A DNA stretch of 64,000 nucleotides from positions 404-64,403 of the forward strand of contig CACFAI010000005.1 of assembly GCA_902564265.1 (NCBI GenBank). The letters are read 5' to 3'. Under the pieces are notes generated by a model. It had not been told where the DNA came from, did no database searches, and saw nothing but the letters and a program-made list of their open reading frames with translations. Made by a program: the position numbers and the translations under genes. Positions 1-64,000 of this stretch are shown piece by piece (positions within the stretch are counted from its first letter, which is position 1; every line of letters begins with the position of its first letter). This DNA comes from an uncultured Pelagibacteraceae bacterium (lineage in GTDB: Bacteria; Pseudomonadota; Alphaproteobacteria; Pelagibacterales; Pelagibacteraceae).

Positions 1-709
1 TTTCATAAAACTTCTTAGCAAGTTTTGCTCCCATTTTAAGATTTTTGGTATTCATATTGTCAAAAAGAACTCTTGTAAATTTTAATCCCAAAATTGATTT
101 AAGTTGATTTAAATTATCAACCTCTACTGTTATTCTTCTCCCTTTTTTGTTTTTAATTGCCTTTTGAACTAAGGATTTTAAATCTGAACTCGCGATATGA
201 TTATCTTTGATTAAATACTCATCACTTAAGTTAAATCTGTGATTAGTACCACCACCCAATTTAACTGCATACTTTTGAATTACTCTTAGGTGTGGAATTG
301 TTTTACGAGTACAGCAAATCTTACTTCTACCTTTTACAAGTTTAACAAATTTATTAGTATAACTAGCAATACCTGATATGTGAGAAAGAAAATTGAGTGC
401 TACTCTTTCACAAATTAAGATATTTTTTGAATTACCTTTGATTAAAGCAATAATCTGTCCCTTTTTTACGTAAGAACCATCTTTCTTTTTAATATGAAAT
501 TGAATCTTGCTATCAAATATTTTAAATGTGCTCTTAGCAAACTCTATTCCACCAATTATTCCATCTTGATTTGCAATTATTTTAAATGTTTTAATACTGC
601 TTTTTTTAATAAGATTTGATGTGATATCTCCTCCAGGATACAAATCCTCGTTTAATGCAAGCTTAACGCAATTATTAATAAAACTCTTACTTAAAATTAT
701 TTTAGACAC
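1..709 (-). CDS. nadC: Nicotinate-nucleotide pyrophosphorylase (quinolinate phosphoribosyltransferase), 3' end truncated by window edge
   Basis: Not in ORF track. Manual translation from GTG at 709 gives MSKIILSKSF...EDLYPGGDITS...ERVALNFLSHISGIA...CTRKTIP...GGGTNHRFNLSD..LIKDNH; lies 5 bp downstream of nadA. Confidence 0.93.
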   Translation of the reverse strand, partial: MSKIILSKSFINNCVKLALNEDLYPGGDITSNLIKKSSIKTFKIIANQDGIIGGIEFAKSTFKIFDSKIQFHIKKKDGSYVKKGQIIALIKGNSKNILICERVALNFLSHISGIASYTNKFVKLVKGRSKICCTRKTIPHLRVIQKYAVKLGGGTNHRFNLSDEYLIKDNHIASSDLKSLVQKAIKNKKGRRITVEVDNLNQLKSILGLKFTRVLFDNMNTKNLKMGAKLAKKFYE

Positions 710-714
710 AGATA

Positions 715-1704
715 CTATCTGCCTATTTCAGCCATTCTCTCTACAGACTTTCTAGCTTTTTCAATTGTTTGATCTGACATTAAAATTTCATTTGTCTCAT
801 TCTTTAAACAATCTAAAATTTTAGGAAGAGTAATTCTTTTCATGTGCGGGCACAGGTTACATGGCCTAATAAACTTTACATTTGGATTATCTACTTGGAC
901 ATTGTCGCTCATAGAACACTCTGTTACCATCATGACTTTTTCTGGTTGATTGTCTTTTACATATTTTATCATTCCACTTGTTGACCCAGTGAAATCACTT
1001 GCATTTATTACATCTGGTGGACATTCTGGATGAGCAATAACTTTTATTCCAGGATTGTTTTTTCTAATTTCATTGATCTCTTTATCATTAAACTTTTCAT
1101 GTACTTCACACGTTCCCTTCCAGGAAATAATTTCAACATCAGTTTGAGAAGCTACATATTTAGCAAGATAATCATCTGGTAAGAAAATTACTTTCTTTGC
1201 ACCTAACGAGTTTACAATTTTAACAGCATTTGCTGAAGTACAACAAACATCTGTCTCTGCTTTTACATCTGCTGAAGTATTTACATATGAAACTACAGGA
1301 ACACCTGGATTTTGTTTTTTTAATCTTTTTACATCATCACCTGTAATTGATGATGATAAAGAGCAACCTGCTCCCATATCTGGCAATAATACTTTTTTAC
1401 TAGGACTCATAAGTTTTGCAGTCTCAGCCATAAAATGTACGCCACACATCACAATTATATCAGCTTTAGTTTTTGCAGCCTCGACAGCCAAAGCAAGAGA
1501 GTCGGCAGAAAAATCTGATATCCCATGATATATTTCTGGCGTCTGGTAATTGTGAGCAAGAATAACCGCGTTCTTCTCTTTTTTTAATTTATTTATTTCA
1601 TAAATATATGGAGCATGAGTAGACCATTCAATCTCAGGAATAGTCTTGGAAATTTTTTGGTAAATTGGCTGGGTAGCTTTTTTTATTTCAGCTGTAAAAT
1701 CCAT
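715..1704 (-). CDS. nadA: Quinolinate synthase A
   Basis: LAHNYQ, CGVHFMAE, GCSL, YVNTSA, CEVH, AHPEC, CPHMK motifs with three Fe-S Cys. Confidence 0.97.
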   Translation of the reverse strand: MDFTAEIKKATQPIYQKISKTIPEIEWSTHAPYIYEINKLKKEKNAVILAHNYQTPEIYHGISDFSADSLALAVEAAKTKADIIVMCGVHFMAETAKLMSPSKKVLLPDMGAGCSLSSSITGDDVKRLKKQNPGVPVVSYVNTSADVKAETDVCCTSANAVKIVNSLGAKKVIFLPDDYLAKYVASQTDVEIISWKGTCEVHEKFNDKEINEIRKNNPGIKVIAHPECPPDVINASDFTGSTSGMIKYVKDNQPEKVMMVTECSMSDNVQVDNPNVKFIRPCNLCPHMKRITLPKILDCLKNETNEILMSDQTIEKARKSVERMAEIGR

Positions 1705-1720
1705 ATTTTAATGTATCAAC

Positions 1721-1749
1721 TTGAAAGATAATTGTCATTCAATTAATGT
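1721..1749 (+). promoter_or_regulatory. Putative sigma70 promoter of tRNA-Leu
   Basis: TTGAAA-17 bp-TAATGT ending 10 bp before the tRNA. Confidence 0.55.
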
Positions 1750-1759
1750 GACGCATAAG

Positions 1760-1845
1760 GCGGCCATGCTGAAATTGGTAGACAGGCACGGTTGAGGGCC
1801 GTGTGGACTTAGTCCATGAGAGTTCAAATCTCTCTGGCCGCACCA
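1760..1845 (+). tRNA. tRNA-Leu (anticodon GAG)
   Basis: Acceptor stem GCGGCCA/TGGCCGC, D loop TTGGTAGAC, anticodon stem CACGG/CCGTG with loop TTGAGGG, long variable arm TGGAC-TTA-GTCCA, T arm GAGAGTTCAAATCTCTC, encoded CCA. Confidence 0.97.
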
Positions 1846-1846
1846 T

Positions 1847-2191
1847 TTATATAGCTTTGTTTTTCTTTCTCAAAAATACGAGTAATAAACATCCTTTTTT
1901 TGTGAAAGACGAGTGCTTAGAACCTGGTTTATATAAAATAAAATCACCTTTCTTAAAAGTTGTATTATCTTCATCAATCAACTCTCCATCCAAAACATAA
2001 AATTCTTCAAAGTTTTGATGTTTATGTTTTAAACTTCTTGCACCAGGCGCCATCTTTAACACATAACTTCCAACACCAGTATTTGGATTGTAGGATATTT
2101 TATGCCAACTAATACCTAATATTGGCTTTCCATAGCTATTAAATGGAGTAAATTTTAATTTATTTGGATTTATTATTTTTCTGTTTTTCAC
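1847..2191 (-). CDS. ChrR-like cupin-domain protein
   Basis: PG...HKHQNFEEFYVLDG and GDF..YKPGSKHS cupin motifs; likely GTG start at 2191 overlapping the ygfZ TAG (ORF track extends to 2239). Confidence 0.8.
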   Translation of the reverse strand: MKNRKIINPNKLKFTPFNSYGKPILGISWHKISYNPNTGVGSYVLKMAPGARSLKHKHQNFEEFYVLDGELIDEDNTTFKKGDFILYKPGSKHSSFTKKGCLLLVFLRKKNKAI

Positions 2192-3078
2192 TAGTTTAAC
2201 CAGTTGGGTTTTAATATTTTGATATTTGCTTCTCCGCACTTAAATTCTCTATTATATTCAAACTCCTTGTCTTTAAATTTTATTAAGGCAAAACTAAATT
2301 TGTTTGCTATTAAAACTTTACCAATTTCTACATTGTTTGATATAATTGAATCATTGTTATTTATTGAACCCTTTTTAACTTGGAGTGGTAATAACCTTTT
2401 GTTTAATTTATCTTTATTTTTTATACGTGAAGTGTTTTCTTGACCGACATAACAACCCTTTTTAAAATCGATAGCGTTAAGTTCAACAAAATTACACTCT
2501 ATTCCAAATAATTTCTCTTGTAATTGATCCATGTTATTTTGAGGTATACCTAGCTCGAAGCTCAATTTGTAGTATTCATCTGTGTTAGAAGATTTAAGTT
2601 TCATTTTTTTTAAAGACATGTACAGTTTTTCAAGATTAGCAATAATTCTACCCCCCAATTTTTTGTTTCTTGGATCAAGAAGAACGTGATCCTCATTATA
2701 TTTGATGGTATACCCCAACTCATCTTTTGCACCCTCTATAGATAAGAATTTTTCGTGATTAAAAGCAGCTACCACAAATTCATTACTAAGATTCAAAATT
2801 TCCACCTTGGATTTTAGTTTATACATGATTAATTTTTTATATAATTGATCTACTATTCTCTTTTCACAATCTAAGAAATAGCCATCTTTGTGCTTGACCA
2901 CTATAAAATCAAATAAAAATTTACCCTGCGGTGAAAGCAAAGATGCAAAACAACTTTTGCTTTCATTTACTTTTTTAATATCATTCGAGATAAGATTTTG
3001 TAAAAAATTTTCAGAGTCTGGCCCATTGACATACAAAATACCCCTATCTTCTAAAATATAAACTTTTTCTGTATTCAT
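2191..3078 (-). CDS. ygfZ: Folate-binding Fe-S repair / tRNA-modification protein YgfZ
   Basis: KGCYVGQE signature, GcvT-like N-terminus. Confidence 0.93.
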   Translation of the reverse strand: MNTEKVYILEDRGILYVNGPDSENFLQNLISNDIKKVNESKSCFASLLSPQGKFLFDFIVVKHKDGYFLDCEKRIVDQLYKKLIMYKLKSKVEILNLSNEFVVAAFNHEKFLSIEGAKDELGYTIKYNEDHVLLDPRNKKLGGRIIANLEKLYMSLKKMKLKSSNTDEYYKLSFELGIPQNNMDQLQEKLFGIECNFVELNAIDFKKGCYVGQENTSRIKNKDKLNKRLLPLQVKKGSINNNDSIISNNVEIGKVLIANKFSFALIKFKDKEFEYNREFKCGEANIKILKPNWLN

Positions 3079-3120
3079 AATTGATTAATATATAAATATA
3101 ATATATCTACTTTTAAAACA

Positions 3121-4425
3121 ATGTTAGATCTAATCATTAAAAACGGTGAATGTTATATTAACGGTAATCTAGAGAAAAAAGATATTGGAATATCTAATAA
3201 CAAAATTGTTGAGATTGGTGACTTGAAAGATAAATCTAAAGAAACACTTGATGCAAAAGGATTGACTGTTTTGCCCGGTTGTATTGACACTCAAGTTCAT
3301 TTTAGAGAGCCAGGGTCTACTGATGCTGAGGATTTAAATTCTGGAAGTAAAGCAGCCGTTATGGGGGGCATTACCTCAGTCTTTGAAATGCCAAACACTA
3401 ATCCACCCACAACAAATTTTGAAGAGTTTGATAAGAAAATTCAATTAGGAAAAGGAATGTTTTGTAATCATGCATTTTATTTTGGTGCAACCGCTGAAAA
3501 TTATTCAACACTTGAAAAACTAAAAGATTTAAAAGGGTGTTGTGGGATTAAACTTTTTGCAGGCTCTTCAACAGGAAACTTATTGGTTGATAAAGAAAAA
3601 GACATAGAAAAAGTTTTTGAACACGCTTCTAAAGTTGTTGCTGTTCATTCTGAAGATGAAGAAATTTTGAAAATTAGAAAAAAACTGATTGAAAATGGTA
3701 ATGTAACAAGTCATCCTATATGGCGTAACGAGGAAGTTGCGATGTCCTCTACTAGAAGAATTGTTAAAATTGCGAAAAGATTTAACAAGAAAGCACACAT
3801 TCTACACATAACTACTAAAGAAGAAGTTGATTTTCTCTCTCAAAATAAAGGTAATATTACTTTTGAGATTACACCCCAACACCTAACTATTTATGCACCA
3901 GATTGTTATGATAAGTTAGGAACATATGCTCAAATGAATCCACCAATAAGGGACAAATCTCATTATGATCGTCTTTGGTATGCTGTAAAAAATAACTACA
4001 ACGATACTATAGGCTCTGATCATGCGCCTCACTTAAAAACTAACAAAGATAAAAATTACCCCAATTCTCCTTCAGGGATGCCAGGTGTTCAAACATTATT
4101 GCCGGTAATGTTGGACCATGTAAATAACGGTAAATTAAGTTTAAATCAATTGATGAAACTAATCTGTGAAAATCCAGTTCAAATATTTGGGATACAAAAT
4201 AAGGGATATATTAAGAAAGGATATGACGCTGATTTTACAATAGTAGACTTAAAAAAAGAAATTGAGATTAATAATAAAAATATTCAAAGCAAATGTGGTT
4301 GGTCACCTTTTCATGGTGAAAAATTTAAAGGTTGTCCAATAGCAACAATTGTCAACGGAGAGATCAAAATGAAATTTGGAAAGCTTATAGGGTCACCAAA
4401 TGGCAAGCCAATTATCTTTAATTAA
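3121..4425 (+). CDS. pyrC: Dihydroorotase (type I / multifunctional-type)
   Basis: DTQVHFREPG, EMPNTNP, MNPPIR, GSDHAPH, SGMPG amidohydrolase motifs. Confidence 0.9.
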   Translation: MLDLIIKNGECYINGNLEKKDIGISNNKIVEIGDLKDKSKETLDAKGLTVLPGCIDTQVHFREPGSTDAEDLNSGSKAAVMGGITSVFEMPNTNPPTTNFEEFDKKIQLGKGMFCNHAFYFGATAENYSTLEKLKDLKGCCGIKLFAGSSTGNLLVDKEKDIEKVFEHASKVVAVHSEDEEILKIRKKLIENGNVTSHPIWRNEEVAMSSTRRIVKIAKRFNKKAHILHITTKEEVDFLSQNKGNITFEITPQHLTIYAPDCYDKLGTYAQMNPPIRDKSHYDRLWYAVKNNYNDTIGSDHAPHLKTNKDKNYPNSPSGMPGVQTLLPVMLDHVNNGKLSLNQLMKLICENPVQIFGIQNKGYIKKGYDADFTIVDLKKEIEINNKNIQSKCGWSPFHGEKFKGCPIATIVNGEIKMKFGKLIGSPNGKPIIFN

Positions 4426-4428
4426 AAG

Positions 4429-5238
4429 ATGAGAAAACCTTTAGTTTCGGTTCTAATTAATAATTTTAACAAAGAAAATTTTTGTGAGAAGGCAGTTAAG
4501 TCAGCATTTTATCAAAATTATACTAAAACGGAGATAATTTTTTATGATGATAATTCGTCAGATCTATCTTTAAATAAAATAGATTTTTTAAAAAAGAAAA
4601 AAAAATATAAGAAACTAAAAGTAATTAAGAATAAGAGTAGGGGCATAACTTCCTCTTATAATCAAATTAAAGGGATAATAAGATCATTAAAAAAATCCAA
4701 AGGTCAAATTATTTGCTTATTAGACTCAGATGATTGGTTTAAAAAAAATAAGATAAAAGAAGTAGTAAATTTTTTTAATAAAAATAAAAATCAGGACATT
4801 CTTTTTGATAAACCAGTCTTTTTTTTTGAAAACGGGGAGACCAAAAAAATTAATACTCAATATGATACTAGAAAAAATAAATGGCCAAAATTCCCCCCTA
4901 CAAGTTGTATAAGTTTAAGAAAAAAAAATCTGGAGTCAGTAATCAAAAAAGTTTTTAGTAGTGATTATCCTGATTTATGGATAGATTTTAGACTAGCAAG
5001 TTTTTTTGCGATTAAGAAGAAACAGTTCAATTTATTAAACAACCATCTTACATTCTACAGGCAGTCGGAGACTAGCTTTGATAAAAGATACAATAAATTT
5101 TTAAATGTTGCATGGTGGAGAAGAAGAAACCAAGCTTTTGATTTTATAAGTCAAATAGATAAAAAAAATTCTAAAAATCATCAGACTTTTGATTATTATC
5201 TTACAAGAGCAATAAATCAGTTATTTTCTATTTTTTAA
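4429..5238 (+). CDS. Glycosyltransferase family 2
   Basis: VSVLINNFN, YDDNSSD, LLDSDD GT-A motifs. Confidence 0.88.
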   Translation: MRKPLVSVLINNFNKENFCEKAVKSAFYQNYTKTEIIFYDDNSSDLSLNKIDFLKKKKKYKKLKVIKNKSRGITSSYNQIKGIIRSLKKSKGQIICLLDSDDWFKKNKIKEVVNFFNKNKNQDILFDKPVFFFENGETKKINTQYDTRKNKWPKFPPTSCISLRKKNLESVIKKVFSSDYPDLWIDFRLASFFAIKKKQFNLLNNHLTFYRQSETSFDKRYNKFLNVAWWRRRNQAFDFISQIDKKNSKNHQTFDYYLTRAINQLFSIF

Positions 5239-6201
5239 TATCTTTTCCCACTTTATCGAACTGTTCAAGATTTTGTGAATATTATTATATTTATTTTTCA
5301 TCTTAATAGTTTTTTTGAATTTTTTTGTATCTGAATAGACTGCAGCGACATCACCTTTTCTTCTTTGAACAAACTTTATCTTCAAATTTTTTTTAATTTT
5401 TTTGAACATTCTTAATATTTCTAAAACAGAATATCCTTTTCCGTAACCACAATTTAAAATTACAGATTTAGATTTTTCTTTCAAATATTTTAAGGCTTTT
5501 ACATGGGCAACAGATAAGTCAGAAACATGCATATAATCTCTCACACACGTTCCATCTTTAGTTTTGTAATTATCACCGTAAACATTTATAACAGGTTTTC
5601 TTTTTAAAGATTGAATTGCAATATTTTTAAATAAGTGACCATGAGAAGAATTAATTTCCCCAATTTTATTTGATGATGAGGCACCTGCAATGTTAAAGTA
5701 TCTTAAAATTGCATACTTATAATTAAATTTTTTTGCATATTTAACTATTATTTTCTCAGCTTCATATTTAGTACGAGCATAATAACCTTTTGGATTTGCT
5801 CTTTTATTTTCATCTACTGCACCAATTGTATTCCCATAAATTGAACATGAAGATGAAAAAACAATATTTTTGATATTTGAGGATTTACAACATTTAATTA
5901 AATTTAATGTTCCCATAACATTATTCTGGTAGTATTTTTTTTTATTTCTCTCAGCCTCACTAATATTAAGGTAAGCAGCAAGATGTATAATTGAATCTAT
6001 TTTGTATTCATTAACTATTTTTGATAATTTCTTAAAATCTTTGATATCACCTTTAACAAAAATTGCTTTTTTATTTATTAGTTTTTTGTATCCAGTTACT
6101 AAATTGTCAATGATAATGATCCTGGCTTTCGTCTTTATAAGTTGTTCTACAATGTGACTACCAATATAACCGGCACCACCTGTTACAAGTATGTTATTCA
6201 T
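5221..6201 (-). CDS. galE: UDP-glucose 4-epimerase
   Basis: TGGAGYIGSH, YARTK, LRYFNIAGA, DGTCVRDYMHV. Confidence 0.93.
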   Translation of the reverse strand: MNNILVTGGAGYIGSHIVEQLIKTKARIIIIDNLVTGYKKLINKKAIFVKGDIKDFKKLSKIVNEYKIDSIIHLAAYLNISEAERNKKKYYQNNVMGTLNLIKCCKSSNIKNIVFSSSCSIYGNTIGAVDENKRANPKGYYARTKYEAEKIIVKYAKKFNYKYAILRYFNIAGASSSNKIGEINSSHGHLFKNIAIQSLKRKPVINVYGDNYKTKDGTCVRDYMHVSDLSVAHVKALKYLKEKSKSVILNCGYGKGYSVLEILRMFKKIKKNLKIKFVQRRKGDVAAVYSDTKKFKKTIKMKNKYNNIHKILNSSIKWEKILKNRK

Positions 6202-6296
6202 TTAATAACTCTTCATATATAATTAATTAATATTTCTAGAATAAATATCAACAAAAGTATCCAATTAATATTATTTAGCTTTTCAAATTACTTTTA

Positions 6297-6626
6297 TCAA
6301 ATTTTTACATTATAAGTGTTCACAAGAATAACTCCTACCACAATTAAAAATAATCCTAAAATAGATTGCCAACTAAGATTTTGTTTAAAAAATACATAAC
6401 TTAGTATAGCAATTGTAAAAATTCCTAAGCCGCTCCAGGTTGCATAGACAATTGCTATAGGTAATTTATTTACAACAAATGTGAGTAAATAAAAGGCAGC
6501 AAGATAAAAAATAGATAAAATAAGGGTAGGGAATAATTTTGAGAAATTTTGTGTAGCAGGCAAAAGCATTGTTCCAGCTACTTCACAAAATATGGCCCCA
6601 AACAATAGACAATATGTTTTAATCAC
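6297..6626 (-). CDS. Small multidrug resistance (SMR/EmrE-like) transporter
   Basis: 109 aa, 4 TM, membrane Glu in CEVAGT, IVYATWSGLG. Confidence 0.9.
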   Translation of the reverse strand: MIKTYCLLFGAIFCEVAGTMLLPATQNFSKLFPTLILSIFYLAAFYLLTFVVNKLPIAIVYATWSGLGIFTIAILSYVFFKQNLSWQSILGLFLIVVGVILVNTYNVKI

Positions 6627-8520
6627 TTTTAAGAATATTATTTTTTATAAGATCGTTTGTAATTTCTTTTAAAATTTCTGGGTCATCGATTGTTGCAGGC
6701 ATTTTATATTCTTCTTTATCTGCAATTTTTCTAACTGTTCCTCTAAGAATTTTTCCAGACCTTGTTTTTGGTAGTCTTTTAACAACAATTGCAGTTTTAA
6801 AAGCTGCAACAGGACCTATTTTGTTTCTTACCATTTGAATACATTCTTTTGATATAGTATCGTTACTTTGGTCTACACCAGCTTTTAAAGTAAGTAACCC
6901 AATTGGCAATTGTCCCTTAAGTTTGTCTGAGATTCCAATTACTGCACATTCAGCAACAGATTTGTGATCTGATAAAACTTCCTCTATTGCACCAGTTGAT
7001 AGCCTGTGACCTGCAACATTGATTATATCATCTGTCCTTGACATAATCCAAATGTAGCCATCTTCATCAATATGCCCAGCATCATAAGTTTGATAAAATC
7101 CTTTATAGTTGGACATATAATTATCTTTATATCTTTTGTCAGCATTCCACAAAGTAGGAAAAGTTCCTGGAGGCAGAGGTAGCTTGACTACGATATCACC
7201 CATTTCATTAGCTTTAGCGATAGCTTGATCTGGCTTTATAATTTTTACATCATAACCAGGAACTGCTTTACAGGCTGAACCATATTTTGTTTTCATCATC
7301 TCTATTCCGGTACAGTTAGAGCTTATTGCCCAACTTGTTTCTGTCTGCCACCAGTGATCAATCACCGGAACTTTAAGCAGATTCTCAGCCCACTTAATTG
7401 TGTCAGGGTCAGCCCGTTCCCCCGCTAAAAATAACGACTTAAAAGAGCTTAAATCATATTTTGAAAAAAACTTTCCTTCTGGGTCTTCTTTTTTAATAGC
7501 TCTAAAAGCAGTAGGTGCAGTAAATAAAGATTTAATTTTGTAGTCTGAGATCATTTTCCAGAAGGCACCAGCATCTGGGGTCCCAACTGGTTTACCTTCA
7601 AATAAAACAGTTGTACATCCTTTGAATAAAGGAGCATATACAATATATGAATGCCCCACGATCCATCCTATATCACTTGCAGACCACCAAACATCACCCT
7701 CATCTATGTTGTAAATATTTTTCATTGTCCACTTAAGAGCAACAATATGACCTCCAATATCTCTTACAATTCCCTTCGGTACTCCAGTCGTTCCAGATGT
7801 ATAAAGAATATATGCATATTCATTTGAATTCATCTCTACACAATCTGTATCTTTCGCATTTGAAAGGGCCTCATCCCAGCTAATCTCCTTTGGAGAATTT
7901 AATTTTACTTCATGGCCTTTTCTTTGAAAGAATACGACTTTTTCAATAGAGTGTTTAGCAAGTTTTAATGCTCCATCTACAAGGGGTCTATATTCTACTG
8001 TTCTTCCTGGCTCAAATCCGCATGACGAAGTTATTAATATTTTGGCTTTACTGTCATCGATACGACTTGCAAGTTCGTTAGAAGCAAATCCTCCAAAAAC
8101 AACTGAGTGAATTACTCCAATTCTTCCACATGCCAACATAGCTACAACAGCTTCAGGCACCATGGGCATATAAATGATAGCTCTGTCACCTTTTTGAAGC
8201 CCTTGATTTTTTAAAGCTCCTGCAAACTTTGAAACTTTTAACTTAAGTTCATTATATGTAAACTTTGCTTTATTACCTGTAATTGGACTATCGTAAATAA
8301 GTGCAGTTTTTTCTCCCAAACCATTATTGATATGGAAATCTAGAGCATTATAGCAAGTGTTTGTGGTTCCGTCCTCGAACCATTTATAAAACGGGGGATT
8401 AGTTTTGTTTAAAATCTTAGTTGGTTTTCTAAACCAGAATATATCTTCTGATATTTCACGCCAGAACTCCTCGGGTTTTGTTAAGGATTTATTGTAAATT
8501 TGCTCAAATTTCTTGCTCAT
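6619..8520 (-). CDS. prpE: Propionyl-CoA synthetase (acetate/propionate-CoA ligase family)
   Basis: YTSGTTGVPKG, DHWWQTE, GHRLSTG, PKTRSGKILR. Confidence 0.88.
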   Translation of the reverse strand: MSKKFEQIYNKSLTKPEEFWREISEDIFWFRKPTKILNKTNPPFYKWFEDGTTNTCYNALDFHINNGLGEKTALIYDSPITGNKAKFTYNELKLKVSKFAGALKNQGLQKGDRAIIYMPMVPEAVVAMLACGRIGVIHSVVFGGFASNELASRIDDSKAKILITSSCGFEPGRTVEYRPLVDGALKLAKHSIEKVVFFQRKGHEVKLNSPKEISWDEALSNAKDTDCVEMNSNEYAYILYTSGTTGVPKGIVRDIGGHIVALKWTMKNIYNIDEGDVWWSASDIGWIVGHSYIVYAPLFKGCTTVLFEGKPVGTPDAGAFWKMISDYKIKSLFTAPTAFRAIKKEDPEGKFFSKYDLSSFKSLFLAGERADPDTIKWAENLLKVPVIDHWWQTETSWAISSNCTGIEMMKTKYGSACKAVPGYDVKIIKPDQAIAKANEMGDIVVKLPLPPGTFPTLWNADKRYKDNYMSNYKGFYQTYDAGHIDEDGYIWIMSRTDDIINVAGHRLSTGAIEEVLSDHKSVAECAVIGISDKLKGQLPIGLLTLKAGVDQSNDTISKECIQMVRNKIGPVAAFKTAIVVKRLPKTRSGKILRGTVRKIADKEEYKMPATIDDPEILKEITNDLIKNNILKSD

Positions 8521-8734
8521 ATTAAATGACTCAAAATCTTGTTATTTAAGGCTTTTTCTACGTGTTAGTTGCATTTAATTTCAAAAAGCGAGCAAAATCA
8601 ACCTAAATTAGTCTTAAATAACACTTCTAATAACCCTTTATATTTGGTATTAGGACCCAACTTTGATCTAAATTGAGTTTAGGTCGTAGTTTAAATTTAA
8701 ACTAACAAAAAACTAACTAAAGAGGGAGTTTTTT

Positions 8735-9508
8735 ATGAATAAACTAAAACTGTTTGCATTAGCAGCATTAGCTCTAGTTGGCTTTGCTGGTACCGCAAAC
8801 GCAGCAGACACTGTTCTGTTAGCTACGGATGACCTTGTAGGAATATCATTTTGGTTAATTTCTATGGGTATGGCTGCAGCAACTGTCTTTTTCTTTATGG
8901 AAAGAGGTTCAGTAGCTGGTGGTTGGAAAACATCCATAACAGTTGCAGGTCTAGTAACAGGTGTTGCATTTGTTCACTACATGTACATGAGAGAAGTATG
9001 GATCATTACAGGTGACTCACCAACAGTGTACAGATACATTGACTGGTTAATTACAGTACCGTTACAAATGATTGAGTTTTATCTAATATTAGCAGCGATA
9101 AGAAAAGTACCTTCAGGAATTTTCTGGAGATTACTAATCGGATCAGTAGTAATGCTAGTAGGAGGATACTTAGGAGAAGCAGGTTACATCCCACCTATGG
9201 TAGGTTTCGTAGTAGGTATGGCTGGATGGATCTACATCTTATTTGAAGTATTCTCAGGTGAAGCTGGTAAAGCAGCATCTAAGAGTGGTAACAAAGCACT
9301 TGTTACAGCCTTCGGTGCAATGAGAATGATAGTAACAATTGGTTGGGCGATTTACCCATTAGGTTACATTTTTGGATACCTAACAAGTGGAATTGATGCA
9401 GCTTCATTGAACATCATTTATAACTTAGCTGACTTTATTAACAAGATCGCATTCGGTCTAGTTATTTGGGCAGCTGCAGTTTCAAGTACACCAGCGAGAG
9501 CTAGATAA
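8735..9508 (+). CDS. Proteorhodopsin, DTE proton pump, blue-tuned (Gln at position 105 equivalent)
   Basis: Signal peptide plus 7 TM; RYIDWLITVPLQMIEF; retinal Lys in DFINKIAFG; SD GAGGGAG. Confidence 0.98.
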   Translation: MNKLKLFALAALALVGFAGTANAADTVLLATDDLVGISFWLISMGMAAATVFFFMERGSVAGGWKTSITVAGLVTGVAFVHYMYMREVWIITGDSPTVYRYIDWLITVPLQMIEFYLILAAIRKVPSGIFWRLLIGSVVMLVGGYLGEAGYIPPMVGFVVGMAGWIYILFEVFSGEAGKAASKSGNKALVTAFGAMRMIVTIGWAIYPLGYIFGYLTSGIDAASLNIIYNLADFINKIAFGLVIWAAAVSSTPARAR

Positions 9509-9527
9509 TTAAAATTATCTTAATTTT

Positions 9528-9566
9528 AAAATAGGGCGAGTTTAACCACTTGCCCTATTTTTTTTT
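9528..9566 (+). terminator. Rho-independent terminator after proteorhodopsin
   Basis: AAAATAGGGCGAGT-loop-ACTTGCCCTATTTT followed by T run. Confidence 0.88.
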
Positions 9567-9578
9567 GTACCTATATAA

Positions 9579-9904
<326 letters not shown>

Positions 9905-9905
<1 letters not shown>

Positions 9906-10924
9906 TGATTAAAACAGATGCATTGATAGTTGGAGCGGGGCCCACAGGTTTATTTACTGCACATCAATTAAAACTAATTGGTTTGGATTGTGAAGTTGTA
10001 GACAATTTAGACAAGATAGGTGGACAATGTATAGAACTTTATCCTGACAAACCTATTTATGATATTCCAGCAGTTCCAGAGTGCACAGGAGAAGAGTTAA
10101 CAAATAATTTAATTAATCAACTTAAACCATTTGATATAAAATTTCACTTATCTGAAAGAGTAGATGAAGTTAAAAAAGAGGGTGATAAATGGATTGTTAA
10201 AACTAACAAAGGAACTTCTTTTACTACGCCAAATGTAATTATAGCGGGTGGAGTTGGATCATTTGAACCAAGGAAATTTTCAGTTGAAGGACACGAGAAA
10301 TTTGAAAATAAATCAATTTTATATTCAATAAAGGATAAAAACGTTTTTAAAGGAAAAACTGTTTCAATTTTTGGTGGTGGAGATAGTGCTTTAGACTGGG
10401 CTGTTGAATTGTCAAATAATTGTAATGTTAATCTGATACATAGAAGGGATGAATTTAGAGGTGCTCAGGTAACTGTTGATAAAGTTCATGAGTTAGTAAA
10501 ATCAAAAAAAATAAATCTTTTTACCAAGTTTCAATTAAAGAAGATCAATGGCTCAAGCGAAATTGAAAGTATAGATATTCAAGATGATGATAAACAAATT
10601 AAAAATTTAAAAACTGATTATGTGCTTGGTTTCTTTGGACTTATTATGCAGTTGGGACCAATTGCAAATTGGGGGCTAAATATAGATAAAAAAACAGTGG
10701 AAGTTGATACAGAAAAATTTGAGACAAATCAAAAAGGGATTTATGCGGTAGGAGATATTTGTAACTATCCTGGAAAATTGAAACTAATCTTATCTGGGTT
10801 TCACGAAGGAGCTCTGGCAGCAAGAGCGTGCTTTAAATTAGCTAGACCTAATGAGAAATATCGTTTTGAATTTACAACATCATCTAAAACTATAAAAAAT
10901 AGGCTTGGCGTTAAAGGTGATTGA
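9905..10924 (+). CDS. Thioredoxin-reductase-type ferredoxin-NADP reductase
   Basis: GAGPTG, GGQC.ELYPDKPIYD, GGGDSALDW, HRR, no CxxC; coupled to ferredoxin. Confidence 0.9.
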
Positions 10925-11543
10925 GCTATTTACAGCTGATACTCCTAATGGAAAAAAGATATCAATTATGCTCGAGGAAATACAGCACGAGTATAAAGTA
11001 ACTAAAGTAAATTTGTTTAAGAATGAGCAATTTAACCCTGAATTTAAAAAGATAAGCCCATTTAATAAGATACCTGTCATTAAAGATCATGAAAACGGTA
11101 AAACAATTTTTGAGTCTGGCGCAATTTTGATTTATCTAGGTATTAAAAGTAGTAAGTTTTATGACGAAAAAAATAGAGACCAAATCAATCAATGGTTAAT
11201 GGCTCAGATGGGTTATGTCGGGCCAATGCTAGGCCAGCATCACCAGTTTCATCATTATAACCCTGGAAAAAGTAAATTTGGAGAAGAAAGGTATTTTAAA
11301 ATTTCAAAGGCAATCTATACAGATTTAGATCTAAGATTATCACAATCAAAATTTTTGGCAGGTGAAGAGTATTCAATTGCGGATATAGCCACATGGCCGT
11401 GGATTGCTAGACATGACTGGCATGATATTGGTTTAAAGAACCATAAAAACCTAACAAGATGGTATAACGATATTGCAAGAAGAGCAGCTGTTATAAAAGG
11501 TTATGATTTTATGAATAAAGGTGAAAAAATACCCACCCCCTAA
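10917..11543 (+). CDS. Glutathione S-transferase (YfcG/YghU-like)
   Basis: TPNGKK, KIPVI, FESGAIL, YSIADIATWPW; likely GTG start at 10917. Confidence 0.9.
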   Translation: MIELFTADTPNGKKISIMLEEIQHEYKVTKVNLFKNEQFNPEFKKISPFNKIPVIKDHENGKTIFESGAILIYLGIKSSKFYDEKNRDQINQWLMAQMGYVGPMLGQHHQFHHYNPGKSKFGEERYFKISKAIYTDLDLRLSQSKFLAGEEYSIADIATWPWIARHDWHDIGLKNHKNLTRWYNDIARRAAVIKGYDFMNKGEKIPTP

Positions 11544-11959
11544 ACGTCACTCGCGTAAACTTTTTCCTCTTTTTCGTGTTTTTCTTGAGCAGAAATACTT
11601 AATGTTGCAACTGGACGAGCAATTAATCTTTTTATCCCAATTGGTTCACCTGTATCTTCACAGAAACCGTAAGTCCCATCTTTAATTCTCCTTAGCGCAG
11701 CATCTATCTTAGATATTAGTTTTATCTGTCTATTAATAGCTCTCATCTCAACATTTTTGTCAGTGTATGAACTTGCTTGATCTACAATGTCAGCTGATGT
11801 GCTATTGTCATCCATTGAGCCATTATACAAAGCTTCGTTGTTTGATCTTATAAGATCTTTTTTCCACTCTGATAGTTTATTTTTGAAAAACAGCTTATGT
11901 TTTTCACACATATATTTTTCTGATTCTTTTGGAACGTAGTTTTTTGAAATTTTAACCAT
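11540..11959 (-). CDS. dksA: RNA polymerase-binding factor DksA (one-Cys, zinc-finger-less type)
   Basis: DIVDQA coiled-coil tip, GTYGFCEDTGEPIGIKRLIARP; CxxT...SxxA instead of four Cys. Confidence 0.93.
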   Translation of the reverse strand: MVKISKNYVPKESEKYMCEKHKLFFKNKLSEWKKDLIRSNNEALYNGSMDDNSTSADIVDQASSYTDKNVEMRAINRQIKLISKIDAALRRIKDGTYGFCEDTGEPIGIKRLIARPVATLSISAQEKHEKEEKVYASDV

Positions 11960-11972
11960 TTTAATTTCTAAA

Positions 11973-12008
11973 GCGCTCGCAGTATATTCAGCAATTAAAT
12001 GGTGTCAA
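11973..12008 (-). promoter_or_regulatory. dksA promoter with GC-rich discriminator
   Basis: Minus strand TTGACA-16 bp-TATACT followed by GCGAGCGC. Confidence 0.75.
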
Positions 12009-12039
12009 GAAACCATTAATTGTATAAATATATAGATAT

Positions 12040-13359
12040 ATGTTTAAAAAAAAGAATATAAGTAATTTATTCTATCTTTTTTTAATTGCACACTTAATTG
12101 TTTGGACTTTGATTCCTTCCATAACAAATAATAATTTACCACTAGATACGATAGAGGCATTAGCCTGGGGTAGTAATTTAGATTGGGGATATAACAAGCA
12201 TCCACCTGTGAGCGCTTTCTTTGTTGAATTTTTTTACTTTTTTTTCGGAAGCAATGACATTGCATATTATTTTTTAAGTCAAATTTTTGTAATATTATCT
12301 TTCTATATTGTTTGGATATTTTCTAACGAATTTTTTCAAAATAAAACTTTAAGTTTTTTTTCTGTTTTAATTCTTGAAGGAATATACTTTTACAATTTTA
12401 CCACACCAGAATTTAACGTAAATGTTTGCCAGTTACCTTTTTGGGCTCTTACAGTTTACCTTTCATGGAAATTATATATGAAGAAAGATACAAATACCGT
12501 AATACTAATTTTGTTAGGTGTTACCGCTGCAATTGGTTTCTTAACAAAGTATTTGTTTGCTTACTTACTTTTATCAGTAGTAATGATTTTTGCCTATGAA
12601 TTTTTCATAACAAAAACTAGGAAAATAGATTTTAAACATTATTTACCAATTGAAATATTTTTCGTTTTATTAGTTCCACATTTAATTTGGCTTTTTCAAA
12701 ATGATTTTGTAACAATTAAATATGCTTTTAATAGAGCTGGACTGGTAGATTATAGTTTTTTAAATCACTTTAAGTTTCCAATAATATTTTTGATAAAACA
12801 AATTGGAATATTAATTCCTTTTTTTATTCTTTGTTATTTTATAATAAAAAAAATAAAGATAAGATTTGATATTAAGGAAAAAAAAAAATATTTTATTTTG
12901 CTCATAAACTTTCTTCCAATAGTTTTAATGTTTGTGACTTCGGTTGTAACTGGCTCAAAAATAAGAACGATGTGGATGACACCTTTTTATCTTTTTTCCG
13001 GTGTTCTTATTTTAAGTATGTTTGATATTAAAGATGACGAACAAACGTTTAAAGAATTTTTCAAACCATTTTTAATTTTGTTTTTATTATCTCCTATTAC
13101 ATACGGTCTGGTCTCATTCATTACTGAAAATAAAAGAACTGATTATAAGGGTAAAGTTGAAGCCAATAAAGTTCTTCAAGTTTGGCAAAAAGATTTCACA
13201 GAGAAAATTAATGTAGTTTTAGGAGATGAATGGTATGCAGGTAATATATCTTACCATATGGAAGGAAGACCAGTATGGCTTGGAGAAATAAATCAAAAAA
13301 ATGTTGATTTACTAAATGCTTATATTTGCACTAAAAAAGTTTGTGTAGGTTATAGATGA
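12040..13359 (+). CDS. GT-C membrane glycosyltransferase (ArnT/PMT-like; RgtA-D-like)
   Basis: Multi-TM; LDTIEALAWG...WGYNKHPP, TKY motifs. Confidence 0.85.
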   Translation: MFKKKNISNLFYLFLIAHLIVWTLIPSITNNNLPLDTIEALAWGSNLDWGYNKHPPVSAFFVEFFYFFFGSNDIAYYFLSQIFVILSFYIVWIFSNEFFQNKTLSFFSVLILEGIYFYNFTTPEFNVNVCQLPFWALTVYLSWKLYMKKDTNTVILILLGVTAAIGFLTKYLFAYLLLSVVMIFAYEFFITKTRKIDFKHYLPIEIFFVLLVPHLIWLFQNDFVTIKYAFNRAGLVDYSFLNHFKFPIIFLIKQIGILIPFFILCYFIIKKIKIRFDIKEKKKYFILLINFLPIVLMFVTSVVTGSKIRTMWMTPFYLFSGVLILSMFDIKDDEQTFKEFFKPFLILFLLSPITYGLVSFITENKRTDYKGKVEANKVLQVWQKDFTEKINVVLGDEWYAGNISYHMEGRPVWLGEINQKNVDLLNAYICTKKVCVGYR

Positions 13360-14222
13360 AAAAAATAATTATCTTAATTCCAGTTTATAACGATTGGCAG
13401 TCTCTTGAAAAACTTATTGAAGATATAAATTTGAAGGTAAAAAATATTAATTGTAAGTTCTCAATTTTTGTAATTAACGATGGATCGACAGAGAGATATG
13501 ATGATATAAGATTCTCCACAGAGGAAATCAAAGTCGAAGTTATTAGTTTATTAAAAAATGTTGGTCATGCCAGGTCTATTGCGACTGGTTTGAAATATAT
13601 TTATGAAAAAGAAGATTTTGACTATGTAATCCCTATGGATGGTGATGGGGAGGACAGACCAGATGAAATTAGTAAATTTATTGAAAGCACAGATTATTAT
13701 GTTGAAAAAGCAATAGTTGGTGAAAGAATTAAAAGATCCGAAGGATCAATTTTTACTTTTTTTTATGTAGTCCATAAATTTTTGACATATTTCTTTACAG
13801 GAAAAAGTATTAAGTTTGGAAATTTCACTTGTTTACCCAAATCAGTTGTCAAAAAGTTTATTGTTGAAAAATCTTCCTGGAATAGTTTTTCTGGATCTCT
13901 TGTTAAAATTGAAAAGAGTTTTGGATCCATTAAATCAACCAGAGGTAAACGCTATTTCGGTCCGTCAAAAATGAGTTTTATAAATTTGGTTAAACACAGT
14001 TTATCGATCATTTCTGTTTTTAAGTTTAATGTTACTATAAGATCAATTTTGTTTTTCGTAATTTATTTTGTCATCATCAATAAAAATATTTCCTTAATTA
14101 CTATCTTTCCTCTACTTCTTCTTATCTTTTTTTTATTTATCATTTTCAATTTATCTAATAGAGAAAACATCAAAGAATTCGATGCCTCACTCTCAAATAT
14201 TGGAGATGTGCGTTCGCACTAG
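13356..14222 (+). CDS. Polyprenyl-phosphate glycosyltransferase (GT2)
   Basis: IPVYND, INDGS, NVGH, MDGDGED, C-terminal TM pair; ATGA overlap with upstream GT-C gene. Confidence 0.85.
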
Positions 14223-15499
14223 TTTGCCACTATTTTAGGTAAAGAATAAAAATCTGCAGTGTCAATTTTTGAGGAATATTGTCTTCTCATACTCCATTTT
14301 TTATTTATCCCTGCACTTGCCAAGCTAATTGTTGACCTTCCATATTTATAGTTAGTGCTATCAATAGATTGCATTAAGTTTTTAATTCTTTCATCTTTTG
14401 TAGACTTAAACAAACTATTTCCTTTTTCAGAGTCGGATAAACCTGACAAAATTATACCAGCTTTTTGATACTTGAATCCATCTTTGTATATTAAATCAAG
14501 AGCTGTGAGAGCATTTTTAACTATTTCAATACTATTATTTGTTGCAATAGGAAAATCGATTGCCTTTGAATTTGAATAAAATATACCTTTATTTTGAAAA
14601 GGACTTGTTCTTATAAAAACAGTGATAGACTTAGAGACTAGTGACTCGGATCTAATTTTTTCTGCTGCATTTAAACAGTAGCTTGTTACAGACTCTTTTA
14701 GTTCTCTAATTTTTTCTACTTTCTTACCAAATGATCTTGATACACAACAACTTTTTCTTTTTGCTTGTTTAGTTTCAATTTCAATACAAGGAACACCTCT
14801 AAGCTCCATAGCAGTTCTTGAACTAAGAACGTTTTTTGTTTTTTTAATCCAGGTATTTGAAGCATTCTTTAATTGTTTTGCATTATAAATTCCATTTTTG
14901 ATATAAAACTTTGATAGTTGTTTTCCAACTCCCCATATATCTCTTACTTCAACTTTTTCTAGTATTGGGTCTAAGTCCTTAATATTGACCAAACTTACAA
15001 CACCCGACTTTTGTTTTTTTGCTATATGATTTGCAACCTTGCTTAAAGTTTTAGTCTCAGCTATTCCGATACTAGTTGGTATACCGGTCCATTGTAAAAT
15101 AGTGTTTCTAATTTCTTTACCAACATCTTTTACTTCTTTATCTGAAAAATTAGACAAATCTAAAAAAGCTTCATCAATAGAATAAACTTCTATTTTTGAG
15201 TTAAATCTTTTTAGTGTTCGCATTACTCTTCGTGATATGTCCCCATATAGAGAATAGTTTGAAGAAAATACCTGAACATTATTTTTTATGATAATGTTTC
15301 GTGCTTTAAAATAAGGTTCTCCCATTTTAATCCCTAAAGCTTTAGCTTCGTTAGATCTTGATATTATACACCCATCGTTATTAGAAAGAACTACTACAGG
15401 TAACTTTCTTATTTTTGGGTTGAATAATCTTTCACAAGAAACATAGAAAGAATTACAATCTATCAATGCAATTTTTTTAGTATACAGAGTGGATGACAT
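14219..15499 (-). CDS. umuC: DNA polymerase V catalytic subunit (Y family)
   Basis: [33 protein letters not shown]. Confidence 0.95.
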
Positions 15500-15872
15500 A
15501 AGTTACGACCCCCCAAACAAAAACATCTGCTTCTTCATTTATTAAAATTCTATCCTCAAATTTTTTAGATCCAGAAGTTAGAAATTGTTTATCATTTTCT
15601 TTAACAAAACTTTTGACAACAAGTTCGTCGTGAACATTAGCTATAACAGTAGAAAAGTTTTTAGGCTTTAGGCTTTTGTCTACAACTAATAGGTCTCCAT
15701 CATAAATTCCAGCGTTGACCATAGATTTTCCCTGTACCCTAATTATAAATGTTGCAGGAACATTTTTTATGAGGTGAACATTTAGATCTATGTCTTCCTC
15801 AATGTAGTCGGTAGCTGGTGAAGGAAAACCTGCTCCAGCTTTGTGTAAATAGTAGGGTATAGTTAGCTTCAT
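15477..15872 (-). CDS. umuD: DNA polymerase V subunit UmuD (S24 peptidase)
   Basis: AGFPSPA cleavage site, GKSM Ser, VVK Lys; likely ATG at 15872. Confidence 0.93.
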
Positions 15873-15876
15873 AAGT

Positions 15877-15891
15877 GTTCTTATTTTGTTC
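15877..15891. promoter_or_regulatory. Alphaproteobacterial LexA (SOS) box at umuD
   Basis: GTTC-TTATTTT-GTTC is an exact GTTC-N7-GTTC, lying between a TTGACT-17-TATTAA promoter (15928-15900, minus strand) and the umuD ATG. Confidence 0.88.
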
Positions 15892-16004
15892 TTTTGCAAT
15901 TAATAGCCTAATAAATCGATATAGTCAAATAGGTTGTATTTTGAGTCTGAAATTGAATCAAAAGTGAATCAAAACGAGAACACTGAAACTACATTTTGAT
16001 ACGT

Positions 16005-16013
16005 TGTGGATAA
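16005..16013 (-). promoter_or_regulatory. Consensus DnaA box
   Basis: TGTGGATAA, i.e. TTATCCACA on the minus strand, in an intergenic position. Confidence 0.6.
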
Positions 16014-16041
16014 CTTACACAAGGGATAGAGTAAAAAATAG

Positions 16042-16416
16042 ATGAAAAAATTAACGTGTCACTGCGGAGCAATAGAAATAAAAATAAAATTAAAAGAAAA
16101 ATCAAATGATTATTACAGATGCAACTGTTCTATTTGTAAAAGAAAAGGATCTATAACAACAATAGTGGATAAGGAAGATTTGGAAATAGTTAAGGGTGCG
16201 GAAAAAATTAATTGTTACCAATTCAATACAAAAGCTGCAAAGCACTTTTTTTGTTCAGTCTGCGGAATAAATACCCATAATTTAAGAAGGAGTGATCCAA
16301 ATACCTATGGAGTAAACGTTGGATGTTTGGAAGATATATCAACCAAAGAATTATTTGAACTTAATGTAAGAGTAAACGATGGTAAAAATCATAAAATGGA
16401 TAGAATAGAAAAATGA
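16042..16416 (+). CDS. GFA/CENP-V family Zn protein, copy 1
   Basis: CHC, CNCSIC, HFFCSVCG. Confidence 0.9.
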   Translation: MKKLTCHCGAIEIKIKLKEKSNDYYRCNCSICKRKGSITTIVDKEDLEIVKGAEKINCYQFNTKAAKHFFCSVCGINTHNLRRSDPNTYGVNVGCLEDISTKELFELNVRVNDGKNHKMDRIEK

Positions 16417-16784
16417 TTAAAAAATTAACATGTCATTGTGGTGAGGTTGAAGCTGAAGTAAATATACCTGAAACAGGTATTGAAAAAATCATGAGATGCA
16501 ATTGTTCTTTATGTAAAAGAAAAGGATACATAATTGGTGTAGTAGGAGAAAATGATTTTAAATTAATTAAAGGCGAAAAAATATTAAAGCTTTATCAGTA
16601 TTATACAAAAGTTGCCAAACACTATTTCTGTTCTATATGTGGTATTCATACTCACAATAGACCAAGAATTAATCCAAAAATTTATGGAATAAACATTGCA
16701 TGTATTGACGAAATAGATACTTTTGCTTTAAAAGATGTTCCAGTTAATAATGGTGAAAACCATCCATTAGATCAAAAAAAATAA
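16413..16784 (+). CDS. GFA/CENP-V family Zn protein, copy 2
   Basis: CHC, CNCSLC, HYFCSICG; ATGA overlap with copy 1. Confidence 0.9.
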   Translation: MIKKLTCHCGEVEAEVNIPETGIEKIMRCNCSLCKRKGYIIGVVGENDFKLIKGEKILKLYQYYTKVAKHYFCSICGIHTHNRPRINPKIYGINIACIDEIDTFALKDVPVNNGENHPLDQKK

Positions 16785-16785
16785 A

Positions 16786-17715
16786 ATGCAAAATTATAGA
16801 GAGTGTTTTGAAAAAGTAAGAAAGGATTGTGTAAAATATATACAGTCCCAAGAGACAAAAAAAGAAAAGTTTAAAAATAAAGATCAATTAATAAAGTCTC
16901 ATATAATTCCTTTATGTTTTTGGATTAATAAAAAAAGGAAAAATAAAAAAACTTTACTTGTGGGTCTTGCAGGAGGTCAAGGTACTGGAAAAACAACAAT
17001 TTCAACTTTATTAAGATTAGTACTTATGAAGTATTTTAAATTACAAGTTTTCAAAATTTCTATTGATGATTTTTATAAAACAAGAAAAGAAAGAATTTTA
17101 TTATCAAAAAAAAAACATCCTTTATTACTTACAAGAGGGGTTCCAGGCACACATGATATACAATTAATGATTAATCTTTTTAGGAAAGTTAAAAAAAATA
17201 CATTTAGATCAATTAATATTCCAAAATTTGACAAATCAATTGATGATAGGTGTAAAAAAAATAATTGGTTTAAATTAAAGAAGAAACCAGATATTTTAAT
17301 TTTAGAGGGTTGGTGTGTTGGTGCTAAACCTGAAAATAGCAAATCTTTAAATAGACCAGTAAATATTTTAGAAAAAAATATAGACAAAAAAAAGATTTGG
17401 AGAAGTTATGTAAATAATCAACTTAAATCGAAATATTCAAAACTCTTTGATCAACTTGATAGTCTGTTATATTTAAAAGCTAAAAATTTTAAATTATTAA
17501 AAAGATGGAGATTGAAACAGGAAAAAAAATTAAAAATGAAAAGTGGATCTAAAAAAAATTCAAAGATAATGAATGAGAGGGAAGTTGAAACTTTTATGAT
17601 GACTTACCAAAGAATTACACAAAATATGTTTAAGAATACTCCAAAATATTCTTCAGCGGTTATTGATCTAAATGAAAACCATCAAATTAAAAAGGTTAAA
17701 TATAAATATGTTTAA
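16786..17715 (+). CDS. P-loop kinase, D-glycerate 3-kinase (GLYK/Tda10)-like
   Basis: GGQGTGKTT, SIDDFY, TRGVPGTHD, EGWCVG, WR..QE. Confidence 0.75.
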   Translation: MQNYRECFEKVRKDCVKYIQSQETKKEKFKNKDQLIKSHIIPLCFWINKKRKNKKTLLVGLAGGQGTGKTTISTLLRLVLMKYFKLQVFKISIDDFYKTRKERILLSKKKHPLLLTRGVPGTHDIQLMINLFRKVKKNTFRSINIPKFDKSIDDRCKKNNWFKLKKKPDILILEGWCVGAKPENSKSLNRPVNILEKNIDKKKIWRSYVNNQLKSKYSKLFDQLDSLLYLKAKNFKLLKRWRLKQEKKLKMKSGSKKNSKIMNEREVETFMMTYQRITQNMFKNTPKYSSAVIDLNENHQIKKVKYKYV

Positions 17716-19012
17716 TTTTTTTAAATTGATAATCTTAATTTTATTTTTTTCGGTACAAAATGTATATGCTGCAGATTTTTATAAAGCATTGCAAGATGCT
17801 TATTTAAGTAATCCAGAATTGAATGCAGAAAGAAAAAATATTTTAGTTTCAGAGGAAGATCTAAAAATTTCAAAAAGTGAATTTTTACCTTCCGTTACAA
17901 TTACTGGCACTAAAAGTGAAGCAACCACCAAAAAATTAACAGATCGTGATGGAACTAATGCTGCTATTACTGATGTAGATACCGAAACACAAACTGTCAC
18001 GATAGAGCAAAAAGTTTTTCAGGGTTTAGGTGGAAAAGCAGACCTTGAAAAAAGTAAAATTGGAGTAAATTTAGCAAAAGCAAAATTATTAAAGAAAGAA
18101 CAAGAAGTTATATTAAGTGCTGCTGAAGCTTTTACAGGAGTTATTTTAGCTAATAAAAAATTTAAGATAAATAAAGAAAACTTAGATTTATTAGAAAGAC
18201 AAGTCGAAACTGATCAAAATAGACTTGAAAGCGGAATAATAACTTTAGCAGATTTAGCCCAATCCGAGTCATCATTGGCTGGAGCTCAGGCTCAATTTAT
18301 CAACTCTCAAAATGATTTAGTTACCGCTAAACTTCTTTATGAAAAGATTATAGGCCCACTTAATGATATTGAAAGTTTAAGTGAAGATATAAACATAATA
18401 TTTGAAATTCCAACATCCCTTCAAAATGCAATTCAAATTTCAAAAGCTAATAATCCAGATCTTACAATTGCTAAATTAGAATATGACCAATCTAAAAAGG
18501 ATGTTAAAATTGCACTTTCTGAATTTTCACCTTCAGCAACCATTTCAGCTAAGTCCTCAAAGTCAGATGATTTTAGCTCATCGTATGATGAAAGAGAACA
18601 AGAGACAGTAAGTGCTGAAATTTCATGGCCAATATTTCAAGGGGGAAAAAATTCAGCATCTCTTGAAAGAAGCAAAAATTTACAAAATCGAAAACAATTA
18701 CTTTTAGATAATGCTATTAGAACTAATGAAACAAGCGTTGCTAGTGCCTGGTCTAAGTTTCAATCTTCTGATAGTTTATTGTCGTCAGTTCGTGCACAGG
18801 TGAAAGCGGCAGAAATTGCTCACGAAGGGATAACAGTTGAGTATGAAACTGGGCTTGGAAGAACCACTCTTGATGTTATTCAATCAAATACAATTCTTTT
18901 AACTGCTAGAATCAACCTAGCTAATTCAGAAAGAAATCTCCTATTGTCACAGTTAGAGCTGTTAAAATCAGTAGGCCTTTTGAACGCCAAATACCTTAAA
19001 ATTATTAAGTAA
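17708..19012 (+). CDS. TolC-family outer membrane efflux protein
   Basis: Signal peptide, two helical repeats, NP.L motifs, G.RTTLDV; likely ATG at 17708. Confidence 0.9.
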   Translation: MFNFFKLIILILFFSVQNVYAADFYKALQDAYLSNPELNAERKNILVSEEDLKISKSEFLPSVTITGTKSEATTKKLTDRDGTNAAITDVDTETQTVTIEQKVFQGLGGKADLEKSKIGVNLAKAKLLKKEQEVILSAAEAFTGVILANKKFKINKENLDLLERQVETDQNRLESGIITLADLAQSESSLAGAQAQFINSQNDLVTAKLLYEKIIGPLNDIESLSEDINIIFEIPTSLQNAIQISKANNPDLTIAKLEYDQSKKDVKIALSEFSPSATISAKSSKSDDFSSSYDEREQETVSAEISWPIFQGGKNSASLERSKNLQNRKQLLLDNAIRTNETSVASAWSKFQSSDSLLSSVRAQVKAAEIAHEGITVEYETGLGRTTLDVIQSNTILLTARINLANSERNLLLSQLELLKSVGLLNAKYLKIIK

Positions 19013-19043
19013 TTTTGAGCTTTTTTTTAATCCTTGCCAATGA

Positions 19044-19058
19044 GAACAAAATGTGTAC
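19044..19058. promoter_or_regulatory. LexA box in recA promoter
   Basis: GAAC-AAAATGT-GTAC inside a TTGCCA-16-TACATT promoter (19034-19061); shares GAACAAAAT with the umuD box. Confidence 0.85.
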
Positions 19059-19108
19059 ATTTGTATCTATGATTCGTATGTTAACAATTAATAAAAAAGA
19101 GGCATCAA

Positions 19109-20233
19109 ATGACAAAAAATAACTTAAAAGTGGTTAAAACCGCAAAAGATAAAGATTTGGAAAATAAGGAAAAAAATAAAGCTCTAGACGCAGCTATCAG
19201 TCAAATTACTGATAACTTTGGAAAAGGTTCTGTAATGAAGCTTGGTCAGAAAAAAGCTATGGATATAGAGTCTATTTCTACAGGCTCCCTAAGCTTAGAT
19301 TTAGCGCTAGGTATTGGTGGACTACCAAAAGGAAGAATTATCGAAATTTATGGTCCAGAGTCATCTGGAAAAACAACACTTGCACTTCAAGTAGTCGCTG
19401 AGGCTCAAAAAGCTGGCGGAATATGTGCATTTGTTGATGCAGAGCACGCTTTAGATCCAGTATACGCAAAAAAATTAGGTGTAAATACAGAGGAATTATT
19501 AATTTCTCAACCTGATGCTGGTGAGCAAGCGCTAGAGATAGCAGATACACTTGTTAAGTCAGGTTCTATTTCTGTAATAGTTATTGACTCAGTAGCAGCA
19601 TTAACACCAAGAGCTGAAATTGAAGGGGACATGGGCGATCATCACGTAGGTCTTCAGTCAAGATTAATGAGTCAGGCTTTGAGAAAATTAACTAGCTCAA
19701 TATCTAACACAAACACAATGATGATTTTCATTAACCAAATAAGAATGAAAATAGGTGTTATGTTTGGAAGTCCTGAAACTACATCAGGTGGAAATGCATT
19801 AAAATTCTACTCATCTGTAAGAATGGATATTAGAAGAATTGGTGCGATAAAAGATAAAGATGCAATCATTGGTAACTCTACAAGAGTTAAGGTTGTTAAA
19901 AATAAAGTATCTCCACCATTTAAAGTTGTTGAGTTTGATCTAATGTATGGAAAAGGAATTAGTAAAGTAGGTGAATTAATTGACCTTGGTGCAAAAGCAG
20001 AGATTGTTGAAAAATCTGGTGCTTGGTATGCATACAAAGGTGAGAAAATTGGCCAAGGAAGAGAAAATGCCAAAATCTACTTAGAACAAAATCCAAAAGT
20101 TGCCGCTGAAATAGAGATGGCAATTAGAGAAAAAGCAGGTGTGATTACTAAAAAAATTGAAGGTAACCCACTTGATCAGGAGAAAATAGAAGCGAGCCAA
20201 AAAGAAGAGACTCCTCCTGCAAAAAAGAATTAG
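19109..20233 (+). CDS. recA: Recombinase A
   Basis: [43 protein letters not shown]. Confidence 0.99.
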
Positions 20234-20256
20234 CTAAATAGTCATTATTAGTTAAG

Positions 20257-20283
20257 AAAAGGCGCTGTAACAGGCGCCTTTTT
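20257..20283 (+). terminator. Rho-independent terminator after recA
   Basis: AAAAGGCGC-TGTAACAG-GCGCCTTTTT. Confidence 0.88.
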
Positions 20284-20330
20284 CCCCTTAAGATTATAGA
20301 CATCATTTAAAAAAGCTGTATTTTAAAAAC

Positions 20331-22997
20331 ATGGCTCAAAAAACCTTAAATGAAATAAGAAATACTTTTCTCAAATATTTTGAGAAAAATGATCATAAAA
20401 TAGTTGAGTCTAGCAACCTAGTTCCTAATAACGACCCGACATTAATGTTTGCCAATTCTGGAATGGTTCAGTTCAAAAATGTTTTTACTGGATTAGAAAA
20501 AAGAGATTACAAAAGAGCTACCACTTCACAAAAATGTGTTAGAGCAGGTGGAAAACATAATGATTTAGAAAATGTTGGATACACCCCAAGACACCACACA
20601 TTTTTTGAAATGCTTGGAAATTTTTCTTTTGGAGATTACTTTAAAGAAAGAGCAATAGAACTAGCATGGAATTTAATAACTAAAGATTTTGGACTAAATA
20701 AAAATAGACTATATTTTACCGTTTTTAACGAAGATGAAGAAGCATTTAAACTTTGGAAAAAAATATCGGGCTTAAATGAAAATAGAATAATCAAAATTTC
20801 TACTTCAGATAACTTTTGGTCAATGGGCGAAACAGGTCCATGCGGCCCTTGTTCTGAAATTTTTTATGATCATGGAGATCATTTAAAAGGTGGGCTACCT
20901 GGAAGCAAAGATCAAGATGGCGATAGATATATTGAAATTTGGAACTTAGTCTTCATGCAATATGAACAGGTTTCAAAAGACAAAAGAATAGATTTACCTA
21001 AACCTTCAGTAGATACAGGTATGGGTCTTGAAAGAATGGCAGCTCTCCTTCAAGGAACACATGACAATTATAAAACGGATCATTTTTTAAAATTAATAAG
21101 TTCAATCTCTGAAACTGTAAAAGTAAAACCCGATGAAAATAATTTATCAAGTTTTAGAGTTATAGCTGATCATTTAAGGGCGAGTTCGTTTTTACTTGCT
21201 GAAGGTGTACTACCATCTAATGAAGGAAGAGGCTATGTACTTAGAAGAATTATGAGAAGAGGAATGAGACACTCACATTTATTAGGATCTAAAGAACCAA
21301 TTTTTTTCAATATTTTCAAAACTCTTTTAGATGAAATGTCTAAAAATTATCCAGAGTTAAAAAGAGCGGAGTCACTGATCAAAGAAACCTTGAAAATGGA
21401 GGAAGAAAAATTTTTGGTTTTATTAGAAAGAGGCATGAAAATTCTGGATGATGAAATCTCAAAAATAGATAAGGTTCTACCTGGAGAAGTTGCTTTCAAA
21501 CTTTATGATACTTACGGATTTCCGTTAGATTTAACTGAAGACATTCTAAAGAACAAATCTCTTCAAGTAGATAACAATAAGTTTGATGAGATGATGAAAA
21601 AAAGTAGGGAACTAGCAAAAAAGAATTGGAAAGGTTCAGGAGATAGTTCGGTCAGGGAAATTTGGTTTAATCTAAAAGAGAAAATCGGTCCCACTGAATT
21701 TTTAGGTTACGAGACTCATCAGGCTGAAGGAATTGTTACTGCAATTATTAAAAATGATAAAGAAATTCAACAACTAAAAGAAGGAGAAGAAGGACAAATT
21801 ATTTTAAATCAAACACCTTTTTATGGGGAGTCTGGTGGTCAGGTTGGTGATAAAGGTGCAATAACTACCGGTGAAAACGAATTTGAGGTAACTGACGTAC
21901 AAAAAAAAATTGGAAACTTATTTGTTCATTTTGGTAAAGTTTCAAAAGGAATAATTAAACTTAAAGATAATGTTGAACTAAAAATAAACTCAGAAAGACG
22001 TCAAAATATAAGAGCATATCACTCGGCAACACATCTATTACATGAATCTCTTAGAAGAACTTTGGGTACACATGTAATGCAGAAAGGATCATTAGTTGCG
22101 CCAGATAGATTAAGATTTGATTTTAGTCATATGAAACCAATTACAGATGAAGAAATGAAAAAAATTGATGAAAATGTTAACAAGTTTGTAAACTCAAAGA
22201 CAGAAGTCGTCACACGATTAATGACTCCTGAAGAAGGAATTGAACAGGGAGCGATGGCTTTATTTGGGGAAAAATATGGAGATGAAGTTAGAGTTGTCTT
22301 TATGGGTGAAGAAGGTAACAAATATTTTTCAACAGAACTTTGTGGTGGAACACATGTAAAAAACACTGGTGAGGTCGGTAAATTTAAAGTAGTTAGCCAA
22401 TCATCAATAGCAGCAGGTGTTAGACGGATTGAAGCATTAAGAGATGAACAGCTTGAAGAATATCTTAAGTCAAAAGATAAGATGTCTAGTTTGTCTTATC
22501 AAAAAAATGAAGAAACTATTAAATCTTTATCGGGCGAAATTACCAAGCTTGGAGGAAAACCAATTAAAAAATCTGAAGATCTTAAAATTACAATTAAGGA
22601 ATTGACAAAACAATTAGAAGAAATAACAGTAAAAAGTATTTTATCAGATAAGAAAAAAAATATTGTTAAAGATGAGAATATTAAAAAAACAAATATTAGA
22701 TTTCAAAAAATTGATGACTTACCTTTTAAAGAATTAAGAAGACTTGTTGATCAAGGTAAGAAAGATATCAAAGAGGGAATTGTAGTTATATATGCCATTA
22801 AAGATGATAAAATTGGTTTAGCAGTAGGAGTTACAGACTCTTTAACTAAAAAATACGATGCAATAAAATTTGTAAAGTCTGGTTCAGAAATTCTCGGTGG
22901 AAAAGGTGGTGGTGGTAGACCTGATTTTGCCCAAGCTGGTGGAGTTCATTCAAATAAAATAGAAGAAAGTTTTGAAAAGATTAAAAGCTTAATTTAA
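20331..22997 (+). CDS. alaS: Alanine-tRNA ligase
   Basis: [50 protein letters not shown]. Confidence 0.99.
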
Positions 22998-24203
22998 CTT
23001 CTTTTTCAAGTTTCCATCGATTGCATCAAGAAATTGATTTGTAGTAAGGTATTTTTGATTTGTATCTATTAAAATTGCTAAGTCTTTAGTCATTGATCCA
23101 GTTTCAACACATTCAATACAAACTTTTTCTAACGTATTTGCAAATTTTATTAGCTCATCATTTACATCTAATTTTCCTCTATGAGCAAGTCCTCTAGTCC
23201 AAGCAAAAATTGATGCTATAGGATTTGTTGAAGTTTCTTTTCCTTGTTGATGCATTCGATAATGTCTAGTAACAGTTCCATGAGCAGCCTCTGCTTCCAT
23301 TGTTCTTCCATCTGGTGCAAGCAAAACACTGGTCATAAGTCCAAGAGAACCATATCCCTGGGCAACAGTATCTGACTGAACGTCACCATCATAGTTTTTA
23401 CAAGCCCAAATATATTTTCCACTCCACTTCATTGCGCAAGCAACCATGTCGTCTATAAGCCTATGTTCATAGGTTAAATTGTTCTTTTCAAATGACGACT
23501 TAAATTCTTTTTCAAAAACACTCTGAAATATGTCTTTAAATCTTCCATCGTAAGTTTTTAAAATTGTGTTCTTTGTTGATAGGTAAACTGGCCACTTTTT
23601 AATCAATCCATAGTTAAAGCAAGATCGAGCAAAATCTTCTATTGATTTATCTAAATTGTACATTGATAAGGCCACCCCTGATCCTGGGAAATTGAATACC
23701 TCATAATTTTTGGTATCTTTACCATCTTCAGATGTCCACTTAATTTCAAGTTTTCCCTTTCCAGGTACTTTAAAATCGGTTGCTCTATATTGATCTCCAA
23801 ATGCATGTCTTCCAATAATTACGGGATCAGTCCATGATGGTACTAATCTTGGAACATTTTTACAAATAATAGGTTCTCTAAATACAGTTCCTCCAATGAT
23901 ATTTCTGATTGTACCATTTGGGGATCTCCACATTTTTTTTAAATTAAATTCTTTTACACGTGCCTCGTCAGGTGTAATTGTTGCACATTTAATACCCACA
24001 CCATTCTTCTTAATTGCATTCGCACAATCAATAGTTATTTGATCTGAAGTATCATCTCTGCTTTTCATACCAAGATCGTAATATTCAATACCCAAATCAA
24101 GATAAGGTAATATCAGTTTATTCTTAATAAACTCCCAGATTACTCTTGTCATTTCATCGCCATCCAACTCGACGATTGGATTTTTGACCTTAATTTTGCT
24201 CAT
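22989..24203 (-). CDS. icd: NADP-dependent isocitrate dehydrogenase (type II)
   Basis: [42 protein letters not shown]. Confidence 0.98.
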
Positions 24204-24279
24204 ATTTATGTATATATCTTAGTAATTGAATTTCTGCTTTTTATATACATATTAATCAGAAATTATCAAATAAAGGATT

Positions 24280-24927
24280 ATGATAGATAAAGTTTTTCCG
24301 AAAATACATAACGAAGGTTATAAGTTTTTAGTAATCTTTGGACTTGGAACACTTGTTTTATATTTAATAAGTGGTTTCTTGGGTTTATTAGGTATTATTC
24401 TTACAATATGGGTTTACTATTTTTTTAGAGATCCAGACAGATTCCCAATAAATGATGAAAATTATCTTGTAAGTCCGGCTGATGGATTAGTGATAAAAGT
24501 AGAGGAAGTTAATGGTCCCTCGGAACTTTCCTTAGAGAATAAAAAATTTACCAAAGTAAGCGTGTTCATGAATGTTTTCGATTGTCACGTAAATAGAATT
24601 CCATGCAGTGGTGAAATTGAGGAAATCTTATATAAACCTGGCAAGTTTTTAAATGCGTCATTAGACAAAGCTAGCGAAGACAATGAAAGAAATTATTACA
24701 AAATAAAGAATAGTGATGGTGATCAAGTAGTAGTTGTTCAGATAGCTGGTTTGATTGCTAGACGTATTGTTACTGAGACAAACAAAGGAGAAAAACTAAA
24801 TCAAGGTGATCGAATAGGAATGATTAGATTTGGTAGTAGAGCTGACATATATTTTGAAAACTACAAACCTTTAGTCAAAGTAAATCAAAGAGCAGTGGCT
24901 GGAGAGACATTAATTGCAAAAAAATAA
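24280..24927 (+). CDS. psd: Phosphatidylserine decarboxylase proenzyme
   Basis: FFRDP, SPADG, HVNR.P, RFGSR cleavage motif. Confidence 0.95.
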   Translation: MIDKVFPKIHNEGYKFLVIFGLGTLVLYLISGFLGLLGIILTIWVYYFFRDPDRFPINDENYLVSPADGLVIKVEEVNGPSELSLENKKFTKVSVFMNVFDCHVNRIPCSGEIEEILYKPGKFLNASLDKASEDNERNYYKIKNSDGDQVVVVQIAGLIARRIVTETNKGEKLNQGDRIGMIRFGSRADIYFENYKPLVKVNQRAVAGETLIAKK

Positions 24928-24928
24928 A

Positions 24929-25726
24929 ATGGAACAACAAAATAAAAACTTCAAATTAGTTGCGAACAAAAAAACAAGATCAATTTTACCCAATATGTTT
25001 ACATTAGTCGGAGTGTGTATAGGTTTAACGTCTATTAAATTTGCTTTCGATGGTAGGTTTGGTTTTGCAGTTTTAGCAATTTTAGTAGCCGGGATAATAG
25101 ATGGTCTTGATGGAAGAATTGCACGACTTATTAAAGGAACATCTGAAGTTGGTAAAGAACTTGACTCTCTAACAGATGTTATAAGTTTTGGGGTTGCTCC
25201 GGCTTTTATAATGTATTTTTGGTCCCTAAATAATCTTGGAAGAATAGGGTGGTTAGTCTGTTTGATTTATGTAATTTGTGTTGCTTTAAGATTGGCTAGA
25301 TTTAATATTACTTCAAATACCAACGCAAAGTGGAAAGATAATTTTTTTGAAGGTGTTCCGTCACCAGCTGGGGGTATTTTAGTTTTATTTCCTTTAATTT
25401 ATAGTTTTAGTGAATTTCAACTTTTTTCAATTGAAAACAAATATCTGGTTCCTGGTTTTTTTATTTTAACTTCAATATTATTAATCAGTAAAATACCAAC
25501 TTATTCTTTTAAAAAGATTGTAGTCCCTAGAAGATTAACAATCTTTTTATTATTCGCGTTAATTTTATTTTTTGGGATGTTATTAATCTATACTTACAAT
25601 TTTATGGTAATATCAACGTTAATATATTTACTTCTTATACCAATTAGCTTTTTCCATTTTCGCAGCTTGTCCAAAAAATTCAGTCATGTTAGCCAAGATG
25701 GTGAAGATCAAGAAGATGTTCTTTAA
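24929..25726 (+). CDS. pssA: CDP-diacylglycerol-serine O-phosphatidyltransferase
   Basis: DGLDGRIAR...G.ELDSLTD CDP-alcohol motif, LRLARFN; likely ATG at 24929. Confidence 0.93.
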   Translation: MEQQNKNFKLVANKKTRSILPNMFTLVGVCIGLTSIKFAFDGRFGFAVLAILVAGIIDGLDGRIARLIKGTSEVGKELDSLTDVISFGVAPAFIMYFWSLNNLGRIGWLVCLIYVICVALRLARFNITSNTNAKWKDNFFEGVPSPAGGILVLFPLIYSFSEFQLFSIENKYLVPGFFILTSILLISKIPTYSFKKIVVPRRLTIFLLFALILFFGMLLIYTYNFMVISTLIYLLLIPISFFHFRSLSKKFSHVSQDGEDQEDVL

Positions 25727-26641
25727 ATGAAAACAAACGCTATAGTTTCATTAGCAGATGAAAAGTATTTTGATTTATTAATTGAATTAATTGACTCAAT
25801 AAAAAAGAACCCTGAGAGCAAAGATATAGCAATTTGCGTACTTGATGCAGGTTTAAACGACAATCAAAGACAACAATTAAAAAACAAAGTTGATGAAGTT
25901 ACAAAAGCAGAGTGGGATATTGAAGTTTCAAATTTAAAAGTAATGGGAAAAGAATGGCTCAAAAGTCAAGTGTCTCGTGCATTTCTACCAAAATATTTTC
26001 CAAAATATGAAAAGTATCTTTGGATAGATTGTGATGCATGGGTCAACGATTGGAAATGTGTAGATTTATATTTCAAAGCATGTGAAAAAGGAAAACTGGG
26101 AATAACTCAAACAATGGGCCCAGGCTATAAAATAATGTCAAAAGTAAAATGGTTATTTGGAAAATTAGCAATTGTTAAAAGTCAAAATTTTAAACATGCT
26201 CTTTCATCGAATATTGATATTTCAAAATCAAGAAAACTTGCGTTTGCACCACATATTAATATTGGTGTATTTTCACTTCAAAAAAATTCACCGTGTTGGG
26301 AGGTATGGCAAAAAAATCTAAGACAAACTTTAAAAAGTGGAAAAATTTTTGGCTCAGAAGGGTTAGCAATAAATCTAAGTGTTTACATAGATGAAGTAGA
26401 TACAGAATTTTTACCTTTAAATTGCAACTGGATTGCAAGCAATTTACTTCCAAAATACGATAGTATTCAAAAAACATTTGTAGAGCCCTTCTTACCGAAT
26501 AACAAAATTGGCATTATGCATTTAGCTGCAGGAATATGGAAAAATAATGTTGATATGAGATTAGATAAAAATATAAAAATCGATATTTACAATCTTCAAG
26601 ACAAAAAAGAAAATAAAAGCTTAAGGTTTAAGAATAGTTGA
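25727..26641 (+). CDS. GT8-like glycosyltransferase
   Basis: AD..YF, KYLWIDCDAW (DxD), NIGVF, MHLA. Confidence 0.7.
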   Translation: MKTNAIVSLADEKYFDLLIELIDSIKKNPESKDIAICVLDAGLNDNQRQQLKNKVDEVTKAEWDIEVSNLKVMGKEWLKSQVSRAFLPKYFPKYEKYLWIDCDAWVNDWKCVDLYFKACEKGKLGITQTMGPGYKIMSKVKWLFGKLAIVKSQNFKHALSSNIDISKSRKLAFAPHINIGVFSLQKNSPCWEVWQKNLRQTLKSGKIFGSEGLAINLSVYIDEVDTEFLPLNCNWIASNLLPKYDSIQKTFVEPFLPNNKIGIMHLAAGIWKNNVDMRLDKNIKIDIYNLQDKKENKSLRFKNS

Positions 26642-27249
26642 AAAAAAATAAGATATCTAAAAGTTGGGTTATAAGACAAAGAAGAGATAAATATGTTCGT
26701 CAATCAAAGTTAGAAGGTTATAGATCTAGGGCAGTATATAAACTTAAAGAATTAGACGAAAAATTTAAAATTATTAAAAATAATTTAAATATTTTGGATG
26801 TGGGTTCTGCACCTGGAAGCTGGACACAGTATCTATCTGAAAAATCAAAAGGTTCAAAAATAATGTCTATTGATCTTAAAGAAGTTGAGAAAATAAAAGA
26901 TGTTTATCATATTGTCGGTAATTTTTTGGATAATAAAAACCAAAAAATGATTGCAGATTATTTTCCAAAAAAAATAGATCTTGTAGTCTCTGATATGGCA
27001 GTTAATACAACTGGAAATAAAAATTTAGATTCAATTCAAACGGGTGAACTTTCTTTAACGGCAATGGACTTTGCTATTGGTATGCTGCGACCAAGAGGAA
27101 TTTTCTTATCGAAAATTTTTATGGGCTCAACATTTAATGAAATTGTTGAAAATGCAAAAAAAAACTTTAAAGAAAGTAAAATCTTTAAACCACCTTCAAG
27201 TAGAAAAGACTCAAAAGAAAGCTTCATCATTTGTAAAAATTTAAGATAG
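26638..27249 (+). CDS. rlmE: 23S rRNA Um2552 methyltransferase
   Basis: YRSRAVYKL, DVGSAPGSW, SDMA, KP.SSR..S.E. Confidence 0.95.
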   Translation: MKKNKISKSWVIRQRRDKYVRQSKLEGYRSRAVYKLKELDEKFKIIKNNLNILDVGSAPGSWTQYLSEKSKGSKIMSIDLKEVEKIKDVYHIVGNFLDNKNQKMIADYFPKKIDLVVSDMAVNTTGNKNLDSIQTGELSLTAMDFAIGMLRPRGIFLSKIFMGSTFNEIVENAKKNFKESKIFKPPSSRKDSKESFIICKNLR

Positions 27250-27286
27250 TCACTTTAAAATTTTCAGGAATCGTATATAAACTATT

Positions 27287-28363
27287 ATGGATCCTATAAA
27301 AGAAGCACTTACCTTTGATGATGTCACTTTGGCGCCAAAATATTCTTCTGTACTTCCGTCTGAAGTCAACACTTCTGTCAAACTGTCAAAAAACTTGAGT
27401 CTTGAAATACCATTGCTCTCATCTGCTATGGACACCGTTACAGAATCTAAAATGGCAATTGAAATTGCAAAGGCAGGTGGTATTGGGGTTATTCACAGAA
27501 ATCTGTCTATTAGTGATCAGTTATTAGAAATAAAAAAAGTTCAAAAAAAAGGGCTTGCAGTTGGAGCAGCAGTTGGGACCAATGATACTGAACTATCTCG
27601 CGCAGAGAAAATTATTAAAAGTAAAGTTGATTTAGTTGTTGTGGATACAGCGCATGGCCATACTAAAAGAGTAGCAAATATAATTAAGTTTATTAAAAAA
27701 AAAAAATCGAGTAAAACATCTTTGTGCGCTGGAAATATAGCAACAGCCGAAGCGGCAAAATTTTTATGCAAACTTGGAGTAGATATAGTAAAAGTAGGAA
27801 TTGGACCAGGATCGATTTGCACAACTAGACTTGTTGCTGGTATTGGTGTTCCACAGTTAAGTGCATTACTAGATGTAAAAAAAGGGTTAAGCAAAAATGT
27901 TAAAATGATTTCTGATGGCGGAGTTAAATTTTCTGGAGATATTGCAAAAGCACTTGCAGCAGGTGCAGATGCTGTAATGGTAGGATCAATGATTGCTGGA
28001 ACTAACGAGGCTCCGGGTAGGATTATAAAAAAAAATGGAAAGTTGTTTAAAGTTTTTAGGGGAATGGGATCAGTTGGAGCGATGAACAAAGGGTCTGCTG
28101 ACAGATATTTCCAAAAAAAACAAAAGGATAGTTCAAAATATGTTCCAGAGGGAGTAGAAGGTTTGATTAAATATAAAGGCGATGTATCTAAGATAATTTT
28201 TAAACTTATCGGAGGACTTAAATCATCGATGGGCTACTTGGGTTCTAAAAATGTAATTAATTTAAGGAATAAACCAAAATTTGTTAAAATTACAAAAGCT
28301 GGATTTTATGAGAGTATGGTTCATAGTATAGATGAGGTGAAAAAAAACAGCCAATATTTATGA
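27287..28363 (+). CDS. guaB: IMP dehydrogenase lacking CBS domains
   Basis: LTFDDV, SAMDTVTE, GIGPGSICTTR, GMGS, VPEGVEG; 358 aa. Confidence 0.95.
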   Translation: MDPIKEALTFDDVTLAPKYSSVLPSEVNTSVKLSKNLSLEIPLLSSAMDTVTESKMAIEIAKAGGIGVIHRNLSISDQLLEIKKVQKKGLAVGAAVGTNDTELSRAEKIIKSKVDLVVVDTAHGHTKRVANIIKFIKKKKSSKTSLCAGNIATAEAAKFLCKLGVDIVKVGIGPGSICTTRLVAGIGVPQLSALLDVKKGLSKNVKMISDGGVKFSGDIAKALAAGADAVMVGSMIAGTNEAPGRIIKKNGKLFKVFRGMGSVGAMNKGSADRYFQKKQKDSSKYVPEGVEGLIKYKGDVSKIIFKLIGGLKSSMGYLGSKNVINLRNKPKFVKITKAGFYESMVHSIDEVKKNSQYL

Positions 28364-28800
28364 GGAATATAAATAAATTTTTTTTAATTTTGATTTTATT
28401 GTTTTTTAATACTATTGCTTATGGCTCAGAAAATTTTTACGACCGAGCAGTAGAGAAATTTAATGCCAAAAAATTTGATGATTCAAAATTTTTGTTTCAT
28501 AGAAATATTGTATTTAACCCAACAGACGCTAAATCTTACTTGTATTTAGCTAAAATTTTCAATTCTGAAAAAAACCAGAAAGAAGAAGAAAAAAATTTAA
28601 ACACCACTCTTCTACTCGAACCAAATAATGAAGAAGCAATTTATATGCTAATACAAATTAATCTGGACAAATCAAATTTTTCTAAAGCAAATGAATTGTT
28701 AACAAAACTAAATATAGTTTGTAAGGATTTTTGCTCCAAAAAAAAAGAAATTGAAAAAACACTCCAAAATCTTGAAGCAAAAAATGAAAAAGAACAATAG
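28360..28800 (+). CDS. Exported TPR-repeat protein
   Basis: Signal peptide; TPR-like helices [19 protein letters not shown]. Confidence 0.75.
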
Positions 28801-30343
28801 AGCTAAGAAAATTCTTATAATTGATTTTGGTTCTCAATATACTCAATTAATTGCAAGACGCATAAGAGAGCTTGGTGTTTTTTCAGAAATATCAAATCAC
28901 AAACAAATTAAAAAAGTTAATATAGAAGATCTCTTTGGGATTATTTTATCAGGTGGTCCTTTAAACGTTTACGAAGATAAAAAAATAAATTTTAATAAAA
29001 AGATTTTAAATTTGAAAGTTCCTATTTTAGGTCTTTGCTTTGGCCATCAATTAATTTCAAGATATTATGGTGGCAAGGTTATAACAGCAAAAAATAGAGA
29101 GTTCGGTTTGGCTACTATTAAAAAAGAATTAAAATCAAAATTAACCAAAAACTTTTTTGATAACCATAAACAAAGGAATGTATGGATGAGCCATGCGGAT
29201 CACGTAACGAAATTACCAAAAGGCTTTAAGGGAATAGCATCGACAAAAGGTTCAAAATTTACGATAATTGAAAATGATGCAATCAAGAGATATGGTGTTC
29301 AATTCCACCCTGAAGTAACTCACACAGAAAAAGGAATTTTATTACTCAAAAATTTTGTTTTTGATATATGTAAGTCAAAAAAAAATTGGTCAACAGATCA
29401 TCAAAAGAAAACACTAATAAAAAATGTTCAAAATCAAATTGGTGACAAAAAAATAATATGCGCACTCTCTGGGGGTGTAGATAGCAGCGTTGTAGCACAA
29501 TTGTTAAATAAAGCAGTTGGTAAACAATTACACTGTATATTCGTTAACACAGGTTTATTAAGACTTAATGAAGAAAAACAAGTAGTAAATACTTTTAAAA
29601 AAAAACTAAAAATGAATTTGATATATGCAAATGCAGCGGATGAATTTTTAAATAAATTAAAGAATGTTACAGACCCTGAAAAAAAGAGAAAAATAATTGG
29701 AAATTTATTTATAAAAATTTTTGAACGATATGCAAAAAAATTAAAGAACGTGAAATTTTTAGCCCAAGGAACTTTATATCCAGATTTAATTGAAAGTAAG
29801 TCAGTTACTGGAAGTCAAACATCTAAAATTAAATCACATCACAATGTTGGTGGATTGCCAAAAAAAATGAAATTGGAATTATGTGAACCACTAAGATTAC
29901 TTTTTAAGGATGAAGTGAGAAAACTTGGAATCAAATTAAATTTATCTAAGGACATAATTGGTCGTCACCCATTTCCAGGGCCTGGATTGGCAATAAGAAT
30001 GCCAGGCAAAGTCTCAAAAGATAAAATAGAAATATTAAAACAGGCAGATGATATTTTTATTTCAGAACTTAAAAAAGAAAAATTATATGATAAAATTTGG
30101 CAGGCATATGCCGCTTTGTTACCGGTAAAAACTGTTGGTGTTATGGGTGATAATAGAACTTATGAGTATATTTGCCTGTTAAGAGCAATAACTTCTCAAG
30201 ATGGTATGACAGCAGATTTTTTTGATTTTCCTAAAAATTTCATACAAAATGTATCTAATAAAATTATAAACAACATTAGAGGAATAAACAGAGTAGTTTA
30301 TGACGTCACTTCAAAACCGCCGAGCACTATTGAATTGGAATAA
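28784..30343 (+). CDS. guaA: GMP synthase (glutamine-hydrolysing)
   Basis: [40 protein letters not shown]; likely ATG at 28784. Confidence 0.98.
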
Positions 30344-31119
30344 TGAACAATAAAATAAAAAAAATTTTAAAGAAAAAAAATAAATCAAAGATTGTTTGCC
30401 TTACAGCTTATTCCAAAAATATTGCTGAAATTGTTGATGATCATGCGGATATAGTTTTAGTCGGAGACTCTCTTGGATCTGTGTTATATAATTATGAAAC
30501 AACAAGAAAAGTAACTCTAAATATGATGATCGAACATACGAAGAGTGCCAGAATGGGGGTTAAAAAAAGCCTTTTAGTAATTGATCTTCCTTATAATACT
30601 TACAGAAATAAATCTGAGGCATTTAAAAACTCTAAGAAAGCAATAAAAGAGACAAAATGTGATGCTGTTAAAGTCGAGGGGGGAACAAGAGTGAAAGAAA
30701 TAGTAAAACATTTAGTAGAAAATAGAATACCAGTATTGGGCCATATTGGTGTGACACCTCAAACGACTAAAGGAAAATTTAGATCTAAAGGTAAGAATGA
30801 GTCAGAAAAAAGAAAACTTTTAAGGGATGCTCAAGATTTAGAGCAAAGTGGAGCTTTTGGAATTGTTTTAGAATGTATTTATAGTGATGTCTCAAAACAA
30901 ATTACAAACTCATTAAATATACCAACAATTGGAATTGGTGCTTCAGTAAATTGTGATGGTCAGGTTCTTGTAACCGATGATTTAATTGGTTTGAATGAGA
31001 CAAGATTTAGATTTGTAAAAAAATTTGGAAACATTAAAAAAAACATTAAAAGTGCGGTTATAAAATATAAAAATTCAATAAAACAAAAAAAATTCCCCTC
31101 AAAAAAAAACAGTTATTAA
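30343..31119 (+). CDS. panB: 3-methyl-2-oxobutanoate hydroxymethyltransferase
   Basis: LVGDSLG, VKVEGG, GHIG.TPQ, IGIGA...DGQVLV. Confidence 0.95.
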   Translation: MNNKIKKILKKKNKSKIVCLTAYSKNIAEIVDDHADIVLVGDSLGSVLYNYETTRKVTLNMMIEHTKSARMGVKKSLLVIDLPYNTYRNKSEAFKNSKKAIKETKCDAVKVEGGTRVKEIVKHLVENRIPVLGHIGVTPQTTKGKFRSKGKNESEKRKLLRDAQDLEQSGAFGIVLECIYSDVSKQITNSLNIPTIGIGASVNCDGQVLVTDDLIGLNETRFRFVKKFGNIKKNIKSAVIKYKNSIKQKKFPSKKNSY

Positions 31120-31126
31120 TTAAAAA

Positions 31127-32317
31127 TTACCTTTGCTGTCTTGTTTTAAATTTACCATTTATAATTTCTTTTTCTAAAAATGTTCCAAAGGCATCTCCAT
31201 TTATATCTAATTCAACATTAGTAGCTCCTTCGTAATTAATTTTTTTCCCTTTTTTTAGAAGTTTTAAACCTTTAGCAATCTCACCTGGATAGATTTTAGT
31301 ACCCGGAGAATTGCTCACTGACATAATACTTTTAGATAAATTATTATCTGATTTAAAATTTTTTTCTTGCAAAGCAAGAATAAGTATAGCTGCTGCGTCA
31401 TAAGACTCCCCGATAAATGGTCCTGAAGTATCAATATTATTTTTTTTGGCAATTTTAAAAAATGAGTTAATATTTTTGGCATTTGAACCTGGAATTATTC
31501 CAAATGAATTATTAATTAATTCGCCAAATTTTTTTTCGGTAGATTCATTAATCATCCTATCTGATAAAATGAATTTTTCAAAAGCACCTGAGTCAAGAAT
31601 TGACTTAATTAATCTTTCCCCATCTTGTTTAATGTCAGTAAAAATTGCTACAGCGTCTCCTCCTGCAGCAGCTAAGACTGACACCTCATTTGAAAGATCA
31701 GTTTTATTTACCTTTATGGGTACGCTCACGGTAATCTCTACATTGCTATCATTAAGTGTTCTTTTAAAATTTCTCTCAAGTTCTTTTCCATAATTTGTGT
31801 CTTGGAATGAAACAGCAATACGCTTGATACCTCTATCTTTCGTAATTTTAGCTAAAACTTCACCATCTCTATTGCTTGGAGCAGTGGTTCTAAAAAATAA
31901 GTTTTTTTCATCTAACATAGACAACAACGGAGTAGTTGCTGACGGGGAAATCATAGGAATGTTTTTTTCATTAGCCGATCCCAAAAGTATTCCTTCAGAT
32001 ATCTCAGGGCAAGCAGCACCAATAATTGCAATAATGTTATTTTTGTTAATTATATTATTTATTGATTTAATTTGGGACTTGTCGCACATTGTATCTATTT
32101 TAATTGAATTGATTTTTTCCTTACCACTTAAAAATATTTTTGAGGAATTTGCCTCTGAAATTGCTAATTCCGCTGAAGATGCCATACTCGGAACAATAGA
32201 TTCTGTCGGGCCTGTAAAACCAAGAGCTATACCGATAGTAATTTCATTCGCTTTGATTTCTGTTTGATTAGCCATGAAACAGAATAAAAAAAGAATACAA
32301 AAAATTTTTTTTCTCAT
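31127..32317 (-). CDS. Orphan ABC substrate-binding protein, LivJ-like (type I PBP)
   Basis: Signal peptide, GFTGP, SPSAT, FFRT, YDAA, NYEGA; likely ATG at 32317. Confidence 0.85.
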   Translation of the reverse strand: MRKKIFCILFLFCFMANQTEIKANEITIGIALGFTGPTESIVPSMASSAELAISEANSSKIFLSGKEKINSIKIDTMCDKSQIKSINNIINKNNIIAIIGAACPEISEGILLGSANEKNIPMISPSATTPLLSMLDEKNLFFRTTAPSNRDGEVLAKITKDRGIKRIAVSFQDTNYGKELERNFKRTLNDSNVEITVSVPIKVNKTDLSNEVSVLAAAGGDAVAIFTDIKQDGERLIKSILDSGAFEKFILSDRMINESTEKKFGELINNSFGIIPGSNAKNINSFFKIAKKNNIDTSGPFIGESYDAAAILILALQEKNFKSDNNLSKSIMSVSNSPGTKIYPGEIAKGLKLLKKGKKINYEGATNVELDINGDAFGTFLEKEIINGKFKTRQQR

Positions 32318-32365
32318 GATTAGGTAAAACAAAAATATGCCATGATTAATACTTTTTCAATTAGG

Positions 32366-33220
32366 TTATTTTACCTTTTGAATTAAAAACACAGATCCAA
32401 CTACAATTATCCCCCCTAAAGTCATTATCAAACTTGGGATTTCATTAAATATTATAAATGTTTGGATTAACCCAAATACAGGAAATAAAGCATAAAAGGG
32501 AAGAACTTTTCCCACTGGATAAAATTTATATAAGTAAAATAAAGACATATGAGCGCCTATTGAAACAATTAGACCAGAGTAAATTATTAAAAACCACATA
32601 TCTTTCTGAATATTTTTTAGAACAAACATCGTATTACCCTCTAAAAAAAAGGATAAAGTTATTAATGATACAAATCCAATTGATGCCATGAAAAAATTTG
32701 TAGTTACGATGTTTAATTTATTTGTATCTCTACTTGCCACATTCGCAACAGCATAAAAGAATGCCATTAAAGCTGTGAGCAAAAGAGCGAAAATATTGTT
32801 AATCAACTCTGGATCAAAACTAATTAAAATAATCCCCAAAAAGGATGTAATTACAAAAAACCATTTATTAAAACTAAATTTTTCATCTAGGAAAAAATTA
32901 CTTAAAATAATTGCAAATGGAATAGCGAGCTGGGACCCTATTATAACGGGCGAAACTATATTCGACTCTTGTAAAGACAAATAAGTAAAACCTGTAACTC
33001 CAACCCCCATGGAAAAAGAAAAAATAAATAATGATTTCAAATTTTCCTTTGGGATTTTAAAATTAAAAAAGGGTAATAAACAAATTACAACCACCAACAT
33101 TCTTAGCGATCCAAAAAGTAAAGGAGGCACATTTGTGTTTAGGACAAGTTTTCCAAAAACAAAGGCACTTCCAAATAGTGCCATGATTAATAAAATTAAT
33201 AAGTAATGTTTAATAGTCAA
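32366..33220 (-). CDS. EamA/DMT family permease
   Basis: About 10 TM in two EamA repeats. Confidence 0.88.
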   Translation of the reverse strand: MTIKHYLLILLIMALFGSAFVFGKLVLNTNVPPLLFGSLRMLVVVICLLPFFNFKIPKENLKSLFIFSFSMGVGVTGFTYLSLQESNIVSPVIIGSQLAIPFAIILSNFFLDEKFSFNKWFFVITSFLGIILISFDPELINNIFALLLTALMAFFYAVANVASRDTNKLNIVTTNFFMASIGFVSLITLSFFLEGNTMFVLKNIQKDMWFLIIYSGLIVSIGAHMSLFYLYKFYPVGKVLPFYALFPVFGLIQTFIIFNEIPSLIMTLGGIIVVGSVFLIQKVK

Positions 33221-33277
33221 AAAAATCCAATTTTAAATCGATTTATAGAATGACATTCATATTTTTTAAGTTATCCT

Positions 33278-34030
33278 ATGTCAATTAATATGAATTCAAA
33301 AAAGATTAAAGCTCAATTTGCAAAAGACACTAACCCAAGAGTAGGCTTAATTGTTCTGTCAACTGACAACATGATAGAAAAAGATTTCTCAAAAGTCTTA
33401 AGTGATAAACCAGTAGATTTATATGTTAATAGAATTAAAAATTATAATCCTGTAACAGCTGAAAATTTAAAAAAAATGTCAGAAAACATCACTTCGGTTG
33501 CAGACAACATATTACCTGGTGAAAAAGTAGATTGTGTTGTTTTTGGTTGCACATCAGGAACAATAGTATCTGGTTTTGATAACATAAAAAAAAAAATTAA
33601 TGTAGCTAAACCAAATGCGTTAGTTACAGCCCCAAGTACTGCGGCTTTAAAGGCCCTTAAAAAAAAGAATATTAAAAGAATATCTGTAGTCACACCATAT
33701 ATTAAGTCTTTAAATGATGATGTTGTAAATTTTTTTAAAGAAAATAAATTTGAAATAGTTTCAAATACATATTTTGATATCGAGTCAGATGTAGATATTG
33801 GAAAGGTAGATCAAAATAAGTTATTTGAAATATTGTCTGAAATTGATCATAATCAAGCTCAGGCACTATTTGTTTCTTGTACTTCGCTACCAGTTTTAAA
33901 CATAATTGAAAAACTTGAAAAAAAATTAAATATGATCGTTTTATCGAGTAACCAAGCATTAATTTGGGAAACTCTAGAAAAAATAAATGAAAACAAATCC
34001 ATTACCGGATTTGGAAGTTTATTTAATTAA
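33278..34030 (+). CDS. Asp/Glu racemase / maleate isomerase family protein (EutA-like)
   Basis: GLIVLSTD, FGCTSG, TPY, VSCTSL, SSNQA; both catalytic Cys retained. Confidence 0.88.
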   Translation: MSINMNSKKIKAQFAKDTNPRVGLIVLSTDNMIEKDFSKVLSDKPVDLYVNRIKNYNPVTAENLKKMSENITSVADNILPGEKVDCVVFGCTSGTIVSGFDNIKKKINVAKPNALVTAPSTAALKALKKKNIKRISVVTPYIKSLNDDVVNFFKENKFEIVSNTYFDIESDVDIGKVDQNKLFEILSEIDHNQAQALFVSCTSLPVLNIIEKLEKKLNMIVLSSNQALIWETLEKINENKSITGFGSLFN

Positions 34031-34038
34031 TTTAATAT

Positions 34039-35205
34039 ATGAATTTCACAGTCAAAGAATATAAAAATCGTCTTAAAAAGGTTCAATTAGAAATGCAAAA
34101 AAAAGGAATTGAACTTCTTATTTCACAGGATACTGCAAACATAAACTATCTGACAGGATATGATGCTTGGTCTTTTTATTATTCACAATGTGTAATAGTT
34201 CATGTGAATTCTGATGAGCCACTATGTTTTGTTAGAGCTCAGGATGCTGGCGGTGCTTTTATAACTACCTATCTTAAAAAGGAAAATATCATTATATATG
34301 ACGAAAAATATATTCATACCTGGCCGACTCATCCTTATGATGCGTTAGTTGATTTAATAAAGAAAAAAAAGTGGGATAAAATTAATATAGGAGTAGAAAT
34401 GGATGCTCATTATTTCACAGCTTATTGTTATGAAAAGTTAAAAAAGGGATTACCAAACGCAAAAATTTTAGACTCTGAGAGATTAGTCAATTGGGTAAGA
34501 GTAGAAAAATCCATTGCTGAAATTGAATATATGAAAAAGGCAGCAACTATTTCTGAGATGGCGATGAAAACTGCAATGGAAACAATAAGTCCAGATGTAA
34601 GACAATGTGATGCTGTTGCTGAAATTCAAAGAACTCTATTTAGAGGTACCCCAGAATACGGTGGTGAATATGCAAGTATTGCAACTTTACTTCCTACTGG
34701 AAAAGGAACATCAGCTTCACATTTAACTGCTAGTGATAAAAAGTTTGTTAATGGGGAAGCAACAATTATTGAGTTGTCAGGTACATATAAAAGGTATCAT
34801 GCTCCAATGGCAAGAACAATTAACTTAGGGAAGCCAGATCAAAAAAAACTTGATGCTATGAAAGCAACTAATGAAGCTTTAGAGGAGGGTATTAACGCTA
34901 GTAAACCAGGTAATACCGCTAATGATGTTGCGGAAAAATTTTGGGGAGTCTTGGATAAGTATGGAATTAAAAAAGAATCTCGAACAGGTTACTCTATAGG
35001 TGTTGGGTATCCACCAGATTGGGGCGAACACACTTTAAATATCTACAAAGGAGATATGACTGAATTAAAACCTAATATCTGTTATCACATGATTGCTGTT
35101 ATGCAATTTGGTAATTGGGGAGTTGAGTCATCAGAGTCTATAAGGATAACTGAGAGTGGAAATGAACTTTTATGCAATTTTTCAAGAGATTTACACGTAA
35201 AATAA
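34039..35205 (+). CDS. M24 pita-bread hydrolase, ectoine hydrolase EutD/DoeA-like
   Basis: YLTGYDAWSFY, LVNWVR..KS, HLT, RYHAPMART, RTGYSIG..YPPDWGE; lacks the usual M24 metal ligands. Confidence 0.88.
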   Translation: MNFTVKEYKNRLKKVQLEMQKKGIELLISQDTANINYLTGYDAWSFYYSQCVIVHVNSDEPLCFVRAQDAGGAFITTYLKKENIIIYDEKYIHTWPTHPYDALVDLIKKKKWDKINIGVEMDAHYFTAYCYEKLKKGLPNAKILDSERLVNWVRVEKSIAEIEYMKKAATISEMAMKTAMETISPDVRQCDAVAEIQRTLFRGTPEYGGEYASIATLLPTGKGTSASHLTASDKKFVNGEATIIELSGTYKRYHAPMARTINLGKPDQKKLDAMKATNEALEEGINASKPGNTANDVAEKFWGVLDKYGIKKESRTGYSIGVGYPPDWGEHTLNIYKGDMTELKPNICYHMIAVMQFGNWGVESSESIRITESGNELLCNFSRDLHVK

Positions 35206-35247
35206 GTTCTTGAAATAGATCTCAACAAATGTTTTAAACCTTATCTT

Positions 35248-36336
35248 ATGTCAAAGAACTTAGATTTTGTTAAATTCGATAAAGTTGACAAAAGTTACGA
35301 TGGAAAAGTACTTGTTGTTAAAGATTTAAACCTAGACATTGCTGAAGGCGAGTTCATAACTATGTTAGGACCATCTGGATCAGGTAAGACAACTTGTTTG
35401 ATGATGTTAGCTGGTTTTGAAACCCCTACAAACGGAGAAATTTATTTAGATAAAAATCCAATTTCAAATATTCCCCCACACAAAAGAGGAATAGGAATGG
35501 TCTTTCAAAACTATGCCTTGTTTCCTCACATGACAGTATATGAAAATTTAGCCTTTCCTTTAAAGGTAAGAAAATTTCAAAAAGACGAGATTGATAAGAA
35601 AGTGGATAAAGCTCTTTCAATGGTATCGCTATCTGGTTTTGAACATAGAATGCCGGGACAGTTATCTGGTGGTCAACAACAAAGGGTAGCAGTTGCGAGA
35701 TCTTTGGTGTTTGATCCTCAATTAGTTTTAATGGACGAACCACTTGGAGCTTTAGATAAAAATTTAAGAGAGAGCATGCAATACGAAATTAAACATATTC
35801 ATGAAAGTATTGGGGTCACGGTAGTCTACGTAACACATGATCAAAGTGAAGCATTAACAATGTCTAATAGAATAGCAGTGTTCAATGATGGAAAAGTTCA
35901 ACAACTTTCATCACCAGACAAATTATACGAAGAGCCTGTAAATTCCTTTGTGGCTGAATTTATTGGTGAGAATAATACTTTTGCAGGGCTAGTAACCAAT
36001 ATGTCTGGTAAAGAATGTAAAGTTAAGCTTAATGATGGAACAGAAATAGTTGCAAATCCAATTTCAGTTAAGTCAAATGGAGACAAAACTACTGTATCTC
36101 TTAGGCCAGAGAGAGCTTTGATTAACACAAAAGAAAAAATGGACAATAACTTTAAAGGAAAAATTGAAGAAGTTATTTATCATGGAGATCATACTAGAGT
36201 AAGACTTGATCTACTCGGAAATAAAGAATTTATATTAAAAGTGCCTAATAGCTCTGCCAATATGGATATTAAAATGGGCAACCAAATTAATGTAAGTTGG
36301 AATAGCCGTGATGCTAGAGCTTTAGATCCAAAATAA
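35248..36336 (+). CDS. potA: PotA-like ABC transporter ATPase
   Basis: GPSGSGKT, FQNYALFPH, LSGGQQQR, DEPLGALD, TOBE tail. Confidence 0.9.
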   Translation: MSKNLDFVKFDKVDKSYDGKVLVVKDLNLDIAEGEFITMLGPSGSGKTTCLMMLAGFETPTNGEIYLDKNPISNIPPHKRGIGMVFQNYALFPHMTVYENLAFPLKVRKFQKDEIDKKVDKALSMVSLSGFEHRMPGQLSGGQQQRVAVARSLVFDPQLVLMDEPLGALDKNLRESMQYEIKHIHESIGVTVVYVTHDQSEALTMSNRIAVFNDGKVQQLSSPDKLYEEPVNSFVAEFIGENNTFAGLVTNMSGKECKVKLNDGTEIVANPISVKSNGDKTTVSLRPERALINTKEKMDNNFKGKIEEVIYHGDHTRVRLDLLGNKEFILKVPNSSANMDIKMGNQINVSWNSRDARALDPK

Positions 36337-36397
36337 ACCTCAGGTTTAATTTTCAATTATTTAATAAAATAAAGCCCTATTTTAGCCAAATGTCAGG

Positions 36398-36426
36398 TTG
36401 ACTCCTACATTATATATTGCTGTAAT
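36398..36426 (+). promoter_or_regulatory. Internal sigma70 promoter for the binding-protein gene
   Basis: TTGACT-17 bp-TGTAAT, followed by strong SD GGAGG. Confidence 0.7.
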
Positions 36427-36458
36427 TAGTTTTTATAAAACGTTTAAACGGAGGAATA

Positions 36459-37574
36459 ATGAAAAAACTAAGTAAATTGTTACTAGTTCTATCTTTCGCA
36501 CTTTCTATCAGCTCATCAGCATTTGCAGTTACAGTTGCATCATGGGGTGGAGCTTATACAGAGTCACAAAAGCTAGGATATGGTGACCCTACTGCTAAGA
36601 AACTTGGTGTCCCGATCAATTGGGTCGACTACTCAGGTGGATTATCAGAAATTAAAGCACAAAAAGAGGCTGGCAAAATTACGTGGGATATAATTGACGT
36701 ATTTGCTATGGACACTATCACTGGATGTGATGAAGGTTTATTTGTTGAATTTGATTTTGACAAAGACTTCCCACCAGCACCGGATGGAACTAAAGCGAGT
36801 AAAGACTTCTTTGCTCCTATGCCAAGTAAATGTGCTGTAGGAAACATTCTATATTCTTGGAACTACGCTTATAACACTAAGAATGTTAAAGGTACTCCAA
36901 AGACTATAAAAGATTTCTTTGACACTAAAAAATTCCCTGGAAAAAGAGCTATTTACAAAAGCGCTCTAACAAATTTAGAGATCGCTTTAGCTGCAGATGG
37001 AATTAAGCCAGGAAAAGGTGGAAAGAAAATCTACAAAGCTCTTAACACAGAAAAAGGTGTAAACAGAGCAATGAACAAGATCAAAGCATTATGCACAGAC
37101 CCTAACGGTGGATGTGTATTTTGGTCAGCAGGTGCACAACCACCAGAACTATTAGTTTCAGGTGAAGTTGTTATGGCAACTGGTTGGAACGGAAGATTCT
37201 TCAACGCTGAAATCGGTGAAGGTGCTCCAATCAAACAAGTTTGGGATGGTCAAGGTCTTGACTACGAATATTTCGTATTAGTTAAAGGTGGACCAAACGA
37301 AGCTGATGCTAAAAAAGCACTAGCAATGATGACAAGTACAGAAGGTTTAGCAGGAAGTGCAAAATACATTGCATATGCACCTTGGAGAAAATCATCACTT
37401 AAAGTTATGGCAGCAGGCGAGCCATGGTACAAAGATGGTAAGACTAACATGGTACCACAAATGCCAACTGCGCCAGCGAACACTAAAAATTACTTCTTAG
37501 TGGATCCAATATTCTGGGCTGATAACGGTACAGAACTTGGTGAAAAATGGGAAGCAATGAAAGCTGGTCTATAA
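36459..37574 (+). CDS. potD: PotD/PotF-like substrate-binding protein
   Basis: Signal peptide, SWGGAY, WD..D, WNGR; high-expression codon bias. Confidence 0.88.
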   Translation: MKKLSKLLLVLSFALSISSSAFAVTVASWGGAYTESQKLGYGDPTAKKLGVPINWVDYSGGLSEIKAQKEAGKITWDIIDVFAMDTITGCDEGLFVEFDFDKDFPPAPDGTKASKDFFAPMPSKCAVGNILYSWNYAYNTKNVKGTPKTIKDFFDTKKFPGKRAIYKSALTNLEIALAADGIKPGKGGKKIYKALNTEKGVNRAMNKIKALCTDPNGGCVFWSAGAQPPELLVSGEVVMATGWNGRFFNAEIGEGAPIKQVWDGQGLDYEYFVLVKGGPNEADAKKALAMMTSTEGLAGSAKYIAYAPWRKSSLKVMAAGEPWYKDGKTNMVPQMPTAPANTKNYFLVDPIFWADNGTELGEKWEAMKAGL

Positions 37575-37610
37575 TTTTAAGTTTTAAAGACTAAAATTAT
37601 ATATTATATT

Positions 37611-37640
37611 AAGGGCGGTTATTTATAGCCGCCCTTTTTT
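37611..37640 (+). terminator. Intra-operon terminator/stabilising hairpin after the binding protein
   Basis: AAGGGCGGTTA-TTTA-TAGCCGCCCTT plus T run, ending 4 bp before the permease ATG. Confidence 0.85.
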
Positions 37641-37644
37641 ATTT

Positions 37645-38898
37645 ATGAGCATTGAAACAGGAAAAATTTTAACAACAGACGGCATACCTCTTGAGGTAAG
37701 TCTTAAAAAAGCTGAAAGAAAAAATAAAATTAAAGCATTTCTTTTAGTAGCACCTCTCTTATTCTTTTTGCTTATTACATACATTTTCCCTATCGGCGAC
37801 ATGCTCATGAGGAGTGTGGATGATAAAATGGTTACCGAGATGTTGCCAAAAACATTTAAGTCAATGGAAAAATGGGATGGTAAAGAACTGCCGCCAGAAG
37901 AAGTTTTTGAGTCTTTTTATTTAGATTTTCAAAAACTTGTTGAAGAAAAACGAGATGGAAAACTTTCTACACAATTAAATTATACAAAGAATGGATTTAA
38001 AAGTATTTTAAAAAAATTACGAAGAAAAGCTAAAAATTTTGAGGAAGGAAATTACAAAGAACAAATAATGGCTGTTCACCAAAGATGGGCAGACGTTGAA
38101 TACTGGCGAGCCATACAAAGACGTGCTCCTGCTTATACAAGTCAAAAATATTTAAAAGGAATTGACATGTATAAAAATGAAGAGGGTAATATTGTAAGTG
38201 TAGAAGAGGATCGAAGAATTCATAGAATTTTATGGCTTAGAACTTTAGAGATAGCTTTCTTTGTAACTCTTTTATGTTTTTTAATGGCTTACCCAATAGC
38301 CCATCTCCTTGCTACCTTGCCAATGAAATATAGTAACCTATTAATGATTTGTGTACTTCTTCCATTTTGGACATCGTTATTAGTTAGAACTGCAAGTTGG
38401 ATGATACTCTTGCAGCAACAGGGAGTTGTTAACGATTTTTTTGTTATGATAGGATTGGTCGCTGACGATAATAGACCAGAAATGATGTTTAATAAAACCG
38501 GAACTTATGTAGCAATGACACAAATATTGTTGCCGTTTATGGTTTTACCTTTGTACAGTGTAATGAAAACAATATCCCCAAGTTTGATGAGAGCTGGAAA
38601 ATCTTTAGGAGGAACTCCATTCGTTGCTTTTTGGAAAGTATATTTTCCTTTAACGATTCCAGGTATTGGGGCAGGATGTTTACTGGTGTTCATTTTGGCG
38701 ATTGGATACTACATCACACCTGCATTAGTGGGAGGTGCATCAGGAACTTTAATTAGTAACCAAATCGCATTTCACATGAAAAGTACTCTTGATTGGAGTT
38801 TTGCTTCAGCAATGGGACTAATGTTACTTGCGGGAGTTTTAGCAATTTATTGGATCTACAATAAACTTGTTGGAGTAGATAATATAAAACTAGGATAA
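37645..38898 (+). CDS. potB: PotB-like permease with enlarged periplasmic loop
   Basis: LLPFWTSLLVR, LPFMVLPLY, EAA-like loop. Confidence 0.88.
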   Translation: MSIETGKILTTDGIPLEVSLKKAERKNKIKAFLLVAPLLFFLLITYIFPIGDMLMRSVDDKMVTEMLPKTFKSMEKWDGKELPPEEVFESFYLDFQKLVEEKRDGKLSTQLNYTKNGFKSILKKLRRKAKNFEEGNYKEQIMAVHQRWADVEYWRAIQRRAPAYTSQKYLKGIDMYKNEEGNIVSVEEDRRIHRILWLRTLEIAFFVTLLCFLMAYPIAHLLATLPMKYSNLLMICVLLPFWTSLLVRTASWMILLQQQGVVNDFFVMIGLVADDNRPEMMFNKTGTYVAMTQILLPFMVLPLYSVMKTISPSLMRAGKSLGGTPFVAFWKVYFPLTIPGIGAGCLLVFILAIGYYITPALVGGASGTLISNQIAFHMKSTLDWSFASAMGLMLLAGVLAIYWIYNKLVGVDNIKLG

Positions 38899-38900
38899 TT

Positions 38901-39755
38901 ATGGCATTACCAAAGTATACTGAGACACGTTATAGAGTTTGGCACTACTTCTATATTATTATTTGCACATGCGTATTTTTCTTTTTAATCGCACCTCTAT
39001 TCGTGATATTTCCATTATCCTTCAATGCCGAAGAATTTTTAAGTTTTTCTGAAGGAATGAAAAACCTAGATCCTGATGCATTTTCTTTAAGATGGTACAA
39101 AGATATGATTTACGGAACAAAAAACCCATGGGGTCTTGCAGCAAAAAATAGTTTTATCATCGCTATATTTGCAACACTCGGCTCAGTTATTTTGGGTACA
39201 GTTGCTGCATTAGGACTAAGCAGCAGACATATGCCTTACAAAGGATTAATTATGGCTACTTTAATTTCACCAATGATAGTGCCATTAATCATTTCTGGTG
39301 TTGCAATTTTTTTCTTTATGGCAAAAGCAGGACTTGCTGCTACACATACAGGAATTGTATTAGCACACATTATTTTAGGAACACCTTTCGTTGTAATTAC
39401 TGTAACAGCAACTTTATCAGGCTTTGACCACAGTGTTACAAGAGCTGCATCAAGCTTAGGTAGTGATCCAGTAAACACATTTATGAAAATTACATTACCA
39501 TTAATTCTGCCAGGAGTAATATCTGGAGGCTTGTTCGCCTTCGTGACATCTTTTGACGAAGTTGTTGTTGTTTTATTCTTAGCTGGTCTAGAAAATACAA
39601 CAATTCCAATTCAAATGTGGACGGGACTAAGAGAACAATTGAGCCCAACAATATTAGCTGTTGCGACATGTTTAATAATTTTATCTACATTAATTCTTGT
39701 TACAGCTGAGCTATTAAGACGAAGATCTGAAAGGCTCAGAGGAATAAATAGATAA
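38901..39755 (+). CDS. potC: PotC-like permease
   Basis: FSLRWY, PMIVP, SFDEVV, TIP. Confidence 0.88.
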   Translation: MALPKYTETRYRVWHYFYIIICTCVFFFLIAPLFVIFPLSFNAEEFLSFSEGMKNLDPDAFSLRWYKDMIYGTKNPWGLAAKNSFIIAIFATLGSVILGTVAALGLSSRHMPYKGLIMATLISPMIVPLIISGVAIFFFMAKAGLAATHTGIVLAHIILGTPFVVITVTATLSGFDHSVTRAASSLGSDPVNTFMKITLPLILPGVISGGLFAFVTSFDEVVVVLFLAGLENTTIPIQMWTGLREQLSPTILAVATCLIILSTLILVTAELLRRRSERLRGINR

Positions 39756-39758
39756 AAA

Positions 39759-41981
39759 ATGGAAATCAAAAAGGTTGTTGTAATAGGCTCTGGAACTATG
39801 GGTAGTGGAATTGCTGCGCATTTATGTAATGCGAATGTACCAGTTACTTTATTAGATCTTACAACTGACATTAGCACAAAGGCAAGAGAGCGAATATATA
39901 AATCAAGACCGCCATTGTTAATTGATAAATCAAAAATTGATAATATCAGAGTTGGCAATATCAACGATGATTTTAATGTTGTAAAAGAGGCAGACTGGAT
40001 AGTTGAAGCTGTAGTTGAAAGAATAGACATTAAACATCAAATTTACAAAAAAATCTTTGATAATAGAAAAGATGGAGCAATTGTTTCATCTAACACTTCC
40101 TCAATTCCAATTAAAATTCTATCCGAAAATATGACTGACGAGCAAAAAAAAGATTTTTGCATAACACACTTTTTTAATCCAGTTAGATACATGGGTTTGT
40201 TAGAAATAGTAAAAAATGAAAGTAATGATTTAAAAAAAATTAGTTCTTTGAAAGTCTTTTGTGAAAAAGAACTTGGTAAAGGAGCCATTGTTTGTAATGA
40301 CACGCCAGGCTTCCTTGGTAATAGAGTAGGAGTTTATGCAATGCAAGTTGCTATGACCGAAGCATTTAAAATGAAATTGACTATTGAAGAGGCTGATGCA
40401 GTGTTTGGGAGACCTATGGGAATACCTAAAACTGGAGTGTTTGGTTTATATGATCTAATTGGTATTGATTTGATGGCAGATGTTTTAAAAAGTTTTGTAA
40501 AAGAACTTCCAGGAACTGACAAATTTCAAGAGGTTGCTAAAGAGATCCCGCTTGTTAAAAAATTAATTGATTCTGGCTATACCGGAAGAAAAGGTAAGGG
40601 TGGCTTTTACAGAATGAAAAAATTAGAAAACCAAAAAATTTTGGAGGCAATTAACCTTCAAACTGGAGAATATTCTGAATCTTTAAAAATTGATCTCAAA
40701 ATTGATACTGTAGACCTTAACACTATCATCAACAGGAAAGACAAGTATGGAGAATATGCTTGGTCAGTAATTTCTCAAATCATTAAATACGCATCATCTT
40801 TAGTTCCGGGCATAACTAATAAATTCAATGACATTGATGAAGCTATGAGATTAGGATTTAATTGGGCTATGGGACCCTTCGAAATGCTTAAATCAATTGG
40901 TGTAAAAAATTTTTTTAATCGTGTTGATGAATTTAAGGGAAATAAATTTTTAGAGGAACTTTCAGTAAAAAAAGATGAAAACTTTTACGGTGAAAGACAA
41001 ATTTACACCGAAATAGAAACACTTGGCAAGGTAAAGCCCAAAGCTTTAAGTTTGGATAAAAACAAGTCAGCGGAGATTTATAGGTTTAAGGATTTTAATA
41101 TTGTAGAGTTTACCACTAAAGCATGTGCGCTAGATTATGACTCTATGGATAGTTTAAAAAAAGCAACAGATAAACCTCTGATAATTATAAATGAAAGTAT
41201 GCAATTTTCTGCTGGTGTTAATTTGTCATATACAATGAACTTCGCTGAAAAGGGGGATTTTAAATCTATAGAAAAATTTATTAAATATTTTCAAGATACT
41301 TGTAAACAACTTAAGTATTCAAAATTTCCTGTTGTCTCAGCACCTTCTGGGCTTACGTTAGGTGGTGGATTTGAAGTAATGGTTCAAAGTAACTTTGTAA
41401 CATCTCACACAAATATAGTAGTAGGTTTAGTCGAGACAATGGTTGGACTTGTACCCGCTGGTGGTGGATGCAAAGAAATGCTGTGGAGATGGGCTCAAAG
41501 TGAGGAGTCTAAGAGAGATTTAGATTTTGCACCACTTAAAGTATTTGAAATTATAGGTTATGGAAAAACTGCATCTTCTCCAATTGAAGCCGAGCCCTTA
41601 AAATATTTGTTACCAACAGATAAAAAGATAATGAATAGGAATAGCTTATTTTCAGAGGCAAAAAAAATTATAGAGGAAAATAAAAATTTTAAACCAAGTA
41701 ATGAGTGTACTTTTAAACTATCAGGAAAATCAGTAAGAGAAAAAATGTTTAAAACTTTAGATAAACTTTATAATGATAAAATTATCTTTGATCATGGTAT
41801 GACGGTAGGAAAAGAACTTGCCAATGTTTTAAGTGGTGGTGATACGAATTCTGATAAAATATTGACTGAGGATGATATTTACAAATTAGAACTAGACTCT
41901 TTTATGAGATTAATTGAAAATAAAAAAACCCAAGATAGAATAAAGCATACATTGTCTACTGGCAAACCTTTGGTCAATTAG
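39759..41981 (+). CDS. 3-hydroxyacyl-CoA dehydrogenase / enoyl-CoA hydratase fusion (FadN-like)
   Basis: GSGTMG, EAVVE, SSNTS, HFFNP, FLGNR; C-terminal crotonase FSAG.NL, GGG.E, GLVPAGGG. Confidence 0.9.
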   Translation: MEIKKVVVIGSGTMGSGIAAHLCNANVPVTLLDLTTDISTKARERIYKSRPPLLIDKSKIDNIRVGNINDDFNVVKEADWIVEAVVERIDIKHQIYKKIFDNRKDGAIVSSNTSSIPIKILSENMTDEQKKDFCITHFFNPVRYMGLLEIVKNESNDLKKISSLKVFCEKELGKGAIVCNDTPGFLGNRVGVYAMQVAMTEAFKMKLTIEEADAVFGRPMGIPKTGVFGLYDLIGIDLMADVLKSFVKELPGTDKFQEVAKEIPLVKKLIDSGYTGRKGKGGFYRMKKLENQKILEAINLQTGEYSESLKIDLKIDTVDLNTIINRKDKYGEYAWSVISQIIKYASSLVPGITNKFNDIDEAMRLGFNWAMGPFEMLKSIGVKNFFNRVDEFKGNKFLEELSVKKDENFYGERQIYTEIETLGKVKPKALSLDKNKSAEIYRFKDFNIVEFTTKACALDYDSMDSLKKATDKPLIIINESMQFSAGVNLSYTMNFAEKGDFKSIEKFIKYFQDTCKQLKYSKFPVVSAPSGLTLGGGFEVMVQSNFVTSHTNIVVGLVETMVGLVPAGGGCKEMLWRWAQSEESKRDLDFAPLKVFEIIGYGKTASSPIEAEPLKYLLPTDKKIMNRNSLFSEAKKIIEENKNFKPSNECTFKLSGKSVREKMFKTLDKLYNDKIIFDHGMTVGKELANVLSGGDTNSDKILTEDDIYKLELDSFMRLIENKKTQDRIKHTLSTGKPLVN

Positions 41982-42630
41982 AAATCTCAGTTAACATCCT
42001 TAAAGAATTAATAAAGTCAGGCCGCAACACATACTCAGACTTATTTCCAGATTTAATTTTTGTTAAAGCTGCAAATCCATGAGTTACATTGCCAAGTGGA
42101 GTGTACTCACCCTCAAATAAAGGTGCGTCTGAAAGAAGTATAAAAAATTCACTATCTTCCATATCTCCATTTTTACTTTTCGCAAACCCAACAGAACCTT
42201 TTTTAAAATGGAATGGTTTATCTTTTTCTGGTTTAATCAAACTGTATTTTGATTTACCGCTACCGATATAAGTGTAATTTATATTTCCTTTTTTACCAAA
42301 TTCTAAATCTCCTGCTTGCACTAAAAAATTTTCTACAACACGATGAAAAGCAACATCATCATATTCTTTATTAATTATCATGTTTTTAAATCTCGCAACT
42401 GCATTAGGCGAGACCTCAGGTAAAAGTTCGATTATAACATTTCCACAATTAATATTCATGACAACAATATTTTCTCTATTCGTAAAGACAAGTTTATCAA
42501 TTTTAACATTTTCTACAAAAAGACATTTATTTTTTATCAATATAAAAGATGAGAAGGCAAAGATTGCCAATGAAATCAAAAAAATAAGCAAAATTTTTTC
42601 GGATTTACTTTGTTTTATTTTTGTAAGCAT
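41974..42630 (-). CDS. Membrane-anchored cyclophilin-type PPIase
   Basis: N-terminal TM; FHRVVENFLVQAGD, SEFFI, YT..G.V. Confidence 0.9.
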   Translation of the reverse strand: MLTKIKQSKSEKILLIFLISLAIFAFSSFILIKNKCLFVENVKIDKLVFTNRENIVVMNINCGNVIIELLPEVSPNAVARFKNMIINKEYDDVAFHRVVENFLVQAGDLEFGKKGNINYTYIGSGKSKYSLIKPEKDKPFHFKKGSVGFAKSKNGDMEDSEFFILLSDAPLFEGEYTPLGNVTHGFAALTKIKSGNKSEYVLRPDFINSLRMLTEISN

Positions 42631-42639
42631 TTTTAAAAT

Positions 42640-43371
42640 TTATAAAGATTTTTTAATATTCGATATTCCTTCTTTTATAAAAGTTACTTTTTTATTTAGA
42701 ATTTTGTCTAAGTTTATTATTTTGGAAACATATTTTTTCCTAGAATTGATAAAGGAAAAGGTTTCAGCCATGTCCTCTGATATTGAGTATTTTGCATATT
42801 CTGAAAAAAAACCGTTAGTATTATTAATTTTCGTCAAACTATAGTTCTCTGGATTTTTTGAACTACCAGAATAATAAAAATTTTGATCATTAAACTTAGC
42901 CCAAACTCTATCTGGGAAAAATTTTTTATAATTATTTTCTATAATATGAAATACTTCATGATGTATCACTCTTTCAAAAAGTTTATTATTTACGTTCATG
43001 TTTAATAAAATTGTTTTCATTTCAGGGTTAGCAAAACCAAGAGCATTTATTTCACCGACTTTTAACTCCTCACATAAAACGATATATCTAAGTTTAATTT
43101 TTTCAAAAAATTTTTTATTATAAACATCTAATTCATTTTTAGTTTTAATATATTTTCCCTTAACTCTATAGTCATTTGATTTTTTACAGCTAACATTATA
43201 TATTCCTGAATTAGTAACGAAGTCTTTTTTGGGGGTAAGATATCTCAAATTATTTTCTTTATCTATTTGATAAATCTTAAGATTGGGTATTTTAATTAGT
43301 TCATAAATTTGATCAGCTTTAGACTGAAAAATTATGAAGAATAATAATAATGTTAAAATTTTTAATTTCAT
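42640..43371 (-). CDS. Exported putative zinc metallopeptidase (zincin)
   Basis: Signal peptide; HHEVFH (HExxH) and SEYA....EDMAETF third-ligand motif. Confidence 0.75.
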   Translation of the reverse strand: MKLKILTLLLFFIIFQSKADQIYELIKIPNLKIYQIDKENNLRYLTPKKDFVTNSGIYNVSCKKSNDYRVKGKYIKTKNELDVYNKKFFEKIKLRYIVLCEELKVGEINALGFANPEMKTILLNMNVNNKLFERVIHHEVFHIIENNYKKFFPDRVWAKFNDQNFYYSGSSKNPENYSLTKINNTNGFFSEYAKYSISEDMAETFSFINSRKKYVSKIINLDKILNKKVTFIKEGISNIKKSL

Positions 43372-43422
43372 TTTTTGAATATAAACATATTAGAATTTAA
43401 TATCATATGTTACATTAAAGAA

Positions 43423-43548
43423 ATGAAAAAAAAGAAAAAGAGAGAGTCAGATCCTAAATCAGTCCCAAATCTTTTTACTAGCAAATACATTGTGTATTAT
43501 TATGGGTTTTTCTGGACGGTTCTAATATTGATTGTTGTATTGTCGTGA
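43423..43548 (+). CDS. Unannotated 41-aa small membrane protein
   Basis: MKKKKKRESDPKSVPNLFTSKYIVYYYGFFWTVLILIVVLS; TGA overlaps the agmatinase GTG (GTGA). Confidence 0.6.
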   Translation: MKKKKKRESDPKSVPNLFTSKYIVYYYGFFWTVLILIVVLS

Positions 43549-44507
43549 AAAAAAAAAATAAAAATCCTATTCAACCTGTAAGTGGAACAGTAGTTCCAAG
43601 ATTTGCTGGTCCTAGTACTTTTGCGAGGTTACCGGAGTTAAGAGATGTAGAAAGTTGCGATGTAGCAATCGTTGGCATTCCTTTTGATGCAGGCACAAGC
43701 TATAGACCAGGTGCAAGATTTGGTCCTCAAAGCATAAGACAAGCTTCAAGACATTTAAGAACCAACTACCACCCAAATTATGATGTTGAACCATTTATAG
43801 TTCAGCAAGTTGCTGACGCTGGGGATATAACTTGTAATCCATTTAATATTGATGAAGCAATAAAACAAATTGAAAAAGGTGCTTACGACTTACTTAAAAA
43901 AACTGGTAGAATTATCAGCATGGGAGGAGATCATACGATAGCATTTCCACTTTTAAGAGCAATCAACAAAATAAATGGAGGACCGGTAGCACTTGTTCAT
44001 TTCGATGCTCACTTAGATACATGGGATACTTACATGGGTGCCCCCTATACTCATGGAACACCTTTTCGTAGAGCTAGAGAAGAAAACTTATTTTTAGATG
44101 ATGCATCAATGCACGTTGGTATAAGAGGACCGCTTTACAGTAGAGATGATCTTAAAAACGATGAAAGTTTTGGATTTAAAACAATTCATTGCGATGAATT
44201 CCAAAGTGAGGGAGTTGATAAAATTGTTCAAAGAATAAGAAAAAGAGTAGGTAACAATCCATTATATTTATCAATAGATATAGATGTCCTTGATCCAGCA
44301 TATGCACCAGGTACGGGAACACCTGAGATAGCAGGTATGTCTACAAGAGAAATGGTAAACGTCATAAGAGGATTATCAGGAATGAAACTGATTTCGGCGG
44401 ATGTTGTGGAGGTCTCACCTGCTTATGATCACGCTGAGGTAACATCATTAGCCGCAGCAACAATAATCTATGAAATCACTAATTTATTTGCAAAAGTAAA
44501 AGGATAA
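43545..44507 (+). CDS. speB: Agmatinase / ureohydrolase family (guanidinobutyrase-like possible)
   Basis: GARFGP, GGDHT, DAHLD, HGT, SIDIDVLDP..APGTGTPE, VEVSP. Confidence 0.85.
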   Translation: MKKKNKNPIQPVSGTVVPRFAGPSTFARLPELRDVESCDVAIVGIPFDAGTSYRPGARFGPQSIRQASRHLRTNYHPNYDVEPFIVQQVADAGDITCNPFNIDEAIKQIEKGAYDLLKKTGRIISMGGDHTIAFPLLRAINKINGGPVALVHFDAHLDTWDTYMGAPYTHGTPFRRAREENLFLDDASMHVGIRGPLYSRDDLKNDESFGFKTIHCDEFQSEGVDKIVQRIRKRVGNNPLYLSIDIDVLDPAYAPGTGTPEIAGMSTREMVNVIRGLSGMKLISADVVEVSPAYDHAEVTSLAAATIIYEITNLFAKVKG

Positions 44508-44521
44508 GTTAATTTCCAGTC

Positions 44522-45958
44522 ATGTCAGACAAAAAAAAATTTTATATTAATGGTAAGTGGGTTTCACCAAAAAGTAATAAAAGTATTAAAGTAATTAATC
44601 CAGCAACCGAGGACGTATGTGCAGAAATATCATTAGGTTCAAAAGAAGATGTTAATGATGCAGTATTGTCTGCAAAAGAAGCTTTCAAAACATGGGCATT
44701 CTCATCAAAAAAAGAAAGATTAGAACCATTAGAAAAATTATATGAATTATATAAAAAAAGATGGTCAGATATAGCAGAGACCATAACTACAGAAATGGGA
44801 GCTCCAAAGGATTTTTCAACAAAATTGCAAGCAGGGACAGGTGCTGCCCATATAAAAACTTTTATTAGATACCTAAAAGAATTTGATTTTGAGAAACCAC
44901 TAGGGGATCATGCAAAAAATCAAAGACTTATTTATGAACCAAAAGGTATTTGTGCTTTAATAACGCCTTGGAACTGGCCAATGAACCAAACTTGCCTGAA
45001 AGTAATGCCTGCTATTGCATCAGGCTGCACCATGATTCTAAAACCATCAGAAGTTGCTCCACTATCGGCAATGATATTAACTGAATTAATAGATGAAGCA
45101 GGTTTTCCTCCAGGAGTCTTCAATTTAGTAAATGGAGATGGTGCAACAACTGGAGATGCTTTAACAAGCCATCCAGATATAAACATGATCTCATTTACAG
45201 GATCAACAAGAGCTGGGGCTTTAATATCGGAAAATGCTGCTAAAGATTTTAAAAGAGTAAGTTTAGAACTTGGTGGCAAAGGAGCAAATATAATTTTTAA
45301 AGATGCAGATCCAGACGCCATTGAAAGAGGTGCTCTAAGATGTTTCAGAAATTCTGGACAATCATGCAATGCCCCAACAAGAATGCTTGTTGAAAAAAGT
45401 ATGTATGATGAAGCGGTTGAAAGAGTAAAAAAATTTGCAAACAGTATGAAAGTAGGAGATCCAAAAAAAGAAGGCGAGCACATTGGTCCAGTCGTATCCG
45501 AAATACAATTTGAAAAAATACAATCACTTATTCAAAAAGGTATCGACGAGGGTGCTAAACTTGTAGCAGGGGGAGTAGGAAAACCTGATGGAATAAACAA
45601 AGGTTACTTTGTAAAACCAACAGCCTTTGCTGATGTTAATAATCAAATGGAAATTGCAAGAACTGAAATTTTTGGTCCAGTGCTATCAATTATACCTTTT
45701 GAAAATGAAGAAGAAGCTATAAGTATTGCAAATGATACTGATTACGGTCTAACAAATTACATTCAAACTAAAGATAAAGAAAAAGCGAATAGAGTTGCAA
45801 GAAGACTTAGATCTGGAATGGTAGATGTTAATGGGGCTGGTATTGCAGTTGATGCACCTTTTGGGGGCTTTAAACATTCTGGTATTGGTCGTGAAGCAGG
45901 AAGAGAAGGTTTATTGGAATTTTTAGAAGTTAAATCAGTTGGAGGATGGGTTAATTAA
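44522..45958 (+). CDS. Aldehyde dehydrogenase
   Basis: PWNWP, KPSE, FTGS, LELGGK, GQSC, EIFGPV. Confidence 0.95.
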   Translation: MSDKKKFYINGKWVSPKSNKSIKVINPATEDVCAEISLGSKEDVNDAVLSAKEAFKTWAFSSKKERLEPLEKLYELYKKRWSDIAETITTEMGAPKDFSTKLQAGTGAAHIKTFIRYLKEFDFEKPLGDHAKNQRLIYEPKGICALITPWNWPMNQTCLKVMPAIASGCTMILKPSEVAPLSAMILTELIDEAGFPPGVFNLVNGDGATTGDALTSHPDINMISFTGSTRAGALISENAAKDFKRVSLELGGKGANIIFKDADPDAIERGALRCFRNSGQSCNAPTRMLVEKSMYDEAVERVKKFANSMKVGDPKKEGEHIGPVVSEIQFEKIQSLIQKGIDEGAKLVAGGVGKPDGINKGYFVKPTAFADVNNQMEIARTEIFGPVLSIIPFENEEEAISIANDTDYGLTNYIQTKDKEKANRVARRLRSGMVDVNGAGIAVDAPFGGFKHSGIGREAGREGLLEFLEVKSVGGWVN

Positions 45959-47141
45959 ATTTTGACTTTTCTTTAACACCATCTAAAAATTTAAGGCATT
46001 TTTTTAATTCTTCTAGCTTAATAAATTCATCAACTTTGTGTGCTTGTTCAATTGATCCAGGTCCACAAACAACTGTACTAATCCCTATTTCTTGAAAAAG
46101 GCCTGCCTCTGTACCAAAAGACACAACTTCGCGTGAATTGTCTCCAGTAATGCTAGATACTAATTCACAGGCTTCAGAATTTTTTTCTCTATCAAAACCT
46201 ATGATTTCTCCGATAACTTCCTTTCGTATCTCAGATTTTGGATAAACTTTTTGCATTTCTGGAAGTAGCTCTTTCTCTATGAATTTATCTATTTCGTTAT
46301 TAACAAATACACCGTCCTCTTTTACAACTGGTCTTAATTCCCAATCGACATTACATTTGTCAGCAATTACATTTCTTGCAATTCCACCTGAAATACCACC
46401 TATTTGCAGTGTAGTATATGGTGGGTTAAATACAGAATTTTTAGGTTTTCTTTTTTTTAAAACTTCTCTTAGTTGCATAAGTTTTTGAATAAATTTCGAA
46501 GCATACTCTACTGCATTAACTCCTTTGTCAGGCTGTGAACCATGACCAGCAAGACCATGAAAATGTGTTGTGTATTCATAACAACCTTTGTGAGCATCAA
46601 TTATTTTCATATTAGTTGGCTCTCCAACAATACACAAAGAGTCTTTTATATTTCTTTTTTTTAATTCATCTATTAAAAGGGGCGCTCCTTGGCACGCTGT
46701 TTCTTCATCAAAAGTGAAAGAAAAATGGATATCTCGATCTAATTTTTCAGAAGAAAAAACTGGTGCATAGGCCAACACACAAGCCAAAAAACCCTTCATA
46801 TCACACGATCCTCTTCCAAACAGTTTCCCATCTTTGATTGTTGCTTTGAAGGGGTCTGTCGACCAACTTTTTGTTACAGGCACCACATCAGTATGACCCG
46901 AAAAAATTATAGATTTTTTTCCATTCTTTTTTTTTGATTTTAAAGTTGAAAATAGGTTCACTCTTTTTTTATCATTATCAAATACTTTAAATGATGATGC
47001 TCCGACATCACCTAAAATTTTTTCACAGTAATTAATAATCGAGTTATTATCTTCACCTGAAATTGTTTTAAACTCTATCAAATCAGAGAGAATTTTAATT
47101 GAATCGTTATATAATTTATCTGAATTATTTTCTGTACTCAT
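45951..47141 (-). CDS. argE: M20 acetylornithine-deacetylase-family amidohydrolase
   Basis: SGHTDVVP, GRGSCDMKG, DEE, GEPT, GTEAG, QAHKVDE. Confidence 0.85.
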   Translation of the reverse strand: MSTENNSDKLYNDSIKILSDLIEFKTISGEDNNSIINYCEKILGDVGASSFKVFDNDKKRVNLFSTLKSKKKNGKKSIIFSGHTDVVPVTKSWSTDPFKATIKDGKLFGRGSCDMKGFLACVLAYAPVFSSEKLDRDIHFSFTFDEETACQGAPLLIDELKKRNIKDSLCIVGEPTNMKIIDAHKGCYEYTTHFHGLAGHGSQPDKGVNAVEYASKFIQKLMQLREVLKKRKPKNSVFNPPYTTLQIGGISGGIARNVIADKCNVDWELRPVVKEDGVFVNNEIDKFIEKELLPEMQKVYPKSEIRKEVIGEIIGFDREKNSEACELVSSITGDNSREVVSFGTEAGLFQEIGISTVVCGPGSIEQAHKVDEFIKLEELKKCLKFLDGVKEKSKFN

Positions 47142-47168
47142 TCGTAAAAAGAATTATATATTAATTCC

Positions 47169-47510
47169 ATGAAAGAACAAATATCCTATGATCAATTTGA
47201 CAAGATTGATTTAAGAATCGGCACTGTAATTTCAGTAAAAAAAAATGAAAAAGCTCGAAAACCTTCACTAGTTGTAAGGGTTGATTTTGGAAAAGAAATA
47301 GGCATAAAACAATCTTCTGCCCAGATTACACATTATTATAATGAGGAAAATTTAAAGAATAAACAGGTTATCGGTGTTTGTAATTTTGCAGAAAAAAATA
47401 TTGCTGGAGTTGTTTCCCAGGTTTTAATACTTGGTGCACTAGACCAAGAAGGAAAAGTAGTATTACTTCACCCTTCTCAAAAAACTGAAGACGGATTACC
47501 GGTAGCTTAA
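47169..47510 (+). CDS. csaA: tRNA-binding / export chaperone CsaA
   Basis: F.KIDLRIG, SSAQIT, NF..KNIAG..S.VL.LG. Confidence 0.88.
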   Translation: MKEQISYDQFDKIDLRIGTVISVKKNEKARKPSLVVRVDFGKEIGIKQSSAQITHYYNEENLKNKQVIGVCNFAEKNIAGVVSQVLILGALDQEGKVVLLHPSQKTEDGLPVA

Positions 47511-47598
47511 TTTGTTAGTAAATTTGCGACAAATGATAAATTTATTTAATTATTTTATTATGTTATGTCTGCTTACTTTTTACTCAAAATAATTTGAT

Positions 47599-50268
47599 AT
47601 GAAACCAGGAAATAAAAACTCTTATAAATCACTTACCTCGATTAACATTAATGAAAAAGAGTATAATTATTTTTCTTTAAAAAATGCAGAAAAGAACGGT
47701 TTAAAAGGAATAGAAAAATTACCAAAATCATTAAAAGTTTTATTAGAAAATTTACTGCGGTATGAAGATGATAAGACAGTCACCAAAGATCAAATTCTTG
47801 CTTTGCAAAAATGGTTAAAAGATAGGAAGTCTGAGACAGAAATTGCATATAGACCTGCTAGAGTTCTTCTGCAAGATTACACAGGAATACCTGCGGTTGC
47901 AGATTTAGCAGCTATGAGAGAGGCTGTTAAAAAAAAAAATAAGGATCCACAAATTATAAATCCACTCTCTTCTGTTGATTTAGTAATCGACCATTCAGTA
48001 CAAGTCGATAAGTTTTCAACACCAGATTCATTAAAGAAAAATGTTGAAATTGAGTTTCAAAGAAATGCAGAGAGATATTCTTTTTTGAAATGGGGACAAC
48101 AAGCTTTTGATAATTTTAGAATAGTTCCGCCAGGGACTGGAATATGCCATCAAGTTAATCTTGAGTATCTTTCTAAAGTAGTATGGAGAGAAAAATTTGA
48201 AAATAAAGATTACATTTTTCCAGATACTTTAGTAGGAACCGATAGCCATACAACTATGGTAAATGGCTTGTCTGTTCTGGGATGGGGAGTTGGAGGTATA
48301 GAGGCCGAAGCTGGTATGCTTGGACAGCCAATCTCGATGTTAATCCCTGAAGTAATTGGTTTTGAAATAAAAAATAAACTTCCAGAAGGTACAACAGCTA
48401 CTGACTTAGTTTTGACAGTTGTTAAAATGTTAAGGGATAAAGGTGTTGTTGGAAAGTTTGTTGAATTCTATGGGGAGGGACTCAAAAATTTAACTTTAGC
48501 TGATAGAGCAACTATAGCAAATATGGCACCAGAGTACGGAGCAACTTGTGGTTTTTTTCCAATTGATGAAGAGACTTTAAAGTATCTAGAGTTCTCTGGT
48601 AGAGATAAAAATCAAGTAGAAATAGTTAAAAGGTATGCACAAGAGCAAGGTTTATGGGTAAGTGACGATATAGTTTTTACTGATACTCTCAAATTAGACA
48701 TGTCTACAGTTGTTCCAACGATTTCTGGGCCTAAAAGACCGCAAGATAAGGTTTTGTTAACAGAAGCTTCAAAAAATTTTGATTTTAATTTTAAAGAAAT
48801 AACAAAAAGGGAAGCTTTTTCTACTTCAAAAGTTGATGGGACAGATTATGAAATTAAAGATGGTTCTATTTTAATAGCCGCAATAACCTCATGCACTAAT
48901 ACATCAAATCCCAATGTACTGATTGGTGCAGGATTGCTAGCAAAGAAAGCTTGTGATCTCGGGTTAACAACAAAGCCGTGGGTAAAAACTTCTCTTGCAC
49001 CAGGGTCTCAAGTAGTTACTGATTACTTGGCAAAGGCTGGTTTAAACGTTTATTTAGATAAGCTAGGATTTAATCTTGTTGGTTACGGTTGTACAACTTG
49101 TATTGGAAATTCTGGTCCGTTACCAGAAAATATATCCTCAGCTGTTCAAAAAAATAATATATATGCTGTTTCAGTTTTATCTGGCAATAGAAACTTTGAA
49201 GGAAGAATTTCACCATTGATTAAAGCTAATTATTTAGCGTCACCACCTCTAGTAGTTGCTTATGCATTAGCTGGACACATGAAATTTGATTTTTATAAAG
49301 ATTCATTAGGAAAATCTAAAAATGGAAAGGATATTTTCTTAAAAGATATTTGGCCATCTAATAAAGAAATAGAAGATACATTAAGCAATTCTCTAAACGC
49401 TGAAATGTTTGTAAACAGATATTCAAATGTATCAAAAGGACCATCGCAATGGCAAAATATCAAAACAAAAGAAAGCAGCATCTATGAATGGGATGACAAT
49501 TCAACATATGTAAAAAAACCTCCGTTCTTTGACAATCTTAAAGATAGCCCAGATGGATTTAAAGACATCATTAATGCAAGACCTCTATTAATCCTAGGGG
49601 ATATGGTTACGACAGATCATATTTCACCAGCTGGCTCAATTCAAAAAGAAAGTCCAACAGGTGATTATTTTATGAAAAATCAAGTTTTACAAAAAGATTT
49701 TAATTCTTATGGGTCTAGGAGAGGGAATCATGAGGTAATGATGAGGGGAACTTTTGCAAATATTAGAATTAGAAACGAGATGGCACCAGGAACGGAGGGA
49801 GGATTTACTAAACTTTATCCAGAAGAAAAAATAATGCCAGTTTTTGAAGCAGTAGAGGAGTATAAAAAAAGAAAAACGGATTTAATAGTCATTGGTGGTA
49901 AAGAATATGGAACAGGCTCCTCAAGAGACTGGGCAGCTAAGGGCACGAAACTTTTAGGAGTAAAATCTGTATTTGCTGAAAGTTTCGAGCGAATTCATAG
50001 ATCAAATCTAATTGGGATGGGAATATTACCATTACAATTCTTAGATGGCATGGACAGGAAAAAATTAAAACTTATAGGTTCAGAAGTAATTACTGTTAAT
50101 GGAATAGAGAAAGGATTAAATCCTGGGGATAAACTATCTGTTGAATTTAAATATCAAAATGGAGAAATAAAAAAAATAAAAATGCTGTGCAGAATAGATA
50201 CTAATAATGAGTTAGAATATTATAAACATGGTGGGATTCTTCAATACGTTTTAAGAAATACAATTTAA
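47599..50268 (+). CDS. acnA: Aconitate hydratase A
   Basis: DLVIDHS, GTDSHT, AITSCTNTSNP, GYGCTTCIGNSG, TTDHISPAG, GSSRDWAAKG. Confidence 0.98.
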   Translation: MKPGNKNSYKSLTSININEKEYNYFSLKNAEKNGLKGIEKLPKSLKVLLENLLRYEDDKTVTKDQILALQKWLKDRKSETEIAYRPARVLLQDYTGIPAVADLAAMREAVKKKNKDPQIINPLSSVDLVIDHSVQVDKFSTPDSLKKNVEIEFQRNAERYSFLKWGQQAFDNFRIVPPGTGICHQVNLEYLSKVVWREKFENKDYIFPDTLVGTDSHTTMVNGLSVLGWGVGGIEAEAGMLGQPISMLIPEVIGFEIKNKLPEGTTATDLVLTVVKMLRDKGVVGKFVEFYGEGLKNLTLADRATIANMAPEYGATCGFFPIDEETLKYLEFSGRDKNQVEIVKRYAQEQGLWVSDDIVFTDTLKLDMSTVVPTISGPKRPQDKVLLTEASKNFDFNFKEITKREAFSTSKVDGTDYEIKDGSILIAAITSCTNTSNPNVLIGAGLLAKKACDLGLTTKPWVKTSLAPGSQVVTDYLAKAGLNVYLDKLGFNLVGYGCTTCIGNSGPLPENISSAVQKNNIYAVSVLSGNRNFEGRISPLIKANYLASPPLVVAYALAGHMKFDFYKDSLGKSKNGKDIFLKDIWPSNKEIEDTLSNSLNAEMFVNRYSNVSKGPSQWQNIKTKESSIYEWDDNSTYVKKPPFFDNLKDSPDGFKDIINARPLLILGDMVTTDHISPAGSIQKESPTGDYFMKNQVLQKDFNSYGSRRGNHEVMMRGTFANIRIRNEMAPGTEGGFTKLYPEEKIMPVFEAVEEYKKRKTDLIVIGGKEYGTGSSRDWAAKGTKLLGVKSVFAESFERIHRSNLIGMGILPLQFLDGMDRKKLKLIGSEVITVNGIEKGLNPGDKLSVEFKYQNGEIKKIKMLCRIDTNNELEYYKHGGILQYVLRNTI

Positions 50269-50270
50269 CA

Positions 50271-50912
50271 ATGTCTGAAGATATAGAAATAATTAATCAA
50301 AATACAAGAATTGAAAAAATAAAAAATTTTTTTTCAAATAACTATAAAAAATTAATAGGTTTAATAGTATTAATTTTGATAGTGTTATTTTCATACTTTG
50401 GTTACCAAGAATATAAAAATATAGAAAAATTAAAGATTGCTGAGAGTTATAATCAGATTACCTTGAAAGAAATAACAATTGAAAGTACAAATGATATTGA
50501 ACAATTAGTAAAAATTATAAAAAAAAAAGATCCAATTTATTCGGCTTTGTCATTATATTTTATAATCGAAAATAATTTGGTGAAAGATCAAAAGGTAATT
50601 AACAATTTTTTTGATCTGGTAATAAAATCTCAAGAGGAAAAAGAAATTAAAAATTTAATCATCTATAAAAAAGCTATGTACAATGCTGATATAATCTCTG
50701 AAAATGAGCTGCTTGAGATGTTAAATCCTATACTTAAATCAGAAAGTGTGTGGAAATCTCATGCGTTACTTTTAATGGCAGATTTTTTTGAACATAATAA
50801 TAATTTTTTAAAGTCAAAAGATTTTCTTGAGGAGATAATTAATTCTAAAATAGTTAACAATGAAATTAGAATTGAGGCTGAAAGACGCTTAAAAAGGAAC
50901 TTAAGTGACTAA
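50271..50912 (+). CDS. YfgM-like single-TM TPR membrane chaperone
   Basis: N-terminal TM then helical repeats; sits directly before a bamB-like gene. Confidence 0.7.
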   Translation: MSEDIEIINQNTRIEKIKNFFSNNYKKLIGLIVLILIVLFSYFGYQEYKNIEKLKIAESYNQITLKEITIESTNDIEQLVKIIKKKDPIYSALSLYFIIENNLVKDQKVINNFFDLVIKSQEEKEIKNLIIYKKAMYNADIISENELLEMLNPILKSESVWKSHALLLMADFFEHNNNFLKSKDFLEEIINSKIVNNEIRIEAERRLKRNLSD

Positions 50913-52200
50913 AAATTATCTTTATTTTATTTTATTTTTATTTCTTTTTGAATGTTCATTAAATCCTAATTCAAAATTTTGGACTAAAGAAAAAAAAATT
51001 TTTGTAGATAAAAGCTCAAGCTCTGTTCTATCGAAGGATAAAGATTACTCGTTAAATGAATTTAATCAAAACTTTAAAATTTCACTGCCCAAAAATTTAA
51101 AAATAGAGACAAATCAGCAATTAAATAATGACGGATTTATTAACTTTGATGCAGATCTCGAAAAGGTATCTAAATATAATTTTAAAACAATAAAATCTTT
51201 TTCGAATTTTGAACCTGAAATATTGTTAGATAAAGATCACTTGTTTTATTTTGATAGCAATGGTTCTATACTTAAATTTGACAACAAGTCTAATATATTA
51301 TGGAGAAAAAATTACTACTCAAGACAAGACAAAAAATTACAGCCAATTTTATTTTTTGGAACAAGTGGTGATGATTTATTCGTTGTTGATAGTATAGCAA
51401 ATTATTATGTAATTAACAAAAATACAGGAAATCTAAAATGGAAAAAGAAACATTCTTCATCATTCAATTCACAAATAAAAATATTTAAGAACAAGGCTTT
51501 AGTTATTGATATGGAAAATCAATTAAGATGTTTTTCTTTAGAGTCAGGTGAACTTTTGTGGTCTGTAAAAACTCAACAATCACTTTTAAGATCTCAAAAA
51601 AAACAATCTTTGATATTAAAAGATAACAATGTTTATTTTAGTAACTCTATAGGGGATGTTACCGCAGTAAACATTTCAAATGGAAAAATAATTTGGCAAT
51701 CACCAACTCAATCAAATATTTCTTTTGGTAGCACCTATTTTTTGAAATTATCAGATATTATATCTGATGAAAGCTCGATTTTTTTCTCTGATAATAACAA
51801 CCAATTTTTTTCTTTAGATTTATTAACAGGCTCGATTAATTGGAAGCAAGATTTTAGTTCAGAACTCAGACCGGCGTTGGTCGGTGATTACTTGGTTACA
51901 ATTTCAGACAACGGTTTGCTTATAATTATGAATAAACAGACAGGACAGATAATAAGGATCAATGATTTATTAAAAAATATTAAAGATAAGAGAAAAAAAA
52001 ATTTTCAACCCATAGGGTTTTTAGTTGGTAAATCTTATATTTACCTCTCAACAAGGAATGGAAGAATTTTAGTTGTGAATTTTAAAGAAGGTAAAATTGA
52101 AAAAATGGTTAAATTGGACAATAATAAACTTCAAAGACCTATTTATTTCAATAAAAGTTTATATATTGCAAAGGATAACTCGATTATTAAATTAAATTAA
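50905..52200 (+). CDS. BamB-like PQQ beta-propeller lipoprotein
   Basis: Signal ending in Cys (FECS); repeated G...W propeller motifs. Confidence 0.8.
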   Translation: MTKNYLYFILFLFLFECSLNPNSKFWTKEKKIFVDKSSSSVLSKDKDYSLNEFNQNFKISLPKNLKIETNQQLNNDGFINFDADLEKVSKYNFKTIKSFSNFEPEILLDKDHLFYFDSNGSILKFDNKSNILWRKNYYSRQDKKLQPILFFGTSGDDLFVVDSIANYYVINKNTGNLKWKKKHSSSFNSQIKIFKNKALVIDMENQLRCFSLESGELLWSVKTQQSLLRSQKKQSLILKDNNVYFSNSIGDVTAVNISNGKIIWQSPTQSNISFGSTYFLKLSDIISDESSIFFSDNNNQFFSLDLLTGSINWKQDFSSELRPALVGDYLVTISDNGLLIIMNKQTGQIIRINDLLKNIKDKRKKNFQPIGFLVGKSYIYLSTRNGRILVVNFKEGKIEKMVKLDNNKLQRPIYFNKSLYIAKDNSIIKLN

Positions 52201-52628
52201 TGCTTCTTAAAATTCTTGAAAAATTAGGTAGAAAAAAAATTGTTTTAGATAGAGGCCCTTCCCATCCCGAATATGATAAAGCCAAACCTTGGATGAATAG
52301 ATATTATCTAATTTTTAGACATAGACCTAAGTGGTTTCCTTTTAATATTTTAATACACGAAATGTTAGATGATGATCACGGAGAAGGTGTTCACAATCAT
52401 CCTTTCCCGTTTATGACAATAATACTTAGAGATGGATATTTCGAAACTCTTAAAAGTGGAAGATATTGGAGACCAGCTGGTTATATTGGTTTTAGATCTG
52501 CAAACACACATCATAGGATCGATATTAAGCCAGGAACGAAACCTATTACAATATTTATAGCAGGTCCCTATGGATTAAGAAAAGGACCAAGATCAGAATA
52601 TGGAATTGATTTTAAAACTAAAAAATGA
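52200..52628 (+). CDS. Cupin-fold metalloprotein of unknown function
   Basis: IH...DDH..VHNHPF...IL.DGY.E ... HHRI ... TIFIAGP. Confidence 0.7.
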   Translation: MLLKILEKLGRKKIVLDRGPSHPEYDKAKPWMNRYYLIFRHRPKWFPFNILIHEMLDDDHGEGVHNHPFPFMTIILRDGYFETLKSGRYWRPAGYIGFRSANTHHRIDIKPGTKPITIFIAGPYGLRKGPRSEYGIDFKTKK

Positions 52629-53044
52629 AACAAAAGTTTTTTGAATTAAAACTAAAGACAAACGGACAAAAATTATATAATTTTACAGATCAAACTATTA
52701 GTTGGATCGATGAAAATTCTTTTAATGATGGAATTTTAAATTTAAGTATCCAGCACACAAGCGCATCCTTAATTGTTCAAGAAAATGCTGATCCTGATGT
52801 ACAAACAGATTTAATTAATTATTTTGATAAACTAGTTCCTATGGATGAAAAGTCCTATATTCACAAATCAGAAGGAAAAGATGATATGCCAGCGCACATT
52901 AAATCTGCTCTAACAAATAATCAAATTTCTTTAAGTGTAAAAAAAAAAGAATTATTATTGGGTACCTGGCAAGGAATTTATTTGTTTGAACACAGAATTG
53001 AAAGTCAAGTTAGAAAAATTATTCATCACTTTATTGGCGATTAA
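52625..53044 (+). CDS. yjbQ: YjbQ/UPF0047 family protein (secondary thiamine-phosphate synthase)
   Basis: HTSASL..QENADPDV, DMPAHIKS, LGTWQGIYLFE. Confidence 0.9.
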   Translation: MKQKFFELKLKTNGQKLYNFTDQTISWIDENSFNDGILNLSIQHTSASLIVQENADPDVQTDLINYFDKLVPMDEKSYIHKSEGKDDMPAHIKSALTNNQISLSVKKKELLLGTWQGIYLFEHRIESQVRKIIHHFIGD

Positions 53045-53487
53045 ATGTGAGGATCGTATGCCCATTGTAAAATGGCTTGCCTTTGTCTTCTTCTGCAAAT
53101 TAAATTTCCTTTCTCACAATTTTTTTCAATAGCGGTTACATGCCTTCGAAAATTTTTCCATCTTTTAATTTGAGTTATGTCTACCTTTGGTATTCTTCTG
53201 CCCATTGAGAATCTACAATACCATTGGAACCAACCTAATGGATCTTCCTTGAATATCCATCCTTTCTCAATCCAATGTTCTCTGGAAAGTCCAGCTTTCA
53301 CTTTAAATCTATTTAAATTAACATCAAAAGTCTTACTTATTTTAGCTTTTACAAACCAACTTTTTGGATACTCTTTAATGTTATTTCCAAAGTAAGATCC
53401 ACCAAAAACTCCCAACTCAAGCATTTTTTTTGGAGAAAGTTCCGGTTTAAATAATCTATAAATTTCTGTGTCACTTATTTTTTTCAT
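53041..53487 (-). CDS. Conserved hypothetical Trp/Arg-rich protein
   Basis: GVFGGSYF, DPLGWFQWYCRF..GRR, QIKRW, RQAILQWAYD; follows dpaL after 4 bp. Confidence 0.75.
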   Translation of the reverse strand: MKKISDTEIYRLFKPELSPKKMLELGVFGGSYFGNNIKEYPKSWFVKAKISKTFDVNLNRFKVKAGLSREHWIEKGWIFKEDPLGWFQWYCRFSMGRRIPKVDITQIKRWKNFRRHVTAIEKNCEKGNLICRRRQRQAILQWAYDPHI

Positions 53488-53491
53488 AAAA

Positions 53492-54628
53492 TTAAATCAA
53501 TTTTTTTCCTTCACTTAATAACTTCTGGTAAAGCTCTATATCCGCAGATCCCTCACAACCTATCAATAATATATTTGAATTTTCATTTATTTCTAGAGCA
53601 CTCATTGTTTCATCATTGTTACAACATGAAATTAAACTTGTGATCCCAGGTGTTGAACATTCACCTCCCTCTATTGAAATATCACATACTACTTTATCTG
53701 CTAACATTGCTACAGTCTGTGAGACAAATTTATCTGAAACACTGACACAACTGTTTACAGAATTTTTTAGTATTTGCCATGGGACTAATGACACCTCTCC
53801 ACAAGACATGCCACCCATTATACTTTCTTTCTTAATATCTACACTTGTAGGAGTATTATTTTCAATACTTTGCATTACACAATTTGCATTTTCAGGTTCA
53901 ACAATAATAATTTTTGGTACCTTTTTGAAATAATTAGCTACACCAGCTACTAAACCTGCCGCCATACCACCGACACCAGCCTGTAAAAAAATATGTGTGA
54001 TATATTCATTGGTTTGAAATGAAATTTCTTTTATTATTGTTGAATATCCAGCCATTGTTAGTTTTGGGACGAGCTCATAATCTGGCCACGCTACATCTTG
54101 AATAATTTCCCAATTATTTTTTTTTGACTCTTCCTTGCAAAAATTAAGAGAATCTTCATAATTTCCTTTAACTCTGATTACTTCAGCATTCAAATTCCTC
54201 ATTTCTTCAGCTCTTGTTTCGCTTACATTCTCACTAATAAAAATTTTACAATTTAGTCCTAAATTTTTCGCTCCCCAAGCAACTGATTTTCCATGATTTC
54301 CTGCTGTAGCTGTTGAAACAATAACGTCTTTTTTTCCTTTAGTTATTTTTTCCACAGCATAAGCCCCACCTAGGGCTTTAAAAGATTTAAGACCAAATCT
54401 CTTTGATTCATCTTTATAAAATATATTTTTTAATTTTAATTCATTAGAAAGTTTGTTTAAACTTTCTAAAGGCGTAGGTTGATACTTTTGCCATTTTGAA
54501 ATCGTTTTATAGGCATCTGCTAATAAATCACTATTTAAGATTTTTAATATTTTTGAACGGTCAAATTCAAAATTTTCATTATTAATAAATTTTGTAAATT
54601 TTTGATTAAGGTATAGGTTTTTATGCAT
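53492..54628 (-). CDS. dpaL: Diaminopropionate ammonia-lyase (PLP fold II)
   Basis: KDES.RFGLKSFKALGG, TAGNHG, QDVAW, QAGVGG, MGGMSCGE. Confidence 0.88.
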   Translation of the reverse strand: MHKNLYLNQKFTKFINNENFEFDRSKILKILNSDLLADAYKTISKWQKYQPTPLESLNKLSNELKLKNIFYKDESKRFGLKSFKALGGAYAVEKITKGKKDVIVSTATAGNHGKSVAWGAKNLGLNCKIFISENVSETRAEEMRNLNAEVIRVKGNYEDSLNFCKEESKKNNWEIIQDVAWPDYELVPKLTMAGYSTIIKEISFQTNEYITHIFLQAGVGGMAAGLVAGVANYFKKVPKIIIVEPENANCVMQSIENNTPTSVDIKKESIMGGMSCGEVSLVPWQILKNSVNSCVSVSDKFVSQTVAMLADKVVCDISIEGGECSTPGITSLISCCNNDETMSALEINENSNILLIGCEGSADIELYQKLLSEGKKLI

Positions 54629-54707
54629 TTGTTAAAATAATAAGAAATTATAAGGTAACTCTAAGGCTAGACTAAATCAAATAATTAGTGCATAGAGATT
54701 ATTGTAT

Positions 54708-55724
54708 ATGACTAAAATTATTATAATTGGAGCCGGTGCAATGGGATCAGCTTTTACTATTCCTTGTATTGAAAATGGCAATGACGTCACCTTAATTGGG
54801 ACACACCTTGAAAATGATTTAATTGACGAAATTTCAAAATCACCACATCCAGCATTGAAAGTCACTTTACCCAATAAACTCAAAATTGAAAAATTTGAAG
54901 GAATTAAGGATCATTCGGATTCTGACTTGATTGTATGCGCAGTGAGCTCTCTTGGGGTTGATTGGTTTATTGATCAAATTTCTCGAATGGGAAATAAAAA
55001 ACTTAGTATAGTTTTATTAACTAAGGGTTTGAGTATCGAGAAAGGAAAATTAATAACCATTTCTTATAAAATTAAAAATGAACTTAAAAAAAATGGTTTC
55101 GATGATGTGGTCGTATCAGCAATAAAAGGACCTTGCCTTGCAGCTGGGTTAGCAAATAAGATGAGGACAGGTACAGTAATTGCCAGTGAAAATAAAGATA
55201 CAGCAAAATTAATACAGAAAATCATAACAACTGAATATTATTCGACAGAGACATCAGAAGATATAAAAGGAGTAGAATTTTGTGGTGCAATTAAAAATAT
55301 CTATTCTATGTTAATTGGAGCCTCAGAAGGTTTAAGCAACCCAAGCGCACCTGAAAGTGTAAAATCAAAATACTTTCTTAATACCTCAGCATCTTTAATT
55401 CATCGCTCAATTTCTGAGATGGTAAAATTTGTTAAATATTTTGGTGGTAATGAAACAACAGTTTATGGACTTGCAGGTTTGGGAGATTTATATGTAAGTG
55501 CAATAGGTGGGAGAAATAGTCAAATGGGGAAATATTTAGGGCAAGGAACTTTATATAAACATGCTAAAGAAAAATTTATGAAAGACATTACTGTTGAAGG
55601 TGCACAATTAGCACTTGAAATTGGTCCGATTCTTTTAAAGGAACTTAAAAAAAATGAATTTCCTTTAATGTTCAACATACTTGAGACTATCTGCAATAAT
55701 AAGAAATTAAGTATTAATTGGTAA
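54708..55724 (+). CDS. gpsA: NAD(P)H-dependent glycerol-3-phosphate dehydrogenase family protein
   Basis: GAGAMG, TKG, GP, GAIKN, GLAGLGDL, RN...G, VEG. Confidence 0.75.
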   Translation: MTKIIIIGAGAMGSAFTIPCIENGNDVTLIGTHLENDLIDEISKSPHPALKVTLPNKLKIEKFEGIKDHSDSDLIVCAVSSLGVDWFIDQISRMGNKKLSIVLLTKGLSIEKGKLITISYKIKNELKKNGFDDVVVSAIKGPCLAAGLANKMRTGTVIASENKDTAKLIQKIITTEYYSTETSEDIKGVEFCGAIKNIYSMLIGASEGLSNPSAPESVKSKYFLNTSASLIHRSISEMVKFVKYFGGNETTVYGLAGLGDLYVSAIGGRNSQMGKYLGQGTLYKHAKEKFMKDITVEGAQLALEIGPILLKELKKNEFPLMFNILETICNNKKLSINW

Positions 55725-55725
55725 A

Positions 55726-57414
55726 CTAAAAAAGTCCCTCAACCTCACCTTTTTTGTTTAGCTTAATACTATTAGCAGCAGGAACTTTGGGTAGACCAGG
55801 CATAGTCATAATTGATCCGCAAACAACTACAATAAATTCAGCTCCAGATGATAATCTCACTTCCCTTATTGGAATTTCATGATTTGATGGAGCTCCTTTT
55901 AACTTTGGATCTGTTGAAAAACTATATTGGGTTTTAGCTATACAAACAGGTAAACTTTTATAGCCGTTATTCTCAAAAACTTTTAGTTGTTCTTTTACAT
56001 CTTCATTTGCAGTAATTCCATTACCTCTATAAATTTCTTTAACGATTTTTTCAATTTTATCCCAAAGATTTAAATTATCTTCATACAATAGTTTAAAATT
56101 ATTTTTTTTTGAATCTTTACATGCTTTGACTACTTTCTTAGCTAGGTCAGTCGCACCTTTTCCTCCCATTGCCCAATGTTTACACTCACTAACCTGGACA
56201 TTCATATTTTTACAAAAATTAAGAACAACTTCTATCTCTTTTTTTGTATCCAAAGCAAAATGGTTAATTGCTACGATTGGTTCTAGTCCAAATTTTTTAA
56301 TATTTAAAATATGCCTTTCTAAATTTACTAAACCTTTTTTTAAAGCGTTGGTATCTTCTTTTTTAAGATTTTCTTTCTCTACACCTCCATGCATCTTTAA
56401 TGCTCTTATAGTTGCAACAATTACAACACAGCTAGGTTTTAATCCTGCTTTTCTACATTTAATATCTAAAAATTTTTCAGCACCAAGGTCTGCACCGAAC
56501 CCTGCTTCAGTAACAACATAGTCAGACAGCTTGAGTGCTGCTGTTGTAGCGATTACAGAATTACAGCCATGAGCAATATTAGCAAATGGACCTCCATGAA
56601 TAATAGCTGGGTTATGTTCCAAACTTTGAGTAACATTGGGTCTTATTGCTTCTTTTAAAAGAACAGTCATTGGTCCGTGAGCATTTAAATCTTTTGCAAA
56701 AATCGATTTACCTTCTTTATTATAGGCTACTGTTATGTTTCCAATTTTTTTTTCTAAGTCATTTAAGTCTTTAGCTAAGCAAAAAATAGCCATGACTTCC
56801 GATGCAACAGTTATGTCAAAGCCATCTATTCTTCTAAAATCTTTTGCAACACCGCTTGTATTGATGTCAATAAATCTAAGTGCACGATCGTTCATATCCA
56901 TCACTCTTTTCCAAACTATTTTTTTTTCATCAATATTAAGTTTGTTTCCCCAGTAAATATGGTTGTCAATCATTGCAGATAATAAATTGTGTGCTGATGT
57001 AATCGCATGAAAATCTCCAGTGAAATGAAGATTTATCTGTTCCATAGGAACAACTTGAGCATATCCACCACCAGCTGCCCCACCTTTCATACCAAATGAA
57101 GGTCCAAGACTGGGCTCCCTAAGACAAACAATAGATTTTTTTCCAATTTTATTTAGACCGTCATTTAATCCAACAGAGGTAGTTGTTTTACCTTCCCCGG
57201 CTGGCGTTGGAGTAATAGCTGTAACAAGTATAAGATGACCATCCTCTTTCTTTTTTAATTTATTTAGAAAATCAAAATTTATTTTTGCTATATGCCTTCC
57301 CATTGGACTGAAAGCACTTGGGTTATCAGGTACATTAATTTTTTTTAAAATTTTTGAAATTGGTTTGAGCTTACAACCTCTAGCTATTTCTATGTCAGAT
57401 TTAAATTTTTTCAT
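55726..57414 (-). CDS. fhs: Formate-tetrahydrofolate ligase
   Basis: [48 protein letters not shown]. Confidence 0.98.
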
Positions 57415-57509
57415 TTAGGTCGTTTTTCTGCGTATTTATACTTTATTTGTTCACTTTGAAAGAAATAAATTACAATGGACATTTAATTATTTAATACATA
57501 TCTTGAAGC

Positions 57510-58619
57510 ATGAAAAAAAATTTCAGGTTTTTTGATAATAGACAAAAATATCTTCTTTTTGTAACCACTACCAATGAAAAAAACAAAATTGCAGATGCTT
57601 TAAAACCAATTGTTCAAAATTTAAAACCCAAAAACCCCGCACTAAAAATTTTTGATGCTGGAATGGGTGATGGATCCTTACTAATGAGTGTGATGAGGCA
57701 ATGTCATCAAAAAATGCCTAACATACCGCTACTTGTCTCTACAAAAGAAATAAGTATGGAAGATGTAAGACTAGGTCTAGAGAAGCTCCCTGATAGATTT
57801 GCTGAACATAAAAATACTGTTTTTGTTATCTCAAATTTGAATTATGTGGAGTCAACTTCTTTAAAATCAAGAAATATAAAAAAACAAAAAAAAATGAATT
57901 GGAAAGTTGTAAAGTTAAAGGGAAACTCATCTTTAGATTTTTCAAATCAATTAAGGAGACTAAATCAAGAATTTTTAGCTAAAAAATGGCAAGTTGAAAC
58001 AAATCCAAAAACAGGAACATCAACTTACAAAGAACCATCTGTAATTGTAATCTATAGGAAAGATCAAGAATTCGTGCTGCAAGATGTGATACCAAAAAAA
58101 AATAATGGGAAAACTGATTATGATTTAATTATTGCATCTCAACCTTATAGGTCAAGAGTTACTGCAGAAAAAAAGGTAAAATATGTGATTGAACCCATGA
58201 TCAAATCTTTAGCAAAAAAAGGGAAACTTGTTGTAGTTCATGCCTGTGGTGGGGATCCAGCAAACAAGATAGTGAAAAAAATATGGCCTAAAGAAAATCC
58301 ATTTCCATATTTATATTCGTCTATTGAAAAATATATTAAGTCAACTTCAGATAAGACTTTTTTAAAAACACTTAAGTTTCATAAAGTTAAAAAAATAAGC
58401 TACGTTTTGCGAGCTTTGCCTAATGAAATCAGTGGTGGAATAGCTACTTCATTAATATTTTCTGCCTGGAATGCCGCAGTCTACGTTAATCAAATATCAG
58501 ATGAACAAATAATGAGTGCAGAAAAACATAAGAATTATCAAAAGGTTGTCCAAAACGTTGTAAATAGATATAGAGGTTTACACTTTAAAAACGAATTATT
58601 TATAATAGAAAAAAAATAG
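57510..58619 (+). CDS. Conserved hypothetical protein with class I SAM-binding-like motif
   Basis: KIFDAGMGDG glycine loop; YDLIIASQPY. Confidence 0.65.
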   Translation: MKKNFRFFDNRQKYLLFVTTTNEKNKIADALKPIVQNLKPKNPALKIFDAGMGDGSLLMSVMRQCHQKMPNIPLLVSTKEISMEDVRLGLEKLPDRFAEHKNTVFVISNLNYVESTSLKSRNIKKQKKMNWKVVKLKGNSSLDFSNQLRRLNQEFLAKKWQVETNPKTGTSTYKEPSVIVIYRKDQEFVLQDVIPKKNNGKTDYDLIIASQPYRSRVTAEKKVKYVIEPMIKSLAKKGKLVVVHACGGDPANKIVKKIWPKENPFPYLYSSIEKYIKSTSDKTFLKTLKFHKVKKISYVLRALPNEISGGIATSLIFSAWNAAVYVNQISDEQIMSAEKHKNYQKVVQNVVNRYRGLHFKNELFIIEKK

Positions 58620-58729
58620 TTGTTTTTTTCAACCGCTGTTTGTAATTAAAACTTTTTTTGATACTCAAATTGATCACAAATTTAAATTTTAATTTGTTGT
58701 GAAAATTTTTATAAACTGTAAGAGAAGCA

Positions 58730-58939
58730 ATGTTTAAAAAAACATTATTTCTGATTGGTTTGATTTTAACGCTCACTGGTTGTTACCAATCAACTGCGTC
58801 GTTAATTGGCCCGACAATTACATTAGGCACATCTGGAAATATAGTTCAATCTGCTATTTCTTATTCCGTAAATGAGTCAGTTAAAAAAGCTACTGGAGAA
58901 TACCCAGCAGAACATATTAAAAAAAGATTTAAAAATTAA
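58730..58939 (+). CDS. Small lipoprotein
   Basis: Lipobox LTGC after a hydrophobic signal; 69 aa. Confidence 0.75.
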   Translation: MFKKTLFLIGLILTLTGCYQSTASLIGPTITLGTSGNIVQSAISYSVNESVKKATGEYPAEHIKKRFKN

Positions 58940-59397
58940 ACTTTTATTTTCATATAACATGAATTTGGATCATTCTTATAGTGACCAAAGGGATCACACT
59001 CTTCAAAGCCACAAGACATAAATAGTTTTCTTGCAGGATCAAAAAATTTTCCTGATCCAGTCTCAATAAAAATATTTTTTAATCCAATATTTCTAGATTT
59101 AGATAACAAAATAGAAATAATTTTTTTACCAAAACCTTTTTCTCTAAATTTATCATGCACTCTTATAGATTTGAACTCACCATGATTTTGACTGAGGACT
59201 TTTATTGCCCCACATCCAATGAGGTCTTCATTATCCCAAATACTCCAGAATTTTATTGTTTTATCTTTAAGTCCATCTATATCAAGGACATGAGTACTAC
59301 CCGCAGGGGAGACAGATCTTAATTCAATAAAGTGTTTTTTTAAAAGTTCATTTACTTTCAAATCATCGAAATTATTTTCAATAGCTTTCATTGGCAT
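58936..59397 (-). CDS. GNAT N-acetyltransferase (YsnE/YedL-like)
   Basis: SP..S.H.LD, GCGA, GEFKS.RV, R.KGFG, ETGS, F..Y..DPNS. Confidence 0.88.
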   Translation of the reverse strand: MPMKAIENNFDDLKVNELLKKHFIELRSVSPAGSTHVLDIDGLKDKTIKFWSIWDNEDLIGCGAIKVLSQNHGEFKSIRVHDKFREKGFGKKIISILLSKSRNIGLKNIFIETGSGKFFDPARKLFMSCGFEECDPFGHYKNDPNSCYMKIKV

Positions 59398-59715
59398 TTA
59401 TAAAATATCATCTAAATTTTTGAATTCTCCGATTTTAAAGATAATAGCTTCGTTATTATTAAAACCATATTTTTTTGCATTTTCTAAAAATCTTTTCCGT
59501 GGCTCCATTATAGGCTCTAATGATAAAACAAAAGTTCCCCAATGCATTCCAATAACTTTTTTACTGCCCAAATCTTTGGCGATCTGCAGTGCTTCTTCAG
59601 GATTTGTGTGATATATAGACTTTTCAAACATAGGTTTAAAATTATAAGCGCCAATATTAATAATAGTAAGATCAATTGGTCCAAATTTTTTACCTATTTC
59701 TTTATAAATATTTCC

Positions 59716-59746
59716 ATAACCAGTATCGCAAGCAAACAAAATTTTC
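59716..59746 (+). repeat. 31-bp exact inverted repeat, copy 1 (native KILFACDTGY coding segment)
   Basis: ATAACCAGTATCGCAAGCAAACAAAATTTTC is the reverse complement of 60293-60323. Confidence 0.95.
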
Positions 59747-60292
59747 TTATCTCTATATTCAATTAAAAAACTACCCCAAAGAGTTTTATTAGTATCTGTT
59801 AAACTTCTTTTTGACCAATGCACAGCAGGTAGCATGGTTATTTTTAAATCATTATTTTCTATAGTTTGATACCAGTCAATTTCGTTTACATCTTTATAAT
59901 TATTTTTTGTAAAATATTTTCCAAGTTTAAGAGGAACAATTACTTTTGCATCTTTGTAGGGAAATTTTCTAATCGTACCCATGTCTTGATGATCATAGTG
60001 ATTATGTGTCAGCAAAAATAAATCAATTTTTGGAATTTCATTTAAATTCAAAGCTGGCTCAACATATCTTTTAGGTCCAAAAATTAGCGGTCCTGCATTT
60101 TTCGAAAAAACTGGATCTGTTATAATAGTTGTTTTACCAAGTTTAATTAAAAAGGTTGCATGGCCAATCCAGCCAATATAATCACCATCTTGTTTCGAAG
60201 TTAAACTTTCTAAAACATCTTCTTTTTTCAAAACATGGTCCACTGGAACTGAAATATCTAATTTTTTCTTCTCTTTATTAAAGGTAGAGTAT

Positions 60293-60323
60293 GAAAATTT
60301 TGTTTGCTTGCGATACTGGTTAT
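60293..60323 (-). repeat. 31-bp exact inverted repeat, copy 2 (ectopic, at the frameshift)
   Basis: GAAAATTTTGTTTGCTTGCGATACTGGTTAT. Confidence 0.95.
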
Positions 60324-60438
60324 TGGCGAGCCTTCAGGGTTTCTAAAGGTATTGTCTGGCAAATGGTGATAGGGCTTTTTATCCATAGAATTTATATTCG
60401 AAAACATAAAACAACAGAAAACTAAAACTACAAGATTT

Positions 60439-61494
60439 TTAATCATTGATCTTATTGATTTCTGTAAAATGTCCCATTTTTCTTTTTTCTTTAATTTCCT
60501 TTTTTAAATAATCGAAAAAAAATTCGTTATCTTGAAATTTTTTTCCTTTATATTTGGTTATTTCATTACCTAGAATATTTGTCATCTTCGCATTGTAAAG
60601 TTTTAATGTTTTTACCTTTTTAAGACCACAAACTGCGCGAACATGGTTTTCGAACTGACTGATATTGTGTGAGTTGATTGTCATGTGACCAGAATTATGT
60701 ACTCTGGGTGCGATTTCATTTACTAACAAATTGTCTTTATCATCTATAAAAAATTCGACACATAAAGTTCCTACATAATCCAACTTTTCACTAATTTTTT
60801 TTGCATATTCAACAGATTGAGAAAAATGTTCTTTACTTATGCTGGCTGGAATTTTTGAGACTTTTAATATTTGGTCTTCATGTTTATTTTCAAATGGCTC
60901 ATAAATTTCGTATTCATTTTTTTTAAATCTTGTGACTATTACAGAGATTTCTTTTTTTAAACTAACCATTTTTTCTAATATATAGTCGCTATTTTTAGAA
61001 AGGCTAATATTTTCACAATCCTCAAGATTTTTTATTTTAAATTGCCCCTTTCCATCATAACCAAGAGTAGCTGTCTTCAACATCGCAGGTAAAAGATCAC
61101 CATTTGATATCAAATCATCTTTATTATTAATCTTTTTGTATTGTGTAGTTTTAATATTTTGATCATTTACAAAATTCTTCTCCAAAATTCTATTTTGAAT
61201 AATCTTATTTATTTGAGGTTTTGGCAAAACTTCTTTTATCGAATTAAGTTTATCCAAAATATCAAAAGGGATATTCTCAAATTCAAAAGTAATTTTATCT
61301 ACTTTTTTAGTGAAATAATTAATTTTTTCTTCATCGTTATAATTTGACAAAATAAATTCATCAGAAAATTCTTTTGCGGGAGACATTGGGTCATCGCTCC
61401 ATACAATTGTATAGACATCCAATTTTTTTGCTGCCATACAAAGCATACAACCTAATTGACCACCACCCAAAATACCAAGATTAGTTTTCTTCAT
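60439..61494 (-). CDS. purK: N5-carboxyaminoimidazole ribonucleotide synthase
   Basis: GGGQLG, TFEFEN, GYDGKGQ, NEIAPRVHNSGH, RKMGH. Confidence 0.97.
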   Translation of the reverse strand: MKKTNLGILGGGQLGCMLCMAAKKLDVYTIVWSDDPMSPAKEFSDEFILSNYNDEEKINYFTKKVDKITFEFENIPFDILDKLNSIKEVLPKPQINKIIQNRILEKNFVNDQNIKTTQYKKINNKDDLISNGDLLPAMLKTATLGYDGKGQFKIKNLEDCENISLSKNSDYILEKMVSLKKEISVIVTRFKKNEYEIYEPFENKHEDQILKVSKIPASISKEHFSQSVEYAKKISEKLDYVGTLCVEFFIDDKDNLLVNEIAPRVHNSGHMTINSHNISQFENHVRAVCGLKKVKTLKLYNAKMTNILGNEITKYKGKKFQDNEFFFDYLKKEIKEKRKMGHFTEINKIND

Positions 61495-61497
61495 TAG

Positions 61498-61986
61498 TTA
61501 TTTTGGTTTTTTTTTCACTGATTTTGTTTGTTTAATTCTTAATTTCAGCAAGGAATTTTTTATTTTTTTGTCAGTTATCCCAAGAATAGACGCGGCATAT
61601 AGTGCAGCATTAATTGCACCATCTTTTCCTATCGCAACAGTTCCAACAGGAATACCTTTTGGCATCTGAACTATTGATAATAAACTATCAAGACCTTTAA
61701 GTTTTTTACTTTCAACCGGGACCCCAATAACTGGGACAGTTGTTAAAGAGGCAATCATGCCAGGCAAATGTGCAGATCCACCAGCTCCAGCAATTATAAC
61801 TGAATAACTAGTCTCTGATTTTTTCGCAAACTCATAAAGTCTTTTTGGTGTTCTATGCGCTGATACAATTTTCAAATCAAAACTAATTTTTAAAATCTTT
61901 AAAATTTTAATGCAATCCTTCATAGTTGAATAATCCGATTGACTACCCATTACTATTGCTATTTTTTGATGTTTTTTAAGTTTCAT
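61498..61986 (-). CDS. purE: N5-CAIR mutase
   Basis: [33 protein letters not shown]. Confidence 0.98.
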
Positions 61987-62034
61987 TTACATATTTATTA
62001 TCAGAAATATAACAAGTATTATATAACTAAACTT

Positions 62035-63003
62035 ATGAATTTCAAAATTGACAACTTACAATATTGTAAATGGGATAGGTCAGTTTTTGAAATCAATCGT
62101 GAGGCTGGACTAGACGCAGTTCACGTCACAATAGTATATCATGAAGATTTTGATGAATTACAAAAAAGAATTTTAGAATGGAAAGAACATTTTAAAAACC
62201 ATGATGATTTAATTTTCTTAGGAAAAGACTTTAGAGACATTGAGAAAGCTAAGAAAAATAACAAAACTGCGATATTTTTTGGGTTTCAAAATTGTTCACC
62301 AATTGAGGATGATATAAATCTTATTGAGAAGGTTCATGAACTTGGCTGTAGATTTATGCAACTTACTTATAACAACCAATCCTTATTAGCCTCTGGTTGC
62401 TATGAAAAAATTGATAGTGGAGTTACTAATTTTGGTAAAGAGGCAATAAAAGAGATGAATAGGGTGGGTATCGTTATTGATATGTCTCATTCGGGTGAAA
62501 AAAGCACCTTTGATGCAATTGAATTAAGCCAAAAACCAATTGCGATAACTCATTCCAACCCAAATTTTTGGCATAAAGCAAAAAGAAATAAGTCAGATGA
62601 TTTGCTTAAAACATTATCTCAAAGTGGAGGCATGTTAGGATTTTCTCTTTACCCTCATCATCTTAATGACAATTCAAATTGTAAATTAGAAAATTTTTGT
62701 AAAATGGTTGCGAGGACTGCTGAAATAATGGATGTAAAAAATCTTGGTATTGGTTCAGACTTGTGTTTAAACCAGCCAGATGAGATCGTAGAATGGATGA
62801 GGAATGGAACTTGGACAAAAAAAACGGTTTACGGAGAAGGAACAGTCAATAATACGGGTTTTCCAGACCAACCCAGTTGGTTTAAAGATGCTAGAGGATT
62901 TAAAAATATTGAGAGTGGACTTAAAAAAATTGGATTTAATTTGGATGAGATTAATGGAATACTGGGTAATAACTGGTATAATTTTTACAAAGGTATTAGT
63001 TAA
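62035..63003 (+). CDS. M19 membrane/renal dipeptidase-family amidohydrolase
   Basis: QLTYN, ID.SH, THSN, RNKSD, GIGSD; likely ATG at 62035. Confidence 0.88.
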   Translation: MNFKIDNLQYCKWDRSVFEINREAGLDAVHVTIVYHEDFDELQKRILEWKEHFKNHDDLIFLGKDFRDIEKAKKNNKTAIFFGFQNCSPIEDDINLIEKVHELGCRFMQLTYNNQSLLASGCYEKIDSGVTNFGKEAIKEMNRVGIVIDMSHSGEKSTFDAIELSQKPIAITHSNPNFWHKAKRNKSDDLLKTLSQSGGMLGFSLYPHHLNDNSNCKLENFCKMVARTAEIMDVKNLGIGSDLCLNQPDEIVEWMRNGTWTKKTVYGEGTVNNTGFPDQPSWFKDARGFKNIESGLKKIGFNLDEINGILGNNWYNFYKGIS

Positions 63004-64000
63004 TGCAAATTGAATTAAGAGACCCAAAAAAAATAATGAAATTAAAACGTCTTGGTTCTTTTCACCAATCAAAACTTTCATTTTTAAGATCTTTTTTGAG
63101 AGAGTTTTATTCCTGGGATTATAAAAGAGAATTATTTGAACTTGATAATGATGGATATGGTGTTGCCGTTTACTCTTTTAAAAAAGAAAAAAGAAAATAC
63201 TCTTTGGTTTGTTTTGCAAATAAATTAGATAATAATGAAAGATCAGATAGAGTAATAGCAACAAAATGGGATGCATCGTTTACTTTGTACGATGGTATTC
63301 CAACAAAAAAGGATATTGAAAGATTGTCATTAAATGTTCCGCGACAAGAAATAGGAAGGATGACTTATAAAGAGTTGACTTTGTCAAGAGCAAACAAGTC
63401 AATAAGAGCTTTTAATTATGTTGTAGAATGTTTATCGGATGGCAATCAACCCTCTATAAAAAAGTTGTCTGAGATTGGATATCTATACAGAACGACCGCA
63501 GTATATGGATCGGGTAAATTTGGTCTAGCTGATCGGTTTAGAATTAAAAATAGACCAGAGATACATGGGCCCTTTAGACTAGAAATGATGTTGGTATACT
63601 TTGTAAGACAATTTACAATTGATCAAGTAAATTTTATCTCAAAAAATAAAAATCCTAGAAAAGCTGTTGAATTAGATAAAAATATTGCAAGAAGTTTAGG
63701 TATTGGAAATTCAACTGGATTAGGGATGGCACCGTTTATAGTCAATCACCCTATACTTCTAAATAATTGGATATTAGCAAGAGAAACTGCTTTAAAAAAA
63801 ATAAGGGAGATTAAAGATGTAAAACAAGAGGATTTCAATTATTTTTTTGAATGTTTAAAGAATTCTATAAACAATATAAATACTTGGAATACAGATAGTG
63901 ATTATCAAAAAGAAAAAATAAAAAATCTGAAGATAGATCTCATCAAATTTATAAAATATTTAGAACAAGAATTTGATAAAAGAAAAGAATATTTATTCAA
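63003..64000 (+). CDS. Conserved hypothetical protein, 3' end truncated
   Basis: Not in ORF track. ATG overlaps the dipeptidase TAA; open to window end: MQIELRDP...RLGSFHQSKLSF...ERSDRVIATKWD...SRANKS...GYLYRTTAVYGSGKFG...GIGNSTGLGMAPF..NHP. Confidence 0.85.
   Translation, partial: MQIELRDPKKIMKLKRLGSFHQSKLSFLRSFLREFYSWDYKRELFELDNDGYGVAVYSFKKEKRKYSLVCFANKLDNNERSDRVIATKWDASFTLYDGIPTKKDIERLSLNVPRQEIGRMTYKELTLSRANKSIRAFNYVVECLSDGNQPSIKKLSEIGYLYRTTAVYGSGKFGLADRFRIKNRPEIHGPFRLEMMLVYFVRQFTIDQVNFISKNKNPRKAVELDKNIARSLGIGNSTGLGMAPFIVNHPILLNNWILARETALKKIREIKDVKQEDFNYFFECLKNSINNINTWNTDSDYQKEKIKNLKIDLIKFIKYLEQEFDKRKEYLF

Follow-up and report, generated by a model that had tools for sequence, protein, structure and literature searches.

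A dispersed EutA/EutD-like gene set beside an osmolyte importer in SAR11 bacteria points to a putative re-tooled ectoine-family pathway

What is the role of a EutA-like and EutD-like gene pair that precedes an osmolyte ABC importer in a SAR11-type ocean bacterium, and which neighbouring genes act with it? The original prediction, made for the 64,000-nt stretch of DNA analysed here (the window), had joined the pair to an ArgE-type deacetylase and a DpaL-family lyase in a route for a ring-contracted ectoine analogue. All the genes that it listed were recovered by an ORF check (Table 1). Its caveat that they are spread over 21 kb is also borne out: the ArgE and DpaL genes lie 11 kb and 18 kb, respectively, from the EutD-like gene, amid housekeeping genes (PPIase, aconitase, BamB and others). 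Comparative genomics, in whose tallies genome G111 counts as one genome, indicates that the EutA/EutD-like pair is tied firmly to "ArgE" and more loosely to the DpaL-like gene, and points to a putative re-tooled ectoine-family pathway rather than demonstrating a new metabolite. From the genes present, their orthology and neighbourhoods, and the residue signatures observed, we hypothesize, with about even confidence, that the region encodes a SAR11-specific form, with its genes dispersed, of the ectoine/hydroxyectoine-type catabolic route of alphaproteobacteria.

Table 1. Features of the region, with positions in the window
Feature	Position	Strand	Evidence
EamA-family membrane transporter	32366..33220	-	Pfam EamA 92.5 bits; divergent from EutA-like gene
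EutA-like two-Cys protein	33278..34030	+	TIGR02990 199 bits (cut-off 318; below equivalog threshold); Pfam Amdase 79 bits
EutD/DoeA-like metal-free M24 (creatinase-type) hydrolase	34039..35205	+	Creatinase_N + Peptidase_M24; TIGR02993 450 bits (cut-off 613; below equivalog threshold)
PotA-type ABC ATPase	35248..36336	+	TIGR01187 384 bits > 356
Periplasmic binding protein, SBP_bac_8, SAR11_1336 (potD)-type	36459..37574	+	593 bits to PDB 8jv1-8jv4
Terminator-like hairpin (pattern match)	37611..37636	+	11-pair stem, 6 G-C, then T run
ABC permease genes, two	37645-38898, 38901-39755	+	Pfam BPD_transp_1
FadB-like 3-hydroxyacyl-CoA dehydrogenase/enoyl-CoA hydratase fusion	39759..41981	+	Pfam 3HCDH_N, 3HCDH, ECH
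ArgE-type M20 deacylase	45951..47141	-	NF005710 441 > 412
Conserved hypothetical gene, 148 aa	53041..53487	-	directly downstream of DpaL
DpaL-family PLP lyase	53492..54628	-	NF006058 391 > 276; TIGR03528 264 < 532

The EutA/EutD-like pair and its importer

The EutA-like protein belongs to the superfamily of Asp/Glu racemase, maleate isomerase and arylmalonate decarboxylase. In keeping with its predicted description as a two-Cys racemase, Cys91 (GCTSG) and Cys201 (SCTSL) align with the cysteine pair of maleate isomerase. The gene is absent from one same-genus genome that retains the EutD-like gene (L015). For the EutD-like protein, which 192 of 200 same-genus genomes encode, the assignment as an EutD/DoeA-like hydrolase is confirmed by its domains and by a match of 329 bits to the solved Halomonas elongata DoeA (6twk), with an identity of about 45% as estimated from the printed alignment. 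In a tree with EutD/DoeA the protein falls inside the EutD clade, and some members of the branches nearest to it have EutB/EutC/EutE (L072) or ArgE/Ehu/EutB/EutC (L074) as neighbours. Of 70 positions with a conservation of 93% or more among other EutD proteins it retains 58, including R66, H228, E245, H350 and E366, and it carries C63, V65, A231, N334, Y336 and Q356 in place of W, G, W, S, R and W. Across 54 other EutD homologues these six positions, which include three tryptophans and one arginine, hardly vary, whereas they are changed in all Pelagibacterales EutD-like proteins. Judged from these residues, the pocket is remodelled and bears a Pelagibacterales-specific signature; with six near-invariant positions changed, ectoine itself may therefore not be the substrate.

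The importer genes span 35248-39755, beginning 42 bp after the EutD-like gene. The pair had been said to lead directly into a Pot-type ABC importer, and an ATPase, a binding protein and two permeases indeed lie 3' of the EutD-like gene. Homologues of the PotA protein (60-70% identity) and of the binding protein (38-40%) occur in the same Pot-type transporters adjoining EutD clusters in G486, G526 and G479, and both permeases are 83-96% identical across the genus. Single copy and synteny suggest that the binding protein is the orthologue of SAR11_1336, which is reported to bind glycine betaine (Kd 2 nM), DMSP and other osmolytes (Clifton et al. 2024, PMC11485210). We rejected the reading of the Pot-type transporter as a polyamine importer in favour of an osmolyte importer, given its SAR11_1336-type binding protein. 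A putative terminator-like hairpin stands after the binding-protein gene. The FadB-like gene starts 3 nt after the permease and has no counterpart in the block of G258 (L023), which is similar in other respects; G258 is the sole genome of another genus with the EutAD-Pot block. We note that synteny conserved across the genus need not mean shared function, as gene order in these genomes is stable.

The deacylase and the lyase

The window had been predicted to lack EutE/DoeB, the DoeD transaminase and EutBC, and this proved correct: tblastn with seeds from a canonical cluster gave no match to EutE, EutB or EutC in the window, which has no dedicated DABA transaminase either. A eutE gene elsewhere, which the original prediction had regarded as counting against it, was found neither in the window's own genome (79% complete) nor, above cut-off, in any of 96 same-genus genomes that are at least 95% complete. 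EutC was not found in the same-genus genomes searched, and no DABA transaminase scored above cut-off; any route past the diamino acid is therefore conjectural.

We propose that the ArgE-type M20 protein may stand in for EutE/DoeB. The genus has ArgJ, so ArgE is unnecessary for arginine synthesis, and each genome carries only two M20 genes. The window ArgE is the best match to the EutD-associated M20 in five genomes (47-51% identity, 381-427 bits; next paralogue 121-301 bits). Such EutE-less clusters with M20 were found in five other alphaproteobacterial families (G420, G402, G425, G345 and G626) and on metagenome contig L028; the M20 gene is beside EutD in four of the genomes and about 6.5 kb away in G626. 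The predicted place of "ArgE" in the pathway is thus upheld as far as orthology goes, its deacetylase role being putative. The ArgE-type gene is present in 182 of 200 genomes of the genus and in G258, two genes from the block, and in none of 60 from the sister Pelagibacterales family. In that family an M20D amidohydrolase is encoded directly upstream of the EutD-like gene (best specific model DoeB2, 299-309 bits, below the 550 cut-off), a type not found in the window's own genome or in four complete same-genus genomes; the distributions of the two are complementary.

In the window DpaL the motif reads ATAGNHG, with Ala109 (codon 54302-54304) replacing the Asp of TDGNHG. The tree nests this protein, on a long branch, within the ordinary DpaL clade; it is not orthologous to a separate clade of ASAGNHG lyases embedded in Eut clusters, and the Asp-to-Ala change is, on this topology, convergent, acquired independently of that clade. 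The ASAGNHG lyases adjoin EutA, EutD and EutE in G625, G524 and G486, and the EutD beside them is canonical (746-756 bits), an arrangement that fits 3-hydroxy-DABA from hydroxyectoine as their beta-substituted substrate. The expectation that DpaL belongs with EutA/EutD is supported by related lyases in Eut operons; the window DpaL itself is outside their clade and is tied more loosely to the pair. A sister-family operon (G006) encodes SnoaL, Rieske oxygenase, EamA, DpaL-like, M20D and EutA-like proteins, with the EamA gene between those for the oxygenase and the lyase and the EutD-like gene three genes on. As for the predicted co-occurrence of dpaL with eutA/eutD, it is seen at genus level: genera without the EutD-like gene (five genomes at least 99% complete) yielded no member of the DpaL family. 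Within the genus it is looser: window-type DpaL is retained in 15 of 18 genomes showing no EutD-like orthologue, at least one of these absences coinciding with a contig end (L064). The 148-aa protein encoded downstream of DpaL matches nothing in Pfam even at E = 10 and has thousands of marine homologues with no family among them, and a poor AlphaFold model (pLDDT 45); no GNAT was recognisable in it.

A candidate route and its alternatives

The predicted link from hydrolase to deacylase to lyase is partly supported. M20 deacylases and DpaL-type lyases do belong with EutA/EutD-like genes, as ArgE orthologues beside EutD and DpaL-like lyases in Eut clusters show; EutE and EutC are missing from the same-genus genomes searched, and the pocket of the EutD-like protein has changed. 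The ring-contracted substrate is not supported. In the route that we hypothesize, of which we infer the substrate and every catalytic step, an ectoine-family osmolyte with a cyclic amidine would enter through the broad-specificity osmolyte ABC importer, and the metal-free M24 EutD-like hydrolase would open the ring to give an N-acetyl-diamino acid. The two-Cys EutA-like enzyme would act as a racemase or epimerase, and the "ArgE" M20 would take over deacetylation from the missing EutE. As a possible terminal deaminating step, the DpaL-type lyase would probably carry out the beta-elimination/deamination done elsewhere by EutB-type or Eut-associated DpaL-like enzymes. The substrate is likely to be ectoine, 5-hydroxyectoine or a close analogue, and the remodelled pocket does not single out one of them.

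The original prediction put the substrate one carbon shorter, as 2-methyl-imidazoline-4-carboxylate (DHMICA), which the EutD-like enzyme would convert to N-acetyl-2,3-diaminopropionate, ArgE to diaminopropionate, and DpaL to pyruvate and two ammonium. We know of no natural source of DHMICA. The last enzyme is DpaL-family by best NCBIfam match in both Pelagibacterales lineages, and DpaL chemistry requires a beta leaving group, which DABA lacks; the departure of the pocket from every canonical EutD, the failure to find DABA transaminase and EutC, and the genus-level co-occurrence of EutD-like and DpaL-family genes also agree with this route. We nevertheless consider it very improbable: this five-ring compound is described only as a synthetic analogue (PMC5924519), the relatives occur in ordinary ectoine/hydroxyectoine clusters, with the Eut-associated lyases next to canonical EutD and EutE and the ArgE-type orthologues next to EhuABCD, EutB and EutC, and many genomes without EutD-like still carry the window-type DpaL. 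The EutD-like enzyme could instead lie outside ectoine function and hydrolyse another imported nitrogen osmolyte, such as a creatine-type guanidino/amidino compound or a cyclic/N-acyl amino acid, in a different pathway that the M20 enzyme and the lyase would then complete. It has lost Arg 336, Trp 231 and Trp 356, which even distant M24 paralogues keep, the importer is broad in specificity, and the sister-family operon also carries a GbcA-like Rieske oxygenase, a SnoaL protein and an aldehyde dehydrogenase, which belong to no described ectoine route. However, every one of the nearest relatives of the EutD-like enzyme, in sequence comparison as in the tree, is EutD-type, its scores with the DddP, creatinase-type and prolidase models are far lower, and its partners (EutA-like, DoeB2-like M20D, ArgE-type M20) are families of ectoine clusters, so we hold this to be decidedly unlikely.

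We also think it unlikely that the functional unit is the EutA-like/EutD-like/importer operon only, with ArgE and DpaL independent and nearby through stable gene order. Independent roles could be other N-acyl amino acid turnover for ArgE and diaminopropionate or serine detoxification for DpaL. The orthology of ArgE to the EutD-associated M20 of five families, the presence of ArgJ, the complementarity of ArgE-type and M20D, the convergent loss of the catalytic Asp in the two lyase lineages and the failure to find DpaL-family genes in genera lacking EutD-like all argue against such independence. It would account for the intervening housekeeping genes, for the nesting of the window DpaL among ordinary DpaL sequences and for the partly independent presence and absence within the genus, as in G137, which has lost the whole EutAD-importer block and kept ArgE, ALDH, an agmatinase-family gene, FadB-like and DpaL.

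Relation to known systems

Like canonical ectoine/hydroxyectoine clusters, the window combines paired EutA-like and EutD-like genes, immediately next to an osmolyte importer, with a hydrolase of the EutD clade and an apparent logic of ring opening followed by deacetylation. It differs in lacking EutE/DoeB, EutB, EutC, EnuR, AsnC and a dedicated Atf/DoeD, in an importer that is Pot-type, not Ehu, Ueh or Tea, in the 21-kb spread of its genes and in the six changed EutD positions. With the EutE-less clusters it shares an orthologous M20, which there takes the deacetylase position next to EutD. Those clusters, of which we found no description in a limited search of the ectoine literature, have a canonical-pocket EutD and EutB, as well as EhuABCD in four of six and EutC in four of six, and their M20 is adjacent to EutD or separated from it only by EutB, G626 excepted. 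The DoeB2-type (M20D) ectoine pathway (NCBIfam model NF038260) is reportedly that of halotolerant methylotrophs; the sister-family M20D resembles it in position and best model, although it scores below cut-off and its operon adds a Rieske oxygenase, an aldehyde dehydrogenase or a DpaL-like lyase. The window lyase shares with DpaL/YgeX of Escherichia coli/Salmonella its family, by NCBIfam PRK08206 and the tree, and the PLP lysine motif SFK, but sits on a long SAR11 branch and has Ala for the Asp of TDGNHG, which structure work on the E. coli enzyme reportedly identifies as the base for the D-isomer. Finally, the binding protein agrees with SAR11_1336 (potD) of 'Candidatus Pelagibacter ubique' HTCC1062 in gene position, family and close match to a solved structure deposited under the same legacy name, and is its probable orthologue.

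Ectoine-type genes of the window and their missing partners

All open reading frames named in the original prediction were found in the window, which has a G+C content of about 30%. The EutA-like and EutD-like genes are adjacent, with a gap of 8 bp, and Cys91 and Cys201 of the EutA-like protein align with the Cys pair of maleate isomerase. The intervening genes are ordinary, encoding a PPIase, a metallopeptidase, an agmatinase-family protein, an aldehyde dehydrogenase, aconitase, BamB and a UPF0047 protein. A promoter scan of the window gave no more sites than shuffled controls.

Features of the window with positions, strands and best model scores
Feature	Position	Strand	Assignment
EutA-like	33278-34030	+	Pfam Amdase; TIGR02990 199 bits (cut-off 318)
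EutD/DoeA-like M24	34039-35205	+	TIGR02993 450 bits (cut-off 613); 329 bits against solved Halomonas elongata DoeA
ABC importer	35248-39755	+	PotA-type ATPase, SBP_bac_8 binding protein, two permeases
Hairpin	37611-37636		Strong, terminator-like; 11-pair stem; between binding-protein gene and permease genes
FadB-like fusion	39759-41981	+	Start 3 nt past last permease; dehydrogenase domain first, weak hydratase domain second; top model staphylococcal FadB type, 494 bits (cut-off 999)
Agmatinase-family gene and aldehyde dehydrogenase	43545-45958		Pair terminating 8 bp within the convergent ArgE gene
ArgE-family M20	45951-47141	-	NF005710 441 bits (cut-off 412); TIGR01892 357 bits (cut-off 298)
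148-aa gene	53041-53487		Immediately downstream of DpaL; marine hypothetical, widely conserved
DpaL-family lyase	53492-54628	-	NF006058 391 bits (cut-off 276)

Within the genus, the agmatinase-family protein (88-91% identical) and the aldehyde dehydrogenase (78-83%) are unusually conserved, and a second dehydrogenase copy, 59% identical, lies immediately upstream of the EutA-like gene in some same-genus genomes (loci L018, L019). The product of the 148-aa gene has numerous invariant Trp, Cys and Arg residues, and its position is empty in some same-genus genomes. We rejected its identification with the GNAT protein of the original prediction, as it matches no family at E = 10 and has no named homologues; its AlphaFold model (pLDDT 45) has no confident fold.

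EutE, EutB and EutC seeds, taken from one canonical cluster and verified with NCBIfam, found no match in the window. The source draft, taken here as a SAR11-type (Pelagibacterales) genome, is 0.92 Mb, with an estimated completeness of 79%, and complete genomes of the genus are 1.2-1.5 Mb. No EutE above cut-off was detected in the window's own genome or in any of 96 same-genus genomes with a completeness of 95% or more; no ornithine-cyclodeaminase-family gene (EutC) was found in three complete same-genus genomes or in G006, a genome of the sister Pelagibacterales family; and no diaminobutyrate (DABA) transaminase was above cut-off, while general class-III aminotransferases number no more than one or two per genome. 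Given these absences, the claim that the rest of the ectoine pathway is missing holds for the genus as a whole, beyond this draft.

Across the order, we counted the genes by genus in 300 sampled genomes. The EutD-like gene is present in 192 of 200 genomes of the window's genus and 53 of 60 of the sister family; among other genera of the family it was found in none of five, and in 2 of 21 genomes of a further genus, as one orthologue and one weak paralogue match. The ArgE-type M20 gene (182/200) and the window-type DpaL (184/200, E <= 1e-60) were both found in 0 of 60 sister-family genomes; elsewhere in the family the former occurs only in G258, of that further genus, and the latter in no genome. 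Contig ends account for some apparent absences (L064), and the tallies for EutD-like, EutE, ArgE-type, DpaL and M24 paralogue genes include the unpublished G111 as a single genome, which no other claim uses. At L062 of one same-genus genome (G137:C3:136000-155900), the EutA-like, EutD-like and importer genes are gone as one block, together with those for the PPIase and the metallopeptidase; the FadB-like, agmatinase-family, aldehyde dehydrogenase and ArgE genes are still in place.

The EutD-like hydrolase and its predicted pocket

The EutD-like protein is a two-domain creatinase-type M24 protein (Creatinase_N plus Peptidase_M24) without the dinuclear metal ligands. Our comparison structure, reached by sequence alignment, was Pyrococcus furiosus prolidase (1pv9), against which Pro256 and Ile320 fall at the second and third metal-ligand positions; DoeA likewise has Pro at the second. 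Identity as a DddP-type DMSP lyase was rejected, the match being only 30 bits and the metal ligands absent. A word-indexed homologue search was dominated by near-identical SAR11 proteins, and searches of a representative library and of genomes were informative. The protein lies below the equivalog cut-off of TIGR02993 (EC 3.5.4.44); alphaproteobacterial scores for this model descend continuously from 826 to 390 bits with no gap around that cut-off. In a quick IQ-TREE phylogeny of 71 rows, the Pelagibacterales EutD-like clade (support 100) sits in a 29-row group (SH-aLRT 90) that includes locus L072, with EutB, EutC and EutE, and locus L074, with ArgE, Ehu, EutB and EutC. This tree, a comparison with EutD proteins of ectoine clusters, places the protein inside the EutD clade. 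Of 70 positions conserved in at least 93% of 54 other EutD homologues, it shares 58, among them R66, H228, E245, R259, R315, H350 and E366.

Comparing 14 Pelagibacterales sequences with other EutD proteins, we observed six replacements shared by nearly all 14 (window numbering): Trp 63 is Cys or Leu, Gly 65 is Val, Trp 231 is Ala (Trp in 2/14), Ser 334 is Asn, Arg 336 is Tyr, Ser or Leu, and Trp 356 is Gln. The sister sequence, from G479, has the canonical residue at all of these positions but 231, and W231, R336 and W356 are present even in M24 paralogues only 22-23% identical. The prolidase metal ligands are D209, D220, H284, E313 and E327, a numbering that fits the letters in the alignment. 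H228 of the EutD-like protein corresponds to prolidase His192 and E245 to Asp209; position 231 is three residues past the catalytic-type His, 334-336 align at prolidase Arg295, and 356 falls in the interval between ligand positions four and five. Creatinase uses Arg64, His232 and Arg335 to bind the substrate carboxylate and turn it over, and for this reason we take R66, H228 and position 336 to be their presumable equivalents. Judged from these neighbouring active-site elements rather than coordinates, the six positions probably belong to the pocket, and the signature suggests an altered binding mode or a different substrate.

A second M24 paralogue, 22-23% identical to the EutD-like protein, recurs in or beside canonical Eut clusters at three loci, L139:8769-9857 (G524), L102 near 16123 (G402) and L066 near 14514 (G436); in G524 its neighbours are an Asp-less DpaL-like lyase on one side and EutA on the other. 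An M24 paralogue 28-30% identical to the EutD-like protein also occurs, at other loci, in many SAR11 genomes of the genus.

The ArgE-type deacylase and the DpaL-type lyase

The original prediction joined the hydrolase, the M20 deacylase and the lyase in one pathway, and the comparative evidence supports this link strongly for ArgE and moderately for DpaL. The window's ArgE is one of only two M20 genes per genome in the genus. ArgJ (TIGR00120) scores above cut-off in the source draft and in four complete genomes of the genus, so that ArgE would be dispensable for arginine synthesis in the genus. In the sister family, an M20D amidohydrolase is encoded directly upstream of the EutD-like gene, and its top specific model (299-309 bits) is DoeB2, an alternative N-acetyl-DABA deacetylase; no orthologue of this M20D protein was found in the window's genus, among the four complete genomes and the source draft searched.

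Homologues of the window's ArgE, 46-51% identical, adjoin EutD in EutE-less clusters of four alphaproteobacterial genomes from different families (G420, G402, G425, G345), and a fifth genome, G626, has one about 6.5 kb from EutD, again in an EutE-less cluster. EutB is present in all five clusters, EutC in four and EhuABCD in two. A metagenome contig carries Ehu-type transporter genes, EutD (637 bits), an EutB-like gene and an ArgE-type M20 gene in a row. In each of the five genomes, which represent five families, the EutD-associated copy is the top match to SAR11 ArgE, at 381-427 bits against 121-301 for the next paralogue. G258 is the sole genome of another genus with the EutA-EutD-importer block, and its ArgE-type gene is two genes away; the other 20 genomes of its genus have neither an ArgE-type gene nor an EutD-like orthologue. 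Given that M20 enzymes replace EutE in relatives, that ArgJ is present in the genus and that orthologues are linked to EutD, we conclude that the SAR11 "ArgE" is in all probability a member of a Eut-cluster deacylase subfamily replacing EutE. In the ectoine literature searched, we found no description of this ArgE-type, EutE-less cluster variant.

The window's DpaL scores below the cut-offs of TIGR03528 (264 against 532 bits) and TIGR01747 (246 against 274). It retains the PLP lysine of the SFK motif, but reads ATAGNHG, with Ala109 replacing the Asp of TDGNHG that is kept in 28 of 29 other alphaproteobacterial sequences of the group. Ordinary alphaproteobacterial DpaL has ATDGNHG (one ASDGNHG, one ASSGNHG), a clade of Eut-associated lyases has ASAGNHG, and EutB has STGNHG. 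As SAR11 DpaL lies on a long branch nested in ordinary DGNHG-type DpaL (support 99), apart from the Eut-associated clade (support 100), the Asp-to-Ala change arose twice.

Sister-family genome G006 has a tight operon of SnoaL, GbcA-like Rieske oxygenase, EamA, PLP enzyme, M20D and EutA-like genes, with the EutD-like gene three genes beyond; its PLP enzyme has DpaL as top model (253 bits against 71 for EutB) and shares 31% identity with the DpaL of the window. Orthologues of this lyase, 45-48% identical, have EutA, canonical EutD and EutE as neighbours in G625 and G524; in G486 the lyase is beside EutA and a Pot-type transporter within an EutBCDE cluster, and in G402 about 13 kb separates it from the Eut cluster. 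Other sister-family genera carry it at different loci; in G008 it is beside an EutA-like gene and a Rieske oxygenase. In five genomes of 99% completeness or more, which represent three genera without EutD-like genes, there is no DpaL-family gene. However, 15 of 18 same-genus genomes without an EutD-like orthologue keep the window-type DpaL, 13 with the EutD-like gene show none, and G137 retains ArgE and DpaL after losing the importer block, which weakens any strict coupling. The link between lyase and Eut genes is real for the family and weaker for the window's gene.

The importer, the substrate and known ectoine routes

The binding protein matches PDB 8jv1-8jv4 (593 bits), deposited as "spermidine/putrescine-binding periplasmic protein"; SBP_bac_8 is its only Pfam match, and it has no NCBIfam match. 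It is encoded by the sole gene of its kind at a conserved position in the genus loci examined, and in HTCC1062 ygeX (SAR11_1317) is about 19 gene numbers from potD (SAR11_1336), a spacing that matches the window; on this basis we infer orthology to SAR11_1336. According to Clifton et al. (2024, PMC11485210), SAR11_1336 has several osmolytes as ligands, glycine betaine (Kd 2 nM) and DMSP among them, rather than polyamines, and matches a broad osmolyte transporter measured in cells. Reading the system as a spermidine/putrescine importer (PotD) was rejected on those binding data, and the window's importer is, through this probable orthology, an osmolyte importer. The hairpin inside the importer genes would fit excess expression of the binding protein. 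Pot-type ABC transporters adjoin EutD clusters in three unrelated alphaproteobacteria, at L097 (G526), L136/L093 (G486) and L076 (G479); their ATPases are 60-70% and their binding proteins 38-40% identical to those of the window, which suggests that PotD-like binding proteins include an ectoine-linked branch.

In the sister-family operons L061:14625-19557 (G004) and L063:8706-14143 (G006), the GbcA-like Rieske oxygenase shares an operon with M20D and with the EutD-like or EutA-like gene, accompanied, depending on the genus, by an SSADH-like aldehyde dehydrogenase or by a SnoaL protein. The oxygenase could mean that an oxidative step takes over from the missing DABA transaminase, or that the substrate is methylated; in the window's genus it has only homologues of 29-32% identity, with no orthologue found.

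The five-membered ring substrate of the original prediction, 2-methyl-imidazoline-4-carboxylate (DHMICA), gained no positive evidence, and is described as a synthetic analogue (PMC5924519). Ectoine or hydroxyectoine is favoured by the company that all the related enzymes keep, in clusters with EhuABCD, EutB, EutC or EutE, and by the related Pot-type transporters beside canonical EutD; for hydroxyectoine, 3-hydroxy-DABA would supply the beta leaving group needed by a DpaL-type enzyme. The pocket signature of the Pelagibacterales EutD-like proteins, and the Rieske oxygenase, SnoaL protein and aldehyde dehydrogenase of the sister-family operons, point instead to a different analogue. We consider improbable a more novel reading, in which Pelagibacterales would consume an as yet undescribed ectoine-like cyclic amidine, whose ring opening and deacylation would give a beta-substituted alpha-amino acid, either 2,3-diaminopropionate or 3-hydroxy-2,4-diaminobutyrate, for an L-specific, Asp-less DpaL-type lyase to convert to a 2-oxo acid and ammonium. 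The five-ring version, if true, would yield pyruvate and two nitrogens for a cell needing pyruvate precursors.

SAR11 bacteria are the surface ocean's most abundant heterotrophs, and we found no report of ectoine catabolism by them in the literature searched. Ectoine is among the largest single contributors to the carbon excreted by the phytoplankton tested [PMC13012070]. If the re-tooled route works, SAR11 would account for part of the flux of ectoine-family nitrogen and carbon in the sea, and the osmolyte importer, which is expressed at very high levels, would have a second role. The labels "acetylornithine deacetylase" and "diaminopropionate ammonia-lyase" in these genomes may misstate what the enzymes do. 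The window's genes would make up a new version of the ectoine-type pathway, with substrate and catalysis predicted; they do not demonstrate a new metabolite. Unlike canonical EutD/DoeA, its EutD-like protein has no EutE/DoeB encoded beside it, and a working route would add two unrecognised ectoine-type parts in Alphaproteobacteria: a deacetylase of ArgE type that takes over from EutE, and a DpaL-like lyase that lacks the Asp and is paired with EutA.
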